From: Clostridia bacterium
Lineage (GTDB): Bacteria; UBA6262; WVXT01
DNA length: 64,000 bases
Assembly: GCA_009619095.1 (NCBI GenBank)
Contig: WJOT01000027.1
Location: 6,812 to 70,811 of the forward strand
Reading direction: 5' to 3'
This document shows positions 1 through 64,000 of this stretch, piece by piece (position 1 is the first letter of the stretch; every line of letters begins with the position of its first letter). The position numbers were made by a program, and so were the translations under genes. Below the pieces are notes generated by a model. That model was given only the letters and a program-made list of their open reading frames with translations. It was not told the DNA's origin and ran no database searches.

Positions 1-635
1 CAAAATATCCCTCTTGTTAAAGACTTATCGTAGCCCATCTCATCTACCAATTTCAATATGACATCTTTTTTAAACGCCTTGAAGCCACACAGATGATCAT
101 GTGTATGTGTTCTAAATAAAAATTTAATACACGCATTATATATAAGGCTTATAATTAACCTAAAGGGTTTTCTTTTTATTTTAGATCCAGAGACATACCG
201 GCTTCCTATTACAATATCGTAACCCAAGATTATTTGGTCTATTAAATCTGGCAAAAAGCGTAGGCTGGTGATTAAATCTACATCAACGAAAACAATTATA
301 TCTCCGTTCGCCCATTTGAAAGATTGAGCAAGATTTTCTCTTCTTGTAGGTCCTCTCTCGTAATTGAGTAGCTTAACTTTTCTATTAGTCTGTTCGATCT
401 TTTGAGCAATTATTTTGGTTTTATCTTTTGAAGAATCGTTTACTATAAATATCTCATACTCGGTAGGTAATTTCCTGATTATATACTCAACTGTTCTTAT
501 ATCTCTATTAATTATTTTTTCTTCATTGAATACCGGGATGAAGATAGATACTTTGTGTTTTCTTTTTGTTTCATCCGGAACTTTATATTTCACTGCCAAT
601 ATTGTAGTGCCAAAGTTTAAATGTAATTTTGACAT
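1..635 (-). CDS. Family 2 glycosyltransferase (DPM1-like); N-terminal part only, gene runs off the left edge
   Basis: Own translation of the minus strand from ATG 635-633: MSKLHLNFGTTILAVKYKVPDETKRKHKVSIFIPVFNEEKIINRD...YEIFIVNDSSKDKT...GDIIVFVDVDL...VIGSRY. These are GT-A/GT2 motifs. It is absent from the ORF track because it is open at the window edge. The 415..675 + ORF is its antisense shadow. Confidence 0.7.
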   Translation of the reverse strand, partial: MSKLHLNFGTTILAVKYKVPDETKRKHKVSIFIPVFNEEKIINRDIRTVEYIIRKLPTEYEIFIVNDSSKDKTKIIAQKIEQTNRKVKLLNYERGPTRRENLAQSFKWANGDIIVFVDVDLITSLRFLPDLIDQIILGYDIVIGSRYVSGSKIKRKPFRLIISLIYNACIKFLFRTHTHDHLCGFKAFKKDVILKLVDEMGYDKSLTRGIF

Positions 636-816
636 TTTGAAAAATATGTTATCTATTATTTTTGGCAAAGGGTAATGGCGCAATCTGAAGAGTTTTCGAA
701 GAAAAAGAATCGGTCCTAAAAACCAGAAAAGATATATTATCTTAAAACCAGCAAAATCATTGGCATGATACCTCTGTTTATGGCTAAGAAGATGGTAATA
801 CTTACTATATAATCAT

Positions 817-1113
817 CTATATGCAAATGCTGTGATAATTATTTTTTCTAGCAATCCGTAGTAATTCTCCAATTGCTTGTTTATGCGGTCCTATATGTTT
901 CAACACATCAGAACATATAACCGTATCAAATGAATTATCCGGATATGGCAGGTGGGGAAGTTCTTCATCTATATTTACAGCATTCTTTATAATGTGGCTT
1001 CCACAGCCAATATTTATACAGGAACCCTCTATCATAGATTCAAGCAGCTGGCGTTTATATCTAAAATAGAAATTAAGCTTACCCTTTAACCATTCAATAT
1101 TTAGCTTATCCAT
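817..1113 (-). pseudogene. Class I SAM-dependent methyltransferase, truncated (98 aa)
   Basis: NIGCGSHII...PYPDNSFDTVICSDVLKHI...AIGELLRIARKN is a Methyltransf_11-like core that ends far too early. An MTase-C-terminal-like stretch (..YHANDFAGFKII..) continues in another frame at 636-813. Confidence 0.4.
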
Positions 1114-1400
1114 TTACAAAATCCCTATGCAACCTATAGCTTATTGAAAACATTGAAATCTACTATTTTTCTCTCCATGTTTAATAGCAAATCTTAGAAG
1201 TTTACAAAAGCTTAAAGCACTACTAATTTATTTTATATTTGTTATCTAAAAAAGAGAGGGCTGCTCATAACCAGCTAACTCTTTATTTTTTGATTTTCAG
1301 GGCTGTCGGCTCTTCCGTCGGACATATTTTCTACTTGAGTAGCAAAGATGGAAGGTGAACAACTCTGCCTGAACCACACTTTCTGCTTATTTAAGCGTCT

Positions 1401-2720
1401 TTACTTTCCAATCAGTTTTTTCTTCTGCAGCAGCCTGTGGTACCTGATAGCAAAGCGGTGAGCTTCGTCTCGTATATGCTGGACGAGATGTAGAGCAGGT
1501 GAGCTGAAGGGAAGGCGAATCGGACGGGAACGTCGAGGTAGAAATATCAACTCTTCTCCTTTAGCAAGTCCAACCACGGGAATAATCCCCAGTCCCAGCT
1601 CACTAAGAACTCCTTTGGCCCCGCTCACTTGCCCCTTTCCTCCATCAACCAGAATCAAATCTGGCAACAATCCTCTTTCTCTCATCAACCTCGTATATCT
1701 TCGGTGAATTACCTCTTTCATCATACCTACATCATCAATTCCTGTGACCATTTTTATCTTGAATTTCCTATAAGATTTATTTTCAGGTTTCCCTCCAGAA
1801 AAGACGACCATAGACCCCACAGCCGAGTCTCCATAAATATCGGATATATCGAAAGCCTCTATCCTTTCCGGTAAGTTCTCCAACTCTATTGCTTTTTGAA
1901 GCTCAATTAAAATCTCACCCTTTCCAGCAGCCTTTAATTTCTGTTTCTCTACTTGTCGCAAATTAACCCTTTGGGAAATGGACTGTATTGCCTGTATCTG
2001 GTCTCGCAAGATTTTTGCCTTCTCAAAGTCGAGCTCCCTGGATGCCTTTTCCATTTCTTCTTCCAGCTTTTTCAAGAGATTTTCTCCCTTTCCCGAGAGA
2101 AACAGGACGACTTTCTCCACTATTTTCCTGTAATCTTCATTACTTATCCACCCTACACAAGGTGCCAGGCACTGTCCCAAATGGAAATCCAAGCAACTAC
2201 TGGGGTTACCCTCCTTTCGTCGAGCCAGAAAGAAGCTCTTACTACATTTAATCAGAGGGAATATTCTCTGGATTGTCTTAAGTGTCCTCTTGAGTGAAGA
2301 GACATCTGGATAAGGACCGAAATATTTTATCCCAGGCGTTCTGTGCTTCACCCTCTCTCTTTTTGAGATGCGCGCCATCACCAATTTGGGAAAATCCTCA
2401 TCAACAGTCAACTTAAGGTGGGGATAGGTTTTATCATCTCTTAAGGCTATATTATATTTGGGATGGAAGTACTTTATTAACTCGTTCTCTAATATCAGGG
2501 CTTCTTTTTCATTTCGGGTTACAATGTATTGGAGGTCTCGCACATTGGAAATTAGAGCAAAAGTTCTGGGAGAGTAAGTGCTGGGGGATTGAAAATATGC
2601 AGGGACTCTCTTTCTAATCGATTTTGCTTTGCCCACATAGATAACTCTCCCAGCAATGTCCTTCATCATATATATTCCTGGTACATCAGGTAGAGAAGTG
2701 AGTTTTTCCTCAAACTTCAT
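1401..2720 (-). CDS. uvrC: Excinuclease ABC subunit C, short form (439 aa) without the C-terminal (HhH)2 domain
   Basis: GIY-YIG N-terminus (PGIYMMKD..VIYVGKAKSIRKRV), UVR domain (LEEEMEKASRELDFEKAKILRDQIQAI) and RNase-H-like endonuclease domain (EAFDISDIYG...LILVDGGKGQ...HIRDEAHRFAI). The protein stops about 55 aa short of a normal UvrC. Confidence 0.85.
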   Translation of the reverse strand: MKFEEKLTSLPDVPGIYMMKDIAGRVIYVGKAKSIRKRVPAYFQSPSTYSPRTFALISNVRDLQYIVTRNEKEALILENELIKYFHPKYNIALRDDKTYPHLKLTVDEDFPKLVMARISKRERVKHRTPGIKYFGPYPDVSSLKRTLKTIQRIFPLIKCSKSFFLARRKEGNPSSCLDFHLGQCLAPCVGWISNEDYRKIVEKVVLFLSGKGENLLKKLEEEMEKASRELDFEKAKILRDQIQAIQSISQRVNLRQVEKQKLKAAGKGEILIELQKAIELENLPERIEAFDISDIYGDSAVGSMVVFSGGKPENKSYRKFKIKMVTGIDDVGMMKEVIHRRYTRLMRERGLLPDLILVDGGKGQVSGAKGVLSELGLGIIPVVGLAKGEELIFLPRRSRPIRLPFSSPALHLVQHIRDEAHRFAIRYHRLLQKKKLIGK

Positions 2721-4353
2721 CTGTCGATTCCTTTCGCGTAATTATCTTCCATACATATTTAATCTCATCACAACGCAAAAGATGCGTTACCAAAATGTAG
2801 ATAATTACAGAAATCAGGATAGTGCCAGTCACTTGTATCAACTTGTTAATCTGGCCTAATAATCGGGAGAAATATATGCAGGCTATTCCCATAGCTGAGG
2901 AGGCAAGTAGAATCTTAGTAAGCGAAAGCAATACTTTTTTCCCTCCCAACCTGCCAATCTTCTTTCTTAGATAGTATAGAAGGATTAACAAATTAATAAA
3001 GGAAGCAATGGCAGTAGCCAAAGCAAGTCCACCTACATCCAGAATGCGCATTAAGATTAGATTCAGCACTATGTTTGCCACCATAGCGATGGAGGCGATT
3101 CTTACCGGAGTCCTGGTGTCCTGCATGGAATAGAATGCAGATGCTACCACCTTTACTCCCGCATAGGCCACTATTCCAGTGGAATAGAATAGGAGTGCCC
3201 AGCTAGTGGCCTGGGTAGCCTGAGCTGTAAATCTCCCCCTTTCAAATAGAAGAGAAATTATGGGACTTCCTAAAATAATCAGTCCCAGTGAAGCAGGAAT
3301 AATAGTAAACATTATCATTCTGAGTGATAACAATAGAGTATCTTTTAGTTCTTTCATATTGGTAGCTGCCACTGAGCGAGACATCATGGGCAAGGCAACA
3401 GTTGCTATTGCTGTCCCAAACAGAGCTAAAGGAAGTTGCATTAGGCGATTTGCATAATATAGAGCGGTAACACTTCCCTCTTTAAGTAGTGAAGCGCATA
3501 TTGTGTCCACAAAGGTATTTACCTGGGATACGGACAACCCCAGAGTCGCTGGAAGCATCAACAGCCCTATCCTCTTCACCCCTGGATGATTTAACATGGA
3601 AATCCATCTTTTCCAAAGGACAGACAAGTTCTTCAGGAGATTCTGAGGATAGTCCATCAGCTTTAGGCGGGGATTACTGGAACTCTTCCCTGCTGGTATA
3701 ACAAAACCTCTTCTTACTAAAGAGGGTACCTGAAAGAAGAACTGGGCAAACCCCCCAACCAGGACCCCAAAAACAAGTCCAATTATTGGTCGTTCCATCA
3801 ATGGACATATAAACAAAATAAAGGAAATTTCAGAAATACTGAGGAGACAAGGAGCCAGGGCAGGAATAATAAACCTGTGGAGAGAGTTCAATATTCCTAA
3901 AGCTAAAGCCGCCATACCTATGGCAATCATGAAAGGAAAAAGGATACGGGTGAGAGTAATAGTTAAGGAGAGCTTTTCCGGATCCTTAATGAAACCCGGA
4001 GCAATCAGGCGGACAATTATAGGAGAAAAAATGATCCCCAGAATTGTCAAAATAGCTAGGATGGTCAACAAGAGCAAGCCTGAAATTCTCGCCAGTTTCT
4101 GTGCTTCTTCCCTAGGCTTGGTAGTTAAATATCCGGTAAATACAGGAATAAAGGATGCGGAGAGTGCTCCCTCTCCAAGAAGCCGACGAAGAAGATTGGG
4201 AATGCGATAAGCAACAAAAAAGGCATCGGCTACCAAACCAGCACCAAAGAAGTTAGCAATAAGCATGTCTCTTAGATAGCCAAGAATCCGAGAAGCCAGG
4301 GTAGAAACGCTAACACCAGCAACTGACCTAGTAATTTTTCCTTCCTTCTGCAA
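2710..4353 (-). CDS. murJ: Lipid II flippase MurJ (MviN)
   Basis: 547 aa polytopic protein. N-terminus SRILGYLRDMLIANFFGAG..ADAFFVAYRIPNLLRRLLGEGALSASFIPVF is the MurJ signature. Confidence 0.9.
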   Translation of the reverse strand: MQKEGKITRSVAGVSVSTLASRILGYLRDMLIANFFGAGLVADAFFVAYRIPNLLRRLLGEGALSASFIPVFTGYLTTKPREEAQKLARISGLLLLTILAILTILGIIFSPIIVRLIAPGFIKDPEKLSLTITLTRILFPFMIAIGMAALALGILNSLHRFIIPALAPCLLSISEISFILFICPLMERPIIGLVFGVLVGGFAQFFFQVPSLVRRGFVIPAGKSSSNPRLKLMDYPQNLLKNLSVLWKRWISMLNHPGVKRIGLLMLPATLGLSVSQVNTFVDTICASLLKEGSVTALYYANRLMQLPLALFGTAIATVALPMMSRSVAATNMKELKDTLLLSLRMIMFTIIPASLGLIILGSPIISLLFERGRFTAQATQATSWALLFYSTGIVAYAGVKVVASAFYSMQDTRTPVRIASIAMVANIVLNLILMRILDVGGLALATAIASFINLLILLYYLRKKIGRLGGKKVLLSLTKILLASSAMGIACIYFSRLLGQINKLIQVTGTILISVIIYILVTHLLRCDEIKYVWKIITRKESTDEV

Positions 4354-4465
4354 TATCCTTCTCCAAAATAAAGATTATTCTTGACTTCCGCTTCTCAATA
4401 TGGTATTTTATACTCCAAGATATTCTTTTCGTTGCTCTCAAGCTACGAGTCAGGAGATCCCGCTA

Positions 4466-4753
4466 ATGGCTAAACTAAAATCTGGACGACACACTCAAGC
4501 ACTTAAATCACAAAGGCAGGATAAGAAAAGGCATCTAAGGAATGTCGCCGTCAAGACAAAAATTAGGACAATAGCTAAAAAAGTAGAGACGGCAGTCGTT
4601 CAGGGTAAACCCGAAGAAGCGAAAAAAATCTTTTTACAAGCTATGAAAGAGTTAGATAAGGCTGCCAGTAAGAATATCATACCTAAAAAAAGAGCCTCCA
4701 GAAAAAAGTCAAGACTGGCAAAAAAGATCAATTCCCTAAAAGCAAAAAAGTAA
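4466..4753 (+). CDS. rpsT: 30S ribosomal protein S20
   Basis: MAKLKSGRHTQALKSQRQDKKRHLRN..KTKIRT..KK; AGGAG sits 9 nt upstream of ATG 4466. The ORF-track start at 4400 is an unsupported upstream extension. Confidence 0.9.
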   Translation: MAKLKSGRHTQALKSQRQDKKRHLRNVAVKTKIRTIAKKVETAVVQGKPEEAKKIFLQAMKELDKAASKNIIPKKRASRKKSRLAKKINSLKAKK

Positions 4754-4754
4754 A

Positions 4755-5789
4755 TTAACCCGAATAAGTTGATGCTCTTTTCTTACCGCATAAATTCAAA
4801 ATTAGAAGTTCCAGCACAAGCTGAGCTGGTTTCTTGCCTACCTTAATTTCCCAGTCTGCCCGAAGTAAGTGATGAAAATTATTCAACAGTTCTTTGCGAT
4901 TGAAATTTTGAATCCGTGATGGAAAATCCTTATCGAAAAAAGGATGTAGGCCCACTTCCTCAATTATCCTCGCTCGTCCCACTTTCTGGTCTAGAAGCTC
5001 TTTAGCGTAAATTATTTGTCGAATCCTCTTCGCTATTCTTACTAAAATCCCTACTGGCTTTTCTCCAGTTTCGGTCAACTTTGCCAGGATTTCCAAAGAG
5101 TGAGTTAAGTTCTTCTGGGTAATCGCCCTCAAAAGGTCAAAAACAGAATCGGACATAGAACGACCTATCAATTGCTCAACATCATCCAGGGCAACCTCTT
5201 TTCTGTCTTTAGTATAGATTAACAATTTTTCAATCTCTCCGGATAAGTCTAATAGATTATTTCCCACTTCTACAAACAGATAATGTGCCGCTTCTGTGGA
5301 GATACTTTTTTTCTCTCTGGATATCTTATTCTTAATCCAACCCGGAATCTCCGAATCGAAAAGCCTCCAGAAAATCACTGTCTCACAAAGAGAAGAAATG
5401 GTTTTATATACTGCTCTATCTAACGCCTCTCTTTTAACCTTTGCACTCACCAGAACAAGACATGTAGAGGAAGTAGGGTTTTTCAAGTACTTAATAATTT
5501 CTTTCAACTCACTCTCTGTGAATTTATCTATATCTTTAACCACTACTAATCTCTTTTTCGACATAAAAGGATAGGTCTCGGCAAGGGAAATGGCCTCTCT
5601 AGCAGAAGTATCTTCAGCATAGAAAAGCCCGAAGTCAAAATCCTGTGCCCCGGGCCCGATTAGCATCTTCTTCAATAAAAGGATGGCTTCCTGTTTTAGA
5701 TAATCCTCCTCCCCACAAAAAAAGTAGCAATCGGCAATTTTTTTTCTGTTTAATTTTGTAATTAATTCTTTATACTTCATCATTTTCAT
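4755..5789 (-). CDS. holA: DNA polymerase III subunit delta
   Basis: 344 aa with the typical HolA layout (YFFCGEEDYLK..., ..LVLV..K.D.R..). Conserved leuS-lptE-holA gene order. Confidence 0.8.
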   Translation of the reverse strand: MKMMKYKELITKLNRKKIADCYFFCGEEDYLKQEAILLLKKMLIGPGAQDFDFGLFYAEDTSAREAISLAETYPFMSKKRLVVVKDIDKFTESELKEIIKYLKNPTSSTCLVLVSAKVKREALDRAVYKTISSLCETVIFWRLFDSEIPGWIKNKISREKKSISTEAAHYLFVEVGNNLLDLSGEIEKLLIYTKDRKEVALDDVEQLIGRSMSDSVFDLLRAITQKNLTHSLEILAKLTETGEKPVGILVRIAKRIRQIIYAKELLDQKVGRARIIEEVGLHPFFDKDFPSRIQNFNRKELLNNFHHLLRADWEIKVGKKPAQLVLELLILNLCGKKRASTYSG

Positions 5790-5796
5790 AAAAATG

Positions 5797-5910
5797 GAGG
5801 GATAGTCTTTTGCACGGTTGAAACCGTGCCTACAAATCTCCTTGCCATTGTAGGCACAGATTCAATCTGTGCAATTGACCGAGCGACTCCGATAACTATC
5901 CCTTCATCCT
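5797..5910. repeat. Mosaic palindromic repeat cluster (modules A, B, C/TIR)
   Basis: Hairpin A gcacggttgaaaccgtgc (5812-5829) followed by cctacaaa; hairpin B gcacagattcaatctgtgc (5854-5872); module C gaccgagcgactccgataactatccct (5877-5904), inverted relative to gagggatagt at 5797. Confidence 0.85.
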
Positions 5911-5913
5911 CAC

Positions 5914-6477
5914 TTATTGACTCTGGATTTCAATCTGGCTTCCCCATCCATAGACTGTGCGTCGCACAATGTGGTCGGCGAGCTCAATAACCAGTCGCTC
6001 CTGTGCTTCCTCTTCTGTTTCCACAGTTCCACCTGCCCTGGGAGTTACATAGTACCTTACATCTCCTTCAATCCCTCCAGTAAGGGTTCCACCTACGCTC
6101 TCTCTCTTCTCTTCCCAGAGAACCTCTCCTGTAGCTAAATCTCGAAAAGAGAGATTGACTATGACCCAGAGCTTATACTGTTCAACCACCTCGGTAGCAT
6201 CGTAAGAGAGGGGTTGTAAAATGTAAGTAACAATCTCTCCGGTCAACAGAGCACCGGCCTCCCCTTTCTTGGCAATGGATAAATGGCCATCTCTAATGAA
6301 TTCTTCTATTACAGCGTCGGTAAGTTTAGACTCAATGCCGTAGTGAGCGGTTCTGTTGATAAATGTAGGCACAGCTATTGTCTTAATATGCTTGGGCAGA
6401 ATTTCCACAGGTGTATAAGCACAACCAAATACCAGAAATATTCCCAACCCAATGATAACGAAAACAAACTTTCTCAT
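5914..6477 (-). CDS. lptE: LPS-assembly lipoprotein LptE-like
   Basis: Lipoprotein signal with lipobox (LVFGC), 187 aa, located between leuS and holA as in E. coli. Confidence 0.65.
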   Translation of the reverse strand: MRKFVFVIIGLGIFLVFGCAYTPVEILPKHIKTIAVPTFINRTAHYGIESKLTDAVIEEFIRDGHLSIAKKGEAGALLTGEIVTYILQPLSYDATEVVEQYKLWVIVNLSFRDLATGEVLWEEKRESVGGTLTGGIEGDVRYYVTPRAGGTVETEEEAQERLVIELADHIVRRTVYGWGSQIEIQSQ

Positions 6478-6494
6478 AAGTTCCTCCTTTTTTT

Positions 6495-8957
6495 CTATTT
6501 TTCCACTACAATATTCACTAGTCGCTTGGGCACATAAATTATCCGTTTAATCTTTTTATTATCGATATATTTTCTAACTCTCTCATCTACTTGGGCTCTT
6601 TTCTTTATCTCTTCCTCTTCTAAATTTACCGGAACTTCTACTTTGCTTCTCACTTTACCATTCACTTCAATGACAATAAGCACCTCCTCTTTTTTGATTA
6701 CTTCCTGGTCGTATCTTGGCCAAGATTTTTTAATCACACCTCCCCGATGTCCCAGCACTTCCCATAATTCTTCACAAATATGTGGCGCAAAAGGAACTAG
6801 CAAAAGTATTAATTTTTCTACGCTTTCCCATAAATGGGAGCTCGTGCCTTTCTTCCTTAAGTAATCATATATTCCATTGGAGAGTTCCATAATGGCGGCA
6901 ATAGCAGTATTAAAATGAAAACTTTCTATGTCTTCAGTAACTTTCTTAATAGCTGAGTGGGTAATTCTGTTTAGCTTTTTTTCTTCTTGGTCGTAAGTTT
7001 TAAGAACAGTTTTCTTGTGTTTACTTTTTATTTCTTCTACCAGATTCCGAACTCTGTTCAAGAACCTATAGCAACCCTGAACTCCTCTATCACTCCATTC
7101 TAAATCTTTTTCCGGAGGTGAGGCAAAGAGAATGAATAACCTCGCTGTATCGGCGCCATATTTCTGAGTTATCTCATCTACACTAACTACATTCCCTTTC
7201 GACTTTGACATCTTCGCACCATCTTTAATTACCATTCCTTGACATAAGAGTCTTGTAAAAGGCTCGTCGATCTTGTACAAGCCTATATCCCTCAAGGCCT
7301 TGGTAAAGAACCGGGCATATAGGAGATGCATAATCGCATGTTCAATCCCTCCTATATATTGATCAACCGGCATCCAGTACTTAACTTTTTTCTTATCAAA
7401 AGGTAACTTTTTGAAATGTGGGCTACAATAACGGGCAAAATACCAAGAGGAATCAACAAATGTATCCATAGTATCGGTCTCTCTTCTTGCCGCACCACCA
7501 CATTTTGGACATTTACAATTTACGAACTCGCTACATTTAGCTAAGGGATTCCCCCTTCCCGTAAACTCAACTTTCACCGGTAACTTTACTGGTAAATCTT
7601 TTTCCGGCACAGGCACAATTTTGCACTTATCACAGTAAATTATGGGAATAGGTGTGCCCCAATACCTCTGTCGGGAAATCAACCAGTCGCGCAATCTGTA
7701 CTGAAGCGTCTTTCTTCCCCAGCCTTTCTGGGTCAGATATTGCGTAATCTTTTCCCTTCCATCTGGGGAAGAAAGACCGTCAAACTGGGCTGAATTGGCC
7801 ATAATTCCTTCGCCTTCGTAAGCCTCTTCCAGATCTTCCCCTGTAGAAGATTCCTCTGGAGAAGGGATAATTACCTGTTTTATCGGAATATGATACTTTT
7901 TAGCGAACTCGAAATCTCTCTGGTCATGAGCTGGCACCGCCATTATTGCTCCTGTCCCGTACTCCATCAACACGAAATTAGCTACATAAATGGGAATTTC
8001 ATCTCCATTCAAAGGATTTATCGCATACCTGCCAATAAACATCCCCTCTTTTTCTTTGTCCTCTCCTGTACGAGTGAATCTATCTTCAATTACTACCTTG
8101 TTGATAAATTCTCTTACTCTCTTCTCATATTCTGTCCCAGCGATAAATTCTAGAACTCTGGGATGTTCGGGAGCAAAAGTCATAAAAGTGGCACCATAGA
8201 GGGTATCCGGTCGCGTGGTAAATACTGGAATCAGACTATCGGAATCCTTCAATCTAAAATTGACCAGTGTCCCGTAACTTTTGCCAATCCAGTTCTCCTG
8301 CATAAGTCTAACCCTCTCTGGCCAGTCTGTTAGCTTTTTCAAATTTTCCAGAAGTTCCTCAACATACTCGGTAATCTTAAAGAACCACTGCTCCAGACTT
8401 CTAATCTCCACAAAAGCCTCACACCTCCAGCATTTTCCATTTACCACTTGCTCATTGGCCAGGACTGTCTCGCACTGGGGACACCAGTTGATGGGCGCCT
8501 TCTTCCTGTAGGCGAGACCCTTCTCGTAAAACTTAAGGAAAATCCACTGGTTCCAGCGATAATATTCTGGATCAGCGGTAATTACCAACCTTCCCCAGTC
8601 GTAACTCAATCCCATTTTCTTCTGCTGCTTTTTCATTTTCTCAATACATCTATTCGTCCAAGAAGAAGGATTAATCTTTTTCTCTATTGCTGCGTTCTCT
8701 GCTGGCAATCCCAAAGCATCGTAACCCATAGTGTAAAGCACGTTGAACCCCCTCATCCTCAGGAAGCGAGCTGCAACATCACCAATAGCATAATTACGCA
8801 TGTGTCCCATATGGAGTTCTCCAGAAGGATAAGGGAACATCTCCAGAAGATAGAATTTCTTCTTTCCCGAATCTTTAGAGATTTTGAAAGTTCTTTCCTC
8901 TTCCCACTTCTTCTGCCATTTCTTTTCAATCTTCTTGAAATTGTAAATTTTCTCCAT
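6495..8957 (-). CDS. leuS: Leucine--tRNA ligase
   Basis: 820 aa with HMGH (PYPSGELHMGHMRNY) and KMSKS motifs plus the editing domain. Confidence 0.97.
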   Translation of the reverse strand: MEKIYNFKKIEKKWQKKWEEERTFKISKDSGKKKFYLLEMFPYPSGELHMGHMRNYAIGDVAARFLRMRGFNVLYTMGYDALGLPAENAAIEKKINPSSWTNRCIEKMKKQQKKMGLSYDWGRLVITADPEYYRWNQWIFLKFYEKGLAYRKKAPINWCPQCETVLANEQVVNGKCWRCEAFVEIRSLEQWFFKITEYVEELLENLKKLTDWPERVRLMQENWIGKSYGTLVNFRLKDSDSLIPVFTTRPDTLYGATFMTFAPEHPRVLEFIAGTEYEKRVREFINKVVIEDRFTRTGEDKEKEGMFIGRYAINPLNGDEIPIYVANFVLMEYGTGAIMAVPAHDQRDFEFAKKYHIPIKQVIIPSPEESSTGEDLEEAYEGEGIMANSAQFDGLSSPDGREKITQYLTQKGWGRKTLQYRLRDWLISRQRYWGTPIPIIYCDKCKIVPVPEKDLPVKLPVKVEFTGRGNPLAKCSEFVNCKCPKCGGAARRETDTMDTFVDSSWYFARYCSPHFKKLPFDKKKVKYWMPVDQYIGGIEHAIMHLLYARFFTKALRDIGLYKIDEPFTRLLCQGMVIKDGAKMSKSKGNVVSVDEITQKYGADTARLFILFASPPEKDLEWSDRGVQGCYRFLNRVRNLVEEIKSKHKKTVLKTYDQEEKKLNRITHSAIKKVTEDIESFHFNTAIAAIMELSNGIYDYLRKKGTSSHLWESVEKLILLLVPFAPHICEELWEVLGHRGGVIKKSWPRYDQEVIKKEEVLIVIEVNGKVRSKVEVPVNLEEEEIKKRAQVDERVRKYIDNKKIKRIIYVPKRLVNIVVEK

Positions 8958-9003
8958 GTTTAACTTGCACCCTCAATAAACTTACTTCTCGCCTCTGTCT
9001 TAT

Positions 9004-9756
9004 CTATTCTTTTTTCTTCAAGTAGATAAAATACTCGATATTTCCAGCAGGACCTTTAATCGGCGAAGTAGTCAATCCTTTTACTTCTAATCCCAAATCT
9101 CGAGCTAAAAGCTTTATTTTATCGATAACTTCCTGGTGAACTTTCCTGTCTTTAACCACACCGCCTCTGGGCACTTTTTCTCTCACTGCCTCAAATTGGG
9201 GCTTAATCAGGGAAACTATCTCGCCCCTTTTTCTAATTAACTCTTTAACTTTCGGCAAAACTTTATCCAGAGAAATAAAAGAGACATCGATAGTAGCCAA
9301 ATCGACGGGGTTTTTAATTTCTTTTCCGTTAAAGTATCTTATGTTCGTTTTTTCGATGGTGACCACCCTGGGATTGTTCCGTAATTTCCAATCAAGCTGA
9401 CCGTAACCCACATCCAGGGCATAAACTTTCTCCGCCCCCTTCTGGAGAAGACAATCCGTAAACCCTCCCGTTGATGCGCCAACATCAAGACAGACCTTTC
9501 CTTCAACGCTCAACCCGAACTCCTTTATTGCTGCTTCCAGCTTCAGTCCTCCCCGGGAAACATATTTTCGTAAAGGAGATTCCTTTACTTCTATCTCTAT
9601 ATCAATAGGGAACTCAGCACCTACTTTAATAACTTTCCGACCACCCACCCATACAGAGCCAGCCATTATCAATCCCTTTGCTCTATGGTGACTTGACGCC
9701 AGTCGCTTTTCCATCAAAAGCTTATCTAATCTCTCTTTTCTCTTTTTTATTTTCAC
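9004..9756 (-). CDS. tlyA: TlyA family rRNA 2'-O-methyltransferase (hemolysin A-like)
   Basis: S4 domain (RLDKLLMEKRLASSHHRAKGLIMAG) plus FtsJ-like MTase (LDVGASTGGFTDCLLQKGA..VYALDVG). The ORF-track start at 9825 lies inside hairpin repeats. I prefer GTG 9756, which is just upstream of the S4 domain. Confidence 0.8.
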   Translation of the reverse strand: MKIKKRKERLDKLLMEKRLASSHHRAKGLIMAGSVWVGGRKVIKVGAEFPIDIEIEVKESPLRKYVSRGGLKLEAAIKEFGLSVEGKVCLDVGASTGGFTDCLLQKGAEKVYALDVGYGQLDWKLRNNPRVVTIEKTNIRYFNGKEIKNPVDLATIDVSFISLDKVLPKVKELIRKRGEIVSLIKPQFEAVREKVPRGGVVKDRKVHQEVIDKIKLLARDLGLEVKGLTTSPIKGPAGNIEYFIYLKKKE

Positions 9757-9783
9757 AAATCTATTTTTGTAATAAATTTCTGT

Positions 9784-9882
9784 TGTAGGCACAGATTCAA
9801 TCTGTGCTCTTTTGTCCCGATTCATCGGGACCTACAAATATATTTTGCACGGTTAAAACCGTGCCTACAAATACTATCCCTT
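9784..9882. repeat. Mosaic palindromic repeat cluster (B, D, A, C-end)
   Basis: gcacagattcaatctgtgc 9789-9807; gtcccgattcatcgggac 9814-9831; gcacggttaaaaccgtgc 9847-9864 followed by cctacaaa; actatccct overlaps the dxs stop. Confidence 0.85.
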
Positions 9883-11742
9883 TATGAATTCACCAACTCT
9901 CTGGGCTATCTTATCAGCAGTCAGTCCATACTTCTCTCTTAACTTTTCTCTACTACCATGTTCGATAAATTGATCAGGAAGTCCAATACTTAAAATACGC
10001 ACATTATCAGTCGCCAGTAACTCCTTGATACCCGAGCCGAAACCTCCGGAAAGGGTATTCTCCTCCACAGTAACAACTTTGTGAACTTTCTTGGTTATTT
10101 TCTTTATTAGATCTTCATCTAAAGGTTTAACGAACCTCATGTTAACCAGATTTGCCTTTATGCCTTCTGCTTCCAGTCTCTGCTGGGCCAGGAGACAAGG
10201 ATGCACAGTATTCCCTATCGCCAGGATGGCTACATCATTTCCTTCTGCAAGCACCTCTGCCTTTCCCAGGGGAAGGACTTTATATTGCCTGTCCAATTTA
10301 ACTCCAATGCCCTGGCCTCGAGGAAAGCGAATGGCACAGGGGAAATTCCAGGATAAGGCAGTATTAAGCATGTGCACTAATTCATTCTCATCCTTGGGAG
10401 CCATCACCACCATATTGGGAATTAATCTAAGATAGGAAAGGTCGAACGTTCCCTGATGGGTTGGTCCATCTTCTCCTACTATACCAGCTCTATCTATGGC
10501 AAAGACTACGGGAAGGTTCTGGAGACAAACATCATCGATTATCTGGTCAAATGCCCTCTGAAGAAATGTGGAATAGATGGCACAAACTGGTCTGTACCCG
10601 GCTCTGGCCAACCCTGCGGCAAAGGTAACTGCATGTTGTTCAGCAATTCCCACGTCGAAATATCTCTTGGGAAACTCCTTCTGAAATGCGTCCAGCCCTG
10701 TGCCTTGAGGCATCGCCGCAGTAATGGCAATAATCTTTTCATTCGATTTAGCCAAATCTATAAGAACCCGACTAAATACTTCTGTATATGAAAGAATTTT
10801 ATTTTTTTCTGTCTCTCCAGTCAAAATATTAAAGGGCATTGTTCCGTGAAACTTTATAGGTTCTCGCTCCGCCGGCTGATACCCTTTACCCTTTTTGGTA
10901 ATTACGTGAATCAGGACCGGACCTTTCATATCTTTCACTTTCTGAAAGATTTCGATTAAATAGTGGACATTATGTCCATTAATAGGTCCCAGATAAGAGA
11001 AGCCCATTTCCTCAAAAAGCATCCCTGGAAAGAGAAGTACTTTAAATCGCCGAACTACTCTGAGAATTGCAATGCCCCAGAAGGAAACTCTGGTCAAAAA
11101 CTTTTTTACTCTCCTTTCCAGTTTCTTAACCAGGCCTAAAGTCATCAATTTTGTCAGATATCCTGCCAGAGCTCCCACCCTATGGGAAATGAACATCTCA
11201 TTATCATTTAGAATTACCAGAAGGTCTTTACCCAGGTGTCCGGCATTATTGAGAGCTTCAAAAGCCATTCCTCCGGTCATCGAACCATCCCCTATCACTG
11301 CCACTACCTTCTGGTTGTTGTTGCCAGATAAATCGCGGGCGCAGGCAATTCCCAGAGCAGCTGAGATTGCAGTGGAACTGTGTCCCACGCCAAAGACATC
11401 ATATTCACTCTCGACGGGAGTAGGAAAACCACTTATTCCTCCGTGCTGGCGGAGAGTAGAAAAACTGTCCCTCCTGCCTGTTAGAATCTTATGGGTATAG
11501 GCTTGATGGCCCACATCCCAGATAATCTTGTCCTGAGGGGAGTCAAAAACGTAGTGTAAGGCTATGGTCAATTCAACTGTCCCTAGACTACTGGCAAGAT
11601 GTCCTCCCTTCTGGGATGTCACCGTAATTATTTTTTCTCTGATCTCTTCTGCAAGTTGCGGAAGTAATTCTTTTCTGACCAACCTGAGGTCGCTTGGTCG
11701 GTCAATCAATTCCAGGACTGCCATAGCTTTTGCTTCCTCCAT
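9874..11742 (-). CDS. dxs: 1-deoxy-D-xylulose-5-phosphate synthase
   Basis: 622 aa; GGHLASSLG, GDGSMTGGMAFEALN and transketolase-like C-terminal domains. Confidence 0.97.
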   Translation of the reverse strand: MEEAKAMAVLELIDRPSDLRLVRKELLPQLAEEIREKIITVTSQKGGHLASSLGTVELTIALHYVFDSPQDKIIWDVGHQAYTHKILTGRRDSFSTLRQHGGISGFPTPVESEYDVFGVGHSSTAISAALGIACARDLSGNNNQKVVAVIGDGSMTGGMAFEALNNAGHLGKDLLVILNDNEMFISHRVGALAGYLTKLMTLGLVKKLERRVKKFLTRVSFWGIAILRVVRRFKVLLFPGMLFEEMGFSYLGPINGHNVHYLIEIFQKVKDMKGPVLIHVITKKGKGYQPAEREPIKFHGTMPFNILTGETEKNKILSYTEVFSRVLIDLAKSNEKIIAITAAMPQGTGLDAFQKEFPKRYFDVGIAEQHAVTFAAGLARAGYRPVCAIYSTFLQRAFDQIIDDVCLQNLPVVFAIDRAGIVGEDGPTHQGTFDLSYLRLIPNMVVMAPKDENELVHMLNTALSWNFPCAIRFPRGQGIGVKLDRQYKVLPLGKAEVLAEGNDVAILAIGNTVHPCLLAQQRLEAEGIKANLVNMRFVKPLDEDLIKKITKKVHKVVTVEENTLSGGFGSGIKELLATDNVRILSIGLPDQFIEHGSREKLREKYGLTADKIAQRVGEFIKG

Positions 11743-11746
11743 AATT

Positions 11747-13027
11747 CTAAGAGGTCTGGCTCAAGTAGGGAATGGCCATAGGTCCTTCCGGGAGAACTGC
11801 TATTTTGGCATTATTCCCCAACTCTTTTTTTATTCTCACCACTGTGCTTTCTATATTCTTAATAGGCTCGAGGTGACAAGCTACCACTTCTTTTTCTGGA
11901 AGCTCTGAATATAGATAGACTCTTGCCTTAGTCTGAATCTCAGCCTGTATCTGCGCTTCCCACTGGTCAAACATGGAAAACCCGGGGGACTCGACTATTT
12001 TCAGAATCTCCTCTGGATTCTTACCCATCTGGAGAATGCGGCGATAATTGCCGTGTTCAGGAATGCCATGCGAGCACTGGGATACGCAGATAATCGCTCC
12101 ACCTTTCTTGACAATCTGGCTTGCCGCCGACATCCCTTTTACTGTCTGGTATAGATTCAGGTCAAGAGGATAACCGCTATTGGTAGCAATAACTAAATCG
12201 AATAGATGAGGAACAGGCCGCATTGCACTCTTCCGGGCAAATTCCACACCCTTCCGGTGTGCCAAATCCATATTTCCCGAAAAGACATCACTTATCTCTT
12301 TTTCTTTATTCAGCGTAACATTTATGATGAAAGCAGGTTTGGTCGTAAGGGCTACTTCACGAATCTCTTCCCAGACAGGATTTCCGTAAGTAATGGACCA
12401 GTTTGCCTTTGGGTTGTTCAACATATTGGCGCTATGGTTATGCATTACTGTCTCTTCGCCAGAAATACCAGGAAGTACTGATTTCGGGCCTCCGGAAAAT
12501 CCAGCAAAGAAGTGGGGTTCGATAAATCCAGTCAGTATCTTAACATCGGCTCGCATGTAATCACCATTTACCCATATCTCCCCTCCGGCTTTCGTCTTTC
12601 CCAGATGGACCATTTCATCCTTCTTCTGGGCATTATGGTTAATAATTCTATAATTTCTAACAACTCCTTCACCCAGCATCTCCGTAAGTTCTTCAGTTGT
12701 ATTGGCTCGATGCATTCCCGTAGCATTGAGCAAAATTATTCTATCTTTGCTGACACCACTCAACTCCTGCAAAAGCCAGGGAATAATCTTTCTATTGGGC
12801 ATCGGCCTGGTTATATCCGAGAAGACAATAGCGATAGAATCTTTGGATTTAATCAGCTCCTTAAGTGGTGGACTTCCTAAGGGGTGGTTCAAGGAATCGA
12901 TAAAAGCTTTCCTTTCATCAGAAAGCCCGGGCATGAATTTCGGTTCAATAATCGTAAGACCTTCTTCCGGAAGAGTAATATCTAAACCTTTTTTTCCATA
13001 AGCTAACCTTATATCCACTTCTCTCAC
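11747..13027 (-). CDS. LarA-like (DUF2088) nickel-dependent racemase family protein
   Basis: 426 aa; overall LarA N-terminal domain pattern (..ILTGFIEPHFFAGFSGGPKS..). Inserted between dxs and ispA. Confidence 0.7.
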   Translation of the reverse strand: MREVDIRLAYGKKGLDITLPEEGLTIIEPKFMPGLSDERKAFIDSLNHPLGSPPLKELIKSKDSIAIVFSDITRPMPNRKIIPWLLQELSGVSKDRIILLNATGMHRANTTEELTEMLGEGVVRNYRIINHNAQKKDEMVHLGKTKAGGEIWVNGDYMRADVKILTGFIEPHFFAGFSGGPKSVLPGISGEETVMHNHSANMLNNPKANWSITYGNPVWEEIREVALTTKPAFIINVTLNKEKEISDVFSGNMDLAHRKGVEFARKSAMRPVPHLFDLVIATNSGYPLDLNLYQTVKGMSAASQIVKKGGAIICVSQCSHGIPEHGNYRRILQMGKNPEEILKIVESPGFSMFDQWEAQIQAEIQTKARVYLYSELPEKEVVACHLEPIKNIESTVVRIKKELGNNAKIAVLPEGPMAIPYLSQTS

Positions 13028-13033
13028 CTATTT

Positions 13034-13115
13034 TGTGTAGCAGCAAAGCGAAAGCTTTGCACAGATTGAATCTGTGCCTACAATGGTTTTTGTAGGCACG
13101 GTTTCAACCGTGCAG
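13034..13115. repeat. Mosaic palindromic repeat cluster (E, B, A)
   Basis: gcaaagcgaaagctttgc 13042-13059; gcacagattgaatctgtgc 13058-13076; gcacggtttcaaccgtgc 13095-13112. Confidence 0.85.
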
Positions 13116-13127
13116 GCCGTATCTATA

Positions 13128-14021
13128 TTATATTCTAGATTCGACAAAGCAGTCTATTAATTTTTTGAGGAACTCTCCTCTTTTTTTAAATCCCTTCAGG
13201 GGAACTTTAGCACTTTTAATCAGCCTTTTTACCTTCTCTCTGGAAGTTTTTAAACCGTGAATTCGAGGATAAGTTAACTCTCTTTTCTCTTTCTTGTCCA
13301 AGATGTCATCGGTAATTTGAAAGGCTAATCCGAAACTTCTCCCATATTTATCGAGTGCTTTCAACTCTCCACGAGAAGCACCTGCCAATATTGCTCCCAC
13401 CTTTAATGCCACGTTAATTAGAGCAGCGGTCTTGTGGGAATGGATGTAAGATAATTTCTTCTCCCTTTGTACTTGTGTCGGTGAACTTAAAGATTGAATA
13501 TCCTCCACCTGTCCTCCCAGCATCCCCTCCGTTCCTATAGCCTGAGTGATCTGGGCAATTACTTTTGCTTGAAGAACTTTATCTTTGGGGAATCTCATTT
13601 GGGATAAAACTTCAAAGGCTCTGGTCAACAATGCATCGCCAGCCAAAATAGCCATAGCTTCCCCGAATTTCTTATGGCAGGATAATTTACCTCGGCGATA
13701 GTCATCGTCATCTATTGCCGGAAGGTCATCATGAATAAGAGAGTAGGTATGGATCATTTCTATGGCACAGGCAGCAGGTAGGACATCAGAGGCTTTCCCT
13801 CCGCATGCTTCTGCTGCAGCGATAAGGAGAATTGGCCTCAGGCGCTTTCCCTTTCCAAAAACAGCATAGCGCATAGCCTGATGAATTATTGGCGGATACT
13901 TCTTGGGAGAATGAAGGAGTCTATTTAAAGTAGACTCAATAGCAATTCTTTTTTCTCTTAAATATTTTTCAATCGAAAAGCCCATAGGAGTAATTCTATT
14001 CTGTAGAATTCGAATTCTCAA
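13128..14021 (-). CDS. ispA: Farnesyl/geranylgeranyl diphosphate synthase (polyprenyl synthetase)
   Basis: Both Asp-rich motifs are present: LIHDDLPAIDDDDYRRG and FQITDDILD. xseB-ispA-dxs synteny. Confidence 0.9.
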   Translation of the reverse strand: MRIRILQNRITPMGFSIEKYLREKRIAIESTLNRLLHSPKKYPPIIHQAMRYAVFGKGKRLRPILLIAAAEACGGKASDVLPAACAIEMIHTYSLIHDDLPAIDDDDYRRGKLSCHKKFGEAMAILAGDALLTRAFEVLSQMRFPKDKVLQAKVIAQITQAIGTEGMLGGQVEDIQSLSSPTQVQREKKLSYIHSHKTAALINVALKVGAILAGASRGELKALDKYGRSFGLAFQITDDILDKKEKRELTYPRIHGLKTSREKVKRLIKSAKVPLKGFKKRGEFLKKLIDCFVESRI

Positions 14022-14272
14022 TAATTATTCTCTTTCTTTTCTATCTCTTCTTCCAAATTGAAAGGTTTTGCTGCTAGTTCTCCTTTCTCAGATTTGGTCA
14101 AAATCTCAATTTTCTTTTTCGCTTCTTCGAGTTTCCCTGAACAGAATTTTGATAATTTTATCCCTTCCTCAAATAATTTCAAAGAACCCTCAAGCGACTT
14201 CTCTCCTTCCTCTAACTGTTGAACTATCTTTTCCAATCTACTTATAGCCTCTTCGAATTTCATCTCTTCCAT
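14018..14272 (-). CDS. xseB: Exodeoxyribonuclease VII small subunit
   Basis: 84 aa; FEEAISRLEKIVQQLEEGE.SLE.SLKLFEEG..L..C is the typical XseB sequence. Confidence 0.85.
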   Translation of the reverse strand: MEEMKFEEAISRLEKIVQQLEEGEKSLEGSLKLFEEGIKLSKFCSGKLEEAKKKIEILTKSEKGELAAKPFNLEEEIEKKENNY

Positions 14273-14273
14273 T

Positions 14274-15524
14274 TTACTCTCCTTTCACTCCTTTCTTTTC
14301 TGATTCCTTCTTAACCGGTATGTCGGTCTCTTCTACCGTGCAAATTATTTCGCCGCGGTGTAGTTTAACTTTCACTTTATCTTTCATTGTAACTTGCGCT
14401 ATGCTCTTTAAAATCTCATTTTCTGGCAATTTATAGGTAATGCTATATCCCCTGGCTAAAATATTCAGCGGGGAGAGAACATTCAACTTTCCAGCAATTG
14501 AATTTAATTTTTCCTTCTGGAAATCCAAAAAATGGGCACACTTAGAAATTATTCTTTCTAAATAGTAATCTATTTCCTGTTGAAATTGAGAGTATAGTTC
14601 TTCGGGATGGAGAAAGATTCTACTGTCCACAAGGCGTCTGTATTGGCTGGTGAGTTCATCTAGTTCGTGCTTCATAGACAATTTAATCTTAGAAGTCAAA
14701 AGCAATATTTTCTTTTCTAACTCAATTTTATTGGTAACCACTAATTCGGCAGCAGCTGAAGGTGTGGATGCGCGAAGGTCGGCAACGAAATCAGCAATAG
14801 TATAATCGACTTCGTGACCAACAGCAGAAATTACAGGAATCCTGGAGTTATAGATAGCCCGGGCAACAATTTCTCTATTAAAAGGCCAAAGGTCTTCTAA
14901 GGATCCACCACCTCTTCCCACGATTAGCACATCCAGATAGGGAAAACGTTCGTTAACATAGGCTATTGCTTCGGCAATCTCGCCAGCGGCACGGTCGCCT
15001 TGCACCCTTACTGGATGGATTAAAATGTGTACATTGGCAAATCTGCGCTCAATTATATTCAAGATATCACGAATTGCTGCTCCGGTAGGTGATGTAACTA
15101 TGCCAATCTTCTGAGGTAACATGGGTATTGGTCTCTTACGTACCTTATCAAATAGACCTTCTTTCTCCAGTTTCCGTTTCAATTGTTCGAATGCTTGCTG
15201 CAATGCGCCTATACCTATAGGTTTGAGACCGTATACAATAATCTGGTATCTCCCGCCTTTTACAAAGACACTTATCTTTCCTTGGGCAATTACTTTCATT
15301 CCATTTTCTGGCATAAACTCCAGTTGTCCAGCCTGCCACTTATACATAATGGCATTTATCTGAGCATCTTCATCTTTTAAACTGAAATAGAGGTGGCCTG
15401 AGGAGTGGAGAGTAAAATTGGATATTTCTCCTTCAAGCCAAATCTCAGGAAACTCTTCTTCCAGGAGATTCTTGGCTATTTTATTTATTTCCGATACTTT
15501 ATAAATTTTTCTTGGCTCTTCCAC
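14274..15524 (-). CDS. xseA: Exodeoxyribonuclease VII large subunit
   Basis: 416 aa; OB fold (IWLEGEISNF..HSSGHLYFSLKD) followed by the catalytic domain (IGIVTSPTGAAIRD..RGGGS.EDLW.FN). Confidence 0.9.
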   Translation of the reverse strand: MEEPRKIYKVSEINKIAKNLLEEEFPEIWLEGEISNFTLHSSGHLYFSLKDEDAQINAIMYKWQAGQLEFMPENGMKVIAQGKISVFVKGGRYQIIVYGLKPIGIGALQQAFEQLKRKLEKEGLFDKVRKRPIPMLPQKIGIVTSPTGAAIRDILNIIERRFANVHILIHPVRVQGDRAAGEIAEAIAYVNERFPYLDVLIVGRGGGSLEDLWPFNREIVARAIYNSRIPVISAVGHEVDYTIADFVADLRASTPSAAAELVVTNKIELEKKILLLTSKIKLSMKHELDELTSQYRRLVDSRIFLHPEELYSQFQQEIDYYLERIISKCAHFLDFQKEKLNSIAGKLNVLSPLNILARGYSITYKLPENEILKSIAQVTMKDKVKVKLHRGEIICTVEETDIPVKKESEKKGVKGE

Positions 15525-15527
15525 CTT

Positions 15528-16319
15528 TCACTCCCTTTTTCCCTCAAATGGTTTAGCAATTCTCTTTATGCTTTCAGCCTTTCCCGTTTTCTCGTCGATT
15601 TCCATCACTGCTCCTGCAAAAATTAAATCATCTTTTGCCACTTCAAACCTGATGGGCATCTGGGTCAAGTACCTCTTCAGGATAATCTCCTTTTTTACCC
15701 CGATAACCGAATCGCGGGGACCGGTCATTCCTACATCAGTAATATAAGCTGTCCCCTGTGGAAGAATCCGTTCATCAGCAGTAGGAACGTGCGTATGAGT
15801 GCCTATTACCGCGCTTACTTTACCATCTAAGTACCAACCCATAGCAACTTTTTCTGATGTAATTTCCGCATGCATATCCACAACGATTATCTTTGTCTGT
15901 TTACTGATTTCTTCTATAATTCCATCAGTTGCACGGAAAGGACACTCTAAAGTGGACATATAAACTCTACCCATAAGATTTATGACACCAACTTTTATTC
16001 CATTATCCGCTTGAACAATCGTCCACCCTTTCCCGGGAACTTCAGGTGGAAAATTCGCTGGCCTTAAGATATTCTCTTCTTCTATTATTTCTGAAATCTC
16101 CTTCCTTGCCCATACATGATTGCCCATAGTAATTACATCGACTCCCTCTGAAAATACCTCGCGAGAAATATTAGGGGTGAGACCAAAACCGCCTGCTGCA
16201 TTTTCACAATTAGCAATCACAAACTGAATATTTTCCTCTGTCATTATTTTGAGAAGAATGTTTCTCATTATTTCCCTACCCGGCTTACCGATTATATCAG
16301 CAACAAATAGTATTCTCAC
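15528..16319 (-). CDS. ymdB: YmdB-like TIGR00282 metallophosphoesterase
   Basis: VRILFVADIIGKPGR...NCENAAGGFG...MGNHVW. Start moved to GTG 16319 (AGGAG 9 nt upstream). The ORF-track N-terminal 27 aa are a read-through of hairpin repeats. rny-ymdB synteny. Confidence 0.85.
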   Translation of the reverse strand: MRILFVADIIGKPGREIMRNILLKIMTEENIQFVIANCENAAGGFGLTPNISREVFSEGVDVITMGNHVWARKEISEIIEEENILRPANFPPEVPGKGWTIVQADNGIKVGVINLMGRVYMSTLECPFRATDGIIEEISKQTKIIVVDMHAEITSEKVAMGWYLDGKVSAVIGTHTHVPTADERILPQGTAYITDVGMTGPRDSVIGVKKEIILKRYLTQMPIRFEVAKDDLIFAGAVMEIDEKTGKAESIKRIAKPFEGKRE

Positions 16320-16338
16320 TTTTTCTCCTTTATGTAAC

Positions 16339-16457
16339 GGCAAAGCGTAAGCTTTGTCTCCTGTAGGGGACGGACGCAGTTTATGCCGATTTTTCGGCAT
16401 GCCGTCCCTTCTTTTGGGCGACCATCCCGATATACATCGGGATCGCCCCTACAATGG
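16339..16457. repeat. Mosaic palindromic repeat cluster (E-like, nested hairpins, D)
   Basis: ggcaaagcgtaagctttgtc; gggacgg..atgccgatttttcggcat..ccgtccc (nested); gggcga..atcccgatatacatcgggat..tcgccc followed by ctacaa. Confidence 0.85.
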
Positions 16458-16486
16458 TAGAGTTTCGCTCTGCCGCTATTGCCTTT

Positions 16487-18043
16487 TTATTTTGCAGTTT
16501 CGATGGCTCTTGTCTCTCTGATAACCGTAACTTTTATCTGTCCAGGATACTCTATTTCTTTTTCGATTTTCTTAGCTATCTCCCTGGCCAGATTTTGCAC
16601 CATACTATCCTCCACCTCTTCCGGTTCCACAATAATCCTTATCTCTCGTCCTGCTTGAATGGCATAAGATTTCTCTACTCCTCGAAAAGAATTGGCTACA
16701 TTTTCCAACTTCTCCAGCCTCTTTAAATAGTATTCCAGAGATTCTCTCCGAGAACCTGGGCGGGAAGCAGAGGCTGCATCAGCAGCCTGCAGCAGGACTG
16801 CCTCTACACTCTGAGCCTGGCAGTCTTCATGATGGGCAGCAACGGCATTAACCATCTTCGAGAGTTCATTATATTTTCTTGCTAAATCTGCACCAATCTG
16901 GGCATGTGTTCCCTCCACGTCACGATCGATAGATTTACCTATATCATGTATCAACCCCGCTCGTCTGGCAAATTTCGCATCTACGCCTAACTCACCAGCC
17001 AATATAGAAGCTATGTGAGCTACCTCTAAAGAATGCTGGAGAACATTCTGACCATAACTGGTTCGATATTTAAGCCTACCTATTAACCTAATTATTTCCG
17101 GGTGGAGACCTTGAACGCCGACGTCAAATGCTGCTTGTTCTCCCATTGACTTTAGATGTGCTTCCATCTCTTCCTTTGCCTTTTCTACAATTTCTTCAAT
17201 CCTTGCCGGGTGAATCCTGCCATCGGCAATTAGTCTTTCCAGAGCAACCCGGGCAATTTCCCTTCTCACCCCATCAAAGGCAGAAAGTGTAATGGCTTCA
17301 GGAGTGTCGTCAATTATTAAATCAACTCCAGTGGCGTTCTCGAAAGCCCGAATATTCCTCCCTTCCCGGCCTATCACGCGGCCTTTCATCTCATCATCGG
17401 GCAAAGAAACTGTGGAAACGGTGATATCCGCAGTATGCTCCACAACACAACGCTGGATAGCCTGACTTAAAATCCCTTTAGCTTTTCTTGTTCCGATCTC
17501 TATAGCCTCTTGTTCCATCCGTCTAATAATTGTCGCCGCTTCTTTATTAGCCTCTTCCTCCATATTGGCCAGGAGAATTTTCTTTGCTTCTTCCGGGGTC
17601 ATTCTGGCTAACCTTTCCAATACCCTTTTTTGTTCCTCCTTTGCTTGCGCTAACTTCTTTGCTTCCTCCTCCCAGTGTTTCTCTTTCCCTAAAACATATC
17701 TCTCTTTCTTGTTGATTTCTCTCTCTTTTCTCTCCAGGATATCAACTTTACGGTCTAAATTTTCATCTTTCTGTGCTAATCGCTTTTCCAGACTTTCCAA
17801 CTCTTTTCGTCGACTTCGCGTTTCCTCTTCAAATTTAATCCTTGCTTTGTGCATTTCATCTTTTATCTCAAGGATGCCTTCTTTCTTTTCCGATTCCGCC
17901 TCTCGCTGGGCGGAATCGATTATCCTTTTCGCTTGTGCTTCAACCGATGAGGCCTGAAATCTCGCATAAATAAATCTTAAAATATATCCTGCCAACATTC
18001 CTAATAGAAGGCAACCCGCACCAATCAAGATTAGACTATTCAT
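16487..18043 (-). CDS. rny: Ribonuclease Y
   Basis: 518 aa; N-terminal TM helix, long coiled coil, KH domain ([15 protein letters not shown]) and HD domain ([14 protein letters not shown]). Confidence 0.95.
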
Positions 18044-18059
18044 TTTTCCCTCCTATGTG

Positions 18060-18345
18060 AATCAGCTCCGAAGGAGTCCGACGCCTCCATCGGGATTCGG
18101 AGTCCTGTCGGACCTGTGCTTCCCCGATATTACATATCGGGGACTCTCTGTCTCCGGGGCGCTCAAGCGTCTTTCGCCCGCGCCTTTCCCTCGTTTCGCT
18201 CGGTCGTCCCGATTTCATCGGGACCGGCATTCCGGGGCGCTCACCGTCTCGCGCCCGCGCCTTTCCCTCGCTTCGCTCGGTCGTCGCTCCTTATTCGTCG
18301 CGACCGACGCCCCTTCCACAAAGGTTTCCTTAATCTACGGAAAAT
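18060..18345. repeat. GC-rich modular scaffold element, copy 1 (includes a 78-bp tandem duplication)
   Basis: ctccgaaggag, ccccgatattacatatcgggg, ..ctctctgtc.., then tccggggcgctca..gcgcccgcgcctttccctcg.ttcgctcggtcgtc at 18153-18207 and again at 18231-18285, ending ..ccccttcc.caaaggtttccttaatc. The same linker order occurs at 23847-23996 and 30487-30785. Confidence 0.8.
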
Positions 18346-18410
18346 TACCACACTCAAGTTATCCCTGCTGGAAATACGAGGAACTTGGTAATACGACTAT
18401 TGGAATTTAC

Positions 18411-19016
18411 TTATGGTCGGTCTTTACAATCTACTATCCCGCTCTCAGTAACTATTTTATCAACCTTCATATCTCCTTTTACGAGAGGAATTTTCCTGGC
18501 AATCTGCAAATCGAAAGCAAGTCCAATCAGTGCACATTGACGGGAGCGACTCATCCTTGATCTTATCGATTTACTTCTTAAAAATCGATCATAATATCCT
18601 CTCCCATACCCCAGGCGACCTCCCCTTTTATCAAAGACTACTCCAGGGACAACTACAAGATCAATCTCTTTTTGATTCACCCTCCTTCTGAACTCTTTTT
18701 TCGGCTCTTTTATTCCAAAACTTCCCTTGGTGAGTTCTTTTTTTAAATTTTTAATCTCGGACACCACTATCTTTTCTCCATGCACAACAGGTATTACTAT
18801 CTTTTTCTTCAATTTCAGCGCATTTCTTGTCATTTTCTCTGTTTCCACTTCACTACGAAAAGATACATAAAACATAACTGTCTTTGCTCGTTGGAACTCA
18901 GGTAAGGAAAAGAGTTCCTTTTCGATTTTCTCGCTTTTAGATTTTATTTCATCCCGGGAAAGGTTATTTCTCTTCTTCAGGAATTCTTGCCTGATTTTTC
19001 TTTTTTTCTCCTCCAT
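18411..19016 (-). CDS. 5-formyltetrahydrofolate cyclo-ligase
   Basis: 201 aa; ..IVIPVV.. and ..GGRLGYGRGYYDRFL is the MTHFS signature. Confidence 0.85.
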   Translation of the reverse strand: MEEKKRKIRQEFLKKRNNLSRDEIKSKSEKIEKELFSLPEFQRAKTVMFYVSFRSEVETEKMTRNALKLKKKIVIPVVHGEKIVVSEIKNLKKELTKGSFGIKEPKKEFRRRVNQKEIDLVVVPGVVFDKRGGRLGYGRGYYDRFLRSKSIRSRMSRSRQCALIGLAFDLQIARKIPLVKGDMKVDKIVTESGIVDCKDRP

Positions 19017-19020
19017 TTTT

Positions 19021-20409
19021 CTAAAAAGTTCTATCTTTAGCCCCTTTCCCTTTCCCAGTCACTTTTTCTATAGGACGGTCTGGTTTCTGCCTATGGGAAA
19101 ACTTAGAATCCTTAGCAATCCGGGACTTCAATTCTTCCATCCTCTTTTTAATCTTTGCCTCATAGCCTTCTTCTGTGGGAAAATAGTACTTACGTTTCAC
19201 GGGTAAATAGTCCTGCTCAACCCATCCTTTTGCATAATTGTGAGGATATTTATAATCTTTTTGTCCAGCCTTAGTTAAATACTTTGGAGGCTTAAGAATC
19301 TTCTTCTCTTCTATATCGGCTAAAGCCTTATCTATTCCCTTATAGGCTGCATTAGACTTGAGAGCACAAGCAATATATATTGCCGCCTGGGCAAGGGGTA
19401 TCTTAGCTTCGGGCATTCCTAAAAATTCACAGGCCTCCAGAGCCGCATTGGCTACTACCAGAGCTTGTGGGTCTGCATTGCCCACATCTTCACTGGCACA
19501 GATCACAATCCTTCTGGCAATAAATCGTGGGTCTTCACCAGCATATATCATCTTTGCCAACCAGTATAAAGTTGCATCCGGGTCAGAGCCTCTCATGCTC
19601 TTAATAAAAGCAGATATCGTGTCATAATGTTCATTCCCTTTCTTATCATAGACCACAGCCTTTTTCTGGATTGATTCTTCAGCAACTGATAGGGTAAAGT
19701 TAATTTCTCCATTGCGGCTTGGTTTTGTAGTCATCACTCCTACCTCCAGTGCATTCAATGCTCTTCTAGCATCACCGTTAGAAGTTTTTATCAGATGCTT
19801 TAGTGCCTCAGGAGCAATGTTTATTCTCTTCTTGCCCAAGCCGTTTTCTTTATCTCCAATTGCCCTTTTCAAAATAACTTTTAGCTCTTCATCATTCAAA
19901 GGTTTAAATTCGAAAATCTGGGAACGGGAGAGTAACCTGGAATTAATATAAAAATAAGGGTTCTCGGTAGTAATACCGATCAGGGTAACTATCCCCTTCT
20001 CTACATCTGGCAGGAGTCCATCTTGCTGGCTTCGGTTAAAATGGTGAAGCTCATCGATCAGTAGAATTGTCTTCTGACCCGAAAACTTTCTCTTTTGCCA
20101 GGCTCTCTCAATTATCTTTCTTAAATCAGCGACCCCGGAAGTCACCGCATTTAACTCTTCAAAGTGTGCTTTCGTCCGTTCAGCGATTATTCTGGCAAGT
20201 GCCGATTTACCACAGCCTGACGGACCATAGAAGATGAGAGATACAATTCTATCCGCCTCAATAGCTCGCCGCAGCAGTTTACCCTTGCCTAAAATGTGCT
20301 CTTGCCCTACAAACTGGGAAAGTCTCTTGGGGGACATCCGCAAAGCTAAGGGCATATCTCTAATGGCTTCCGATTTCTCTTTGGCAAAAAGTTCCATCCC
20401 CTGCCTCAA
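19021..20409 (-). CDS. rarA: Replication-associated recombination protein A (MgsA/RarA AAA+ ATPase)
   Basis: FVGQEHILGKGKLLRRAIE...LIFYGPSGCGKSALARIIA (Walker A), LLIDELHHFN (Walker B), MgsA C-terminal domain (DPDATLYWLAKMIYAGEDPRFIARR). Confidence 0.9.
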   Translation of the reverse strand: MRQGMELFAKEKSEAIRDMPLALRMSPKRLSQFVGQEHILGKGKLLRRAIEADRIVSLIFYGPSGCGKSALARIIAERTKAHFEELNAVTSGVADLRKIIERAWQKRKFSGQKTILLIDELHHFNRSQQDGLLPDVEKGIVTLIGITTENPYFYINSRLLSRSQIFEFKPLNDEELKVILKRAIGDKENGLGKKRINIAPEALKHLIKTSNGDARRALNALEVGVMTTKPSRNGEINFTLSVAEESIQKKAVVYDKKGNEHYDTISAFIKSMRGSDPDATLYWLAKMIYAGEDPRFIARRIVICASEDVGNADPQALVVANAALEACEFLGMPEAKIPLAQAAIYIACALKSNAAYKGIDKALADIEEKKILKPPKYLTKAGQKDYKYPHNYAKGWVEQDYLPVKRKYYFPTEEGYEAKIKKRMEELKSRIAKDSKFSHRQKPDRPIEKVTGKGKGAKDRTF

Positions 20410-20412
20410 TTG

Positions 20413-20488
20413 ATCAGGAGTAGCCCTGATTTATCCAGCCCCTGCTCTCAGGGGCGGGATTTATCGGGACGTATTCGGAGTAGTCCCG
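20413..20488. repeat. Three consecutive small GC-rich hairpins
   Basis: atcagg-agtagc-cctgat; cccctg-ctct-cagggg; cgggac-gtattcggagta-gtcccg. Confidence 0.7.
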
Positions 20489-20519
20489 CAAAAAAATGAC
20501 TCTGATCCCTTTTTTGTTA

Positions 20520-20680
20520 AAAAAAAGTCCCCGCTCTGCCGTGTGTCTGACTGTTTTAAAGCACCAACTTAAAGTGGGTATCCTGTTCTGATAACCACGA
20601 TTACCAGAAACTCCGGATTCCCTGATCTACACTTGTCGGCTTAAAATAGTCAACACATCACGAACATCGCAGGGACAATA
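20520..20680 (-). ncRNA. ssrS: Candidate 6S RNA
   Basis: Minus-strand RNA of about 160 nt directly downstream of zapA. The 5' arm GUCCCUGCGAUGUUCGUGAUGUGUUGAC pairs imperfectly with the 3' arm GUCAGACACACGGCAGAGCGGGGAC, and a U-run follows. The 3' bubble GCUUUAAAACAGUCAGACACA resembles E. coli 6S GCCUUAAAACUGCGACGACACA. In E. coli the order is zapA-ssrS-ygfA. Ends are approximate. Confidence 0.55.
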
Positions 20681-20711
20681 AAAGCCTGCTATATTTTAAA
20701 TAATATAGAAA

Positions 20712-21011
20712 CTATCTTTTTAATGCTTGATCGAGCAGCTCGATTAACTCTTCAGATCTTTTTGATATTTCCTGGCCACTGGTATCCTTGCTCTCTCTCA
20801 ATCTAAACAATTCATCAGCAATATTTAAAGCAGCTAAAACTGCTACTCGGCTTGTATCTACAATGTTTGATGTGTTAGCTATTCTGTTCATCTGTTCATC
20901 AACATGTTTTGCTAAAGCCGAAATGTACAAGGGGTCCCAATTACCCCCTTCAATTACGAATTCTCGGTTATATATCCTTATTGGAATCTTATCGCCATCT
21001 TTTTCAAGCAT
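20712..21011 (-). CDS. zapA: Cell division protein ZapA
   Basis: 99 aa; I.I..REF.I......DP.YI..LA..VDE.M........VD..RVAVLAALNIADELF is the ZapA pattern. Confidence 0.8.
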   Translation of the reverse strand: MLEKDGDKIPIRIYNREFVIEGGNWDPLYISALAKHVDEQMNRIANTSNIVDTSRVAVLAALNIADELFRLRESKDTSGQEISKRSEELIELLDQALKR

Positions 21012-21035
21012 AGAACCCTCTTCCCTATGCCAGGA

Positions 21036-21284
21036 CTATACTTTCATTTTATCTAACCGATCAAGCAGAATCCGGAGTCTTTCCCTAACTTCTTTTTTTT
21101 CCTTTCCCAGGTGTTCGACTTGTGTGACTATTTTCTTTGCTATTCTATTCTCTCCCTCCATAGATTTAATATCTTCTTTTTGCTTTTCAATCCTCTCCAG
21201 TAACTTTGCCCTTTCCTGTTTCAGCGAATCGACTAATAGAACAACCTCCTTTATCTTTTTCTTGACATTATTGTATTCTCTCAT
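21036..21284 (-). CDS. Small coiled-coil protein (ZapB-like by composition and position only)
   Basis: 82 aa, almost entirely heptad-like K/E/L-rich sequence, immediately upstream of zapA. Confidence 0.45.
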   Translation of the reverse strand: MREYNNVKKKIKEVVLLVDSLKQERAKLLERIEKQKEDIKSMEGENRIAKKIVTQVEHLGKEKKEVRERLRILLDRLDKMKV

Positions 21285-21308
21285 TTTCTTTTATTTCACA
21301 AGTGAATC

Positions 21309-23726
21309 TCATTTTCTCACTTTTACTTTTAAATCTCTTTCCAACTCTTCCACTATTCTCATATGTAAACTATTTACCTGTTCATCCCTCAAGGTCTTTT
21401 CCATGGATTGATAAATAATTTTACAGGCTAAGCCCCTCTTCCCCGGCTCAATCTGTTTACCAAAATAGACATCGAAAAGTTTTACGTCTTGAACGAGCTC
21501 ACCTCCAACCTTCTTAATTTTAACACAAATCTCTCCAAATGTCAAGCCCTGGGGAGCTACCAAAGCAATATCCCTGGAAACCCAGGGAAACCTCGACATT
21601 CTCTTATACTTTTTCTTAATCTCGATAAGTCTACACATTTTGTCAAAATCTAACTCAAAAATGTATACTTTATCTCTGAATTCCATTTTGCGGGAGACCT
21701 TATTAGCTAATTCGCCAAAATCTCCCAGATGTTCATTGTCTACCATTATCTTATTGGAAATTCCCTCTTCCAGAAGAAAATGGCTGCTTTTCTCTATCCC
21801 AGATTCTCCACGACGTTGAGGATAAATGCCCAGTTCTCCTAACAGGGAGTCCACAATCCCTTTAACATAGTAAAAATCGATAGCTTTTGAAGAGTCTTCC
21901 CAGTATCGCTCCTCCTGAGTACCAACCAGGACACCTGCCAAAATCCTTTTCTCTTCTGGTATGCCCTTTCCAGGAAAGAAGACCCGACCTATTTCGAATA
22001 TTTTCATATCAGGGACCCCATGGTTTAGATTCCATTTCAGGACCGATAGAAGACACGGGAGAAGGGAAGTGCGTAAAAGACTCTGTTCCCGAGATAAGGG
22101 ATTGGTAATCTCCACAGTTCCTTTAAGCCCTGTGGGGATAGCAATGTCCAGTTCATTATAATATTCTGGACTAACCAGAGAACGGCTGACAACTTCGCAT
22201 AATCCTAATCTGGTTAAAATCTCTCTTACAAAGTCTTCTAACATCAAAACTTTATCATCAACCGAATCACTGATCTCTATTTTCGGCATTCCTGAGGGAA
22301 TCTTATCATATCCATATAGTCGGGCAATCTCTTCTACCAGGTCGATGGGGCGAGAAATGTCGTTTCGATAGGAAGGCACTCTGACCCACAGGTGCTTCTC
22401 CCCCTCTTTCTGGGAAATGTTAAATCGCAGACGGGTCAAAATTTCACTCATTTCTTTGGGAGAAATATTAGAACCCAAGATATGGTTGGTCTCTTCCGGA
22501 GAAAACTCTATTTCTACTGGAGAGAAAGGCTGAGGGTAGACATCGATTACTCCAGAAGCAACTTTTCCTCCGGCGAGTTCCTGGATTAACTGGCAAGCTC
22601 GATTGGAGGCGATAAGGACATTTTCCACATCAACACCACGTTCAAAACGATAAGACGATTCTGTATCAATCCCCAACTGCCGGGCTGTACTTCTTACTAC
22701 TTGAGGAACAAAATAAGCGCTTTCCAAAAGCACATTTCTGGTAGATTGGTCAACACTGGTCTCTACCCCTCCTATTATTCCCGCTAAAGCAATCGGGCGC
22801 TTGGCATCAGCAATAAGTAAATTCTTTTCTGTCAATTTTCTCTGTTCATTATCCAAAGTCAACAGCTTCTCGCCAGGAGTAGCAAAACGCACAAGAATTT
22901 TATGCTCACACAATTTATCATAATCGAAGGCGTGAAGAGGATGGCCAAGTTCAATTAGCACATAATTGGTAACATCCACTACATTATTAATCGGTCTAAG
23001 CCCTACTGTCTCCAATTTCTTGACTAACCAAGAAGGGGAAGGACCCACCTTCAACTCTCGAATAATTCTGGCGGTATAACGCCTACATGCTTGGGGATGG
23101 AGAATCTCCGTTTTCGCTAAATCGAATACAGAAATTCCGTTTTCCTTTAATTCAATCCTGGGTGGCTTTAAATTCCCACCCAAAATAGCGGAAACCTCAC
23201 GAGCTATCCCAAATATACTGGCACAATCGGAGCGATTGGTAGTCAGTTCTACCTCCAGCACTATTTCTTCCAACGTTAACGTCTTCTTAATATCCTCACC
23301 CAGTTTACAACCAGGGGGAAGAATATGAATGCCACTGGCATCTTCTCCAACCCCCAATTCTTTCTCAGAACAGAGCATTCCGTAAGAAGTCTGCCCTTTT
23401 ATTTTCGCCTTACTTATTCTTCTCCCACCAGGAAGTTTAGCTCCCACCCTGGCAAGAGGAACTAAATTCTTAACCTTTATGTTCCTTGCTCCACAAACTA
23501 TAGAAAAAATCTGCTTCCCATCGGAAACTTGACAGAGGCTTAATTTATCTGCCTGGGGAAGAGGCTTCAGGGAAAGGATTTCACCAACCACCACGTTCTC
23601 CACCTCTGACCCCAAATAGAGAATATTGCTCACTTCCAGACCTGCCATGGTGAGACATTTAGCCAGTTCTGGAGGAGACAGGGAAAAATCTACATACTCC
23701 TTTAACCAATTATAAGAAATTCTCAT
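21309..23726 (-). CDS. pheT: Phenylalanine--tRNA ligase beta subunit
   Basis: 805 aa; starts MRISYNWLKEYVD; tRNA-binding, B3/4, B5 and FDX-ACB domains in order. No pheS is adjacent. Confidence 0.97.
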   Translation of the reverse strand: MRISYNWLKEYVDFSLSPPELAKCLTMAGLEVSNILYLGSEVENVVVGEILSLKPLPQADKLSLCQVSDGKQIFSIVCGARNIKVKNLVPLARVGAKLPGGRRISKAKIKGQTSYGMLCSEKELGVGEDASGIHILPPGCKLGEDIKKTLTLEEIVLEVELTTNRSDCASIFGIAREVSAILGGNLKPPRIELKENGISVFDLAKTEILHPQACRRYTARIIRELKVGPSPSWLVKKLETVGLRPINNVVDVTNYVLIELGHPLHAFDYDKLCEHKILVRFATPGEKLLTLDNEQRKLTEKNLLIADAKRPIALAGIIGGVETSVDQSTRNVLLESAYFVPQVVRSTARQLGIDTESSYRFERGVDVENVLIASNRACQLIQELAGGKVASGVIDVYPQPFSPVEIEFSPEETNHILGSNISPKEMSEILTRLRFNISQKEGEKHLWVRVPSYRNDISRPIDLVEEIARLYGYDKIPSGMPKIEISDSVDDKVLMLEDFVREILTRLGLCEVVSRSLVSPEYYNELDIAIPTGLKGTVEITNPLSREQSLLRTSLLPCLLSVLKWNLNHGVPDMKIFEIGRVFFPGKGIPEEKRILAGVLVGTQEERYWEDSSKAIDFYYVKGIVDSLLGELGIYPQRRGESGIEKSSHFLLEEGISNKIMVDNEHLGDFGELANKVSRKMEFRDKVYIFELDFDKMCRLIEIKKKYKRMSRFPWVSRDIALVAPQGLTFGEICVKIKKVGGELVQDVKLFDVYFGKQIEPGKRGLACKIIYQSMEKTLRDEQVNSLHMRIVEELERDLKVKVRK

Positions 23727-23795
23727 TTTTCTTCATTCCTGCGAGGGATTTGATTGCTGTAGCAGCCAAGCGTAACCTTTGATTCAATTCTTCTT

Positions 23796-24124
23796 AAAAA
23801 ATAGTTTGTGAAGAGTATTTGGAATTTTAGCCAAAAAACGAGGACAAGTGTTCCTCAAAGGAACACTTCCATAGGGGTTTCACCCCTCTGGCGTTCACCC
23901 CGATTCCATCGGGGTTCTCTGTCACCCCTTGGGGGAAATCAGATTATTTCCCCCAAACCCCCTAATCCGCATCCCGATTGAAAATTGGGATGCTTCACTT
24001 ATCTTCTTTCAAGCAAAAATTTGTCCGAGTCCCGCTGTGCGGGAGGAGTTTATTTTTGTGCCCCGCAGAGTCCGAAGTTTTTTGGCGTTAAGAAATTCCC
24101 AAACGATGAACAAATTATTTTTTA
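23796..24124. mobile_element. MITE copy 1 (329 bp) carrying a nested 150-bp GC-rich scaffold element
   Basis: Ends TAAAAAATAGTTTGT ... ACAAATTATTTTTTA (inverted), extending to imperfect subterminal IRs of about 50 bp (..ggaattttagccaaaaaacgaggac / gtccgaagttttttggcgttaagaaattcc..). Collinear with 27199-27376 except for an insertion at 23847-23996. Confidence 0.65.
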
Positions 24125-24130
24125 ATATCC

Positions 24131-25156
24131 CTATTTAAAAAGGGTATGGGCGAAGTCGATCCATTCAGGGGAAACAGTCTTTAACTTACCCACAGCTTCT
24201 TCTAAACTAACCCCCATCATCTCTGTTCCCCGTAAGGAGACCATCTGACCAAACTTTCCTTCTTTAATCAGTTCCACTGCTTTTACACCAGCCCTCACTC
24301 CCAGCATTCGGTCGAATAGAGTGGGAGCTCCTCCCCTCTGCATATGACCGATAACGCTCACCCTGGTATCAACTCCCAGTCTATCCCTTATAACTCTAGC
24401 AATACCTTCTCCCATCCCTCTCTCTTTCAAAAGCATATGGCCAAACTGATCCAGTTTTTCTTTACTTATTTTCTCTCCGGGAACTTCGATACCTTCAGAA
24501 ACTACTACTGTGGCTATCTTTTTCCTTTCATAAACTCTTTTCAAATGTTTGCACATCGAATCTATATCCGCTTTTTCCTCAGGAAGCAGAACCCAGTCTG
24601 CACCACCGCCAATGGCTGTAAACAGCGCCACCCAGCCAGCGTGCCTGCCCATTACCTCTAAAACCATAATCCTTCTATGTGATTTTCCAGTATTTTTTAA
24701 AACTTCCAAAGCATTCATCGCCAGAGTAACCGAGGTATCGAAACCAAAAGTGTAATCTGTGGATGAAAGGTCATTGTCCATAGTTTTTGGGACACCAACA
24801 ACTTTCATCTTGTGTTCCTTATATAGTTTATTGGCTATTCCTAAAGTATCTTCGCCACCCATAGCAACTATTGCCTCAATCTTAAGTTTTCTTATATTCT
24901 GCAAACATCTTTCCACGCCCTTCTCTACCTTATAGGGACTGGTCCGGGAAGTGCCCAGTATTGTCCCTCCTTTATTCATTAAATCTTCCACTTGGGAAAT
25001 TCCCAGGGACTCAGTCAAACCCTCAATCAATCCCTTCCAGCCCTCATTAATTCCCACTACTTCCCAGCCAAAATCCATTGCCCGCAACACACATCCACGA
25101 ATTGCCGGATTTAAACCTGGCACATCTCCTCCACCATTCAATACTCCAATTCTCAT
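24131..25156 (-). CDS. 6-phosphofructokinase, PPi-dependent-type signature
   Basis: 341 aa PFK fold; GGEDT in place of GGDGS, and PKTMDND (Lys) in place of PGTIDND. These are the residues classically correlated with PPi use. Confidence 0.8.
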   Translation of the reverse strand: MRIGVLNGGGDVPGLNPAIRGCVLRAMDFGWEVVGINEGWKGLIEGLTESLGISQVEDLMNKGGTILGTSRTSPYKVEKGVERCLQNIRKLKIEAIVAMGGEDTLGIANKLYKEHKMKVVGVPKTMDNDLSSTDYTFGFDTSVTLAMNALEVLKNTGKSHRRIMVLEVMGRHAGWVALFTAIGGGADWVLLPEEKADIDSMCKHLKRVYERKKIATVVVSEGIEVPGEKISKEKLDQFGHMLLKERGMGEGIARVIRDRLGVDTRVSVIGHMQRGGAPTLFDRMLGVRAGVKAVELIKEGKFGQMVSLRGTEMMGVSLEEAVGKLKTVSPEWIDFAHTLFK

Positions 25157-25207
25157 GGTAATTCTTACTCTACCTCCTTTATCCTTCTGTCCTCTTCTTG
25201 AACATTT

Positions 25208-26170
25208 CTAAATTGCCAGTATATGAGCCAACCTGTAAAGATTCTTATCTATCTCTTTTCTATGTTTTGTTGAATAGCCCAAAGGCAGAACTACAACCTT
25301 TCCTTCCTTCCATCCCACCATCTTGGCCGATTTCGTTCTCATCAAAACCTTCACTGCCTGATGTCCAAAAAGATTGGCTAAATTTACGCTGCGGGCAGTG
25401 GGGGAACCACCACGTTGAATATAACCAATAACGCTTACTCTGACTTCATAGCCTGTAACATCTCTTATTTGATGAGCTATGGCATAGGAAGCTCCTGCTC
25501 CTTCAGCCATAACAATAATACTACTCTTCTTACCACTCTTTCTGCCCTTTTCCAATTCCTGAGAGATTTTACTGAGATTATATTTTATTTCGGGCACTAA
25601 AATTATCTCAGCCCCGCAAGCCAATCCCACCGCCAGGGAAATAAACCCCCTCTCTCTTCCCATCACCTCGATGATAAAGATCCTCTCGTGAGAAGAAGCG
25701 GTATCCCGAATTTTCTGAATAGAGTCTAAGGCTGTGTTCACCGCTGTATCGAAACCTATGGTATCTTCTGTGCCGGCGATATCATTGTCAATACTTGCTG
25801 GTATACCAACAAGAGGTATTCTACTTGCCCGATAGATTTCTATCCCCCCTTTAAAAGAACCTTCTCCTCCAATGGTAATCAAACCGTCAATCCTGTTCCT
25901 TTTTAAAACCCTTGTTGCTTTCTCTATCCCTTTTTTAGTCTTTATCTCTTCGCACCTTTTCGTCTTCAATATCGTTCCGCCCCAGCTGATAATTCCGCTA
26001 ACCGATCTCAAATCCATTCTTCTCTTTTTATCTTCAATCAATCCCCAATACCCTTCTTCAATTCCCACCACCTCTAAGCCATAATAGATCGCTGAGCGAA
26101 CTATTGCTCTAAGACAAGCATTCATTCCCGGGGCATCGCCACCAGCAGTGGTAACAGCAATCCTTCTCAT
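25208..26170 (-). CDS. pfkA: ATP-dependent 6-phosphofructokinase
   Basis: 320 aa; [33 protein letters not shown]. Confidence 0.85.
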
Positions 26171-27192
26171 TTTTTCTCTTTTTTTATTTCAGTTTTTTCT
26201 TTTCTTCTCGGTTGTACTTCTATAAATTCGCCCAGCAGGCGAAACTTCTGGTACCTTTTTCTTAACAGTTCCTCTACGGGCAAGTTTTTTAATTCGTTCA
26301 GGTATCTCTTTATCTTTTTTTCCAAGTGCCTCCCTACAAATTCTATATCCCGATGGACGCCACCCAGAGGCTCATCAATAATTTCATCAATCACCTTTAA
26401 CCCCAATAAATCTTGAGCGGTCAACTTTAGTGCCTTAGCAGCCTCCGGAGCCTTCGCTACATCCCTCCACAGAATAGAAGCGCAACCTTCAGGAGAGATA
26501 ACCGAATAGATAGCATTCTCCAACATCAGGACTTTATCGCCAACGCCGATTCCCAGCGCTCCCCCACTACCACCTTCTCCCACGACCACAACGATAATGG
26601 GAACTTCCAATTCTGACATGGCTTTCAAATTTCGGGCAATTGCTTCGGCTTGCCCTCTCTCTTCTGCCCCGATTCCTGGGTAGGCTCCGGGAGTATCTAT
26701 GAAACTAATAATAGGAATTGAAAATTTCTCAGCCAGTTTCATTATCCTCAACGCCTTGCGATATCCTTCCGGATGGGCCATCCCGAAATTTCTCACCATG
26801 TTCTCCTGGAGCGTTCGGCCTTTCTGATGACCAATAATTACAACCGTTTCTTCCTTAAATTTAGCCATTCCCGTCACCATGGCTGGGTCATCGGCAAAAC
26901 CTCTGTCTCCCTGAAGTTCTACAAAATCACTCATAAGGAGATTTATATAGTCTAAAGTATAGGGGCGTTGAGGATGGCGAGCCAGTTGAACCTTTTGCCA
27001 GGGAGTGAGATTCCCGAAAATTTCCTTCTTAAGTTTCTCGCATTTTTTCTCCAGACTGGCTATCTCCTGAGAAAAATCGACTTTTTCGTTAACGTCAAGA
27101 TTTTTCAGTTCTTCAATTTTCTTTTCCAGTTGTACAACCGGTCTTTCAAAATCTAATCCTTCAACTTCAACCAATACATCCTCCCTTACCAC
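26167..27192 (-). CDS. accA: Acetyl-CoA carboxylase carboxyltransferase subunit alpha
   Basis: 341 aa; ..[22 protein letters not shown]......V.IGHQKGR....N...NFGM..PEGYRKA.R.M..AE.F..P...FIDTPGA.PG..AEERGQ.EAIA. Confidence 0.95.
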
Positions 27193-27198
27193 AACATT

Positions 27199-27376
27199 TA
27201 AAAGATAGTCTGTGAAGAGCTATTGGAATTTTAGCCAAAAAACGAGGACGGCTCATCTTTTTTCAAGCAAATCACTGTCTGACGAGCGAAGCGAGGAGTT
27301 TTGATTTGCGCCTTGCAGAGTCCGAAGTTTTTTGACGTCAAGAAATTCCTCCTAGCGATGAACAGACTATCTTTTA
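27199..27376. mobile_element. MITE copy 2 (178 bp)
   Basis: Perfect 15-bp terminal inverted repeat TAAAAGATAGTCTGT (27199-27213) / ACAGACTATCTTTTA (27362-27376). Subterminal sequence is shared with 23796-24124. Confidence 0.7.
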
Positions 27377-27378
27377 AT

Positions 27379-28104
27379 CTAAAATCCACTCATATATCCG
27401 ATGCGAAAGATGCGGTCAGATTCATGGGCAATATCTCTTCCGTCTATTTCAACGTTTAAGTTTGGCGTGATGAAATAACGTATGCCTATATTTATCCTAA
27501 CCTGCTTTCCGCCACCCAAATTATCGAATTCCAACATGGGGATTACATTCTCATACACTTTAGAAAATAGGCTAATGAATCCTCTAACCCTGAATCTATC
27601 AAAATCGTAACCATTAACCCCGGTACAAACTTCCAATCCCGGAATAAAATTCTCTTTGCAGACAACTATAAAGAAACCTTTTTCTCTCTGCTCATACTTT
27701 CCGTCACTATATTCTCCATAACCTTGATCATCGTAACCAACGCTAATTGCTGGGAAGTACTCGGCTCCACCGAAGAGGTAAAGTTTTACAAAGAGTCGAG
27801 GACGCCTGAGCTTGACATTATCATTCCCTATGATATTTTCAGTATCAAGATAAACTCCCAGGTTCATATGCTCCAATACTCCAAAGAATAGACCCACCAG
27901 AAGTCCACTGTTACTACTGCCTCCCCTGCTTTCCAAGCTATAGAAGCGGAAATTTACATTATATCCCCCCTGTTCAGTAATTTGAGGAGTGGGGGTATCG
28001 ATCAAATCAACTACTTCCCCTGCAGATAAGACAGAATAAATGCCTGAAAAATAAGTAATAACCAATCCTACCAATAACATTAATGGAAAGGGCTTTTTTT
28101 TCAT
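27379..28104 (-). CDS. Predicted outer-membrane beta-barrel protein (function unknown)
   Basis: Signal peptide (MKKKPFPLMLLVGLVITYFSGIYSVLSA), alternating beta-strand pattern, C-terminal ..RIGYMSGF ending in Phe (OMP beta-signal). Confidence 0.6.
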   Translation of the reverse strand: MKKKPFPLMLLVGLVITYFSGIYSVLSAGEVVDLIDTPTPQITEQGGYNVNFRFYSLESRGGSSNSGLLVGLFFGVLEHMNLGVYLDTENIIGNDNVKLRRPRLFVKLYLFGGAEYFPAISVGYDDQGYGEYSDGKYEQREKGFFIVVCKENFIPGLEVCTGVNGYDFDRFRVRGFISLFSKVYENVIPMLEFDNLGGGKQVRINIGIRYFITPNLNVEIDGRDIAHESDRIFRIGYMSGF

Positions 28105-28182
28105 TTTCCTCTCCTTTGTAAATTACTTTTCATCACAATTTCCGTCGTTCAATTATATGTTCATCATCCTAACAGATTTCAT

Positions 28183-30483
28183 TTATCTTGTCAAGTTATC
28201 CTCTTTCGACTCCCCTTTAAACCTGGACTTTGTCTCTTTTAACTTCCTCGCGGCCAATTCGTTTCCAGGAGCAACTTTCAAAACTTTTTGGAATTCTTCT
28301 CTTGCCAGATTGACCTTTTTCAATTCCAGATAGGCAAGACCAAGGTTATTATGAGCCCCAATATTGAATGTGGGAGAGAGTTTGATTGTCTTCTCATATT
28401 GATTGATTGCTTCTTTCATCTTACCCTGGCTAAAATATATATTACCCAAATAGAGGTTTGCTTTTATGTTTCCAGGAACAAGCTTTACAATCTTCCCGTA
28501 AGTCTCTTCTGCTTTATCCCAATCTCTATTGTTTACATATTTTTCCCCCTTCTCAAATAGAAGGTTGATTTCCTGAGTTGGTGCAGGAATAGGGGGTTTC
28601 TTTCCCATCTGTGCCTGGACATAGGAAAGATTCGCCTTAACTTTCGAATTTTCGGGCTCAAGCTCTAATATCTCTCGATATTGGTTAGCAGCTTTCTCCC
28701 ATTCCTTTCTTCCAATATGCACCTGTGCAAGGTAAGAGCGGGTAGGGACGGAGAGAGGATTTATCTCAATCGATTTACTTAGAGCTTCCATAGCCTCTGG
28801 TATTCTCTTGGTCTGTCCATACATAATTCCTAAATTTGAATATATCTCGTCGTAACCAGGGTTTGCTTCTATTGCTTTAAGGTAAGCCCAAATAGCTTTC
28901 TCCTTCTCACCTAAGCGAGCATAAACGTTTCCCAGTTCATAGTTATTGTCCACATTTAGAGGATAAATCTTATAGGATAGCTCGCACTCCCTAACTGCGT
29001 TTCCCAGCGTAGCGTTATTTTTTGCATACTTAAAGCCCTTAAAATAATGAATTTCCCCTCGGAAATATCTGAGATTAAACAGAACAATTCCCAAAATAAT
29101 TATTCCCAATGGGTAAACAAGGAATTTTTTAATGGGAATCTTACGTTCTGACACCTTCCATCTCTGGCATATTCCCACTACCAATCCCATCCATATCCAG
29201 AAGAAAAGGGCAGGCATTGGAAAATGTAAGGAAACGTTCAACAAATTGTCAATGAGCATTCCCAAAATGCTTGCCAAAAGCCCCAAAGCAACAATCTTAT
29301 CATATTCACCAGTAAGCTTTCTGTAACTATCTATTCCCATTTTAAAAAAGAGGATAAATAACCAAATATATATTCCCAAACCCACAATCCCCGTCTGGGA
29401 AACTATCTCTAATATCTCATTATGAGTATTGTTGGCATGAGTGCGAAAAGGAGAATACTTCTTTATCTTCAGAAATTTCCCTTGATGAAATGGATAGATA
29501 ATCTCGAAATTTCCCCAGCCATGGCCTAAAAGTGGACTTTCCTTAAACATAGAATAGGCCGCTTGCCAGATTAAGAATCTTTGAACATAGGCCATCTGCC
29601 TAAAATCGGCAATGCTCTTAACCTTCTCCATAACAAGCTTCACAACCATAACTTTCTTTTCCCTTTGCTCACCGACCCTTACAGGATAGAGCATCATCAG
29701 AAACAGAACACCTGCCAGAAAGATTAACCATTTTCTATTCCTGGAAATTAGAGAACCCTGGTGGAAAATGAGATAGAAGGCAAGGAAAATCAAAGCCACA
29801 AAAAGTCCCAGCCAGGCACTGCGAGTGCGGGTTACCAGGAGTCCAAAGAAGTTAACTCCGAAAAGTCCGCCTAAAAAGAGCTTCTTTATGAGAGCCTTTT
29901 CATAAACAGCCAGAACCGCTATTACAGGCAAGATTAGAATCAAAAAACTTGCCAGGAAATTGGGGTTGCCAAAAGTGGAGACGCTGCGAGTGCCAAAGGG
30001 ATCTAGCTTCCTTGGCCATATGGGTTCAATCCCTCCATACTGAAGTAAAGCATACAAAGAGACAAGCGTTCCCACGGCAAAGGCAATATATAGTAACCTT
30101 TTAAGATTTCTTTCATCGTGAAGGAGGTAGACAGTTATGTAAAAGACCGCTATGCAATTGAGAAACAAAAATAGCAGCCTTCTTCCACTGAAAGAAAGGA
30201 TAGCCAGTTTAAATTCCGGATGGATATAGAACGAATAAGCAACTGAGAGAAGGGAGACCAAAAAGAAGAGGAAAAGGGGTTTGTCGAGGTATGTTCTGGG
30301 CAAAATAATCTGACGCTTAAGATTGCTTTTTATCAGCCAGATAGCTAAAATTACAGATAGACCAATCCCAAGCACCACGTTTTGAATTACATAAGGATTG
30401 CGCGTAGTATCGGTAAGAAAGATTAAGGGACAAATTAAAAGGATAAGAAAAAAAATATATCTTATTATGCGTTCGAAATCCAT
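28183..30483 (-). CDS. O-antigen ligase-like (Wzy_C) polytopic membrane domain fused to C-terminal TPR repeats
   Basis: 766 aa; about 10 TM helices including ..TRTRSAWLG.. and ..H.HN..LE.....G..G, then multiple TPR units (AIWAYLKAIEANPGY...). Paralog of 32194..34728. Confidence 0.8.
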   Translation of the reverse strand: MDFERIIRYIFFLILLICPLIFLTDTTRNPYVIQNVVLGIGLSVILAIWLIKSNLKRQIILPRTYLDKPLFLFFLVSLLSVAYSFYIHPEFKLAILSFSGRRLLFLFLNCIAVFYITVYLLHDERNLKRLLYIAFAVGTLVSLYALLQYGGIEPIWPRKLDPFGTRSVSTFGNPNFLASFLILILPVIAVLAVYEKALIKKLFLGGLFGVNFFGLLVTRTRSAWLGLFVALIFLAFYLIFHQGSLISRNRKWLIFLAGVLFLMMLYPVRVGEQREKKVMVVKLVMEKVKSIADFRQMAYVQRFLIWQAAYSMFKESPLLGHGWGNFEIIYPFHQGKFLKIKKYSPFRTHANNTHNEILEIVSQTGIVGLGIYIWLFILFFKMGIDSYRKLTGEYDKIVALGLLASILGMLIDNLLNVSLHFPMPALFFWIWMGLVVGICQRWKVSERKIPIKKFLVYPLGIIILGIVLFNLRYFRGEIHYFKGFKYAKNNATLGNAVRECELSYKIYPLNVDNNYELGNVYARLGEKEKAIWAYLKAIEANPGYDEIYSNLGIMYGQTKRIPEAMEALSKSIEINPLSVPTRSYLAQVHIGRKEWEKAANQYREILELEPENSKVKANLSYVQAQMGKKPPIPAPTQEINLLFEKGEKYVNNRDWDKAEETYGKIVKLVPGNIKANLYLGNIYFSQGKMKEAINQYEKTIKLSPTFNIGAHNNLGLAYLELKKVNLAREEFQKVLKVAPGNELAARKLKETKSRFKGESKEDNLTR

Positions 30484-30486
30484 TTC

Positions 30487-30785
30487 AAGATAACCCCTTC
30501 GGGGTTACTCCCATAGGGGCTCCGCCCCTCTGGCGCTCACCAAATGTCCACCAGACATTTACTTCTCTGTCCTCCGGGGCGCTCACCATCTCGCGCCCGT
30601 CGCTAACACGGAGCTCCTTACTCGTCGCTCCAGCGGTCCTTCGGACCCGGGGCGCTCACCGTCTCGCGCCCGTCGCTAACACGTCCCGATTTATCCATCG
30701 GGACAGCAACCCCTTGAGGGAAACCAGATTGTTTCCCTCAAACTTCCTAATCCGCATCCCGATTAATAATCGGGATGCTCTTTGA
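30487..30785. repeat. GC-rich modular scaffold element, copy 3 (abuts the RE of the tnpB element)
   Basis: taaccccttcggggtta, ccataggggctccgcccctctggcgctcacc, aaatgtccaccagacattt, cttctctgtc, two ggggcgctcacc.tctcgcgcccgtcgctaacac units (74-bp period), gtcccgatttatccatcgggac, accccttgagggaaaccagattgtttccctcaaacttcctaatccgcatcccgattaataatcgggatgc. Confidence 0.8.
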
Positions 30786-30960
30786 CAACTCCCCATGCCT
30801 AAAGGCAGGGGATTCTCCAACTTATACCATTGCTGGTTTTCGTATTAGGAGTTCCTGTTTCGCTGTGGAAGCTAATGCCTCCACTCCACAGGCTATGACC
30901 GCGTGTCCCGCGGCTAATATGTTTATGCTTGCGTTTAGGTCTGCGTTTTCTGTGTGTCCG
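30785..30960 (-). ncRNA. Expected omega/reRNA of the TnpB element (3' end of tnpB plus RE); extent not determined
   Basis: By analogy with characterised TnpB systems, the guide RNA scaffold overlaps the tnpB 3' end and the RE. The RE hairpin ccccatgcctaaaggcagggg lies at 30791-30811, 11 nt after the stop. Confidence 0.3.
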
Positions 30961-32027
30961 CAGTTTTGACACTGAAACACTTCCTGGTTTATCCTGTTTT
31001 CTTTTGAGATATGGTGGCATATTCTGCACTCCAGACTGGTATTCTTCGGAAGTATCAGTACCAGTCTTCCATCTCTCCAGTTCAGTTTATAGGAGAGGTG
31101 GTTCTGGAATGTGTACCAGCCCTGGTCAAGGATGGAACGATTTAGTCCTGATTTGGCTTTTACGTTTGTTCCCGGTTTTTCCTTTGTTCCTTTGGCTGAT
31201 TTGGCCATATCTTTTGTCTTTAGGTCTTCCATGACAATTAAGCTGTGGCTCTTGGCTAATTGCGTGGAAACCTTATGTAGAAAGTCATTGCGTAGATTTG
31301 CTATATGGTTGTGGAGTTTCTGTATTTTTTGCTTGGTCTTTCTCCAATTTGAGGAGAACTTTTTCTTTTTGGATAGCTGTCTTTGTAGTCTGGCAAGTCT
31401 CTTTAGATTCTTCTTTAGAGGTGATACTGTAGGTATAGCTTCTCTATTTGAACATTGAGCAAAGATCTTTATGCCTCTGTCTATTCCTATGTGAGATTGA
31501 GGTATTTCCTTAGGCTGTGGGATATCTTCACAGTTAAATGAAATGAACCAGTTTTTGCAAGATTTTGATATGGTTACATGTCTTATTCTTCCCTCAATTT
31601 CTCTTGTCTTGGTGAAACGGACTATGCCGAGTTTAGGAAGATTTACCTGGCCTACCTTCTTTGATAGCTGTTTTGTTAGGGTTACTCCTTGGGGAAGACG
31701 AAAGCTGTCGTTCACTCCCTTCTTTTTGAACTTGGGATAGCCTCTGCCAGAGAAGAAGTTCTTAAAGGCCTGGTCCAGGTCCTTGTTGACTTGTTGAAGA
31801 GATTGAGAAGGTGGACTAGAGAGCCAATCAAGTTCCTCCTTCCATTCTGCGAGCAGGTTATTTAAGTCAAAACAAGATAGATTCTCTTTCTTCTTCTCCC
31901 AAAGTTCCTTCTTTAGGGCTAAGGCCCTGTTCCATACATAGCGGCATGAGCCTGCTGTCTGGCTACAGAGAGACTCTTGTTCTCTGGTCAATCTGAGTCT
32001 ATATTTGAAGCTCTTTTTGATTATCAT
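30822..32027 (-). CDS. tnpB: TnpB RNA-guided endonuclease (IS605 OrfB family)
   Basis: 401 aa; starts KSFKYRLRLTREQE; RuvC triad context IGIDRGIK / IVMEDLK / NADLNASINI; zinc ribbon CRICHH..CQNCGH. Confidence 0.9.
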   Translation of the reverse strand: MIIKKSFKYRLRLTREQESLCSQTAGSCRYVWNRALALKKELWEKKKENLSCFDLNNLLAEWKEELDWLSSPPSQSLQQVNKDLDQAFKNFFSGRGYPKFKKKGVNDSFRLPQGVTLTKQLSKKVGQVNLPKLGIVRFTKTREIEGRIRHVTISKSCKNWFISFNCEDIPQPKEIPQSHIGIDRGIKIFAQCSNREAIPTVSPLKKNLKRLARLQRQLSKKKKFSSNWRKTKQKIQKLHNHIANLRNDFLHKVSTQLAKSHSLIVMEDLKTKDMAKSAKGTKEKPGTNVKAKSGLNRSILDQGWYTFQNHLSYKLNWRDGRLVLILPKNTSLECRICHHISKENRINQEVFQCQNCGHTENADLNASINILAAGHAVIACGVEALASTAKQELLIRKPAMV

Positions 32028-32133
32028 AGTTCAAGCTCTAATTGTTTGCGCTTCGCCCCCTTCAGGGATATCACACCCAGCGCCTTATATCCCCATGGCT
32101 AAAGCCAGGGGTTTTACGGCGCCTTTTGATAAT

Positions 32134-32176
32134 AGAAAAAACCGCCACTCGCCAGGAATGGTAGCAAGCTGGCGGA
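32134..32176 (-). terminator. Rho-independent terminator after the 844-aa Wzy_C/TPR gene
   Basis: Minus strand CCGCCAGCUUGCUACCAUUCCUGGCGAGUGGCGG followed by UUUUUU, 18 nt after the stop. Confidence 0.5.
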
Positions 32177-32193
32177 GAGAGGAAGACTAAAGA

Positions 32194-34728
32194 TTAATCT
32201 CTCACTTTTAGCTTTTTAGTCTCCATCTGTTGAATTATAGATTTTGCCTGTTTATCTTCAGGATTCAACTCTAATATCTTTTTCCATTCTTTCAGAGCCA
32301 AACCGCGTCTATTTGTATTCGTGTAGAAAGCGGCAAGACTCCTGTGGGCTCTAATGTCAGAATCGTTCAGTTCAACTGCTTTCCTAAAACACTTTTCAGC
32401 CTCTGTGAACTTCCTCTGCATAAAATAGACATTGCCTAAATTTATATATGCCTGACCGAATTTGGGATTCCATTCTACAGCCTTCTGGTAAACCCCCTCT
32501 GCCTTAGCCCATTCCTTCTTCTGAACATAGCACCAGCCCATCTTGAAATAGGTGGCAGCAAATACAGGGTCAAGAGCTAAAGCCTTCTCGTAATCCTCTA
32601 TAGCCTTATCCCATTCTCTCAATTTAGCATGTGCATTTCCTTCCTGGAAGTGGACCTGCACATAATTGGGAGCTAACTTCTTTAAATCAGCATACTTCGC
32701 CAGCGCCCTCTCAGCATCAGTGCGCGGCTTTTGCTCCTCCTTTTCTGTCCCCTTCAACAATTTATGAATGGAAGGAAAGAAATATTTCTGTTTGATGTCT
32801 ACAAAATCCCAGCGAGGGTCGTAAACTTCCTTCATATCCCACCTATCGTTGTAGACATTGCCCATAAAGTAGTGAGTCATTGCATAATAAGGGTTATTTC
32901 TCAAAACAGTCTGATACTCCTTTAAAGCATCTTCCCACCTCCCTGCCTTGGAGTAAGCGATAGCCTTGTTGTGGTGGATATCGGCTATAAAGAATCGCCT
33001 GAAGAAGAAGACCAGAAACAGAGCGAGAATTATAACTATGGTCTGAATTATTCTTCGGAAACGCACATTACTTAGAAACTTAGACCTTTTATTATCTTCC
33101 AAACTCGCATTAACCTTCTCTTTCTGCCCCACTATCTGACCACCAAGCAATCCCAGGAAAAGCCAGAAAACAAAACCTGAAGATACAAATCTCATATTCA
33201 CACACATAAGATTGTGCACCAGAAGTCCAAACAGCCCCGAGAGCAAGCCAAGAAGTAGATATTGGCGTCTGGTCAACTTCTCTAATCGAGAGCCGATCTT
33301 GAATTTTGAACCCTTCTTAGAGTGAGGATTGAACCGGGAAATCTTGGGAGAAGGAGGACCTTGTGCCGAATAGCTAGTAACTTGCTTTAACCTCTTTATT
33401 CCAGTGTAAAAGAATAATGTCAGAATCCAGAGAAATATCCCGAATCCCACTATCCCTTCATCGTACCAGACCTCGATGAACTCATTCTCTGGATGGTCTG
33501 TTTCGGTATTATGTTTTCCCTCAATATGGAATATCTCCGGACGCCGGAAAGCAGGATAGACTATTTTGAAAGTGCCAATTCCTGTTCCCAGAAACTTATG
33601 AATTAGTTCCTTGCCGGGGGTTGATTTAATTGCCGTGCCTCCCTCAGGATAATCTCTAACCATTTCCAAAGTGGAAATCCAGGTGAACACCCGGAAACGC
33701 ACCGAGTCTATTCGCTGTCTTATAAGGAAAGTTACCGCACTCATGGTACCCAGAAGCAGGACTGCTAAGAAAACTGCCAGAAAAGTTTTCTTCTGCTTTT
33801 TTGTGGCGGGAACGACAAACAGCGTGGTCGTAATTGCAAAGAAGGAGATTCCCGCTACAAAACCGATATAAGCAGCTTTGGTTCTGGTGGTGATAAGATT
33901 AATAAGAACGATAAACACAAAGAGAACCAGAAGCTTTTTGGACTTCATTTTCACTAACACCATTAATAATAAAGAAAGGAGAAGTAAAAAGAAGAAAGCG
34001 TATGTCTTATTTTCCACAAAGAAGATATAGGCTTGAGTTCCCAGACTTCCCATGCCCATGAGTCCTTCCTTTCCCAAAAATTGCATAAAACAGTAGAGGA
34101 TACCAATGGTTGCCACCAGAACCAAAGAGACAAATGTCTTTTTAGCCTTTTTCAGGTCGGAAAAATCGAAAAATGTTAAAATTAAAGGAGTAACCAGTAC
34201 CAGGAAGGCGGCAAAGAAATTAGGGTTGCCAAAAGTGGAAAATATTCTATCTCCAAAAGCTCCCTTCCAGATGAAGGTATCTAACTCCATGAATTGAATC
34301 AAACCATAGAAAACAGCGATAAAGGTAGCAGCGAGTATCCAGCGGAACATTCTCTTTACTTTTTCGGAACTGTTAAACTCAATGAGAGCTATCAGAAAAA
34401 TTCCTATATACAGAACTCTCCTGGTAAGCTCCTCGAAACTGGTGAATTTGAAGGGGGAAATGGAAAAGGAAATGATACCGGAAAGGAGGAAAAATAGAGC
34501 AGGAATTGCGTAGAGGCGCTGTTCTCTACTCTCCAGTAACCTTCCCCTCTCAATTACCTTGACAATCCACGCTGCTATAATAATGATAGCGCCAATATGT
34601 AGAAGCGTAATTTTTATCTGACAGGAATCGTAGGTCTTCAGATAGAACGATAGAGCAATAAGGAAGGCTAAAATTGGCAAGCCGAACTCTATTATTACAT
34701 TGCAATATTTGATTAGTTTTTTATTCAT
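32194..34728 (-). CDS. O-antigen ligase-like (Wzy_C) membrane domain fused to C-terminal TPR repeats (paralog)
   Basis: 844 aa with the same architecture as 28183..30483 (FGNPNFFAAFLV.., ..TRTKAAYIGF.., C-terminal TPRs). Confidence 0.8.
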   Translation of the reverse strand: MNKKLIKYCNVIIEFGLPILAFLIALSFYLKTYDSCQIKITLLHIGAIIIIAAWIVKVIERGRLLESREQRLYAIPALFFLLSGIISFSISPFKFTSFEELTRRVLYIGIFLIALIEFNSSEKVKRMFRWILAATFIAVFYGLIQFMELDTFIWKGAFGDRIFSTFGNPNFFAAFLVLVTPLILTFFDFSDLKKAKKTFVSLVLVATIGILYCFMQFLGKEGLMGMGSLGTQAYIFFVENKTYAFFFLLLLSLLLMVLVKMKSKKLLVLFVFIVLINLITTRTKAAYIGFVAGISFFAITTTLFVVPATKKQKKTFLAVFLAVLLLGTMSAVTFLIRQRIDSVRFRVFTWISTLEMVRDYPEGGTAIKSTPGKELIHKFLGTGIGTFKIVYPAFRRPEIFHIEGKHNTETDHPENEFIEVWYDEGIVGFGIFLWILTLFFYTGIKRLKQVTSYSAQGPPSPKISRFNPHSKKGSKFKIGSRLEKLTRRQYLLLGLLSGLFGLLVHNLMCVNMRFVSSGFVFWLFLGLLGGQIVGQKEKVNASLEDNKRSKFLSNVRFRRIIQTIVIILALFLVFFFRRFFIADIHHNKAIAYSKAGRWEDALKEYQTVLRNNPYYAMTHYFMGNVYNDRWDMKEVYDPRWDFVDIKQKYFFPSIHKLLKGTEKEEQKPRTDAERALAKYADLKKLAPNYVQVHFQEGNAHAKLREWDKAIEDYEKALALDPVFAATYFKMGWCYVQKKEWAKAEGVYQKAVEWNPKFGQAYINLGNVYFMQRKFTEAEKCFRKAVELNDSDIRAHRSLAAFYTNTNRRGLALKEWKKILELNPEDKQAKSIIQQMETKKLKVRD

Positions 34729-34778
34729 AATCCTTATAGTATTCTAACACAATTTCTGCAAAAATTCAACCCGTTTAT

Positions 34779-34834
34779 AAAAAAGCCACATTACCCACAA
34801 AAGTGGAAAACGCGGCCATATATTCCATTATTTT
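34779..34834 (-). terminator. Terminator-like module; second copy of the module that follows tRNA-Thr
   Basis: 53/55 identical to 42305-42359. Minus strand GCCGCGUUUUCCACUUUUGUGGGUAAUGUGGC followed by UUUUUU. Confidence 0.55.
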
Positions 34835-35025
34835 GCAGCCGACAACCCGCTTCGAACAACTGTCCCCGTTCCATGACCCTTGAGCAGTTTAAAGGTTCTG
34901 CTCAAAATCATAGACAAAAATTACAGGGACACAATACTTAATTATCTTACTCGATTCCCTTTCCCCTTTTTTAATTAAGTATTGTGTCCCCGGAACTTTC
35001 CCCGGAACTTTCCCGGAACTTTAAA
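34835..35025 (-). other. Unassigned structured non-coding block (tRNA-like T-arm, 19-bp perfect inverted repeat, 3x tandem GGAACTTTCC)
   Basis: Minus strand GACAGUUG-UUCGAAG-CGGGUUGUC (T-arm-like, 7-nt UUCGAAG loop) then GGCUGC at 34836-34868. Perfect IR gggacacaatacttaatta (34926-34944) / taattaagtattgtgtccc (34972-34990). ggaactttcc(c) occurs three times at 34992-35022. Confidence 0.4.
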
Positions 35026-35062
35026 TATTTCTTCTTTTGAATAAGTGACCACAACTTTTTTA

Positions 35063-35923
35063 TTATTTCTTTGGGCTACCTAAATATCTAAATAGTTCCG
35101 AGTTGGATTCCAATACTACGATAGTCCCTTCGCGGATAAACTTTTTGTAAGCCTCCAGTGCCCTTAAGAAACTATAAAATTCAGCATCTTTTTGAAATGC
35201 CCGGGCATAAATCTTAATAGCCCTAGCATCTCCTTCGCCTTTTATCTTCTGTGCTCTACGGTAGGCTTCAGCTAATATAAACACCTTTTGTTTATCTGTC
35301 TCGGCTCTAATTTTCATTGCCTCCTCGTTCCCTTCAGAACGATATTTTTTAGCAATTCTCTCTCTTTCTGCACGCATCCGTCCGTAAACACTTGCCTTTA
35401 CTTCTTCAGCTAAATCCGCCCTTTTAATCCGTACATCAATAATCCTAATCCCATATTGAACCGCCTTCTCAGCACTTCGTTTAGCCACGGTATCCATTAT
35501 TGCTTCCCGACGCAAGTCGATTATCTCCGAGAAATCGTGACGGGCTAACTCTTCCCTTAGCTCGGAATAAATGATATCATCAAGTCTCGCCTGTGCACCA
35601 ATTTCATCCCTTACTGTTTGATAAACTTTAAGCGGGTCAACAATTATAAACCGTGCATAGTTATCAACTACCAGCGTCTTTTTATCACGGGTTAAAATTT
35701 CTGCTGGAGCAGCATCGTATTCCAAGCGTCTTTTATCAAAATAATGAACCGTTTGCATTAAAGGAATTTTTAAATGTAAACCAGCCTCATCTACTGTTTT
35801 GATATACTTACCAAACTGAGTGATAATCACCTGCCGTGTCTCATCAACAGTAAATAAAGTCATATTTATCCCTATCACAATTATCACTAACAACACAATC
35901 AGCGTAACTTTTTTATTTGCCAT
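35063..35923 (-). CDS. hflC: FtsH protease modulator HflC (SPFH/band 7)
   Basis: 286 aa; N-terminal TM plus SPFH domain; follows hflK. Confidence 0.85.
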   Translation of the reverse strand: MANKKVTLIVLLVIIVIGINMTLFTVDETRQVIITQFGKYIKTVDEAGLHLKIPLMQTVHYFDKRRLEYDAAPAEILTRDKKTLVVDNYARFIIVDPLKVYQTVRDEIGAQARLDDIIYSELREELARHDFSEIIDLRREAIMDTVAKRSAEKAVQYGIRIIDVRIKRADLAEEVKASVYGRMRAERERIAKKYRSEGNEEAMKIRAETDKQKVFILAEAYRRAQKIKGEGDARAIKIYARAFQKDAEFYSFLRALEAYKKFIREGTIVVLESNSELFRYLGSPKK

Positions 35924-35930
35924 TTTGGTA

Positions 35931-36956
35931 TTACCTCCCTTTTTCTTTCTCTTCAGTGGATAAGATTGGCTTAACCATTTCTTCTAAGGGTAAAAGTTGC
36001 AGTAAGCCACCGCCAACTTTAGAATCGATTATTACCTTTTTGACATTAGGTAGAATTTCTTCCATAGTTTCTAAGTATAACCTCTCACGGGTTACATCTT
36101 TTGCTTTTTCGTATTCTTTTAAGATTGCTAAAAACTTACCGGCATCACCCTGCGCTCTTTTTATCCTTTCTTCTCTATAAGCCTCAGCTTCTCTTAATAT
36201 CTGCGCTGCTCGTCCTTTGGTCTTAGGGATAATATCTTCCTGATACCCTTTAGCTTCGTAGATAAGCCTTTCCCTGTCCTCTTTAGCACTAACTACATCT
36301 TTAAAAGCTGCTTCTACCTCTTTAGGAGGACGAACGGTCTGTAATTTTACCTCGGTGATTAGTAACCCTGACTCGTAACCATCCATTATCCTCTGTAAAA
36401 GTTCTCGGATCTCCTGCTGAATACGTAATTTCCCTATAGTTAAAGCATCATCAATATCGCTATTCCCGATAACCTGACGCAGAGCAACCTCGCTGGCATC
36501 ACGGAGTGTTCCTTTGATGTCCTTAACATTAAACAAATAATCAGCTGGATCTTTTATCTTATACTGGACAATAATTTGGCAGTCAACGATGTTTTCATCA
36601 CCGGTTAGCATTAACGATTCTGCGGGGATGAACTGGTAACGCGCTGGTGGACCAGGGTCAATGACTCTAAACCCTACCTCAATCCTTTTCACTTCAGTCA
36701 CTCTGGGTGTATCTACTTTTTCAATCGGCCAGGGAAGACGGTAACGCAATCCTGAAGAAGTGATTCTCACCATTTTACCAAATCGTCTTACTACACCCTG
36801 TTCAGCTGGGGAAACAATATAGATTCCCGATACTAACCACAGTAGAACTATCCCGATGAAAATAATCTGTCCACCGTATCGTTTACCTTTAAAAAAGGTC
36901 TTGATACGGTTGACAAATTCATCAGTGGGAAGTTTTTCTTCATTAGGCCAAGGCAT
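35931..36956 (-). CDS. hflK: FtsH protease modulator HflK (SPFH/band 7)
   Basis: 341 aa; TM plus SPFH domain (GIYIVSPAEQGVVRRFGK.., ..LTGDENIVD..) and coiled-coil C-terminus. Confidence 0.85.
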   Translation of the reverse strand: MPWPNEEKLPTDEFVNRIKTFFKGKRYGGQIIFIGIVLLWLVSGIYIVSPAEQGVVRRFGKMVRITSSGLRYRLPWPIEKVDTPRVTEVKRIEVGFRVIDPGPPARYQFIPAESLMLTGDENIVDCQIIVQYKIKDPADYLFNVKDIKGTLRDASEVALRQVIGNSDIDDALTIGKLRIQQEIRELLQRIMDGYESGLLITEVKLQTVRPPKEVEAAFKDVVSAKEDRERLIYEAKGYQEDIIPKTKGRAAQILREAEAYREERIKRAQGDAGKFLAILKEYEKAKDVTRERLYLETMEEILPNVKKVIIDSKVGGGLLQLLPLEEMVKPILSTEEKEKGR

Positions 36957-37207
36957 GATATTTTCCTCCTTTTTCTATTTTCTTATTTTGTAAAGGCTAC
37001 CTATTTTATCCCTTTCTCGCTCTGAATACTCTCCGGGCAAAATTACCGACGAGCTGTATTATTCTAAATTCCTCCTTCCCGCGTTAGAAATTTTAGAACC
37101 GAATAAGGGAGGCTTGTTGAATTTGTTGACATTTCTTCTTCTAAGCCAGCCACTCTTTCAATCCAGTCACAGTATATATTTATTTAGTGTAATTGTCAAT
37201 ATAAATA

Positions 37208-37255
37208 AAGCCGACGGACAGAGTCGAACTGTCGACCTACGGGTTTACCAAACCG
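37208..37255 (-). repeat. tRNA-Thr 3'-part copy no. 1 (att-like remnant, most diverged)
   Basis: aagccgacggacagagtcgaactgtcgacctacgg is identical to the tRNA-Thr 3' end. The next 13 nt match with 1 indel and 1 substitution in the anticodon (GGU-like instead of CGU). No D-arm or 5' acceptor. Confidence 0.8.
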
Positions 37256-37347
37256 AAAAGTCAGGGGGACCTTATACGTTTTCAGCTCCTAAAGCCCTGC
37301 AGATTGGCTGTCGTCTCGGAACAAGTTCAATTCGTAAACGCTTAACA

Positions 37348-37593
37348 TCAGAATATATAGACATAATTGGGGTTCTCTCCACCACCGACGTCACCCTTAC
37401 AACCTTTCTCAATGAAGTAAGATTCAATTCGTCTTGCTACTTCTTCGGTAGTAGCGTACCAATGATGCCAATATTTGGGATTCCCGTGCTCTGTCCTCCG
37501 TCTATCAGGGTCATCTGTAATCCCAATCGTCCATGATGAGTATTTCCCCTTAATGTGTGCCTCTATTTCAGCTTTAATCTCCTGCTCAGTCAT
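37348..37593 (-). CDS. Small hypothetical protein with a GIY-YIG-like 'TIGIT..R..EH' motif
   Basis: 81 aa; ..YSSWTIGITDDPDRRRTEHGNP.. resembles the YIG/Arg/His half of GIY-YIG (YhbQ-like) proteins. It ends ..NYVYIF. This is the only gene in the 0.65-kb islet A. Confidence 0.5.
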   Translation of the reverse strand: MTEQEIKAEIEAHIKGKYSSWTIGITDDPDRRRTEHGNPKYWHHWYATTEEVARRIESYFIEKGCKGDVGGGENPNYVYIF

Positions 37594-37901
37594 AATTTCC
37601 TCCTTTCAATTCTATAGATAGCTCTTCATTTACCCTAACATCAACTTTCCCCTCCTGTGTAAATCCATTTTTCTGTCTTGTCGTAACGAGGGTTTCTGCC
37701 TATCTGATTGTAACAATGCTACCGCAAACTCCTCACTTCCTTATTCGTAATCTTGATTTCAATGTATCACCATTACTGGGTGGAGTCAAGTACAAAATCT
37801 TATATACCTGAACTTACACAGAATTGAGTCGAATTGATACTGTTTTTTTGGTGTGTCTCGAAACGATTGGAGGGACTACCTTGTGGAAAAGCCAAAAAAT
37901 A

Positions 37902-37948
37902 AAGCCGACGGACAGAGTCGAACTGTCGACCTACGGTTTACGAAACCG
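37902..37948 (-). repeat. tRNA-Thr 3'-part copy no. 2 (47 nt, exact)
   Basis: aagccgacggacagagtcgaactgtcgacctacggtttacgaaaccg is identical to 42361-42407, then diverges. Confidence 0.9.
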
Positions 37949-38017
37949 CCCAACTTCAAATTATTATATTAATGAAATAAAGGATTGACAAGTGTTTTTT
38001 TGGGTCTTCTCAATATT

Positions 38018-38320
38018 TCAGTCCTTGCTAATTTTTGCTAATTTTTGGGAATTTAAGCTTCTTTTCTGTTGACTTTTTAGACTAATTCTCTGAGGATGAA
38101 TTCTTCTTACTTTCCCACAATCAGGATTTGTTTTCCCAAAAGATAAACCAGCAACTCCATACATCGCCAAATCCAGTTTCATCCTCCTAATCTGTCGTTT
38201 ACTGATACAAGGGAGTTTATTACCACGGGCTTCTTTCAAGATTTCCTTCCTCTTCTCTTTTTCAACTCCCAACCTTCGTAAGAGACTGGATAGCTCTTTA
38301 ACTTTGATTATCTTGGACAT
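38018..38320 (-). CDS. Hypothetical basic protein (100 aa)
   Basis: ORF only; K/R-rich; no motif I recognise. It sits next to att-like copy 2. Confidence 0.4.
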   Translation of the reverse strand: MSKIIKVKELSSLLRRLGVEKEKRKEILKEARGNKLPCISKRQIRRMKLDLAMYGVAGLSFGKTNPDCGKVRRIHPQRISLKSQQKRSLNSQKLAKISKD

Positions 38321-38441
38321 TCTTTTTCATTCCTTTCTTAGCCAATCTTGATTTCGCCCGTCGCCCTTTTAGTGGCTGGGGAGCAAAGCTCCCCAAGACC
38401 CCTCTCTTTTATATTTCTGCCTTGACGAGAAAAGATTGTAC

Positions 38442-38470
38442 TTGACAAGAAATACTGAACCTTGTAAAAT
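38442..38470 (+). promoter_or_regulatory. Sigma70-type promoter for the BTLCP-like gene
   Basis: TTGACA (38442-38447), 17-nt spacer, TAAAAT (38465-38470). GGAGG lies 8 nt upstream of ATG 38507. Confidence 0.6.
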
Positions 38471-38506
38471 TTTTTCCTAGTATAATGAAAAAAGGAGGTA
38501 TTCTTT

Positions 38507-38992
38507 ATGAGAAAAATAACGTCGCTATTCATCGCGTGTACGCTTGCATTATCCCTATTTTCACCAGGAAGAGCTGAAGAACTCACTTATCCAAAGGAAA
38601 TTCCACCTCTTATTTATGACATTTATGATCTGGTCATCAGGGATAATCCGCTTAAGTTTATTCCGGATGATCCAAATGATTATTGGCAAAGTCCAGCCGA
38701 AACTGAAGCTCGTGGTGGAGGAGATTCTGAAGATCTGGCCATCTGGGTCTATAAAAAGCTCTGGGATAAGTATTATCAGGTAAATTTTATGACGTATCGA
38801 ATTCAGGTATGGGGAAGAGATGACTTTCATATGTGGGTACGGTTTAATACCCACGAGGTTCTTGGGGGAACCTTTGACGTTTGGGATATTGATCTGACTA
38901 CGAGAGACAAAATTTTTCCTGGAAGAATCGCTTATGAGCCTACTCCGGAATACAAAGCTAAGCTGAAAGCGGCTCTTGAGAGGGATAAATAG
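38507..38992 (+). CDS. Secreted transglutaminase-like (BTLCP / peptidase C93-like) protein with Ser in place of the catalytic Cys
   Basis: Signal peptide MRKITSLFIACTLALSLFSPGRA. DYWQSPAETEARGGGDSEDLAIWVYKKL matches the BTLCP core DYWxxPxETLxxGxGDCEDYAIxK except for C to S. Downstream His (FHMWV) and Asp (VWDID) are retained. Confidence 0.65.
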   Translation: MRKITSLFIACTLALSLFSPGRAEELTYPKEIPPLIYDIYDLVIRDNPLKFIPDDPNDYWQSPAETEARGGGDSEDLAIWVYKKLWDKYYQVNFMTYRIQVWGRDDFHMWVRFNTHEVLGGTFDVWDIDLTTRDKIFPGRIAYEPTPEYKAKLKAALERDK

Positions 38993-47393: not shown

Positions 47394-48352
47394 TTTCTAT
47401 TTCTTCCTTGCAATGTCAATAAAGCTGCACCAATTACCCCCAGGTCTGCACCGAACTTTGTGTGAGTAAACTTTACTTTCTCAAAAGGAACCCTGAAAGT
47501 GCGCTTTCGGATTTCTTTTTTCATTGGTTGGAAAATTAATTCTTCAGCCCTGGCTACTCCCCCGCCAAAAACTATGACTTCAGGATTGAGAAGATTAATA
47601 ACTCCAGATAATGCTATTCCTAAATATTCCCCTGCCTCTTTCCAGATTCTCCTTGCCAATTTATCACCCTTCAGGGCAGCAGCCTGAATGGTCTGGGAAG
47701 TAATTGACTGTAAGTTTCCCCCAGCGAGCTTCTTTATCAGGCTCCTTTCACCTTTTTTGATTTCCTTAACCGCCTTTTTAACAATATAGGCTGAACCGAC
47801 ATAAGTTTCCAGACAACCATAATTCCCGCACCTACATTTTTCTCCTTGGGGATTGAGTGTAATATGACCAATCTCACCGGCACTGCCCGAGGCACCGTGA
47901 TATATCCTTCCATTGATTATCAGGCCACCTCCCACGCCAGTACCCAGGGTTATACAGAGTAAGTTCTTTACCTTTCTCTTAGTTTCTAAAATGTATGTTC
48001 CCCAGGCAGCGGCATTAGCATCATTGTCCACAACCACCTTTAAATTGAATCTCTTCCTTATCAAATGAACTATAGGCACATTCTTCCAGAATAGATTGGG
48101 AGAGAATCGGACAATCCCTCTATTCTGGTCGATATCACCAGCCACACCAATGCCTATTCCCTCTATAGAGTTCGACCCGAGACCTCTCATAATTTCGTCC
48201 AAAGCTTTTACGATGCGTTTAATAATCTTAGCTTTGCCCTCTTCTACCTTGGTGGGAAACCTAATCTTTCTTGCGATTTTCCCTTTTTTTGTAACCAGGG
48301 CTACAGTTATATTCGTGCCACCAATGTCTATTCCGATAGAATACTTGTTCAT
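47390..48352 (-). CDS. glk: ROK family glucokinase
   Basis: MNKYSIGIDIGGTNI..., ..LGTGVGGG.I.NG....G..G.AGEIGH.......C.CG..GCLE (ROK signature with Zn cysteines). The start at 48352 forms an ATGA overlap with the folC stop. The ORF-track start at 48406 would overlap folC. Confidence 0.85.
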   Translation of the reverse strand: MNKYSIGIDIGGTNITVALVTKKGKIARKIRFPTKVEEGKAKIIKRIVKALDEIMRGLGSNSIEGIGIGVAGDIDQNRGIVRFSPNLFWKNVPIVHLIRKRFNLKVVVDNDANAAAWGTYILETKRKVKNLLCITLGTGVGGGLIINGRIYHGASGSAGEIGHITLNPQGEKCRCGNYGCLETYVGSAYIVKKAVKEIKKGERSLIKKLAGGNLQSITSQTIQAAALKGDKLARRIWKEAGEYLGIALSGVINLLNPEVIVFGGGVARAEELIFQPMKKEIRKRTFRVPFEKVKFTHTKFGADLGVIGAALLTLQGRNRK

Positions 48353-49686
48353 CGTTTCAATGCCCTCTTCGCTTCCCCTACAGTGTACAGGGAACCAGTA
48401 ACACAAATTAAATCATCCGTACTGGCAACCTCAAGAGCCCTCATCAGGGCTTCCCCGACGCCATTTTCCATCCTGACCTTACCTGAAGGGAGATAATTCA
48501 TAACTTCTCTTCTAAGCAATTTTTTATCCAAACCTCTCTCGGTGTTAGGTGAAGTCACCACCACTTCCTGGCATAAGGGAACAATTTCTGCCACTACCTT
48601 TTTTACATCTTTATCTTTCAAAATTCCCAGGACGAGAATTATCCTGCGATGGGGAATAACATCCTCCAGGAGAGCATTCTTGAGACAGTGCATAGCAGCT
48701 GGATTATGCGCACCATCTAACACTACCTTACAATTCTTTCCTTTCCGGTTGACACAATTTAAAACTTCCAATCTCCCCGACCAGGTCGCTTTCTCCAGCC
48801 CCTTTCTCAAATGGTTCTCCGCCACCTGGATTCCTCTCAATCTTAATCCTTCGATTGCACCCAGGGCCAAAGCCGCATTCTCTATCTGGTGTCTCCCTAA
48901 AAGTCTTATCTTCAAATCTCTGAAACTATCGAAGATTCCCTGGTAATCGAACATCTGGGAATCACAGAAATTATTGGCGTCTTTTCTTTGATTTATGTGT
49001 TGGACTTTGATGTCTTTTCCTAAACGGAATAATCTTGTTCTTTTCTTCCAACATACTCCTTTTATTATTCCCAGAGCTCTTTTCTGTTTCACTCCAGTAA
49101 TTACGATTCCGTTCTTTTTTATAATTCCTGCTTTTTCTCGAGAGATATCAGAAATTCTTTTACCCAGATACTCCGTATGCTCATGATTGACATTGGTGAT
49201 GATTGACACCAGGGAATGGTTGAATACATTTGTGGCATCTAACCGACCACCCATGCCCACTTCTAATATGGCTATTTCCACATTGGCTTGAGAAAAGTAT
49301 TGGAGCGCCAGGGCTGTCATTATTTCAAAATAGGTCGGCTTCAAGGAGAATTTTGCGCGAGGAGTTCTGATAAAAAACAGTAACTGAGAGAGGAGTTCGC
49401 TAACTTTCTTCTTGGAAATATATCTCCCATCTACTTGAATGCGCTCCCGAAAATCGATTAAATGGGGCGAAGTATATAGGCCAACCCTGAATCCAGCCTG
49501 TTTAAGAATACTGGAGAGAAAAATAGCCACTGACCCTTTTCCATTGGTCCCGGTAATATGGATTATCTGGAATTTCTCATCACCAATGCCAGTGGCTCTC
49601 AAAAGCTTCTTAATATTAGAGAGTCCAAACTCTATACCTAAATGCTCTGAAGCCGAAAGGTAATCTAAAACCTGGGGGTAGGTCAT
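48349..49686 (-). CDS. folC: Bifunctional folylpolyglutamate synthase / dihydrofolate synthase
   Basis: 445 aa; HITGTNGKGS P-loop; Mur ligase middle and C-terminal domains. Confidence 0.9.
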   Translation of the reverse strand: MTYPQVLDYLSASEHLGIEFGLSNIKKLLRATGIGDEKFQIIHITGTNGKGSVAIFLSSILKQAGFRVGLYTSPHLIDFRERIQVDGRYISKKKVSELLSQLLFFIRTPRAKFSLKPTYFEIMTALALQYFSQANVEIAILEVGMGGRLDATNVFNHSLVSIITNVNHEHTEYLGKRISDISREKAGIIKKNGIVITGVKQKRALGIIKGVCWKKRTRLFRLGKDIKVQHINQRKDANNFCDSQMFDYQGIFDSFRDLKIRLLGRHQIENAALALGAIEGLRLRGIQVAENHLRKGLEKATWSGRLEVLNCVNRKGKNCKVVLDGAHNPAAMHCLKNALLEDVIPHRRIILVLGILKDKDVKKVVAEIVPLCQEVVVTSPNTERGLDKKLLRREVMNYLPSGKVRMENGVGEALMRALEVASTDDLICVTGSLYTVGEAKRALKR

Positions 49687-49784
49687 ATTACAATTTTTTA
49701 ATCATAAAGAATGGGCGTGGGCTGTAATTTATACTGTTCAAGCAGACACTTACTCAAACATCTATGGGCGTCAATTTCGGTTTA

Positions 49785-50612
49785 TCAGGATGAAAAAAGA
49801 TTTAATATTCTAACAACAGTACTCTTTAAGTTTTTTCTTTCAATTATCATATCTATTAAACCATGTTTTAATAAGAATTCTGAAGTCTGAAATCCCTCAG
49901 GCAACTTTTGCTTTATGGTCTGTTCGATAACCCGCGGGCCAGCAAAGCCGATAAGTGCTCTGGGTTCGGCAATAATTACATCACCCAACATAGCAAAACT
50001 TGCACTTACCCCACCTGTAGTAGGATTAGTTAAAATCGAAATAAAAGGTATCCTTTCCCGATCCAACAGACCCAGGGCTGCACTTGTCTTTGCCATTTGC
50101 ATTAGGGAAAGAACTCCCTCCTGCATCCTTGCCCCACCAGAAGAAGAGACAATAACTACGGGAATTCTTTTCTTGATTGCTTTTTCAATTAGGCGAGTGA
50201 CTCTTTCCCCCACCACGGAAGCCATACTCCCACCCATGAAGTCAAAATCTAAAATAGCTATAGCTACCTTGTGCTTGCCTATCCTACCTTCGCCACTAAT
50301 AACCGCCTCACTCAACCCTGTCTTCTTCTGGTCTTGCTTCACCTTGTTTTTGTAAGACTGAACAGCAACAAACCCTAAGGGGTCGCTGGGTTTAAGATTG
50401 GCGTAATTCTCCCGGAAACTTCCTCTGTCCAGAAGTAACCTAATGCGCTGCTTTGGCGTCAATCGAAAGTAATAGCCGCACTTGGGACAAACCTTAAAGT
50501 TCTTTCCCAGTTCCTTGTTGTAAATTATCTCGTTACACTTTTCACACTTCGTCCACAGACCACCTGGTACACTCTTTTTACCACCGGGTTCTTCGACTGG
50601 CATACTAATCAC
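49785..50612 (-). CDS. accD: Acetyl-CoA carboxylase carboxyltransferase subunit beta
   Basis: 275 aa; N-terminal Zn ribbon CEKCNE..CPKCGYY and CT domain (FMGGSMASVVGE..). Confidence 0.95.
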   Translation of the reverse strand: MISMPVEEPGGKKSVPGGLWTKCEKCNEIIYNKELGKNFKVCPKCGYYFRLTPKQRIRLLLDRGSFRENYANLKPSDPLGFVAVQSYKNKVKQDQKKTGLSEAVISGEGRIGKHKVAIAILDFDFMGGSMASVVGERVTRLIEKAIKKRIPVVIVSSSGGARMQEGVLSLMQMAKTSAALGLLDRERIPFISILTNPTTGGVSASFAMLGDVIIAEPRALIGFAGPRVIEQTIKQKLPEGFQTSEFLLKHGLIDMIIERKNLKSTVVRILNLFSS

Positions 50613-51405
50613 CTACCATTTTCTGGTGTAAAGATGCAACAAAATTACCCACATTCTTTAATATAGCCTTTCTGCTGGTGCTCTTTTCAATCAAATCTAT
50701 AATCGCACTACCCACAATAACACCATCGCTATATCTGGATACTTTTCGTGCCTGTTGGGGATTGGAGATTCCAAAGCCGCAGGCTACAGGTTTATTAGTT
50801 ATCCTTTTAATAGCTTTTAAAGCCTCAATTATATTGCTATTCAATTTATCGCGAGCACCGGTCACACCAGTTAAAGATACATAATATAAGAAGCCCGTGC
50901 TTTTGCTGGCAATCTTTTTTATCCTCTCCAGCGGGCTAGTGGGAGCAGCCAGAAAAATCGTAGATAATTTATTCAACCGCGCCACCGTCAGCCACTCTTC
51001 TGCTTCTTCGGGCACAAGGTCGGGAATGATAACCCCATCTACGCCCGTTTTTCTACACGTTGTGGCAAATTCTTCCAACCCATACTTGTAAATAGGATTC
51101 AAATAACTCATCAGAACGATGGGAATTTCTGTCTTCCTTCTCAATTTATAGACCAATTTGAGTATATCTCTTAATCTTACCTTATTATTTAACGCTCTCT
51201 GGGATGCTCTCTGAATGGTAGTGCCATCAGCCAAGGGGTCAGAGAAAGGGACACCTAACTCAACGACATCTGCGCCTTTCCTCTCCATCTCCAAAACTAA
51301 CTCAAAGGTCGTATCTAAATCTGGGTCACCGGCAGTAATAAAAGTGATTAAAGCCTTTCTACCTTTTCTGTTTAACTCTCCAAATTTACTGTCAATCCTG
51401 TTCAT
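50605..51405 (-). CDS. trpA: Tryptophan synthase alpha chain
   Basis: MNRIDSKFGELNRKGRKALITFITAGDP... gives the same 28-aa spacing to GDP as E. coli TrpA. The upstream ATG at 51435 lies inside a hairpin repeat. Confidence 0.9.
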   Translation of the reverse strand: MNRIDSKFGELNRKGRKALITFITAGDPDLDTTFELVLEMERKGADVVELGVPFSDPLADGTTIQRASQRALNNKVRLRDILKLVYKLRRKTEIPIVLMSYLNPIYKYGLEEFATTCRKTGVDGVIIPDLVPEEAEEWLTVARLNKLSTIFLAAPTSPLERIKKIASKSTGFLYYVSLTGVTGARDKLNSNIIEALKAIKRITNKPVACGFGISNPQQARKVSRYSDGVIVGSAIIDLIEKSTSRKAILKNVGNFVASLHQKMVGD

Positions 51406-51427
51406 AGACTTCGATTTGTTCTGGTCA

Positions 51428-51705
51428 GGCACCATTTATGGTGCCGTTCAGTTCCTGTAGCAGCAAAGCGCAAGCTTTCCTTCATTTTACCATTCGGGCG
51501 ACCACCCCGCTTTATCGGGGTAAACTGCGTGTCGCCCCTACACTACATTTGAAATTCTGACCGAGCGCCTCCGATAACTATCCCTACCTTCTAATACGCC
51601 GGGATGAAGGGATAGTTGCAGGAGCTTTAAATCGGTCAGGTAAAGCCCCGGCGCTGGCCGATTTTGAGCGAGGCTCTATCCGAGCGCCTCCGATAACTAT
51701 CCCTT
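51428..51705. repeat. Mosaic palindromic repeat cluster in the trpB-trpA gap
   Basis: ggcaccatttatggtgcc; gtagcagcaaagcgcaagctttcc; gggcgac..ccccgctttatcgggg..gtcgcccctacactac; ctgaccgagcgcctccgataactatccct / ggatgaagggatagttgcaggag..cggtcagg (long imperfect IR); second ccgagcgcctccgataactatccctt overlaps the trpB stop. Confidence 0.85.
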
Positions 51706-52872
51706 AACTATCTCTACGTCTTTATCTCCCCGACCGGAGAGACAAAGAACAATTATCTCATCTTTATTAGTATCCTTCGCTATTTTCATCAAGTAGGCCA
51801 AAGCGTGAGCCGGTTCCAGCGCGGGAATAATGCCTTCGGTTTCAGAGAAGAAATGGAAAGCCTGCAGTGCCTCCTTGTCCGTAACCACAAAGTAATCGGC
51901 ACGGCCTGTCTTCTTATAAAAACTGTGTTCAGGTCCAACTCCCGGATAATCTAAGCCAGGAGCAACAGAATGTGCAGGAAGAATTTGCCCATCGCTGTCT
52001 TGTAGAACATAACTTTTCGAGCCATGCAGGATTCCTATCTCTCCTACATATAGAGGAGCAGCGTGTCTACCACTTTTTATTCCTAACCCAGCTGCTTCAA
52101 CTCCGATAAACTTCACTGCATCGTTATAAAAATGGTGAAATAGGCCCAGAGAGTTACTTCCACCGCCTACACAGGCTATCAAATAATCTGGCAGCCGGCC
52201 TTCCTTTTCCAAAATCTGGCGCTTGACCTCCTTACCAATAACTGACTGAAAATCCCTTACCATCATGGGATAAGGATGCGGACCAACACAGGAGCCTAAA
52301 AGATAGTGCGTTGTTCTTACATTGGCAACCCAGTCTCTAATCGTCTCGTTGATTGAATCCTTTAAGGTTTTAGTTCCCGAAGAGACTGGAATAACTTTCG
52401 CTCCTAAAAGTTCCATCTTAAAAACATTAAGCGATTGCCTCTTTATATCCTCAGTTCCCATATAAATTTCGCATTCCAGTCCTAAAAGGGCAGAAACAGT
52501 AGCTGTGGCTACTCCGTGTTGACCAGCTCCTGTCTCAGCAATGATTCTTCTCTTACCCATCCTTTTTGCCAAAAGTGCCTGACCAAGAGTATTATTTATC
52601 TTGTGGGCGCCCGTATGGCAGAGATCTTCCCTCTTAAGATATATCTTCGCACCACCCAGCTTCTTTGTCAGGTTTCTGGCAAAATATAATGGTGTAGGTC
52701 TTCCTCCATACTCCGAGAGGTAGTATTTGAGTTCATCCTGAAAACTTTTGTCCCTCTTTGCCCTATTGTAAACTCGCTCAAGCTCCTTGAGGGCAGACAT
52801 CAAGGTCTCGGGAACAAACTTTCCTCCAAAGATACCGAAATAGCCTGACTTGTCTGGTAAAACCTTTTCCAT
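51697..52872 (-). CDS. trpB: Tryptophan synthase beta chain (TrpB1)
   Basis: 391 aa; [24 protein letters not shown] (PLP Lys), GGGSN. Confidence 0.97.
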
Positions 52873-52895
52873 ATTTATAAAATTATCTCCACGCG

Positions 52896-53049
52896 TTTTG
52901 CACGGTTAAAACCGTACCTACAAATATCAGGAGTGTGAAACGAAAGTTTCACCCTGGTCAAGCTTTCGCTTGACACTCCAACAAACTGCTGTAGGCACAG
53001 ATTCAATCTGTGCAGCTGACCGAGCGACTCCGAAAGCTATCCCTTCATC
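52896..53049. repeat. Mosaic palindromic repeat cluster in the trpF-trpB gap
   Basis: gcacggttaaaaccgtac 52900-52917 followed by ctacaaa; ggagtg[gtgaaacgaaagtttcac..gtcaagctttcgcttgac]cactcc (nested); gcacagattcaatctgtgc 52995-53013; gaccgagcgactccgaaagctatcccttcatc. Confidence 0.85.
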
Positions 53050-53066
53050 TCTATTCCCGTGTAGAG

Positions 53067-53702
53067 TTATAGTTTTTTTGTTCTAATTCGATTTATGAAT
53101 TCACACATGAGGTCGTAATCTTTTCGTCGGGGAGTCCTCTCTACACCACTGGCTACATCTACACCATAGGGATTGACCTTTTCTATAGCTTGAGTTATGT
53201 TATCAGGAGTAAGACCTCCTGCCAGAAATGCTGGCTTGCCAAACTGCTTCGCCTCCGCTGCCAGATCCCAGTTAAAAACTTCTCCTGTCCCTCCCTCTAT
53301 CCCCGGAACATAAGAGTCAAGAAGATAATAATCTACACTGTACTTTTCCATCCCTTCCAGACTTTCTTTATCTCTTATCCTGAATGCTTTAATTATCTTT
53401 AGTCTCGCACTCTGCGCTTGCAACTCTCGACAGTATTCAGGGCTCTCCTCACCATGAAGCTGCACCAGATTGAGCCTGCATTTTTCGGCAATCCTCTTGA
53501 CTGCTTTCATCTCTTCGTTTACAAAAACGCCCACAGGCTGGGTGAAGGAGGGGAGTTTTCCAATAATCTGGGTTACCAATTTTGGAGAAATTTTGCGAGG
53601 GCTATTCTTGTAAAAATTGAAGCCTATGTAATCAGCTCCCAGATTGACTGCCCATAAGGCATCCTTTTCATTAGTAATGCCACAAATTTTTATCCTGACC
53701 AT
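53067..53702 (-). CDS. trpF: Phosphoribosylanthranilate isomerase
   Basis: MVRIKICGIT..DA......GADYIGFNF...SPR.I...; start taken at M9 (53702). The first 8 ORF-track residues read through a repeat. Confidence 0.9.
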   Translation of the reverse strand: MVRIKICGITNEKDALWAVNLGADYIGFNFYKNSPRKISPKLVTQIIGKLPSFTQPVGVFVNEEMKAVKRIAEKCRLNLVQLHGEESPEYCRELQAQSARLKIIKAFRIRDKESLEGMEKYSVDYYLLDSYVPGIEGGTGEVFNWDLAAEAKQFGKPAFLAGGLTPDNITQAIEKVNPYGVDVASGVERTPRRKDYDLMCEFINRIRTKKL

Positions 53703-53716
53703 CAATACTAACCCTC

Positions 53717-53753
53717 GGGCGACCACCCCGATACATCAGGACCCCTACATTGG
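53717..53753. repeat. Palindromic repeat module (gggcgacc..ccccgat..ctacattgg)
   Basis: Variant of the gggcga-[cccgat hairpin]-tcgcccctaca module seen at 16418-16457 and 51495-51548. Confidence 0.7.
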
Positions 53754-53793
53754 CGCTCAGAATCCCTCCCTGTCCGAAGGACTCCAGACTCTT

Positions 53794-55149
53794 TCACCCG
53801 ATTGAGGGAATTGCTGCCAGAGCCTCTTTTATTTTCTCCTCTGGATAGGCGTAATCCTCTAATTTCTTACCCAGGTACGCATCATAGGCAGCAAGGTCGA
53901 AGTGTCCGTGCCCACTAAAGGCTATTACAATGCACTTTTCTTCTCCAGTTTCCTTACATTTCTTCGCTTCATCCACTGCCGCCTTTATACAATGGGCTGT
54001 TTCTGGAGCAGGAAGGATGCCTTCAGTGCGAGCAAATAGAACAGCTGCTTCGAATACAGGATTCTGATGGTATGCTCTGGCCTCAATAATTCCTTTGTTC
54101 ACCAGAAGGCACATAAGCGGAGCATCACCATGGTACCTCAGTCCTCCGGAATGGATTGGTGGAGGAACAAATGAATGGCCCAGAGTAAACATTTTTACCA
54201 GCGGAGCTGTGCAAGCAGTATCTCCAAAGTCGTATCGGTAAGGACCTCTGGTTAAAGTGGGACACGCCTCAGGCTCGCAGGCAATTATCTGTATCTTTTT
54301 ACCTTGCAGTTTATCTTTAACAAATGGGAAACAGAACCCGGCAAAATTGGACCCTCCACCTACACATCCTATTAGAATATCGGGCTTTTCCTCAGCAAGT
54401 TTCAACTGTTTTTTAAGCTCCAGTCCCACAACAGTTTGATGTAAGAGAACGTGATTTAAAACACTACCCAGAGAATACTTAGTATCATCATGTGTAACTG
54501 CATCTTCGACTGCTTCTGATATGGCAATACCCAGGCTGCCCGTACACTCCGGGTCCTTCTCCAGGATACTTCTTCCAGCATTGGTTGAATTAGTTGGCGA
54601 GGGATGGACTTCTGAACCCCATGTCTCCATTAACACTCTCCGGTAAGGCTTCTGCTGGTAACTCACTTTTACCATATAAACTGTGCACTTCAGTCCAAAG
54701 AGGTTACAGGCAAAAGAAAGGGCGCTTCCCCACTGCCCTGCTCCTGTCTCAGTGGCAATTCTTTTTACTCCCTCCTTTTTGTTGTAGTAGGTTTGGGCAA
54801 CTGCTGTGTTTGGCTTATGGCTTCCCGGGGGACTTACGCTCTCATTCTTGTAATAGATTCTCGCCGGAGTCCCCAGTGCTTTCTCTAACCTATAAGCTCG
54901 ATGTAAAGGTGTCGGTCTCCACAGTTTATAGACATCGAGAACCTCATCCGGTATGTCGATCCAGCGCTCCTGGCTTACTTCCTGTTTAATCAACTCCATA
55001 GGAAAGAGAGGTGCCAGGTCCTGAGGTCCCAATGGCTTAAAAGTCTTCGGATGCAATGCTGGAGCCAGGGGTTCTGGCAAGTCCGGCTGAATGTTGTACC
55101 AGGCTTGGGGAATCTCCTTTTCTGAAAGAATGATCTTCGACTGTTCCAT
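53794..55149 (-). CDS. TrpB2-type tryptophan synthase beta-like PLP enzyme
   Basis: About 450 aa; [17 protein letters not shown]...[19 protein letters not shown] (PLP Lys), [10 protein letters not shown]. Start at 55149 has a perfect AGGAGG upstream. ATG 55176 lies inside hairpin gtcccgagtcatcgggac. Confidence 0.85.
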
Positions 55150-55164
55150 ACCTACCTCCTTTTT

Positions 55165-55188
55165 GTCCCGAGTCATCGGGACCTACAA
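55165..55188. repeat. Hairpin module D followed by ctacaa
   Basis: gtcccgagtcatcgggac followed by ctacaa. Confidence 0.7.
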
Positions 55189-55190
55189 TT

Positions 55191-55973
55191 TTAAATCCCT
55201 AATTCCTCCAATTTCTTACCGATGTCTTCGCTTTCCAGTAAAACTTGTCCAATCAATATAGCATTTATTCCTGTATTTTTCAACAACAAAACATCCTCTC
55301 TCGTTTTGATACCGCTTTCGGAAACAACTATCTTTTCCTGTGGAATCTTCTCCCTTAAACCTTTGGTTACATTAAGGTCAACAGTGAAATCTTTCAGATT
55401 GCGATTATTTATCCCGATAATCTCTGCAGGTGTAGAGAGGACTTTCTCCAGGTCTTCCTCACAATGAACCTCAACCAGAGTTTCCATTCCTATATCTTTA
55501 CTTATCTTTATAAATTCACCTATCTGTTTACCATCCAGAAGAAAAGCAATCAAAAGAACAGCATCCGCACCAAAAGCTCTCGATTCATAGAGTTGGTATT
55601 CGTCAATAATAAAGTCCTTACGTAGAATGGGAATGTTAACGCTCTCTCTAACAGAGAAGAGATGAAGGATATCTCCCTGAAAATACTTATCTTCTGTCAA
55701 TACAGAAATAGCCCCTGCACCATTTTTCTCATAGGTCTGGGCTATCTTTTTGGGGTGAAACTCTCTGCAGATGAGGCCACTGGAAGGAGAGGCTCTTTTA
55801 ATCTCGCAGATTAAATTTATTTTCCCTGGAAGAGAAATTGCTCTCTTAAAATCCCTGACCGGAGGAAGTTTAATAATTCTATCCTTCAATTTAGCCAGGG
55901 GAATCTTCCCTTTCTTTTCAGCCACCTTCTCTCTCTTGTAAGAAACTATCTTCCCTAAAATATCCATAAACAA
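55191..55973 (-). CDS. trpC: Indole-3-glycerol phosphate synthase
   Basis: 260 aa; ..LICEIKRASPS.G.I......A..Y...GA.AISVLTE..YF.G...... Confidence 0.95.
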   Translation of the reverse strand: MFMDILGKIVSYKREKVAEKKGKIPLAKLKDRIIKLPPVRDFKRAISLPGKINLICEIKRASPSSGLICREFHPKKIAQTYEKNGAGAISVLTEDKYFQGDILHLFSVRESVNIPILRKDFIIDEYQLYESRAFGADAVLLIAFLLDGKQIGEFIKISKDIGMETLVEVHCEEDLEKVLSTPAEIIGINNRNLKDFTVDLNVTKGLREKIPQEKIVVSESGIKTREDVLLLKNTGINAILIGQVLLESEDIGKKLEELGI

Positions 55974-56015
55974 TCATCAGTTACGAATTATGAATTATAC
56001 AATGGAGTAAGAGAG

Positions 56016-56079
56016 TTTTGTAGGGGAGGCACTCCGTGGCCTCCCGCTTTTACCTTGTCAAACTTTCGTTTGACACTCC
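56016..56079. repeat. Palindromic repeat modules in the trpD-trpC gap
   Basis: ttttgtag + gggaggc-cactccgtg-gcctccc; gtcaaac-tttc-gtttgac + cactcc. Confidence 0.75.
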
Positions 56080-56131
56080 AAAAACCCAAATCAATTGAAT
56101 TTCGAGTGAACTATGTATCTAAATATGTCAC

Positions 56132-57184
56132 TTAGGATTTGGTGGTGTACTCTTTTAGGAGCTCCAACTTTCTCATTGCCTTCCCGGAATCGATTGAATC
56201 TTCAGCCAGTCTAATCCCTTCTTTAAAATCTTTTGCTTTTCCTCCAGCCACAAGAGCAGCAGAGGCGTTTAGAAGAACGACGTTCCGCTGTGCACCTTTC
56301 TTGCCTTTAAGAATTGAATAAACTATCCCAACGTTCTCTTCAACTCCGCCTCCCTTTATTTCGCTAGGATGGGCCACAGGAAGACCGAAATCCTCCGGCC
56401 TGATATGGTAGGTTTCCACCTTTTTCTTTTTTAATTCAGAAACTTTAGTTGGGCCAGTAATCGTAATCTCATCTAAAGTGTCTAAACCGTAAACAACGAA
56501 GGCTCTCTTTACTCCCAGGTTGTTCAACACGTGAGCCATCATTTCTGTGAGTTCACCATCATAAACTCCCAGAACCTGAGCTGTGGCACCGGCGGGATTA
56601 GTTAAAGGACCAAGAATATTAAATACGGTACGAAGACCAATTTCTCGTCGGGGACCTATGGCATATTTCATAGCTCCGTGAAACAGAGGAGCGTAAAGAA
56701 AACCTATCCCAATCTCCCTCACACACTTGCCAACCACCTCAGGAGGAACCTCGAGGTTCACTCCCAAACCCTTTATAACATCGGCACTTCCACAACCTGA
56801 GGAGACTCCCCTGTTTCCGTGTTTAGCCACCCTGAGACCACATCCAGCCACCACAAACGCCGTGGTGGTAGAAATGTTAAAGGTATTCGTTCCTGTGCCC
56901 CCTGTGCCACAGGTATCCACTACTGTCTCCCAATCGATATTGATTTCATCCCTATCTATGTCTACCTCTGGCAAGACATTAATTTTAGTTGCTTTAGCCC
57001 GCATCACTTTGGCACATCCTGTTATCTCTTCTACAGTTTCTCCCTTGATTCTCAGGGCGGTAATGAAAGCTCCAATCTGGGCATCGGTACACTTACCTGA
57101 CATAATCTCTTCCATTACTTGAACTGCTTCTTTTTCTTCGAGGTTTTCACCTTTTACTACTTTGGCAATTGCTTCCTTAATCAT
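56132..57184 (-). CDS. trpD: Anthranilate phosphoribosyltransferase
   Basis: 350 aa; [33 protein letters not shown]. Confidence 0.97.
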
Positions 57185-57251
57185 TCTCTTCTCCTTTGAG
57201 AAGTCTCTGCCATTTGTGACATACTCACGGGATTGAAATCCCGTGCATCTT

Positions 57252-58424
57252 TCAAGATGCGAGAGTTTCCTGCTTCTTCGAGTTGACTTGCTTCATCGAC
57301 AGAATCGAAGAAACAGAGGCCATTTTCTCCACAGGCGTTACTTCGGGCATGCCCTGCCCTACGCTTAATATTATACTTGATGCGTTATCATCCCTGTCAT
57401 GGACTGTGCCACAGTTGGGGCATGTCCATGTCCTCCGGGATAACTTTAAATCAGTCATTACAAACCGACAAATACTGCATTCCTTACTGGACGGATAAAA
57501 TCTCGGTATCTGTTTCACCGTCCTGCCATACCAATCAGCTTTGTATTGCATCTGTCGGCATAACTCTCCCCATCCACTATCGCTGATAGCTTTAGCAAGG
57601 TAACGGTTACGAACCATGCCCTTCACATTTAAGTCTTCAAGGCATATCACCTGGTTTTCGTTGATAAGCCTATAGGACAGTTTGTGAAGAAAATCATTAC
57701 GCTGATTCGTAATCTTCTCGTTGAGCTTTGCCACTTTTAGCCGTGCTTTATTGCGATTTTTAGAGCTTTTCTCTTTCCTCGATAACTAACGTTGTAGCTT
57801 CTTAAGAAGTCGCTCTGATTGCAACAACGTCTTAGGATGCTCTATCTTCTCGCCCCCTGACAGTGTGGCAAAATGCGTAAGCCCGAGGTCAACGCCTATC
57901 TTGCGGTTCGTAATAGGCAGTTTTTCCGTTACTGTTTTAGAGATTACCGATACAAAATATTTGCCTGATGGTGTTTTGGAAATAGTTGCAATCACGGGAA
58001 TACCATTAATTGCCCTGTGCAGTTTGACCTTAATGCCATCTTTGGCTTTCGGTATGTAGAGCTTATCATCCTCAATTCTGAAGTTCTGTGGAACAGCAAA
58101 GGACTGAAATCCATTTTTTGTCTTAAATCTTGGATAGCCGGCAAAACCTTTAAAAAAACGCCTGTATGCCTTTTCAAGGTTTAATACTACGTCTTGCAAC
58201 GATTGGGAATTTACATCTTTTAACCATGGGAATTCAGTTTTAAGATTTTTCAACTGACGTTTGCACTCAAATCCAGATATTGATTGTTTATTTCTCTGCC
58301 ATGCATCTCTCCGTAAAGCAAGAAAGTGGTTATACACAAAACGACAACTACCAAAGTGTTTCTCAAGAAACTCCTTCTGTTTTTCGGTAGGATACAGCCT
58401 GTATTTAAATGCCTTTAAGATCAT
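57252..58424 (-). pseudogene. tnpB: tnpB with a single in-frame TAG (codon 213)
   Basis: ORFs 57786..58424 and 57252..57734 are in the same frame (1173 nt = 391 codons), separated by TAG at 57786-57788: ..LLKKLQR*LSRKEKSSKNRNKARLKVAKLNEK.. The RuvC D/E/D contexts (IGVDLGL, ICLEDLN, DRDDNAS) and the zinc ribbon are intact. Confidence 0.8.
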
Positions 58425-58841
58425 CCCTTCCTCTGGTCTTCAATATACTTTTTAATGGTTTCTTCTGATATGTGCCCTATCGTTTCAATGTATGTTGATG
58501 GATTCCACAACTGACCTTTCCACAGATTCTTCTTTATCCTCGGAAACTCTATAAATATTCTTCTGCCGGAAATGCCTTTGAACATTTTATAGATAATAAG
58601 ACGCAGAAAACTTCGGATGCGCCGATACAAAAACATGCACGTGATCTGACATCACTTCTATACTCTTGATTTCAAACCCTTTTTCTTTCGCTATGTCGTA
58701 TAAAATAACTTTCAGCCTGTCAGCTATCTTTTCGGTTAAAACCTCCCGTCTGTATTTAACTGACCATACAATATGGTAATTAACATTATATACAACTGTC
58801 CTTGCGTGTGTGAGATTCCCTATATGTAGATAGTATAACAA
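58421..58841 (-). pseudogene. tnpA: IS200/IS605 Y1 transposase tnpA with one frameshift (near 58600)
   Basis: N-terminal part ..YHIVWSVKYRREVL..SDHVHVFVSAHPKFS (HUH) is in one frame. C-terminal part ..IIYKMFKGISGRRIFIEFPRIKKNLWKGQLWNPSTYIETIGHISEETIKKYIEDQ (catalytic Tyr region) is in another frame. Confidence 0.8.
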
Positions 58842-58908
58842 AAAGTATCAATTAAGTCGATAATTTGCACTATAAACACCTTAACAGATAGTCGCTTTCA
58901 TCTCGGTA

Positions 58909-59496
58909 TTAAAATACCAAGGATTCCCGCGACTTGATTTCTAAAAAATTTCTTAAGAGTTTCTTTCCTTCTTTAGTGAGAATAGATTCTGGATGGAACT
59001 GGACTCCCCAAATCGAGTAGTCTTTATGTTTAATCCCCATAATCTCTTTTCTGTCAGTCTGAGCAATAATCTCCAAACATTCAGGCAGGTTATCTGCCTT
59101 TACAATCAGCGAATGGTAACGTGTTGCCTCAAAAGGATTGGTAATCCCTTCGAATATTCCTTTCTGGTTATGGTAAACCAGGGAAGTCTTACCATGCATA
59201 ATCCTTCCTGCCCTAACTACCTCTCCTCCCAAAGCATAGCCAATGCACTGGTGACCAAGACAGACTCCCAGGATGGGAATCTTTCTTGCAAACTCCTTTA
59301 TTAGACTGCAGGATATCCCGGCATCTTCGGGTCTACCCGGGCCGGGAGAAATAATTATTTTTTCTGGTGCTAATTTAGTAATATCTGAAAGGGAGAGTTT
59401 ATCATTCCGAAAAACCTTCAATCTCTCCCCCATTTCTCCTAAATACTGCACGAGGTTATAGACAAAAGAGTCATAATTATCGATTACCAGAATCAC
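58909..59496 (-). CDS. trpG: Anthranilate synthase component II (glutamine amidotransferase)
   Basis: 195 aa; MILVIDNYDSFVYNLVQYL, GVCLGHQ, HPES. Confidence 0.95.
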   Translation of the reverse strand: MILVIDNYDSFVYNLVQYLGEMGERLKVFRNDKLSLSDITKLAPEKIIISPGPGRPEDAGISCSLIKEFARKIPILGVCLGHQCIGYALGGEVVRAGRIMHGKTSLVYHNQKGIFEGITNPFEATRYHSLIVKADNLPECLEIIAQTDRKEIMGIKHKDYSIWGVQFHPESILTKEGKKLLRNFLEIKSRESLVF

Positions 59497-60986
59497 TATT
59501 CAAGCCCTTTCTCTGCCATTTCAATCGCTTCAAATAATGCCTTTGCTTTATTTATTGTTTCCTCATATTCATTTTTAGGAATGGAATCAGCCACAATTCC
59601 TGCCCCGGCCTGGAGAAAAGCCTCTTTTCCCTTTATCAGGATCGTCCTAATGGTAATCGCCATATCCATGTTTCCCTGAAAGCTGAAATATCCCACTGCT
59701 CCAGCATAGGATCCTCTTTTTAGATTTTCCAACTCCTCTATTATTTCCATTGCCCTGACCTTTGGCGCTCCGGAAACTGTGCCCGCGGGGAAACAGGCTC
59801 TAAGGACATCGAAGCTATCCATTCCTCTTTTTAGTTTACCAACCACTCCTGAAACAATGTGCATTACATGGGAATACCTCTCAATAACCATCAATTCTGG
59901 CACTTTAACGCTACCATACTCACAGACCCGACCGATGTCATTCCTTCCCAGGTCGACCAGCATAAGATGCTCTGCTCTCTCTTTGGAACTCTTGAGCAAT
60001 TCTCTTTCTAATTTCTTATCCTCAAATTCGTCTTTCCCTCGCGGTCTGGTACCTGCTATAGGTCGAACTTCAACTCTTCTTCCCTCTTGTCTGACGAGAA
60101 TTTCCGGTGAAGAACCGACAAGATTCATCCCTCCCAGCGAGAGATAATACATATAAGGTGAAGGATTGATAACTCTCAGTGCTCGATAAATATCGAAAGG
60201 ATGCGCACTAACCTTTGTTTGTAACCTCTGAGACAGAACAGTCTGGATAATATCTCCTGCTTTTATATACTCCTTAGCCTTTTCCACAATCTTCTCAAAA
60301 CCGTTTCTGGTAAAATTCGATTCCAGGATTATCTTTGAGCTTCTTGACCGTCTTACTTTAGGTCTCTTCTTTGGTTTCTTTCTCAACTCAGTTATTAACT
60401 TTTCAATCTTCCTGCACGCTTCATTATACAAGGTCTTTAGATTATTTTTTTCTCTATCTAAATGGACACAGGATACAACTTTAATTGTATGGGCTACGTG
60501 GTCGAAGATCAGGAGATTATCTGTAAATATAAATTTACAATCAGGCAAGTCGAGGTCATCAGGATTAGTGCTGGGTATATCTTCAATGAACTTTACCATA
60601 TCGTATCCAATATAACCTACAGCTCCTCCGTAGAATCGAGGTAGCCCTTCCACTTCTACTGGCTTGTATTTCTGCATAATTTTCCTCAATTCTTCAAGAG
60701 GATTGTCTGTCTCTTTCACTTGCCGCATTACTGGAGCCTTAAGACTCAAAGTAACTTTTCTCCCTTTACTCTCAAAAATTAATGCCGGGCTACTGGATAA
60801 GAAAGAGTACCTTCCCAGCTTTTCTCCCCCTTCAACACTTTCCAGAAGATAGGCATGCTTTCCCATACCAACTTTGGTGAATGCAGAGACCGGCGTTTCC
60901 ATATCGGCGAGGATTTCTTTATAGACGGGAAGTAAATTTCCTTTTTTTGCTAATCTTTTGAATTGACTAAAACTTGGATGGAACAT
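59496..60986 (-). CDS. trpE: Anthranilate synthase component I
   Basis: 496 aa; chorismate-binding domain (..SPYMYY.., ..GTVSGAPK.RAMEII.ELE...RG.Y.GAVGY..). Confidence 0.95.
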   Translation of the reverse strand: MFHPSFSQFKRLAKKGNLLPVYKEILADMETPVSAFTKVGMGKHAYLLESVEGGEKLGRYSFLSSSPALIFESKGRKVTLSLKAPVMRQVKETDNPLEELRKIMQKYKPVEVEGLPRFYGGAVGYIGYDMVKFIEDIPSTNPDDLDLPDCKFIFTDNLLIFDHVAHTIKVVSCVHLDREKNNLKTLYNEACRKIEKLITELRKKPKKRPKVRRSRSSKIILESNFTRNGFEKIVEKAKEYIKAGDIIQTVLSQRLQTKVSAHPFDIYRALRVINPSPYMYYLSLGGMNLVGSSPEILVRQEGRRVEVRPIAGTRPRGKDEFEDKKLERELLKSSKERAEHLMLVDLGRNDIGRVCEYGSVKVPELMVIERYSHVMHIVSGVVGKLKRGMDSFDVLRACFPAGTVSGAPKVRAMEIIEELENLKRGSYAGAVGYFSFQGNMDMAITIRTILIKGKEAFLQAGAGIVADSIPKNEYEETINKAKALFEAIEMAEKGLE

Positions 60987-61005
60987 AAATTCCCTTTACT
61001 TATTT

Positions 61006-61034
61006 CATCGGAGTAGCTCCGATTTATCGGAGCG
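61006..61034. repeat. Overlapping hairpin modules (tcggag/ctccga family)
   Basis: tcggag-tag-ctccga and ctccgat-tta-tcggag. Confidence 0.65.
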
Positions 61035-61048
61035 TAATGAATCAGCCC

Positions 61049-61447
61049 CTATTTCTTATAGACTTTGCTGGGGTCAAAAACTTTTTCCTCAACAATATCA
61101 TATTCTCCTTTTTCATTAACCTTCCTGAAGAAACACGACCTGTATCCCGTGTGGCAGGCAGCACCGCCAAGTTGTTTCACTTTTACCAGTAGTGTGTCAC
61201 CATCACAATCGAAAAAAATCTCTTTGACCTCCTGAAAATGTCCTGATTTTTCCCCTTTAGTCCACAGTCTCCCTTGGGAACGACGCCAAAAACAGGTCTT
61301 TCCAGTGGCTATTGTCTTTTCCAGAGACTCTGCATTCATATAAGCCAGCATCAAAATCTGACCATCTTCATAATCCTGCACTATTGTTGGAATCAAACCT
61401 TGACTATCAAATTTCAATTCTTCTATAAACTTCATTGTTACCTCCAA
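61049..61447 (-). CDS. hisI: Phosphoribosyl-AMP cyclohydrolase (HisI only, no HisE domain)
   Basis: 132 aa; ..GLIPTIVQD...[13 protein letters not shown]...G...FWRRSQ..LW.KGE.SG..Q.V.....[20 protein letters not shown]. Confidence 0.9.
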
Positions 61448-61458
61448 AAACTTTTTCT

Positions 61459-61741
61459 ACCTTTTAACACCCCAAGGATGAAGGGATAGTTGCAGGAGCT
61501 TTAATTCCGTCAGGTTTTCTGTAGTGTAGCCCTTTATGGGCGTAATTTTACGGGCATAAAGCCCTACACTACCGAGCGACTCCGATAACTATCCCTACCT
61601 TTTAACACCCCAAGGATGAAGGGATAGTCGCAGGAGTTTTAATTCCGCCAGGTTTTCTGTAGTGTAGCCCTTTATGGGCGTAATTTTACGGGCATAAAGC
61701 CCTACACTACCGAGCGACTCCGATAACTATCCCTTCATCCT
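61459..61741. repeat. Tandem duplication (2 x 138 bp) of a TIR-bounded palindromic element
   Basis: Units 61459-61596 and 61597-61734 differ at 4 positions. Each unit reads accttttaacaccccaa + GGATGAAGGGATAGT..gcaggag.. gtagtgtag[gccctttatgggc][gggcataaagccc]ctacactac ..cgagcgactccgataACTATCCCT. Confidence 0.9.
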
Positions 61742-62466
61742 CCCTTTTCTGCTATTTCCATAGCCTCCTGGAGCTTTATGTCATCTGTATATAGCGCCCT
61801 TCCAATAATCATGCCGGAAACACCGTCTTTTTCCAGTTCCTTAATTCTCTTTACATCATCTAATGTGGAGATACCGCCACAGGCAATAACTGGAATTCTA
61901 ACCTTCTCAGCGAAAGCCTTTATCCCCTTTACATTGGGCCCTTTCAACATTCCATCCTTCTTTATATCGGTGAAGATTATCTCTTTCACTCCCATCTCTT
62001 CTACCCTTTTAGCCAGAATCATCGACCGAACAGCAGTAATTTCTTTCCAACCCCCAATAGCTACTTTTCCGCCCAATGAATCTATGCTTATTATAATTTT
62101 ATCCCCAAACTTTTTTAATGCTTTTTTTACTGTATCTGTATTATAAATTGCCGAAGTGCCCAGGATAACTTTAGCTACACCACCGGATAATACTCTCTTG
62201 ATAGTATCCATATCCCGTATGCCACCACCAACTTCTACAGGAACATTAATACTCTTTGCAATTTTCACAATCAGCTCAAGATTCTGGATTACACCAGAGA
62301 AGGCGCCATCGAGGTCAACTATGTGAATCCTTTTTGCTCCCTGAGCCTGCCAAAGCTTCGCCATAAAGAGAGGGTCCTTAGAAAATATAGTCTCCTGTTC
62401 TAATTTCCCCTGGACCAGGCGAACACAGTTTCCACCCCGAATGTCAATAGCCGGAATAACAAGCAT
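61735..62466 (-). CDS. hisA: ProFAR isomerase HisA
   Basis: 243 aa; MLVIPAIDIRGG.CVRL.QG, ..VGGGIR.., ..GGI....D. Confidence 0.95.
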   Translation of the reverse strand: MLVIPAIDIRGGNCVRLVQGKLEQETIFSKDPLFMAKLWQAQGAKRIHIVDLDGAFSGVIQNLELIVKIAKSINVPVEVGGGIRDMDTIKRVLSGGVAKVILGTSAIYNTDTVKKALKKFGDKIIISIDSLGGKVAIGGWKEITAVRSMILAKRVEEMGVKEIIFTDIKKDGMLKGPNVKGIKAFAEKVRIPVIACGGISTLDDVKRIKELEKDGVSGMIIGRALYTDDIKLQEAMEIAEKGG

Positions 62467-62473
62467 AGTCCCT

Positions 62474-62535
62474 CCTACAACGCGGAGCTACGTCTTTCTA
62501 CCGCAGAGCTTCGTCCCGATGAATCGGGACAGCTA
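62474..62535. repeat. Palindromic repeat modules in the hisB-hisA gap
   Basis: cctacaa..; gtcccgatgaatcgggac at 62513-62530. Confidence 0.7.
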
Positions 62536-62537
62536 CT

Positions 62538-63128
62538 TTATATTCGACCTTTGGTTGAAGGAATCCCTTTTAACTTTGGATTTATTTTAACCGCCTCGCG
62601 TAAAGCTAACCCAAAGCCTTTAAAGATTGACTCAGCAATGTGATGGTTGTTCCTGCCATACCTTAAATTAACGTGCAAAGTAATACCTGCATTAATACAT
62701 AATGCTCGAAAAAAGTCCTCAATTAGTGCAAAATTGAACTCTCCTCGTTTCTTAGTTTCTCTCTTAAACTTAACCTTGAATACCAAATAAGGTCTATTAG
62801 AGATATCTAAAGAGATTTCTGAAAGCGCCTCATCCATTGGCACCAGGGAGAAACCATAGCGAGATATTCTCTCCTTTTTTCCCAATGCTTTCTTTATCGC
62901 CTGTCCCAGAGAGATTCCTAAATCTTCCGTAGTATGATGGTCATCAATGCGGACATCACCTGAAGCTTTTATCTTCAGATCAATGCAACCGAATCTTGCC
63001 ACGAGTTCCAGCATATGGTCGAGAAATGGGATTGGCGTATTTATCTGATAACTTCCCTTACCATCTAAGTTTAACTCCAATCGAATCCGTGTTTCCTTGG
63101 TCCTTCTATCTATCTTTGACTTTCTCAT
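62538..63128 (-). CDS. hisB: Imidazoleglycerol-phosphate dehydratase
   Basis: 196 aa; R.TKET.I...L.LDG.G......TGI.FLDHML......., ..D.HHT.ED.GI.LG.A, ..G.N.HH..E..FK. Confidence 0.95.
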   Translation of the reverse strand: MRKSKIDRRTKETRIRLELNLDGKGSYQINTPIPFLDHMLELVARFGCIDLKIKASGDVRIDDHHTTEDLGISLGQAIKKALGKKERISRYGFSLVPMDEALSEISLDISNRPYLVFKVKFKRETKKRGEFNFALIEDFFRALCINAGITLHVNLRYGRNNHHIAESIFKGFGLALREAVKINPKLKGIPSTKGRI

Positions 63129-63144
63129 TTCACCTCCAACATTA

Positions 63145-64000
63145 TTACTTTTTCAGTCTTACTTTTATTGACTCTGCATGCCTTCCCATTCCTTCCACCT
63201 TTGCAAAATTGATTATATCTCGAGCTGAACTTCTCAACCCTCTCTCCGAACACGTTACTACTACCATTCTTTTCAAAAAATCTTTGACCGACAATCCTGA
63301 AGAGAATCTCGCGCTACCTCCTGTAGGCAAGACATGACTTGGCCCTGCATAATAGTCACCAATGGCAACGGGAGACCAATTGCCAAGAAATATTTCCCCT
63401 GCATTCTTAATCTCAGGTAAAATTTTCTCCGGCTTATCTGTCAGAATTTCCAGATGTTCTGGAGCGAATTCGTTGGCAAGGCGTACAGCTTCTTTGATAC
63501 TCCCCACCCACATCAGGTAGATTCCTTTTCTTTTCACTTTCTTCTGAACGATATTTCTTATTTTTCTTGAAGTGGTGATTAATCGGGCAGTGGCACCTCC
63601 ACCATGTTCTACCTGTGCTAATAGGTCGGATACTATGTAGTCAGGATTGGCATTCCCGTCAGCAATAATCAGTATTTCCGAAGGACCAGCCAACATATCA
63701 ATTCCTACATCGCCAAACAGAAGCTTCTTAGCAGTAGTCACATACACATTTCCCGGCCCCACAATCTTATCCACTTTAGGAATAGTCCTAGTTCCGTAGG
63801 CAAGAGCTGCAATTGCCTGGGCGCCGCCAACTCTATAGATTTCCTCTACCCCGCATATCCGGGCAGCCACCAAAACCTCAGAATTCAATTTCCCCGGAGG
63901 AGAAGCCATGGCAATCCTGTCAACACCTGCTACTTTTGCCGGCACAATGGTCATCAGCACTGAAGAGGGGTAAGCAAATTTTCCCCCAGGCACATAGACT
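63145..64000 (-). CDS. hisD: Histidinol dehydrogenase; C-terminal two-thirds, gene runs off the right edge
   Basis: ..[16 protein letters not shown]......P.......VL.AA...[32 protein letters not shown]...; the reading frame is open to position 64000. Confidence 0.9.

Follow-up and report, generated by a model that had tools for sequence, protein, structure and literature searches.

The intergenic GC-rich hairpins of the 64,000-nt stretch of DNA analyzed here (hereafter, the window) are REP elements, that is, tiny palindromic DNA parasites with a GTAG tag, the copying of which is attributed to a dedicated tyrosine transposase. The hairpin modules are probably REP-type mobile DNA, non-autonomous and handled in trans by a RAYT (REP-associated tyrosine transposase) encoded elsewhere. 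In the proposed scheme, the basic unit of approximately 22–26 nt, in which a perfect GC-rich hairpin is preceded by an unpaired GTAG (in most cases as TTGTAG), would be recognized on single-stranded DNA, cut, and rejoined in trans by the RAYT, an HUH/Y1 transposase whose gene would be located outside the window. Several REP families, each with its own stem and loop, coexist as singletons, inverted dimers, and clusters; they would accumulate at insertion-tolerant places, chiefly downstream of genes in co-directional operons. The "combinatorial" look of these regions would arise because REPs have landed in two palindromic carriers of greater length, MITE1 (~95–125 nt) and MITE2 (~180 nt), as well as in one another.

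Most modules represent a single unit, GTAG followed by a perfect 7–8 bp hairpin with a loop of 2–4 nt, and it is this combination of GTAG with a short perfect hairpin that defines GTAG-tagged REP sequences. In the window, GTAG is located directly 5′ of 10 out of 130 outermost perfect hairpin instances (0.38 expected; P ~1e-11), the runner-up 4-mer being observed 4 times. The same tag directly precedes 937 of 5250 hairpins (~15 expected) in 1.05 Mb of metagenomic DNA from the lineage, where the tagged hairpins fall into 33 stem classes and these into superfamilies, with the loop kept and stem positions covarying. Some hairpins have no GTAG, e.g., the D-type ones at 18206, 23897, and 30683, as well as those of GC-rich arrays. 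In assays of S. maltophilia group-3 REPs, cleavage needs GTAG, a perfect stem, and one loop base; the window units match these REPs in GTAG, the 8-bp perfect stem, and the 2–3 nt loop.

The initial annotation had compared the modules with REP/BIME elements, and this comparison is correct. Its motifs were all recovered to within 1–7 nt: module A, GCACGGTT(N2)AACCGTGC, at 5812, 9847, 13096, and, with one mismatch, 52900; module B at 5854, 9789, 13059, and 52995 (0 expected for each of the two); D-type hairpins at 9814, 16424, 18121, 18206, 23897, 30683, 55165, and 62513; module E at 13037, 16334, 23759, and 51457; and GGGCGA..TCGCCCCTAC at 16416, 51496, and 53717. What the initial annotation missed is that TGTAG/CCTACA is the GTAG tag of the whole superfamily and not a module-specific flank (PMC3733652).

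A class A unit (GTAG + GCACGGTTtcAACCGTGC; 5812..5833, minus strand) forms a dimer with a class B unit (GTAG + GCACAGATtcaATCTGTGC; 5850..5872, plus strand), their GTAG tags facing inward. Three REPs are situated in the dxs-tlyA gap (B, 9785–9807, plus; D, 9814–9835, minus; A, 9847–9868, minus), and three more between ispA and larA (E, 13037–13060, plus; B, 13059–13081, minus; A, 13092–13113, plus), the B/A dimer of the latter region (13037..13113) being oriented opposite to the dimer at 5812–5872. The rny-ymdB gap (16334..16452) contains an E-like unit with a GTAA head (16334–16355), a GTAG+GGGACGG..CCGTCCC unit with a nested hairpin (16363–16408, plus), and a unit composed of GGGCGACC, ATCCCGATatacATCGGGAT, and CGCCCCTAC (16416–16452, minus). 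Downstream of 6S RNA, there are three hairpins (20413..20488), two of them with GTAG in the loop or flank, at the position of a RAYT gene in the related contig L118. An E-like unit (23759–23780) starts the cluster at 23759..24123, and half of a class-I REP (TTACGGGCATAAAGCCC; 43230..43246) is found upstream of an IS110-family gene. The trpB-trpA gap (51457..51546) contains E (51457–51478, plus) and GGGCGACC..GTCGCCCCTACACTAC (51496–51546, minus), whereas in the trpF-trpB gap (52900..53050) A with one mismatch (52900–52921, minus) and B (52991–53013, plus) surround a nested 50-nt palindrome (52930–52979) that is inserted relative to the pair at 5812–5872, in line with the nesting and shuffling noted initially. 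On the upstream side of trpF, a partial GGGCGACC..CCCCTAC unit (53717..53748, minus) overlaps the start end of the ORF. The remaining units are class D (GTAG + GTCCCGAtgacTCGGGAC; 55165..55186, minus), GTAG + GGGAGGCactccgtgGCCTCCC (56020–56045, plus), a half palindrome of the GGAGTGTCAAACGAAAGTTTGAC family (56057–56079), GTAG + CTCCGATttATCGGAG in the trpE-hisI gap (61013..61032, plus), and, between hisB and hisA, a D-type hairpin with GTAG two nucleotides off the stem (62513..62536, minus). With imperfect copies included, there are approximately 27 tagged units in 64 kb, which is probably among the higher densities published for such elements.

Perfect hairpins with a stem of at least 8 are observed 40 times in the window, vs. 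10 ± 3.7 in first-order Markov simulations, and 34 of 65 hairpins with a stem of at least 7 fall into DNA not covered by long ORFs, which makes up 13% of the window. The reported excess of ACTATCCCT or its complement is reproduced as well (11 occurrences, 0.63 expected, none of 100 shuffles reaching 11). The claim that nearly every intergenic gap is filled is, however, an overstatement: the 5.7–62.6 kb range has 33 gaps with a length of 40 nt or more, and modules are present in some 17–20 of them. A perfect GC-rich hairpin is found in 15 gaps, a hairpin or a lineage-wide repeat in 17, and about 19–20 are filled once imperfect copies read by eye are counted; the area between 34.7 and 50 kb is nearly devoid of modules. 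The filled gaps are indeed GC islands (44–58% GC), but the window, at 33–45%, is AT-rich only in relative terms. In the lineage DNA, 439 of 479 GTAG-REPs do not fall within any ORF of 120 aa or more, although such ORFs make up 78% of the DNA.

The vocabulary is completed by two longer carriers bounded by terminal inverted repeats, for which we use the names MITE1 and MITE2, and by GC-rich arrays of lower copy number. The long terminal inverted repeats of both carriers are not of the REP format. That of MITE1 is perfect over 15–16 bp (GGATGAAGGGATAGTT) and extends imperfectly to ~30 bp; the "15-bp inverted terminus" of the initial annotation is not a further hairpin module, being instead the end of this separate 95–125-nt carrier. 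REP-free MITE1 occurs as well, in a form of 95–99 nt with a central stem of its own, and MITE1 is present in at least five species-level MAGs. A MITE1-type carrier between a 187-aa gene and holA (5797..5909, minus; 5′ arm 5878–5909, short far end AGGGATAGT at 5798–5806) encloses the first REP dimer and has orthologous copies in contigs L072 and L200. MITE1 often donates the stop codon of the upstream gene. Thus, the TAG of the terminal 9-mer AGGGATAGT at 9873..9881 (minus) is the dxs stop codon (9874–9876), as also in L119; in one and a half copies at 51556..51709 (minus), the TAG of the terminal AGGGATAG terminates trpB (51697–51699); and the hisA stop codon (61735–61737) is the TGA of the terminal GGATGA of two tandem 138-nt units (61448..61745, minus), each of which contains a class-I REP dimer with outward GTAG tags (61521–61572, 61659–61710). 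A degenerate MITE1 5′ arm is found in the trpF-trpB gap (53016–53050, minus). The terminal inverted repeats of MITE2 are ~30–50 bp long. Its copy at 23797–24123, with nested hairpins at 23846–23868, 23897–23915, and 23929–23956, contains some 150 nt of additional hairpins relative to the copy at 27201..27375, which has no nested hairpins and is bounded by AAAGATAGTCTGTGAAGAG.. and ..GATGAACAGACTATCTTTT.

Classical bacterial MITEs (Correia/NEMIS, ERIC, RUP, BOX) are 100–200 nt long, intergenic, and co-transcribed with operons, and have terminal inverted repeats and target-site duplications or known DDE parents. It is conceivable, though rather doubtful, that MITE1 and MITE2 are likewise moved by a DDE transposase and are unrelated to REP/RAYT, serving as mere landing pads for REPs. 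Their long terminal inverted repeats, the typical MITE size of 95–190 nt, and the fact that MITE1 arms flank none of the four RAYT loci described below agree with such an origin. On the other hand, no target-site duplication was visible at the 23 inspected MITE1 copies, and no autonomous parent was found for either carrier. Moreover, the MITE1 arms differ consistently (TT[A/T]TCGGAG vs. CTCCTG[T/C]AA), just as strand-specific HUH elements have unlike left and right ends, and the orientation is absolute, MITE1 being gene-sense in 48 of 48 cases. Finally, RAYT-like genes with long inverted repeats (TIRtrons/TIRYTs), forming moderately abundant repeat families, have been described (PMC3733652), and such elements accompany GTAG REPs in other REP-rich genomes; this link is only a lead, as no tyrosine transposase gene was detected between MITE1 or MITE2 arms.

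The GC-rich array upstream of rny (18044..18410) consists of two ~76-nt units and D-type hairpins without the GTAG tag (18121–18143, 18206–18224); it has one unit fewer in assembly L002 and is missing from L118, the gap being 367 nt in the window vs. 103 nt in the latter. A composite array of ~300 nt (30484..30821; hairpins at 30491, 30542, 30683, 30714, and 30754) is ~81% identical to L026 1567–1864, with two inner hairpins exchanged, and neither of its two flanking genes was detected around the L026 copy. Other orthologous gaps in L118, L119, L120, and L072 contain other elements or are empty, and therefore the elements appear to be mobile rather than conserved regulators. Since no clean filled-vs-empty junction of a single REP was recovered, transposition is inferred from such gap-level differences.

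In E. coli, REPs stabilize upstream mRNA and lower translation when located near the stop codon. The hairpins might be host-selected RNA elements punctuating polycistronic mRNAs, i.e., 3′-exonuclease barriers, RNase Y/RNase III processing sites, or modulators of translation, and would then be repeated on account of function and not selfish spread. They are indeed situated inside the dxs-ispA-xseAB-ymdB-rny and trp-his operons, and GTAG-REPs prefer unidirectional gaps (277, compared with 21 convergent and 8 divergent). MITE1 is always gene-sense, starts at the stop codon or within 22 nt of it in 21 of 48 cases, and has a strong RNA fold (z = −6.5) with a few compensatory pairs. Further, exact GTAG+B is found in at least 118 metagenome contig stretches; this spread is in line with mobile elements, but the exact conservation of B between species could alternatively reflect a host function. 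Still, we consider this explanation unlikely, and the role in mRNA punctuation or stability proposed initially is unsupported by sequence tests. REP heads do not favor either strand with respect to transcription (151:126, p = 0.15), G.U and A.C mismatches are symmetric (14:9), no hairpin is terminator-like on the sense strand, and stems are Watson-Crick perfect on both strands, which fits recognition at the DNA level; the empty or differently filled orthologous gaps show that no site-specific function is conserved. Replication accounts equally well for the orientation of MITE1, as 96% of the genes are co-oriented with a GC skew of 0.2.

Mobilization by RAYTs agrees with the gene content of related genomes. 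The window contains no RAYT, only a frameshifted IS200-type tnpA, but the RAYT search suggested by the initial annotation was successful in close relatives: four RAYT-type genes were identified, each with GTAG-type hairpins alongside. Their NCBIfam NF047646 scores (cut-off 80) are 85 bits for L118 1934–2326, 100.8 for L118 7052–7585, 114.8 for L186, and 78.9 for L154, and E. coli TnpA-REP (4ER8) is the top solved-structure match for both L118 proteins. At three loci (both in L118, and L154) the hairpin repeats are inverted on the two sides; the L186 gene has one GTAG-tagged hairpin downstream and a direct repeat without the tag on both sides. The REP flanking the L154 gene, GTAGTGTAGGGCTTTATGCCCG, is the unit at 61521–61572 and is central in a 113-nt inverted-repeat element of the window. 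No RAYT flanked by class A, B, D, or E was found in ~1.1 Mb of lineage DNA chosen for the presence of B. RAYTs would mobilize these particular families, probably by single-strand cutting and joining, by analogy with the in vitro reaction of the E. coli, S. maltophilia, and Marinomonas enzymes.

An origin of the A/B-type hairpins from IS200/IS605 ends, with mobilization by the TnpA of that element instead of a RAYT, is very improbable. A decayed tnpA-tnpB IS does reside in the trp operon (57185–58908), and its 3′ hairpin CACGGGATTgaAATCCCGTG (57226–57245) resembles the GCACNNNTT.AANNNGTGC superfamily, but GTAG is missing from this hairpin, the IS itself carries a frameshift, its tnpA fragments score as IS200-type and not RAYT-type, and 1.05 Mb of lineage DNA contains no further copies, compared with more than 200 A/B-like units. 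Chance palindromes or an assembly or chimera artifact, for which no support was found, can be dismissed given the shuffle and Markov controls, the 99.7–100% identity of the window DNA to contigs of three other metagenome assemblies, and recurrence in many metagenomes and MAGs.

IS200/IS605 elements and their palindrome-associated derivatives share with the REPs single-strand, hairpin-recognizing HUH chemistry without target duplication, distinct left and right ends, and strand-specific insertion linked to replication; in contrast, REPs are far smaller, have GTAG in place of an IS-specific guide sequence, and are associated with TnpA of the RAYT and not the IS200 type. The small dispersed repeats of Nostoc (Elhai et al. 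2008) are reportedly intergenic and nested in each other. The Anabaena variabilis GTAG-15 family also features REP dimers within a longer palindromic carrier (PMC3733652); the carrier sequence is unrelated, and MITE1 also exists REP-free, is strictly strand-oriented, and abuts stop codons. The closest system is that of GTAG REPs with RAYT/TnpA-REP (E. coli REP/BIME, Pseudomonas REPINs, S. maltophilia SMAG/group-3; Di Nocera 2013, PMC3733652; Corneloup 2021, PMC8266576). Common features are an unpaired GTAG at one end of a GC-rich perfect 7–8 bp stem with a 2–4 nt loop; high copy number in extragenic DNA, mainly between co-directional genes, with an arrangement in inverted dimers and clusters; the coexistence of several families in one genome, with sub-families showing complementary stem changes; TAG stop codons given to upstream ORFs; and the flanking of RAYT genes by REPs of their own class. 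The published family-specific RAYT loci, dimers, and dimers within long palindromes are all matched here (PMC3733652). GTAG repeats have been listed for Proteobacteria, Cyanobacteria, Chloroflexi, and PVC (PMC3733652), whereas public labels of the present host lineage are Clostridia, Elusimicrobiota, or simply "bacterium." Hence, the kind of element is already known, but the REP families, with their stem and loop vocabulary, are new, their density and variety are unusual, and their host is an uncultured bacterial lineage.

The intergenic hairpins of the window are best explained as several families of GTAG-tagged REPs (a GTAG tag followed by a GC-rich hairpin) together with longer carrier elements, which RAYTs (REP-associated tyrosine transposases), present in close relatives but absent from the window, would mobilize. 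The initial annotation was correct in sensing their REP-like nature. Both the GTAG tag and the anatomy match known GTAG-REPs. All motif positions that it stated were recovered. There are four copies each of modules A and B (0 expected), ACTATCCCT occurs 11 times (0.63 expected), and D, E, and GGGCGA..TCGCCC units are present in the hairpin and repeat lists of the window. Perfect hairpins with stems of at least 8 bp number 40, compared with 10 ± 3.7 in simulations. The REP-like stems are perfect, 7–8 bp long (up to 11 bp), with loops of 2–8 nt, and form short (20–50 nt) stem-loop palindromes, as do GTAG-tagged REPs. Approximately one-half of all hairpins with stems of at least 7 bp (34/65) are localized outside long ORFs, though such sequence makes up 13% of the window.

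An artifact of assembly is ruled out by contigs of three other assemblies, which match the window at 99.7–100% identity over 1.9–12 kb. Two local differences were observed: the array at 18044–18410 contains one ~76–79-nt unit more than its counterpart in the SRR2426730 assembly (L002, positions 5585–5660), and a contig of ERZ3612385 (L001) carries a 597-nt duplication in ispA at 4822–5421. These could reflect strain variation or assembly collapse and expansion at repeats.

The GC content of the window is 33–45%, GC skew on the plus strand is negative, and the minus strand carries nearly all long ORFs. The NCBIfam assignments agree with the operons named in the annotation. One group (4755–18043) includes holA, a 187-aa gene, leuS, tlyA, dxs, larA, ispA, xseB, xseA, ymdB, and rny; the other (50605–63128) includes trpA, trpB, trpF, a trpB-like gene, trpC, trpD, a decayed insertion sequence (IS), an ORF at 58909–59496 (trpG by position alone), trpE, hisI, hisA, and hisB. 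Many gaps are indeed filled with modules; the statement that nearly every gap is filled proved too broad. Between 5.7 and 62.6 kb, 33 gaps measure 40 nt or more, and 15 of these contain perfect GC-rich hairpins; hairpins or lineage-wide repeats occupy 17/33, or about 19–20 if imperfect copies are counted, and the area between 34.7 and 50 kb is nearly devoid of modules. The longest-ORF starts of tlyA (9004–9825), ymdB (15528–16400), and the trpB-like gene (53794–55176) overrun REP-filled gaps. The family alignments of these three genes begin 10–31 residues into the longest ORF, and hence the true starts are probably located downstream.

To characterize the flanks, we counted the 4-mer directly 5′ of each outermost perfect hairpin on both strands. 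In the window, GTAG precedes 10 of 130 hairpin instances (0.38 expected, P about 1e-11), the runner-up 4-mer being found four times; in 1.05 Mb of lineage DNA, it adjoins 937 of 5250 instances (~15 expected) from 33 stem classes. The extended consensus is TTGTAG followed by a hairpin and then often by AAAAGA. As GTAG lies directly 5′ of hairpins, the "CCTACAAA" and "TGTAG" flanks, which are present but were initially taken to be separate, constitute a single tag read on either strand. The same type of unit includes A, B, D, E, GGGCGA..TCGCCC, GGGAGGC..GCCTCCC (56020), CTCCGAT..ATCGGAG (61013), and GTAGTGTAG with GGCTTTATGCCC (61521). By such a count, the window contains about 27 tagged units (~0.4 per kb); the GC-rich arrays at 18044–18410 and 30484–30821 and some D-type hairpins lack GTAG.

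Across the lineage, REP classes cluster by loop, and stems covary. The loop groups are GCACNNNttNaaNNNGTGC (including A and B), GGGNNNNatttatNNNNCCC, GGGNNNN(a/c)c(t/g)c(c/t)gtg.., and GGGNNNGcttgC..; the A/B superfamily can be written as GCACNNNTT.AANNNGTGC. Inverted dimers and clusters resembling REPINs and BIMEs are formed in two arrangements. The tags face inward in the A/B dimers at 5812–5872, 13059–13113, and 52900–53013, and outward in the dimers of class I, a further REP class, at 61521–61572 and 61659–61710.

Everything central to these observations fits the known GTAG superfamily. Its 24 families from Proteobacteria, Cyanobacteria, Chloroflexi, and PVC bacteria have stems of 6–13 bp, short loops, and sub-families with complementary stem changes; dimers are classed by tags facing inward or outward, and several families may coexist in one genome, with a separate RAYT locus for each (Di Nocera et al., 2013; PMC3733652). 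These REPs favor unidirectional and convergent gaps near ORF 3′ ends, and their termini donate TAG stop codons. The same study describes RAYT-like genes bordered by long inverted repeats and, in A. variabilis, dimers embedded in long palindromes (PMC3733652). REPs of group 3 are perfect palindromes of 23 nt, whose cleavage requires GTAG, an intact stem, and a loop base, while the mechanism of REP dissemination has been called still unresolved (Corneloup et al., 2021; PMC8266576). New, compared to the known GTAG-REP systems, are the host lineage, the specific families, and the behavior of MITE1, one of two carriers with terminal inverted repeats.

The genomic placement is that of high-copy, dispersed, extragenic repeats. 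ORFs of at least 120 aa constitute 78% of the lineage DNA, and 92% of GTAG-REPs are located outside them; by gap type, 277 are in unidirectional, 21 in convergent, and 8 in divergent gaps. Orthologous gaps contrast sharply between the window and the related contigs L118, L119, L120, and L072. The gap upstream of rny is 367 nt in the window, 103 nt in L118, where it resembles the window only over the first ~100 nt and lacks the array, and 357 nt in L119, with other elements. The rny–ymdB gap measures 166 nt in the window and 629, 67, and 88 nt in L118, L119, and L120, respectively; for dxs–tlyA the lengths are 138, 361, 727, and 1015 nt. The tlyA–leuS gap is module-free in all four (46, 45, 22, and 19 nt).

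Several observations bear on a possible role of the modules in RNA. No bias of REP head orientation relative to transcription was seen in the lineage DNA (151:126, p = 0.15), and single stem mismatches on the sense strand are about equally G.U and A.C (14:9). No REP module is terminator-like on the sense strand (a GC-rich hairpin followed by a U-run); a single site internal to the second carrier, MITE2, does qualify. The Rfam 15 scan of the window matched no module even at E ≤ 0.1. At the gathering threshold, it identified three tRNAs and a 6S RNA, the latter encoded between zapA and rarA at 20524–20678 on the minus strand; one sub-threshold match at E ≤ 0.1 fell on a tRNA gene. In L118, a RAYT and a REP array are inserted directly downstream of the orthologous 6S RNA.

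The search for RAYTs proposed in the annotation yielded none in the window and four loci flanked by GTAG-type hairpins in relatives, one of the hairpin classes being present in the window as well. The syntenic contig L118, with an RNase Y 87% identical, contains two stand-alone Y1_Tnp genes. One has four hairpins of the GTAGG+GGCGAGCTTGCTCGCCC type before it and an inverted GGGCAGGCAAGCCTGCCCCTAC after it; two (G/T)TAGCAGACTTTAGTCTGC units precede the other, and eleven tandem inverted copies follow it. At 7590–7870 of L118, directly downstream of a RAYT, eleven 28-nt units (GCGCAGACTAAAGTCTGCTAATCCTAAG) are arranged head-to-tail. Among solved structures, the L118 proteins match E. coli TnpA-REP (4ER8) best, and both the H-x-H and Y-I..N segments align. 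Two further RAYTs, from L186 and L154, were identified by a local profile search of lineage DNA. On the NCBIfam model NF047646 ("REP-associated tyrosine transposase", cut-off 80 bits), the L118 pair (1934–2326 and 7052–7585, respectively) scores 85 and 100.8 bits and the L186 protein 114.8 bits, compared with 18–32 bits for these three on the IS200 model; they thus belong with TnpA-REP, not with the TnpA of IS200. One GTAG-tagged hairpin lies downstream of the L186 gene, and a direct repeat lacking the tag borders this gene on both sides. The L154 gene (12329–12874) has on both sides GTAGTGTAGGGCTTTATGCCCG units, the REP found at the center of MITE1 copies in the window. It is interrupted in frame by a REP dimer of its own class, placed immediately behind the HUH motif (..EHLHFL|CRVEPYAHKNYAHKGLHYP..), which lowers its score to 78.9 bits, just under the cut-off.

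None of the RAYTs encountered in 1.1 Mb of lineage DNA has A, B, D, or E at its flanks, and an HMM search of the same DNA at high sensitivity (E ≤ 50, filters off) revealed no further RAYT; a regular-expression screen for small HUH-containing ORFs in the first relatives yielded nothing useful. L118 is rich in the REP class adjacent to the 177-aa RAYT, and the window lacks this class, a distribution that is weak evidence for family-specific RAYT–REP pairing.

In its own sense, MITE1 has the form GATGAAGGGATAGTT(A/T)TCGGAGTCGCTCGG...(center)...GAAGCTCCTG(T/C)AACTATCCCTTCATC. The terminal inverted repeats comprise 15 perfect base pairs with a GGAG:CUCC extension, and the fold of the 95–99-nt form consists of an outer stem of 15 bp, an internal loop that is conserved, a GGAGU:GCUCC helix, and an inner stem of 11 bp in which three positions covary. 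In copies of 113–115 nt, as at 61477–61739, the center is replaced by a class-I REP dimer; at 5797–5909 and in the orthologous locus of L200, it is B+A or B+D, and other hairpins occur elsewhere. In all 48 cases, the 5′ arm has the same sense as the upstream ORF. For 11 copies, the upstream stop codon lies within the terminus GGATGAAGGGATAG, being TGA or TAG in two frames; in the window, GGGATAG contributes its TAG to dxs and trpB, and GGATGA its TGA to hisA. Ten more copies begin at most 22 nt from a stop codon. The co-oriented fraction of ORF length per locus is 96%, with a GC skew of ~0.2, and hence orientation linked to transcription cannot be separated from that linked to replication.

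Classical DDE-type MITEs are characterized by target duplication and a related autonomous IS. No target-site duplication is visible at 23 MITE1 copies, and no autonomous parent IS with the ends of MITE1 or MITE2 was found in the lineage DNA searched. We also considered the MITE1 linker TTAAGAGGTG as a ribosome-binding site of the downstream gene and dropped this possibility, since the linker usually precedes a second MITE1 arm rather than a start codon. A speculative and rather improbable reading is that MITE1, with its asymmetric arms always in gene-sense (leading-strand) orientation, is a previously undescribed strand-specific intercistronic element, whose central slot accepts various REP dimers; taken with the hairpin exchanges described below, REP hairpins would then be swapped at fixed GTAG sites.

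MITE2, which also has terminal inverted repeats, is present at 23797–24123 with nested hairpins and at 27201–27375 without them, and seven other loci carry it as well. The GC-rich arrays are found in low copy number. A counterpart of the 300-nt array at 30484–30821 occurs in L026 at ~81% identity with two inner hairpins exchanged; the two genes flanking it in the window were not detected there.

In-place exchange of hairpins between near-identical flanks was observed in three cases. In the gap upstream of holA, the 60-nt flanks of the window and L200 are mostly identical, save for a 6-nt spacer deletion in L200; hairpin A (GCACGGTTTCAACCGTGC) in the window corresponds to D (GTCCCGATCAATCGGGAC) in L200, GTAGG and AAAGA being retained. 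A search for hairpins between matching 20-nt flanks produced 91 flank-matched pairs, 90 of the same class and one of different classes, the latter being a tandem-array variant with a compensatory A-T to G-C change. Exchange is therefore anecdotal rather than pervasive: it happens, but the main sources of the combinatorial appearance are nesting and independent insertion.

Other mobile or probably acquired DNA is also present in the window. A decayed IS200/IS605-type element (57185–58908) separates trpD from the ORF at 58909–59496 inside the trp operon, with tnpA split by a frameshift (58587–58841 and 58421–58636), tnpB interrupted by an in-frame stop (57786–58424 and 57252–57734), and a 3′ hairpin at 57226–57245. 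No further copy was found in 1.05 Mb of lineage DNA, and because of this single occurrence, its ends cannot be defined or compared with A and B. The sole long plus-strand ORF with a family match encodes an IS110-family transposase (DEDD_Tnp_IS110 and Transposase_20; 43351–44757, region 43138–44757), and half of a class-I REP (~43230–43246) lies in non-coding DNA upstream of it. REPs are targets of some IS110-family elements. At 34729–42438, integration-site-like repeats are stacked at tRNA-Thr(CGT): full genes at 41027–41099 and 42361–42435, partial 3′ copies at 37203–37245 and 37897–37939, and a flank copy at 34780–34857. This region has low GC content (0.33–0.39), no REPs, and mostly unannotated small proteins, and is probably acquired; a scan of ten ORFs revealed no integrase. 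A short tandem repeat, CCCCGGAACTTT x3, is located at 35010–35045, in the intergenic gap that lies downstream of the 35063–35923 ORF.

We scanned 596 Gb of genome contigs with a 17-nt degenerate MITE1 pattern. Most of the 114 matches are due to chance, as the pattern is too short for this amount of sequence, and only contigs with several matches or a BLAST match to the window were retained. By this low-specificity scan, MITE1 is present in at least five species-level metagenome-assembled genomes (MAGs), and the MITE1-bearing MAGs are labeled Clostridia. Source labels conflict ("bacterium", Elusimicrobiota, Aminicenantes) within one 90% RNase Y cluster. RNase Y homologs form a genus-level cluster at 85–89% identity, the nearest named relatives being only ~60% identical. 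Exact GTAG+B (22 specified bases) occurs in at least 118 metagenome contig stretches, and the 1.05 Mb of lineage DNA resulted from this search; as the sample is biased towards B, family proportions in the 1.05 Mb are not genome estimates. No GTAG+B was found in viral contigs, and the lone viral match to a MITE1 arm, inside a groEL-like coding sequence, was discarded as a chance one.

The elements account for over-extended ORF starts and for gene ends inside repeats; at tlyA, ymdB, and the trpB-like gene, automated annotation would take REPs into the coding sequence. They are also likely breakpoints in metagenome assemblies of the lineage. More generally, GTAG-REP/RAYT systems are extended here to an uncultured, poorly classified lineage with an unusually rich repertoire of at least 33 stem classes and at least four RAYTs across relatives. 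Many close relatives with the same gaps filled differently provide good material for deriving insertion rules from population data, and families with conserved loops and covarying stems, as well as a strictly oriented carrier, are likewise useful in this respect. If the above reading of MITE1 is true, it would represent a natural record of insertion-site choice by RAYTs and, possibly, an element adapted to life inside operons.

Follow-up and report, generated by a model that had tools for sequence, protein, structure and literature searches.

The repeated hairpin scaffold in the 64,000-nt stretch of Clostridia DNA analysed here (the window) is a mobile, mosaic DNA element built around a REP, and the inserts at all three window loci are lineage-specific. 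We read it as a non-autonomous BIME/REPIN-like mosaic, centred on its REP and moved in trans by RayT-type enzymes, and give this reading a probability of roughly 0.65. A preliminary description of the window had offered a structured RNA family or a cassette-like recombining element as possible explanations. The second of these holds in a loose sense, as tandem U units and REP-type hairpins are nested in the scaffold at set positions; the first is not supported, for the reasons given below. 'Structured' intergenic sequence in little-studied phyla can thus be explained as selfish mosaic DNA, which avoids false calls of RNA families.

Layout of the scaffold and its slots

A search of the window's genome (G000; an assembly of 1.99 Mb, 86% complete) returned ten copies of the scaffold family at unrelated loci, including copies 2 and 3 of the window. 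Their parts run in the order H1, an invariant hairpin H2 (CCATAGGGG-N5-CCCCTCTGGCG), hairpin V, CTGTCACCCC, hairpin H4, ACCCC and a terminal hairpin. In the orientation of the preliminary description, H1 is followed by TTCCAT-AGGGGN nnn NCCCCT-CTGGCG and V, and then by YTCTCTGTC|ACCCC, H4 (TTGRGGGAAAY cagatt RTTTCCCYCAA), ACYCCCTAATCC and the terminal hairpin H5 (GCATCCCGAT..ATCGGGATGC). The 25-nt core, CCATAGGGG-N5-CCCCTCTGGCG, is exact in 10/10 copies, and its reversed control pattern gave 0 matches in 41 genomes and 0 in 301 genomes. The features referred to below are as follows.

16487-18043, minus strand: rny, with its start codon (18043) abutted by copy 1
about 18055..18332, plus strand: 'copy 1', a composite of REP-like hairpins, CTCTGTC and two U units
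18411-19016, minus strand: 5-FTHF cyclo-ligase gene
21309-23726, minus strand: pheT
23796..24124, plus strand: MITE, filled by scaffold copy 2
about 23846..23997, plus strand: scaffold copy 2, 152 nt, without a U unit
23869-23893: core of copy 2
23919-23928: block B of copy 2, uninterrupted
24131-25156, minus strand: PFK gene
27199-27376: empty relative of the MITE
28183-30483, minus strand: Wzy_C/TPR gene, with its start codon (30483) abutted by copy 3
30486..30780, plus strand (the orientation first described): scaffold copy 3, 295 nt, ends taken from empty sites, antisense to both flanking genes
30491..30507, plus strand: hairpin H1 of copy 3 (TAACCCC ttc GGGGTTA), variable, with another sequence there in copy 2 and others
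30511..30535, plus strand: invariant core hairpin H2 of copy 3 (CCA-T-AGGGGC tcc GCCCCT-C-TGG + CG), exact in 10 copies
30542..30560, plus strand: hairpin V (slot 2) of copy 3 (AAATGTCCaccaGACATTT), variable; copy 2 has CCCCGATtccATCGGGG instead
30565-30571: CTCTGTC of copy 3
30572..30708, plus strand: two U units of copy 3, cores GGGGCGCTCACC.TCTCGCGCCC at 30576 and 30649
30709-30713: ACCCC of copy 3; the U units lie between CTCTGTC and ACCCC, inside block B
30714..30741, plus strand: hairpin H4 of copy 3 (TTGAGGGAAAC cagatt GTTTCCCTCAA)
30754..30778, plus strand: terminal hairpin H5 of copy 3 (GCATCCCGATtaataATCGGGATGC), of the CCCGAT REP-like type of G000
30822..32027, minus strand: TnpB gene (IS200/IS605-family, tnpB only; Pfam OrfB_IS605 4.4e-28, Cas12f1-like_TNB, HTH_OrfB_IS605)
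C8:2283-2653: second filled copy of the MITE
C44:9846-10032, C60 and C89: other copies of the MITE

The window was originally thought to hold three copies of one scaffold. Copies 2 and 3 indeed share a set of ordered strings (CCATAGGGG-N5-CCCCTCTGGCG, (T)CTCTGTC and ACCCCTTGRGGGAAAYCAGATTRTTTCCCYCAAACYYCCTAATCCGCATCCCGATT..GGGATGC), and at two equivalent positions they carry unrelated hairpins, as had been noticed: aagtgttcc..ggaacactt in copy 2 versus taacccc..ggggtta in copy 3, and ccccgattccatcgggg versus aaatgtccaccagacattt. Copy 1 shares only CTCTGTC and the U units. Since both the scaffold core CCATAGGGG and the whole 3' linker/hairpin block are absent from it, copy 1 is a different composite and not a member of the family.

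Other hairpin modules can enter the scaffold at no fewer than three points, namely H1, V and the CTGTC^ACCCC junction. The last of these holds the U units (about 73-78 nt, core GGGGCGCTCACCRTCTCGCGCCC), which lie exactly between CTGTC and ACCCC in 5/10 scaffold copies, one or two in each, while in the copies without them CTGTCACCCC reads through unbroken. There are about 21 U-unit occurrences in G000, often in separate arrays that stop at the ribosome-binding site of the gene that follows. Their GGGG starts fall at 18156 and 18234 in copy 1, giving the period of 78 already reported, and at 30576 and 30649 in copy 3, where the period is 73 and not 74.

The hairpins that fill the slots are common elsewhere in the genome. 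A CCCGAT..ATCGGG hairpin occurs 223 times in G000, 210 of these copies being intergenic and only 23/223 lying inside scaffold or U elements. The U units, H5 and the V slot of copy 2 all have this CCCGAT-loop-ATCGGG arrangement, and the H5 hairpin also stands alone, with CTAC feet, in clusters at C74:8002-8374 and C23:56700-56860. Given this abundance, the 'swapped helices' are largely the genome's own REP-like hairpins at fixed positions. The scaffold copies, like BIMEs, are ordered palindromic units joined by conserved linkers, with a unit content that varies from copy to copy; U units and REP-type hairpins nest in them at fixed points to form BIME-like mosaics, and the slots show how REP-type hairpins come to be nested into one another in this way.

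Insertion in relatives and orientation

Orthologous spacers were compared in eight other genomes of the family (G001-G008), of which G002, G004 and G005 belong to the same genus and G006-G008 to other genera, with 85-98% identity in the flanking gene. Copy 3 is filled in G000, G001 and G003, and is cleanly absent from G002, G004, G005, G006, G007 and G008. The empty site reads ..ATCCATTT^(C)TATAATAG.. (also written ..ATCCATTT^(C)TATAATAGAAAAAA..) and the insert runs CAAGATAACC...GGGATGCTC. Comparison of filled and empty sites of copy 3 revealed no target duplication and no terminal inverted repeats, so that the scaffold element lacks the TIRs and the fixed-length duplication of a DDE-type MITE. 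U units expand and contract at the CTGTC^ACCCC junction: at the orthologous copy 3 locus there are two in G000, three in G001 and one in G003. The scaffold does not include the TnpB gene that adjoins copy 3 on its right, and this gene is missing at the site in G001 and G003.

The other two loci behave similarly. No insert is present at the copy 1 site of G001 (whose rny is 96% identical), G002, G004, G005, G006, G007 and G008; the site of G003 holds a shorter form with a single U unit. The copy 2 site, upstream of pheT, is empty in G007, contains the MITE without a scaffold in G003, and holds different repeats in every other genome. In the window, copy 2 breaks the MITE between ..cgaggac and (tt)ca/cttatctt.., as judged from the empty MITE copy at 27199-27376; together with the second filled copy in C8, this bears out the earlier view that copy 2 is nested in a MITE. 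The suggestion that the scaffold is or was mobile is likewise upheld, since relatives have empty sites or different contents at all three loci. Modules have therefore been gained recently, and stepwise, at the window loci.

Copies 1 and 3 had been placed in 5' leaders. They do abut the start codons of rny and the Wzy_C/TPR gene; however, the flanking genes are all on the minus strand, so the strand first written down is antisense to them and a transcript would carry its reverse complement. The same holds for 10/10 copies in G000, all of which are antisense (in that orientation) to co-directional flanking genes. Among the matches listed, orientation relative to flanking genes in other phyla is 21 vs 2 (p = 7e-5), and relative to an adjacent tRNA gene 55 vs 3. 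The orientation of the element is thus fixed relative to the neighbouring gene or tRNA. Y1 enzymes act on the lagging-strand template, and a replication-strand preference would be expected of them. In G000, where GC skew tracks gene strand (r = 0.98), a preference linked to the replication strand is inseparable from one linked to transcription. Given its constant sense within transcription units, the element is probably transcribed together with its neighbours, like the REPs of E. coli.

The core hairpin, RayT genes and tRNA genes

Three independent RayT genes in genomes other than that of the window (L127, L264 and L265), about 49% identical to one another and all encoding Pfam Y1_Tnp proteins, are flanked upstream and at the 3' end by the core hairpin in the form GTGCCAGAGGGGTC[A/T]GACCCCT[C/A]TGGCAC. 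The 190-aa RayT of G090 (Omnitrophota) has two copies upstream and one overlapping its stop region, and two further RayTs in other assemblies have GTGCCAGAGGGGTC[A/T]GACCCCTCTGGCAC both at the 3' end and some 60-100 nt upstream. In seven RayT homologues the C-terminal VP[EQ]GSDP is a translation of the core hairpin, and the JGI name given to homologues is 'REP element-mobilizing transposase RayT'; the three nearest homologues (54-75% identical) were compared by their C-terminal peptides only. Because it flanks three RayT genes, the core is a REP in the strict sense. Judged from these sequences, the invariant CCA-T-AGGGGN-nnn-NCCCCT-C-TGG + CG is the predicted recognition hairpin of a RayT (Y1 HUH) clade. 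It is a palindrome of 23-25 nt with a U/C mismatch and with tags ATAG and AGAG (a 3-of-4 match to GTAG), and its copies are extragenic, with 10 in G000 and 1-3 in each complete genome.

Several points nevertheless speak against our reading: no cognate enzyme in the assembly, carriers free of Y1_Tnp, a low copy number (1-10), the ATAG/AGAG tag, a single REP and the occurrence of one core in at least eight phyla. Pfam Y1_Tnp loci number 11 in G000, 8 in G003, 0 in G001 and 0 in G005. Those of G000 include three IS605-type tnpA+tnpB loci, two of them identical and one a degraded copy in the window (57252-58841), and at least six RayT-like genes, each accompanied by GTAG-footed palindromes, or REPs, of its own. 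Of the Y1_Tnp loci in this assembly (86% complete), none has the core hairpin at its flanks or an EGSDP C-terminus, and no multi-copy transposase was found among the ORFs of G000. G001 has five core copies and 0 Y1_Tnp matches, and Y1_Tnp is also missing from two complete genomes of Planctomycetota that have 3 and 1 copies. Our reading is favoured, on the other hand, by the many Y1_Tnp loci of G000 and by the Omnitrophota genomes with the core, which have a mean of about 4.1 such loci, vs about 1.9 in those without it. Among the matches listed, tblastn detected no RayT at the 113 loci around copies elsewhere, and ORF clustering (113 loci, 117 copies) found no recurrent transposase, reverse transcriptase, integrase or other gene near the copies. 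The core hairpin was not found at 80 metagenomic RayT relatives that are <50% identical.

The 25-nt core was found in more than 113 stretches from GTDB species genomes belonging to at least eight phyla, usually at 1-3 copies per genome. Ca. Velamenicoccus archaeovorus LiM, for instance, has one canonical copy and two variants. Matches include Omnitrophota, Planctomycetota, Holophagaceae, Rokubacteria, Elusimicrobiota, Gemmatimonadota and Thermodesulfovibrionia, and Acidobacteriota are also among the lineages that share the hairpin. Downstream of the core, CTGTCACCCC is exact in 95/106 copies among the matches listed, followed by H4 and ACCCC(TTT). Occurrence is sporadic: 16/301 Omnitrophota genomes (5%) have the core, and in the window lineage it is present in 3/4 genera of the family and missing from the sister family and order. 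The core was not found among 2.9 million viral contigs, which leaves a phage vector unsupported. The spread looks horizontal. An exact REP hairpin is thus tied to a RayT clade across phyla; this contrasts with REPIN-RAYT systems, usually described as lineage-bound and reported to be inherited mostly vertically (10.1101/2022.05.22.493013).

Many of the foreign copies are linked to tRNA genes. Among the matches listed, 58/117 copies have a tRNA gene within 400 nt, and in 46/117 it lies on the opposite strand 76-161 nt rightward, so that the core is just 3' of the tRNA. Read in the sense of the tRNA, the order is the tRNA, a 10-40-nt spacer, an antisense copy of its last 15-26 nt or so, then the core region and finally the tRNA 3' end again in the sense orientation; a hairpin of 10-45 nt often splits this sense copy in the T-loop, at TTC^GAA. 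The arms match the adjacent tRNA whichever it is (Ser, Arg, Gln, Met, Val, Thr, Asp or Asn), even for three copies in one genome (L032, L084 and L103). The direct repeats are about 23 to 58 nt and may take in the trailer (L008), and tandem or 1.5-unit arrays occur (L014, L110 and L032). The predicted fold of such copies is a five-way junction closed by the tRNA-derived stem. This linkage is frequent outside the window genus, while in the window genus copies sit at non-tRNA sites without duplication.

Nothing known about RayTs explains the tRNA-linked architecture. An alternative, therefore, is that the element targets tRNA 3' flanks by an insertion mechanism of its own, the REP-like hairpin being a recruited module and RayT not the mobiliser; template switching or fold-back synthesis at the T-arm hairpin, retro-type priming on the tRNA 3' end and an integrase-like att exchange are candidates. 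The single fixed order of the 46 copies (among the matches listed), the arms that match the adjacent tRNA, the direct repeats, the tandem arrays and the copies in genomes without Y1_Tnp would all fit. We nonetheless consider it unlikely, because it has to accommodate the copies of the window genus, the lack of any reverse transcriptase, integrase or recurrent gene near copies among the matches listed, and the core hairpins that flank RayT genes in three genomes. Moreover, the identity between arm and tRNA could arise by gene conversion with the neighbouring tRNA gene, and at the tRNA-Asn locus of CP070830, where an empty-site comparison was attempted, synteny is lost across the order.

On our preferred reading, that of a REP-centred mosaic moved by RayT-type enzymes, an element that lands behind a tRNA gene would have a closing stem made of two copies of that tRNA's 3' end, the first inverted and the second direct. 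A further possibility, which we regard as doubtful, is that a horizontally spreading, REP-centred unit builds this stem itself from the target as it inserts, in many cases with a small hairpin set into the copied T-loop at TTC^GAA. If true, it would be a target-templated, hairpin-apex mode of insertion, not known from RayT/IS200-type or any other bacterial elements, that could run on host functions alone in genomes without a Y1 transposase. The architecture is in any case a testable clue to how hairpin elements choose and remodel their targets.

Mobility, remaining alternatives and known systems

The mechanism we envisage is that copies move as folded single-stranded DNA, which would be cut and rejoined in trans by a RayT-type enzyme, and that new modules enter at junctions and at the apexes of hairpins. 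If the element alters the stability or processing of mRNA, this would be a side effect and not the reason for conservation. Another view dispenses with dedicated mobility, and attributes the composites to slippage, unequal recombination and gene conversion between the many intergenic palindromes. Such processes could account for the varying number of U units at one locus, for C78, a deletion derivative in which H1 is joined straight to H5, and for the spacer upstream of pheT, a hot spot with different repeats in each genome. They account poorly for an entire 150-295-nt unit inserted precisely into otherwise conserved spacers, for the same ordered unit at ten unrelated loci and for the recurrence of one 25-nt + 10-nt core across at least eight phyla, and we consider this view improbable.

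The hairpins are conserved while their sequences change. In H4, 8/9 pairs change on both sides (43 cells vs 12.2 +/- 2.7 in shuffles, 0/500), a count for which the pairing was supplied by hand; RNAalifold run on 38 cores predicted only H2. All 95/95 distinct cross-genome versions of H4 among the matches listed fold, with a median z of -3.6, and the C101 copy keeps the loop and flanks of H4 around a wholly different stem. Again among the matches listed, 106 copies have C-G and 8 have T-A at the inner pair of H2. As a description, conserved positions with swapped helices is thus accurate, and it applies to DNA hairpins as well: the both-side changes support a selected hairpin, and fit RNA or single-stranded DNA equally. 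Apparent wobble pairs are balanced in H1 (35 vs 42) and V (20 vs 17). In the closing stem (73 vs 35) and the H4 extension (131 vs 15) they favour the gene-sense strand, a bias confounded by C-rich blocks and noisy stem calls and, in H4, largely due to fixed C-rich blocks. Searches of Rfam 15 at the gathering threshold (the window, the element to E 10 and six foreign loci) returned only tRNAs and 6S, the best sub-threshold scores being about 15 bits with E = 0.5 or worse.

These data bear on the proposal of a structured RNA family in the rny, pheT and Wzy_C leaders, that is, a cis-regulatory RNA or processed small RNA whose multi-helix junction fold is selected and whose spread is secondary. 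The predicted five-way junction closed by a long stem, the paired changes in H4 and H2, the strict agreement with the direction of transcription and the strand lean of the wobble pairs are what such an RNA might display. However, the element is polymorphic within the genus and is not kept upstream of orthologous genes at rny, pheT or Wzy_C/TPR; the leaders of close relatives without it rule out a gene-specific leader function. With unrelated neighbouring genes, a presence in 5% of Omnitrophota, a sister family and order that lack the core, no Rfam match, and a core that is the hairpin flanking RayT genes, we hold this to be the least probable of the explanations, and very improbable in itself. 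The results supported none of the following: a ribozyme, a bridge/omega RNA, a dif/Xer site, attC, a G-quadruplex or an IS91-type target.

Returning to the reading of a REP-centred mosaic mobilised in trans, the element can be set beside known systems. It resembles the PATEs of the IS200/IS605 family in causing no target duplication, in lacking TIRs, in its subterminal hairpins and strand-specific orientation, and in the Y1 enzyme that would act in trans. Unlike them, its two end hairpins differ from each other, and its ends are unlike those of resident IS605-type copies: the flanks of C22, of C14/C49 and of the tnpB gene adjacent to copy 3 are dissimilar to it. The BOX elements of Streptococcus pneumoniae, built as boxA-(boxB)n-boxC, have terminal inverted similarity and are confined to streptococci; we know of no link between them and a Y1 transposase. 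Our element is likewise modular, of the form A-(B)n-C, with variable tandem 73-78-nt U units between conserved ends and strong folding, but has no sequence relation to BOX. Literature searches for the motif and for repeats downstream of tRNA genes found nothing relevant.

The BIMEs of E. coli are mosaics of REP/PU units with fixed linker motifs and alternating Y and Z REPs. The element shares with them an ordered mosaic of palindromic units and conserved linkers, a variable number of internal units, an intergenic position and, probably, co-transcription. It differs from them in that its single REP is accompanied by three or four further hairpins, unrelated hairpins can occupy its fixed slots, and its closing stem is drawn from flanking sequence. 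REP/RAYT systems have reportedly been described in E. coli, Pseudomonas and Stenotrophomonas, by Nunvar in 2010 and Ton-Hoang in 2012. REPs are imperfect palindromes of 20-40 nt with a conserved GTAG or CGTC tag at one end, they lie mostly between unidirectional or convergent ORFs, and the E. coli RAYT cleaves single-stranded REP DNA (Di Nocera 2013, PMC3733652). As in such REPtrons (PMC3733652), the element is non-autonomous and extragenic between co-directional genes, and its core hairpin is a short imperfect palindrome with a stem mismatch that flanks a Y1 HUH RayT gene on both sides, inverted, in three genomes. Unlike REPtrons, it has an ATAG/AGAG tag in place of GTAG or CGTC and 1-10 copies rather than tens to hundreds; most carrier genomes lack a cognate RayT, the core is identical in at least eight phyla, and the core hairpin overlaps the RayT stop region, where it is translated as VPEGSDP.

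Like REPINs (Bertels and Rainey 2011, PMC3116915), the proposed unit would be a long hairpin that a single-copy RayT mobilises in trans, and its tRNA-linked copies are closed by two inverted arms. A REPIN, however, consists of two inverted REPs in one long hairpin, whereas each element here has one core hairpin and its arms are copies of the neighbouring tRNA 3' end; its spread looks horizontal, not vertical. The kind of element is thus known, from REP/RayT systems and BIMEs, and it is new in five respects: a single REP within a fixed multi-hairpin, slotted scaffold, tandem U units, a low copy number, a core that is identical across at least eight phyla, and arms derived from tRNA.

Palindromes flanking RayT-like genes

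The 2-Mb genome that holds the window (G000; C-numbers denote its contigs) carries at least six genes resembling RayT, the Y1 HUH transposase associated with REP hairpins:

C107:15139-15645, RayT-like gene
C46:14147-14656, RayT-like gene
C18:39558-40217, RayT-like gene
C116:8693-9199, RayT-like gene
C112:232-690, RayT-like gene
C42:9161-9688, RayT-like gene

Every one of these genes has palindromic repeats of its own on its flanks, for example tttGTAGGCACGGTTTTAACCGTGC and GTAGGGGACGACC.., so multiple REPtrons (REP plus RayT systems) coexist in this genome. The repeat flanking the C107 gene, a GTAGGCAC-type REP, also occurs in the window (5826-5857, 9785-9868, 13074-13099 and 52991), where some of its copies form inverted pairs.

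Insertions and intergenic repeats

The window holds elements of the IS605 type:

30822-32027, minus strand, intact TnpB gene (401 aa) with OrfB_IS605, Cas12f1-like TNB and HTH_OrfB_IS605 domains
57252-58841, minus strand, degraded IS605-type element with tnpA and tnpB each broken into two ORFs

The intact gene directly adjoins the right end of copy 3 of the scaffold element, a mosaic hairpin repeat. Since two relatives of the same family (G001 and G003) have TATAATAGAAAAAACC and no tnpB at this site, the tnpB-only IS is a separate, recent insertion. The degraded element retains tnpA as ORFs 58587-58841 and 58421-58636, and tnpB as ORFs 57786-58424 and 57252-57734; an identical copy is present at C49:8465-8825.

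Scaffold copy 2 is nested in a MITE within the pheT-PFK spacer (window 23727-24130). This spacer is a hot spot for insertions, and its repeat content differs in every family genome (orthologous spacers L275-L282): it carries the MITE, either alone or with the scaffold, CCCGAT hairpins, or palindromes of the GTCATTGCGA type, or it is empty. A further repeat family (GTAGCAGCAAAGCG..GCTTTGC..) occupies intergenic spacers at window 13037, 16334, 23759 and 51457, and one of its copies stands immediately to the left of the MITE carrying copy 2.

RNA genes, tRNA fragments and core variants

G000 shows a very strong GC skew, of +/-0.1 to 0.26 per 20-kb window, whose sign tracks gene strand almost perfectly (48 contigs, r = 0.98). 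The window contains these RNA genes:

20524-20678, minus strand, 6S RNA gene (Rfam, 58.6 bits), located between the two regions studied
41027, minus strand, tRNA
42362, minus strand, tRNA
45182, minus strand, tRNA

In tRNA-linked element copies from other phyla (L005, L016, L018, L078, L084 and L008), the adjacent partial tRNA 3' copy nearly always contains an extra hairpin that interrupts the T-loop precisely at TTC^GAA. The inserted sequence is variable (GGCCGAAGGCC, GGGCGAAGCCC, CCTGCCTGCCGTCAGGCAGG) and measures 44 nt in L084. In G000 as well, tRNA pieces and hairpin modules duplicate jointly. Units resembling the scaffold's tandem U modules alternate with incomplete copies of tRNAs at C18:51518-51990, C6:18082-19219, C6:79002-79959, C113:7668-8331 and C123:7077-8926. 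At the C18 locus, tRNA positions 1-49 are followed by a U-like unit, the unit repeated ahead of the full tRNA, and then T-arm 3' fragments.

The core, the scaffold's REP-type hairpin, has a variant in Ca. Velamenicoccus archaeovorus LiM, CCAAAGGGGC..GCCCCTATGGCG (232765-232791 and 277886-277912), in which the U/C mismatch is replaced by A/A; core variants with CTATGG are also common among other Omnitrophota.
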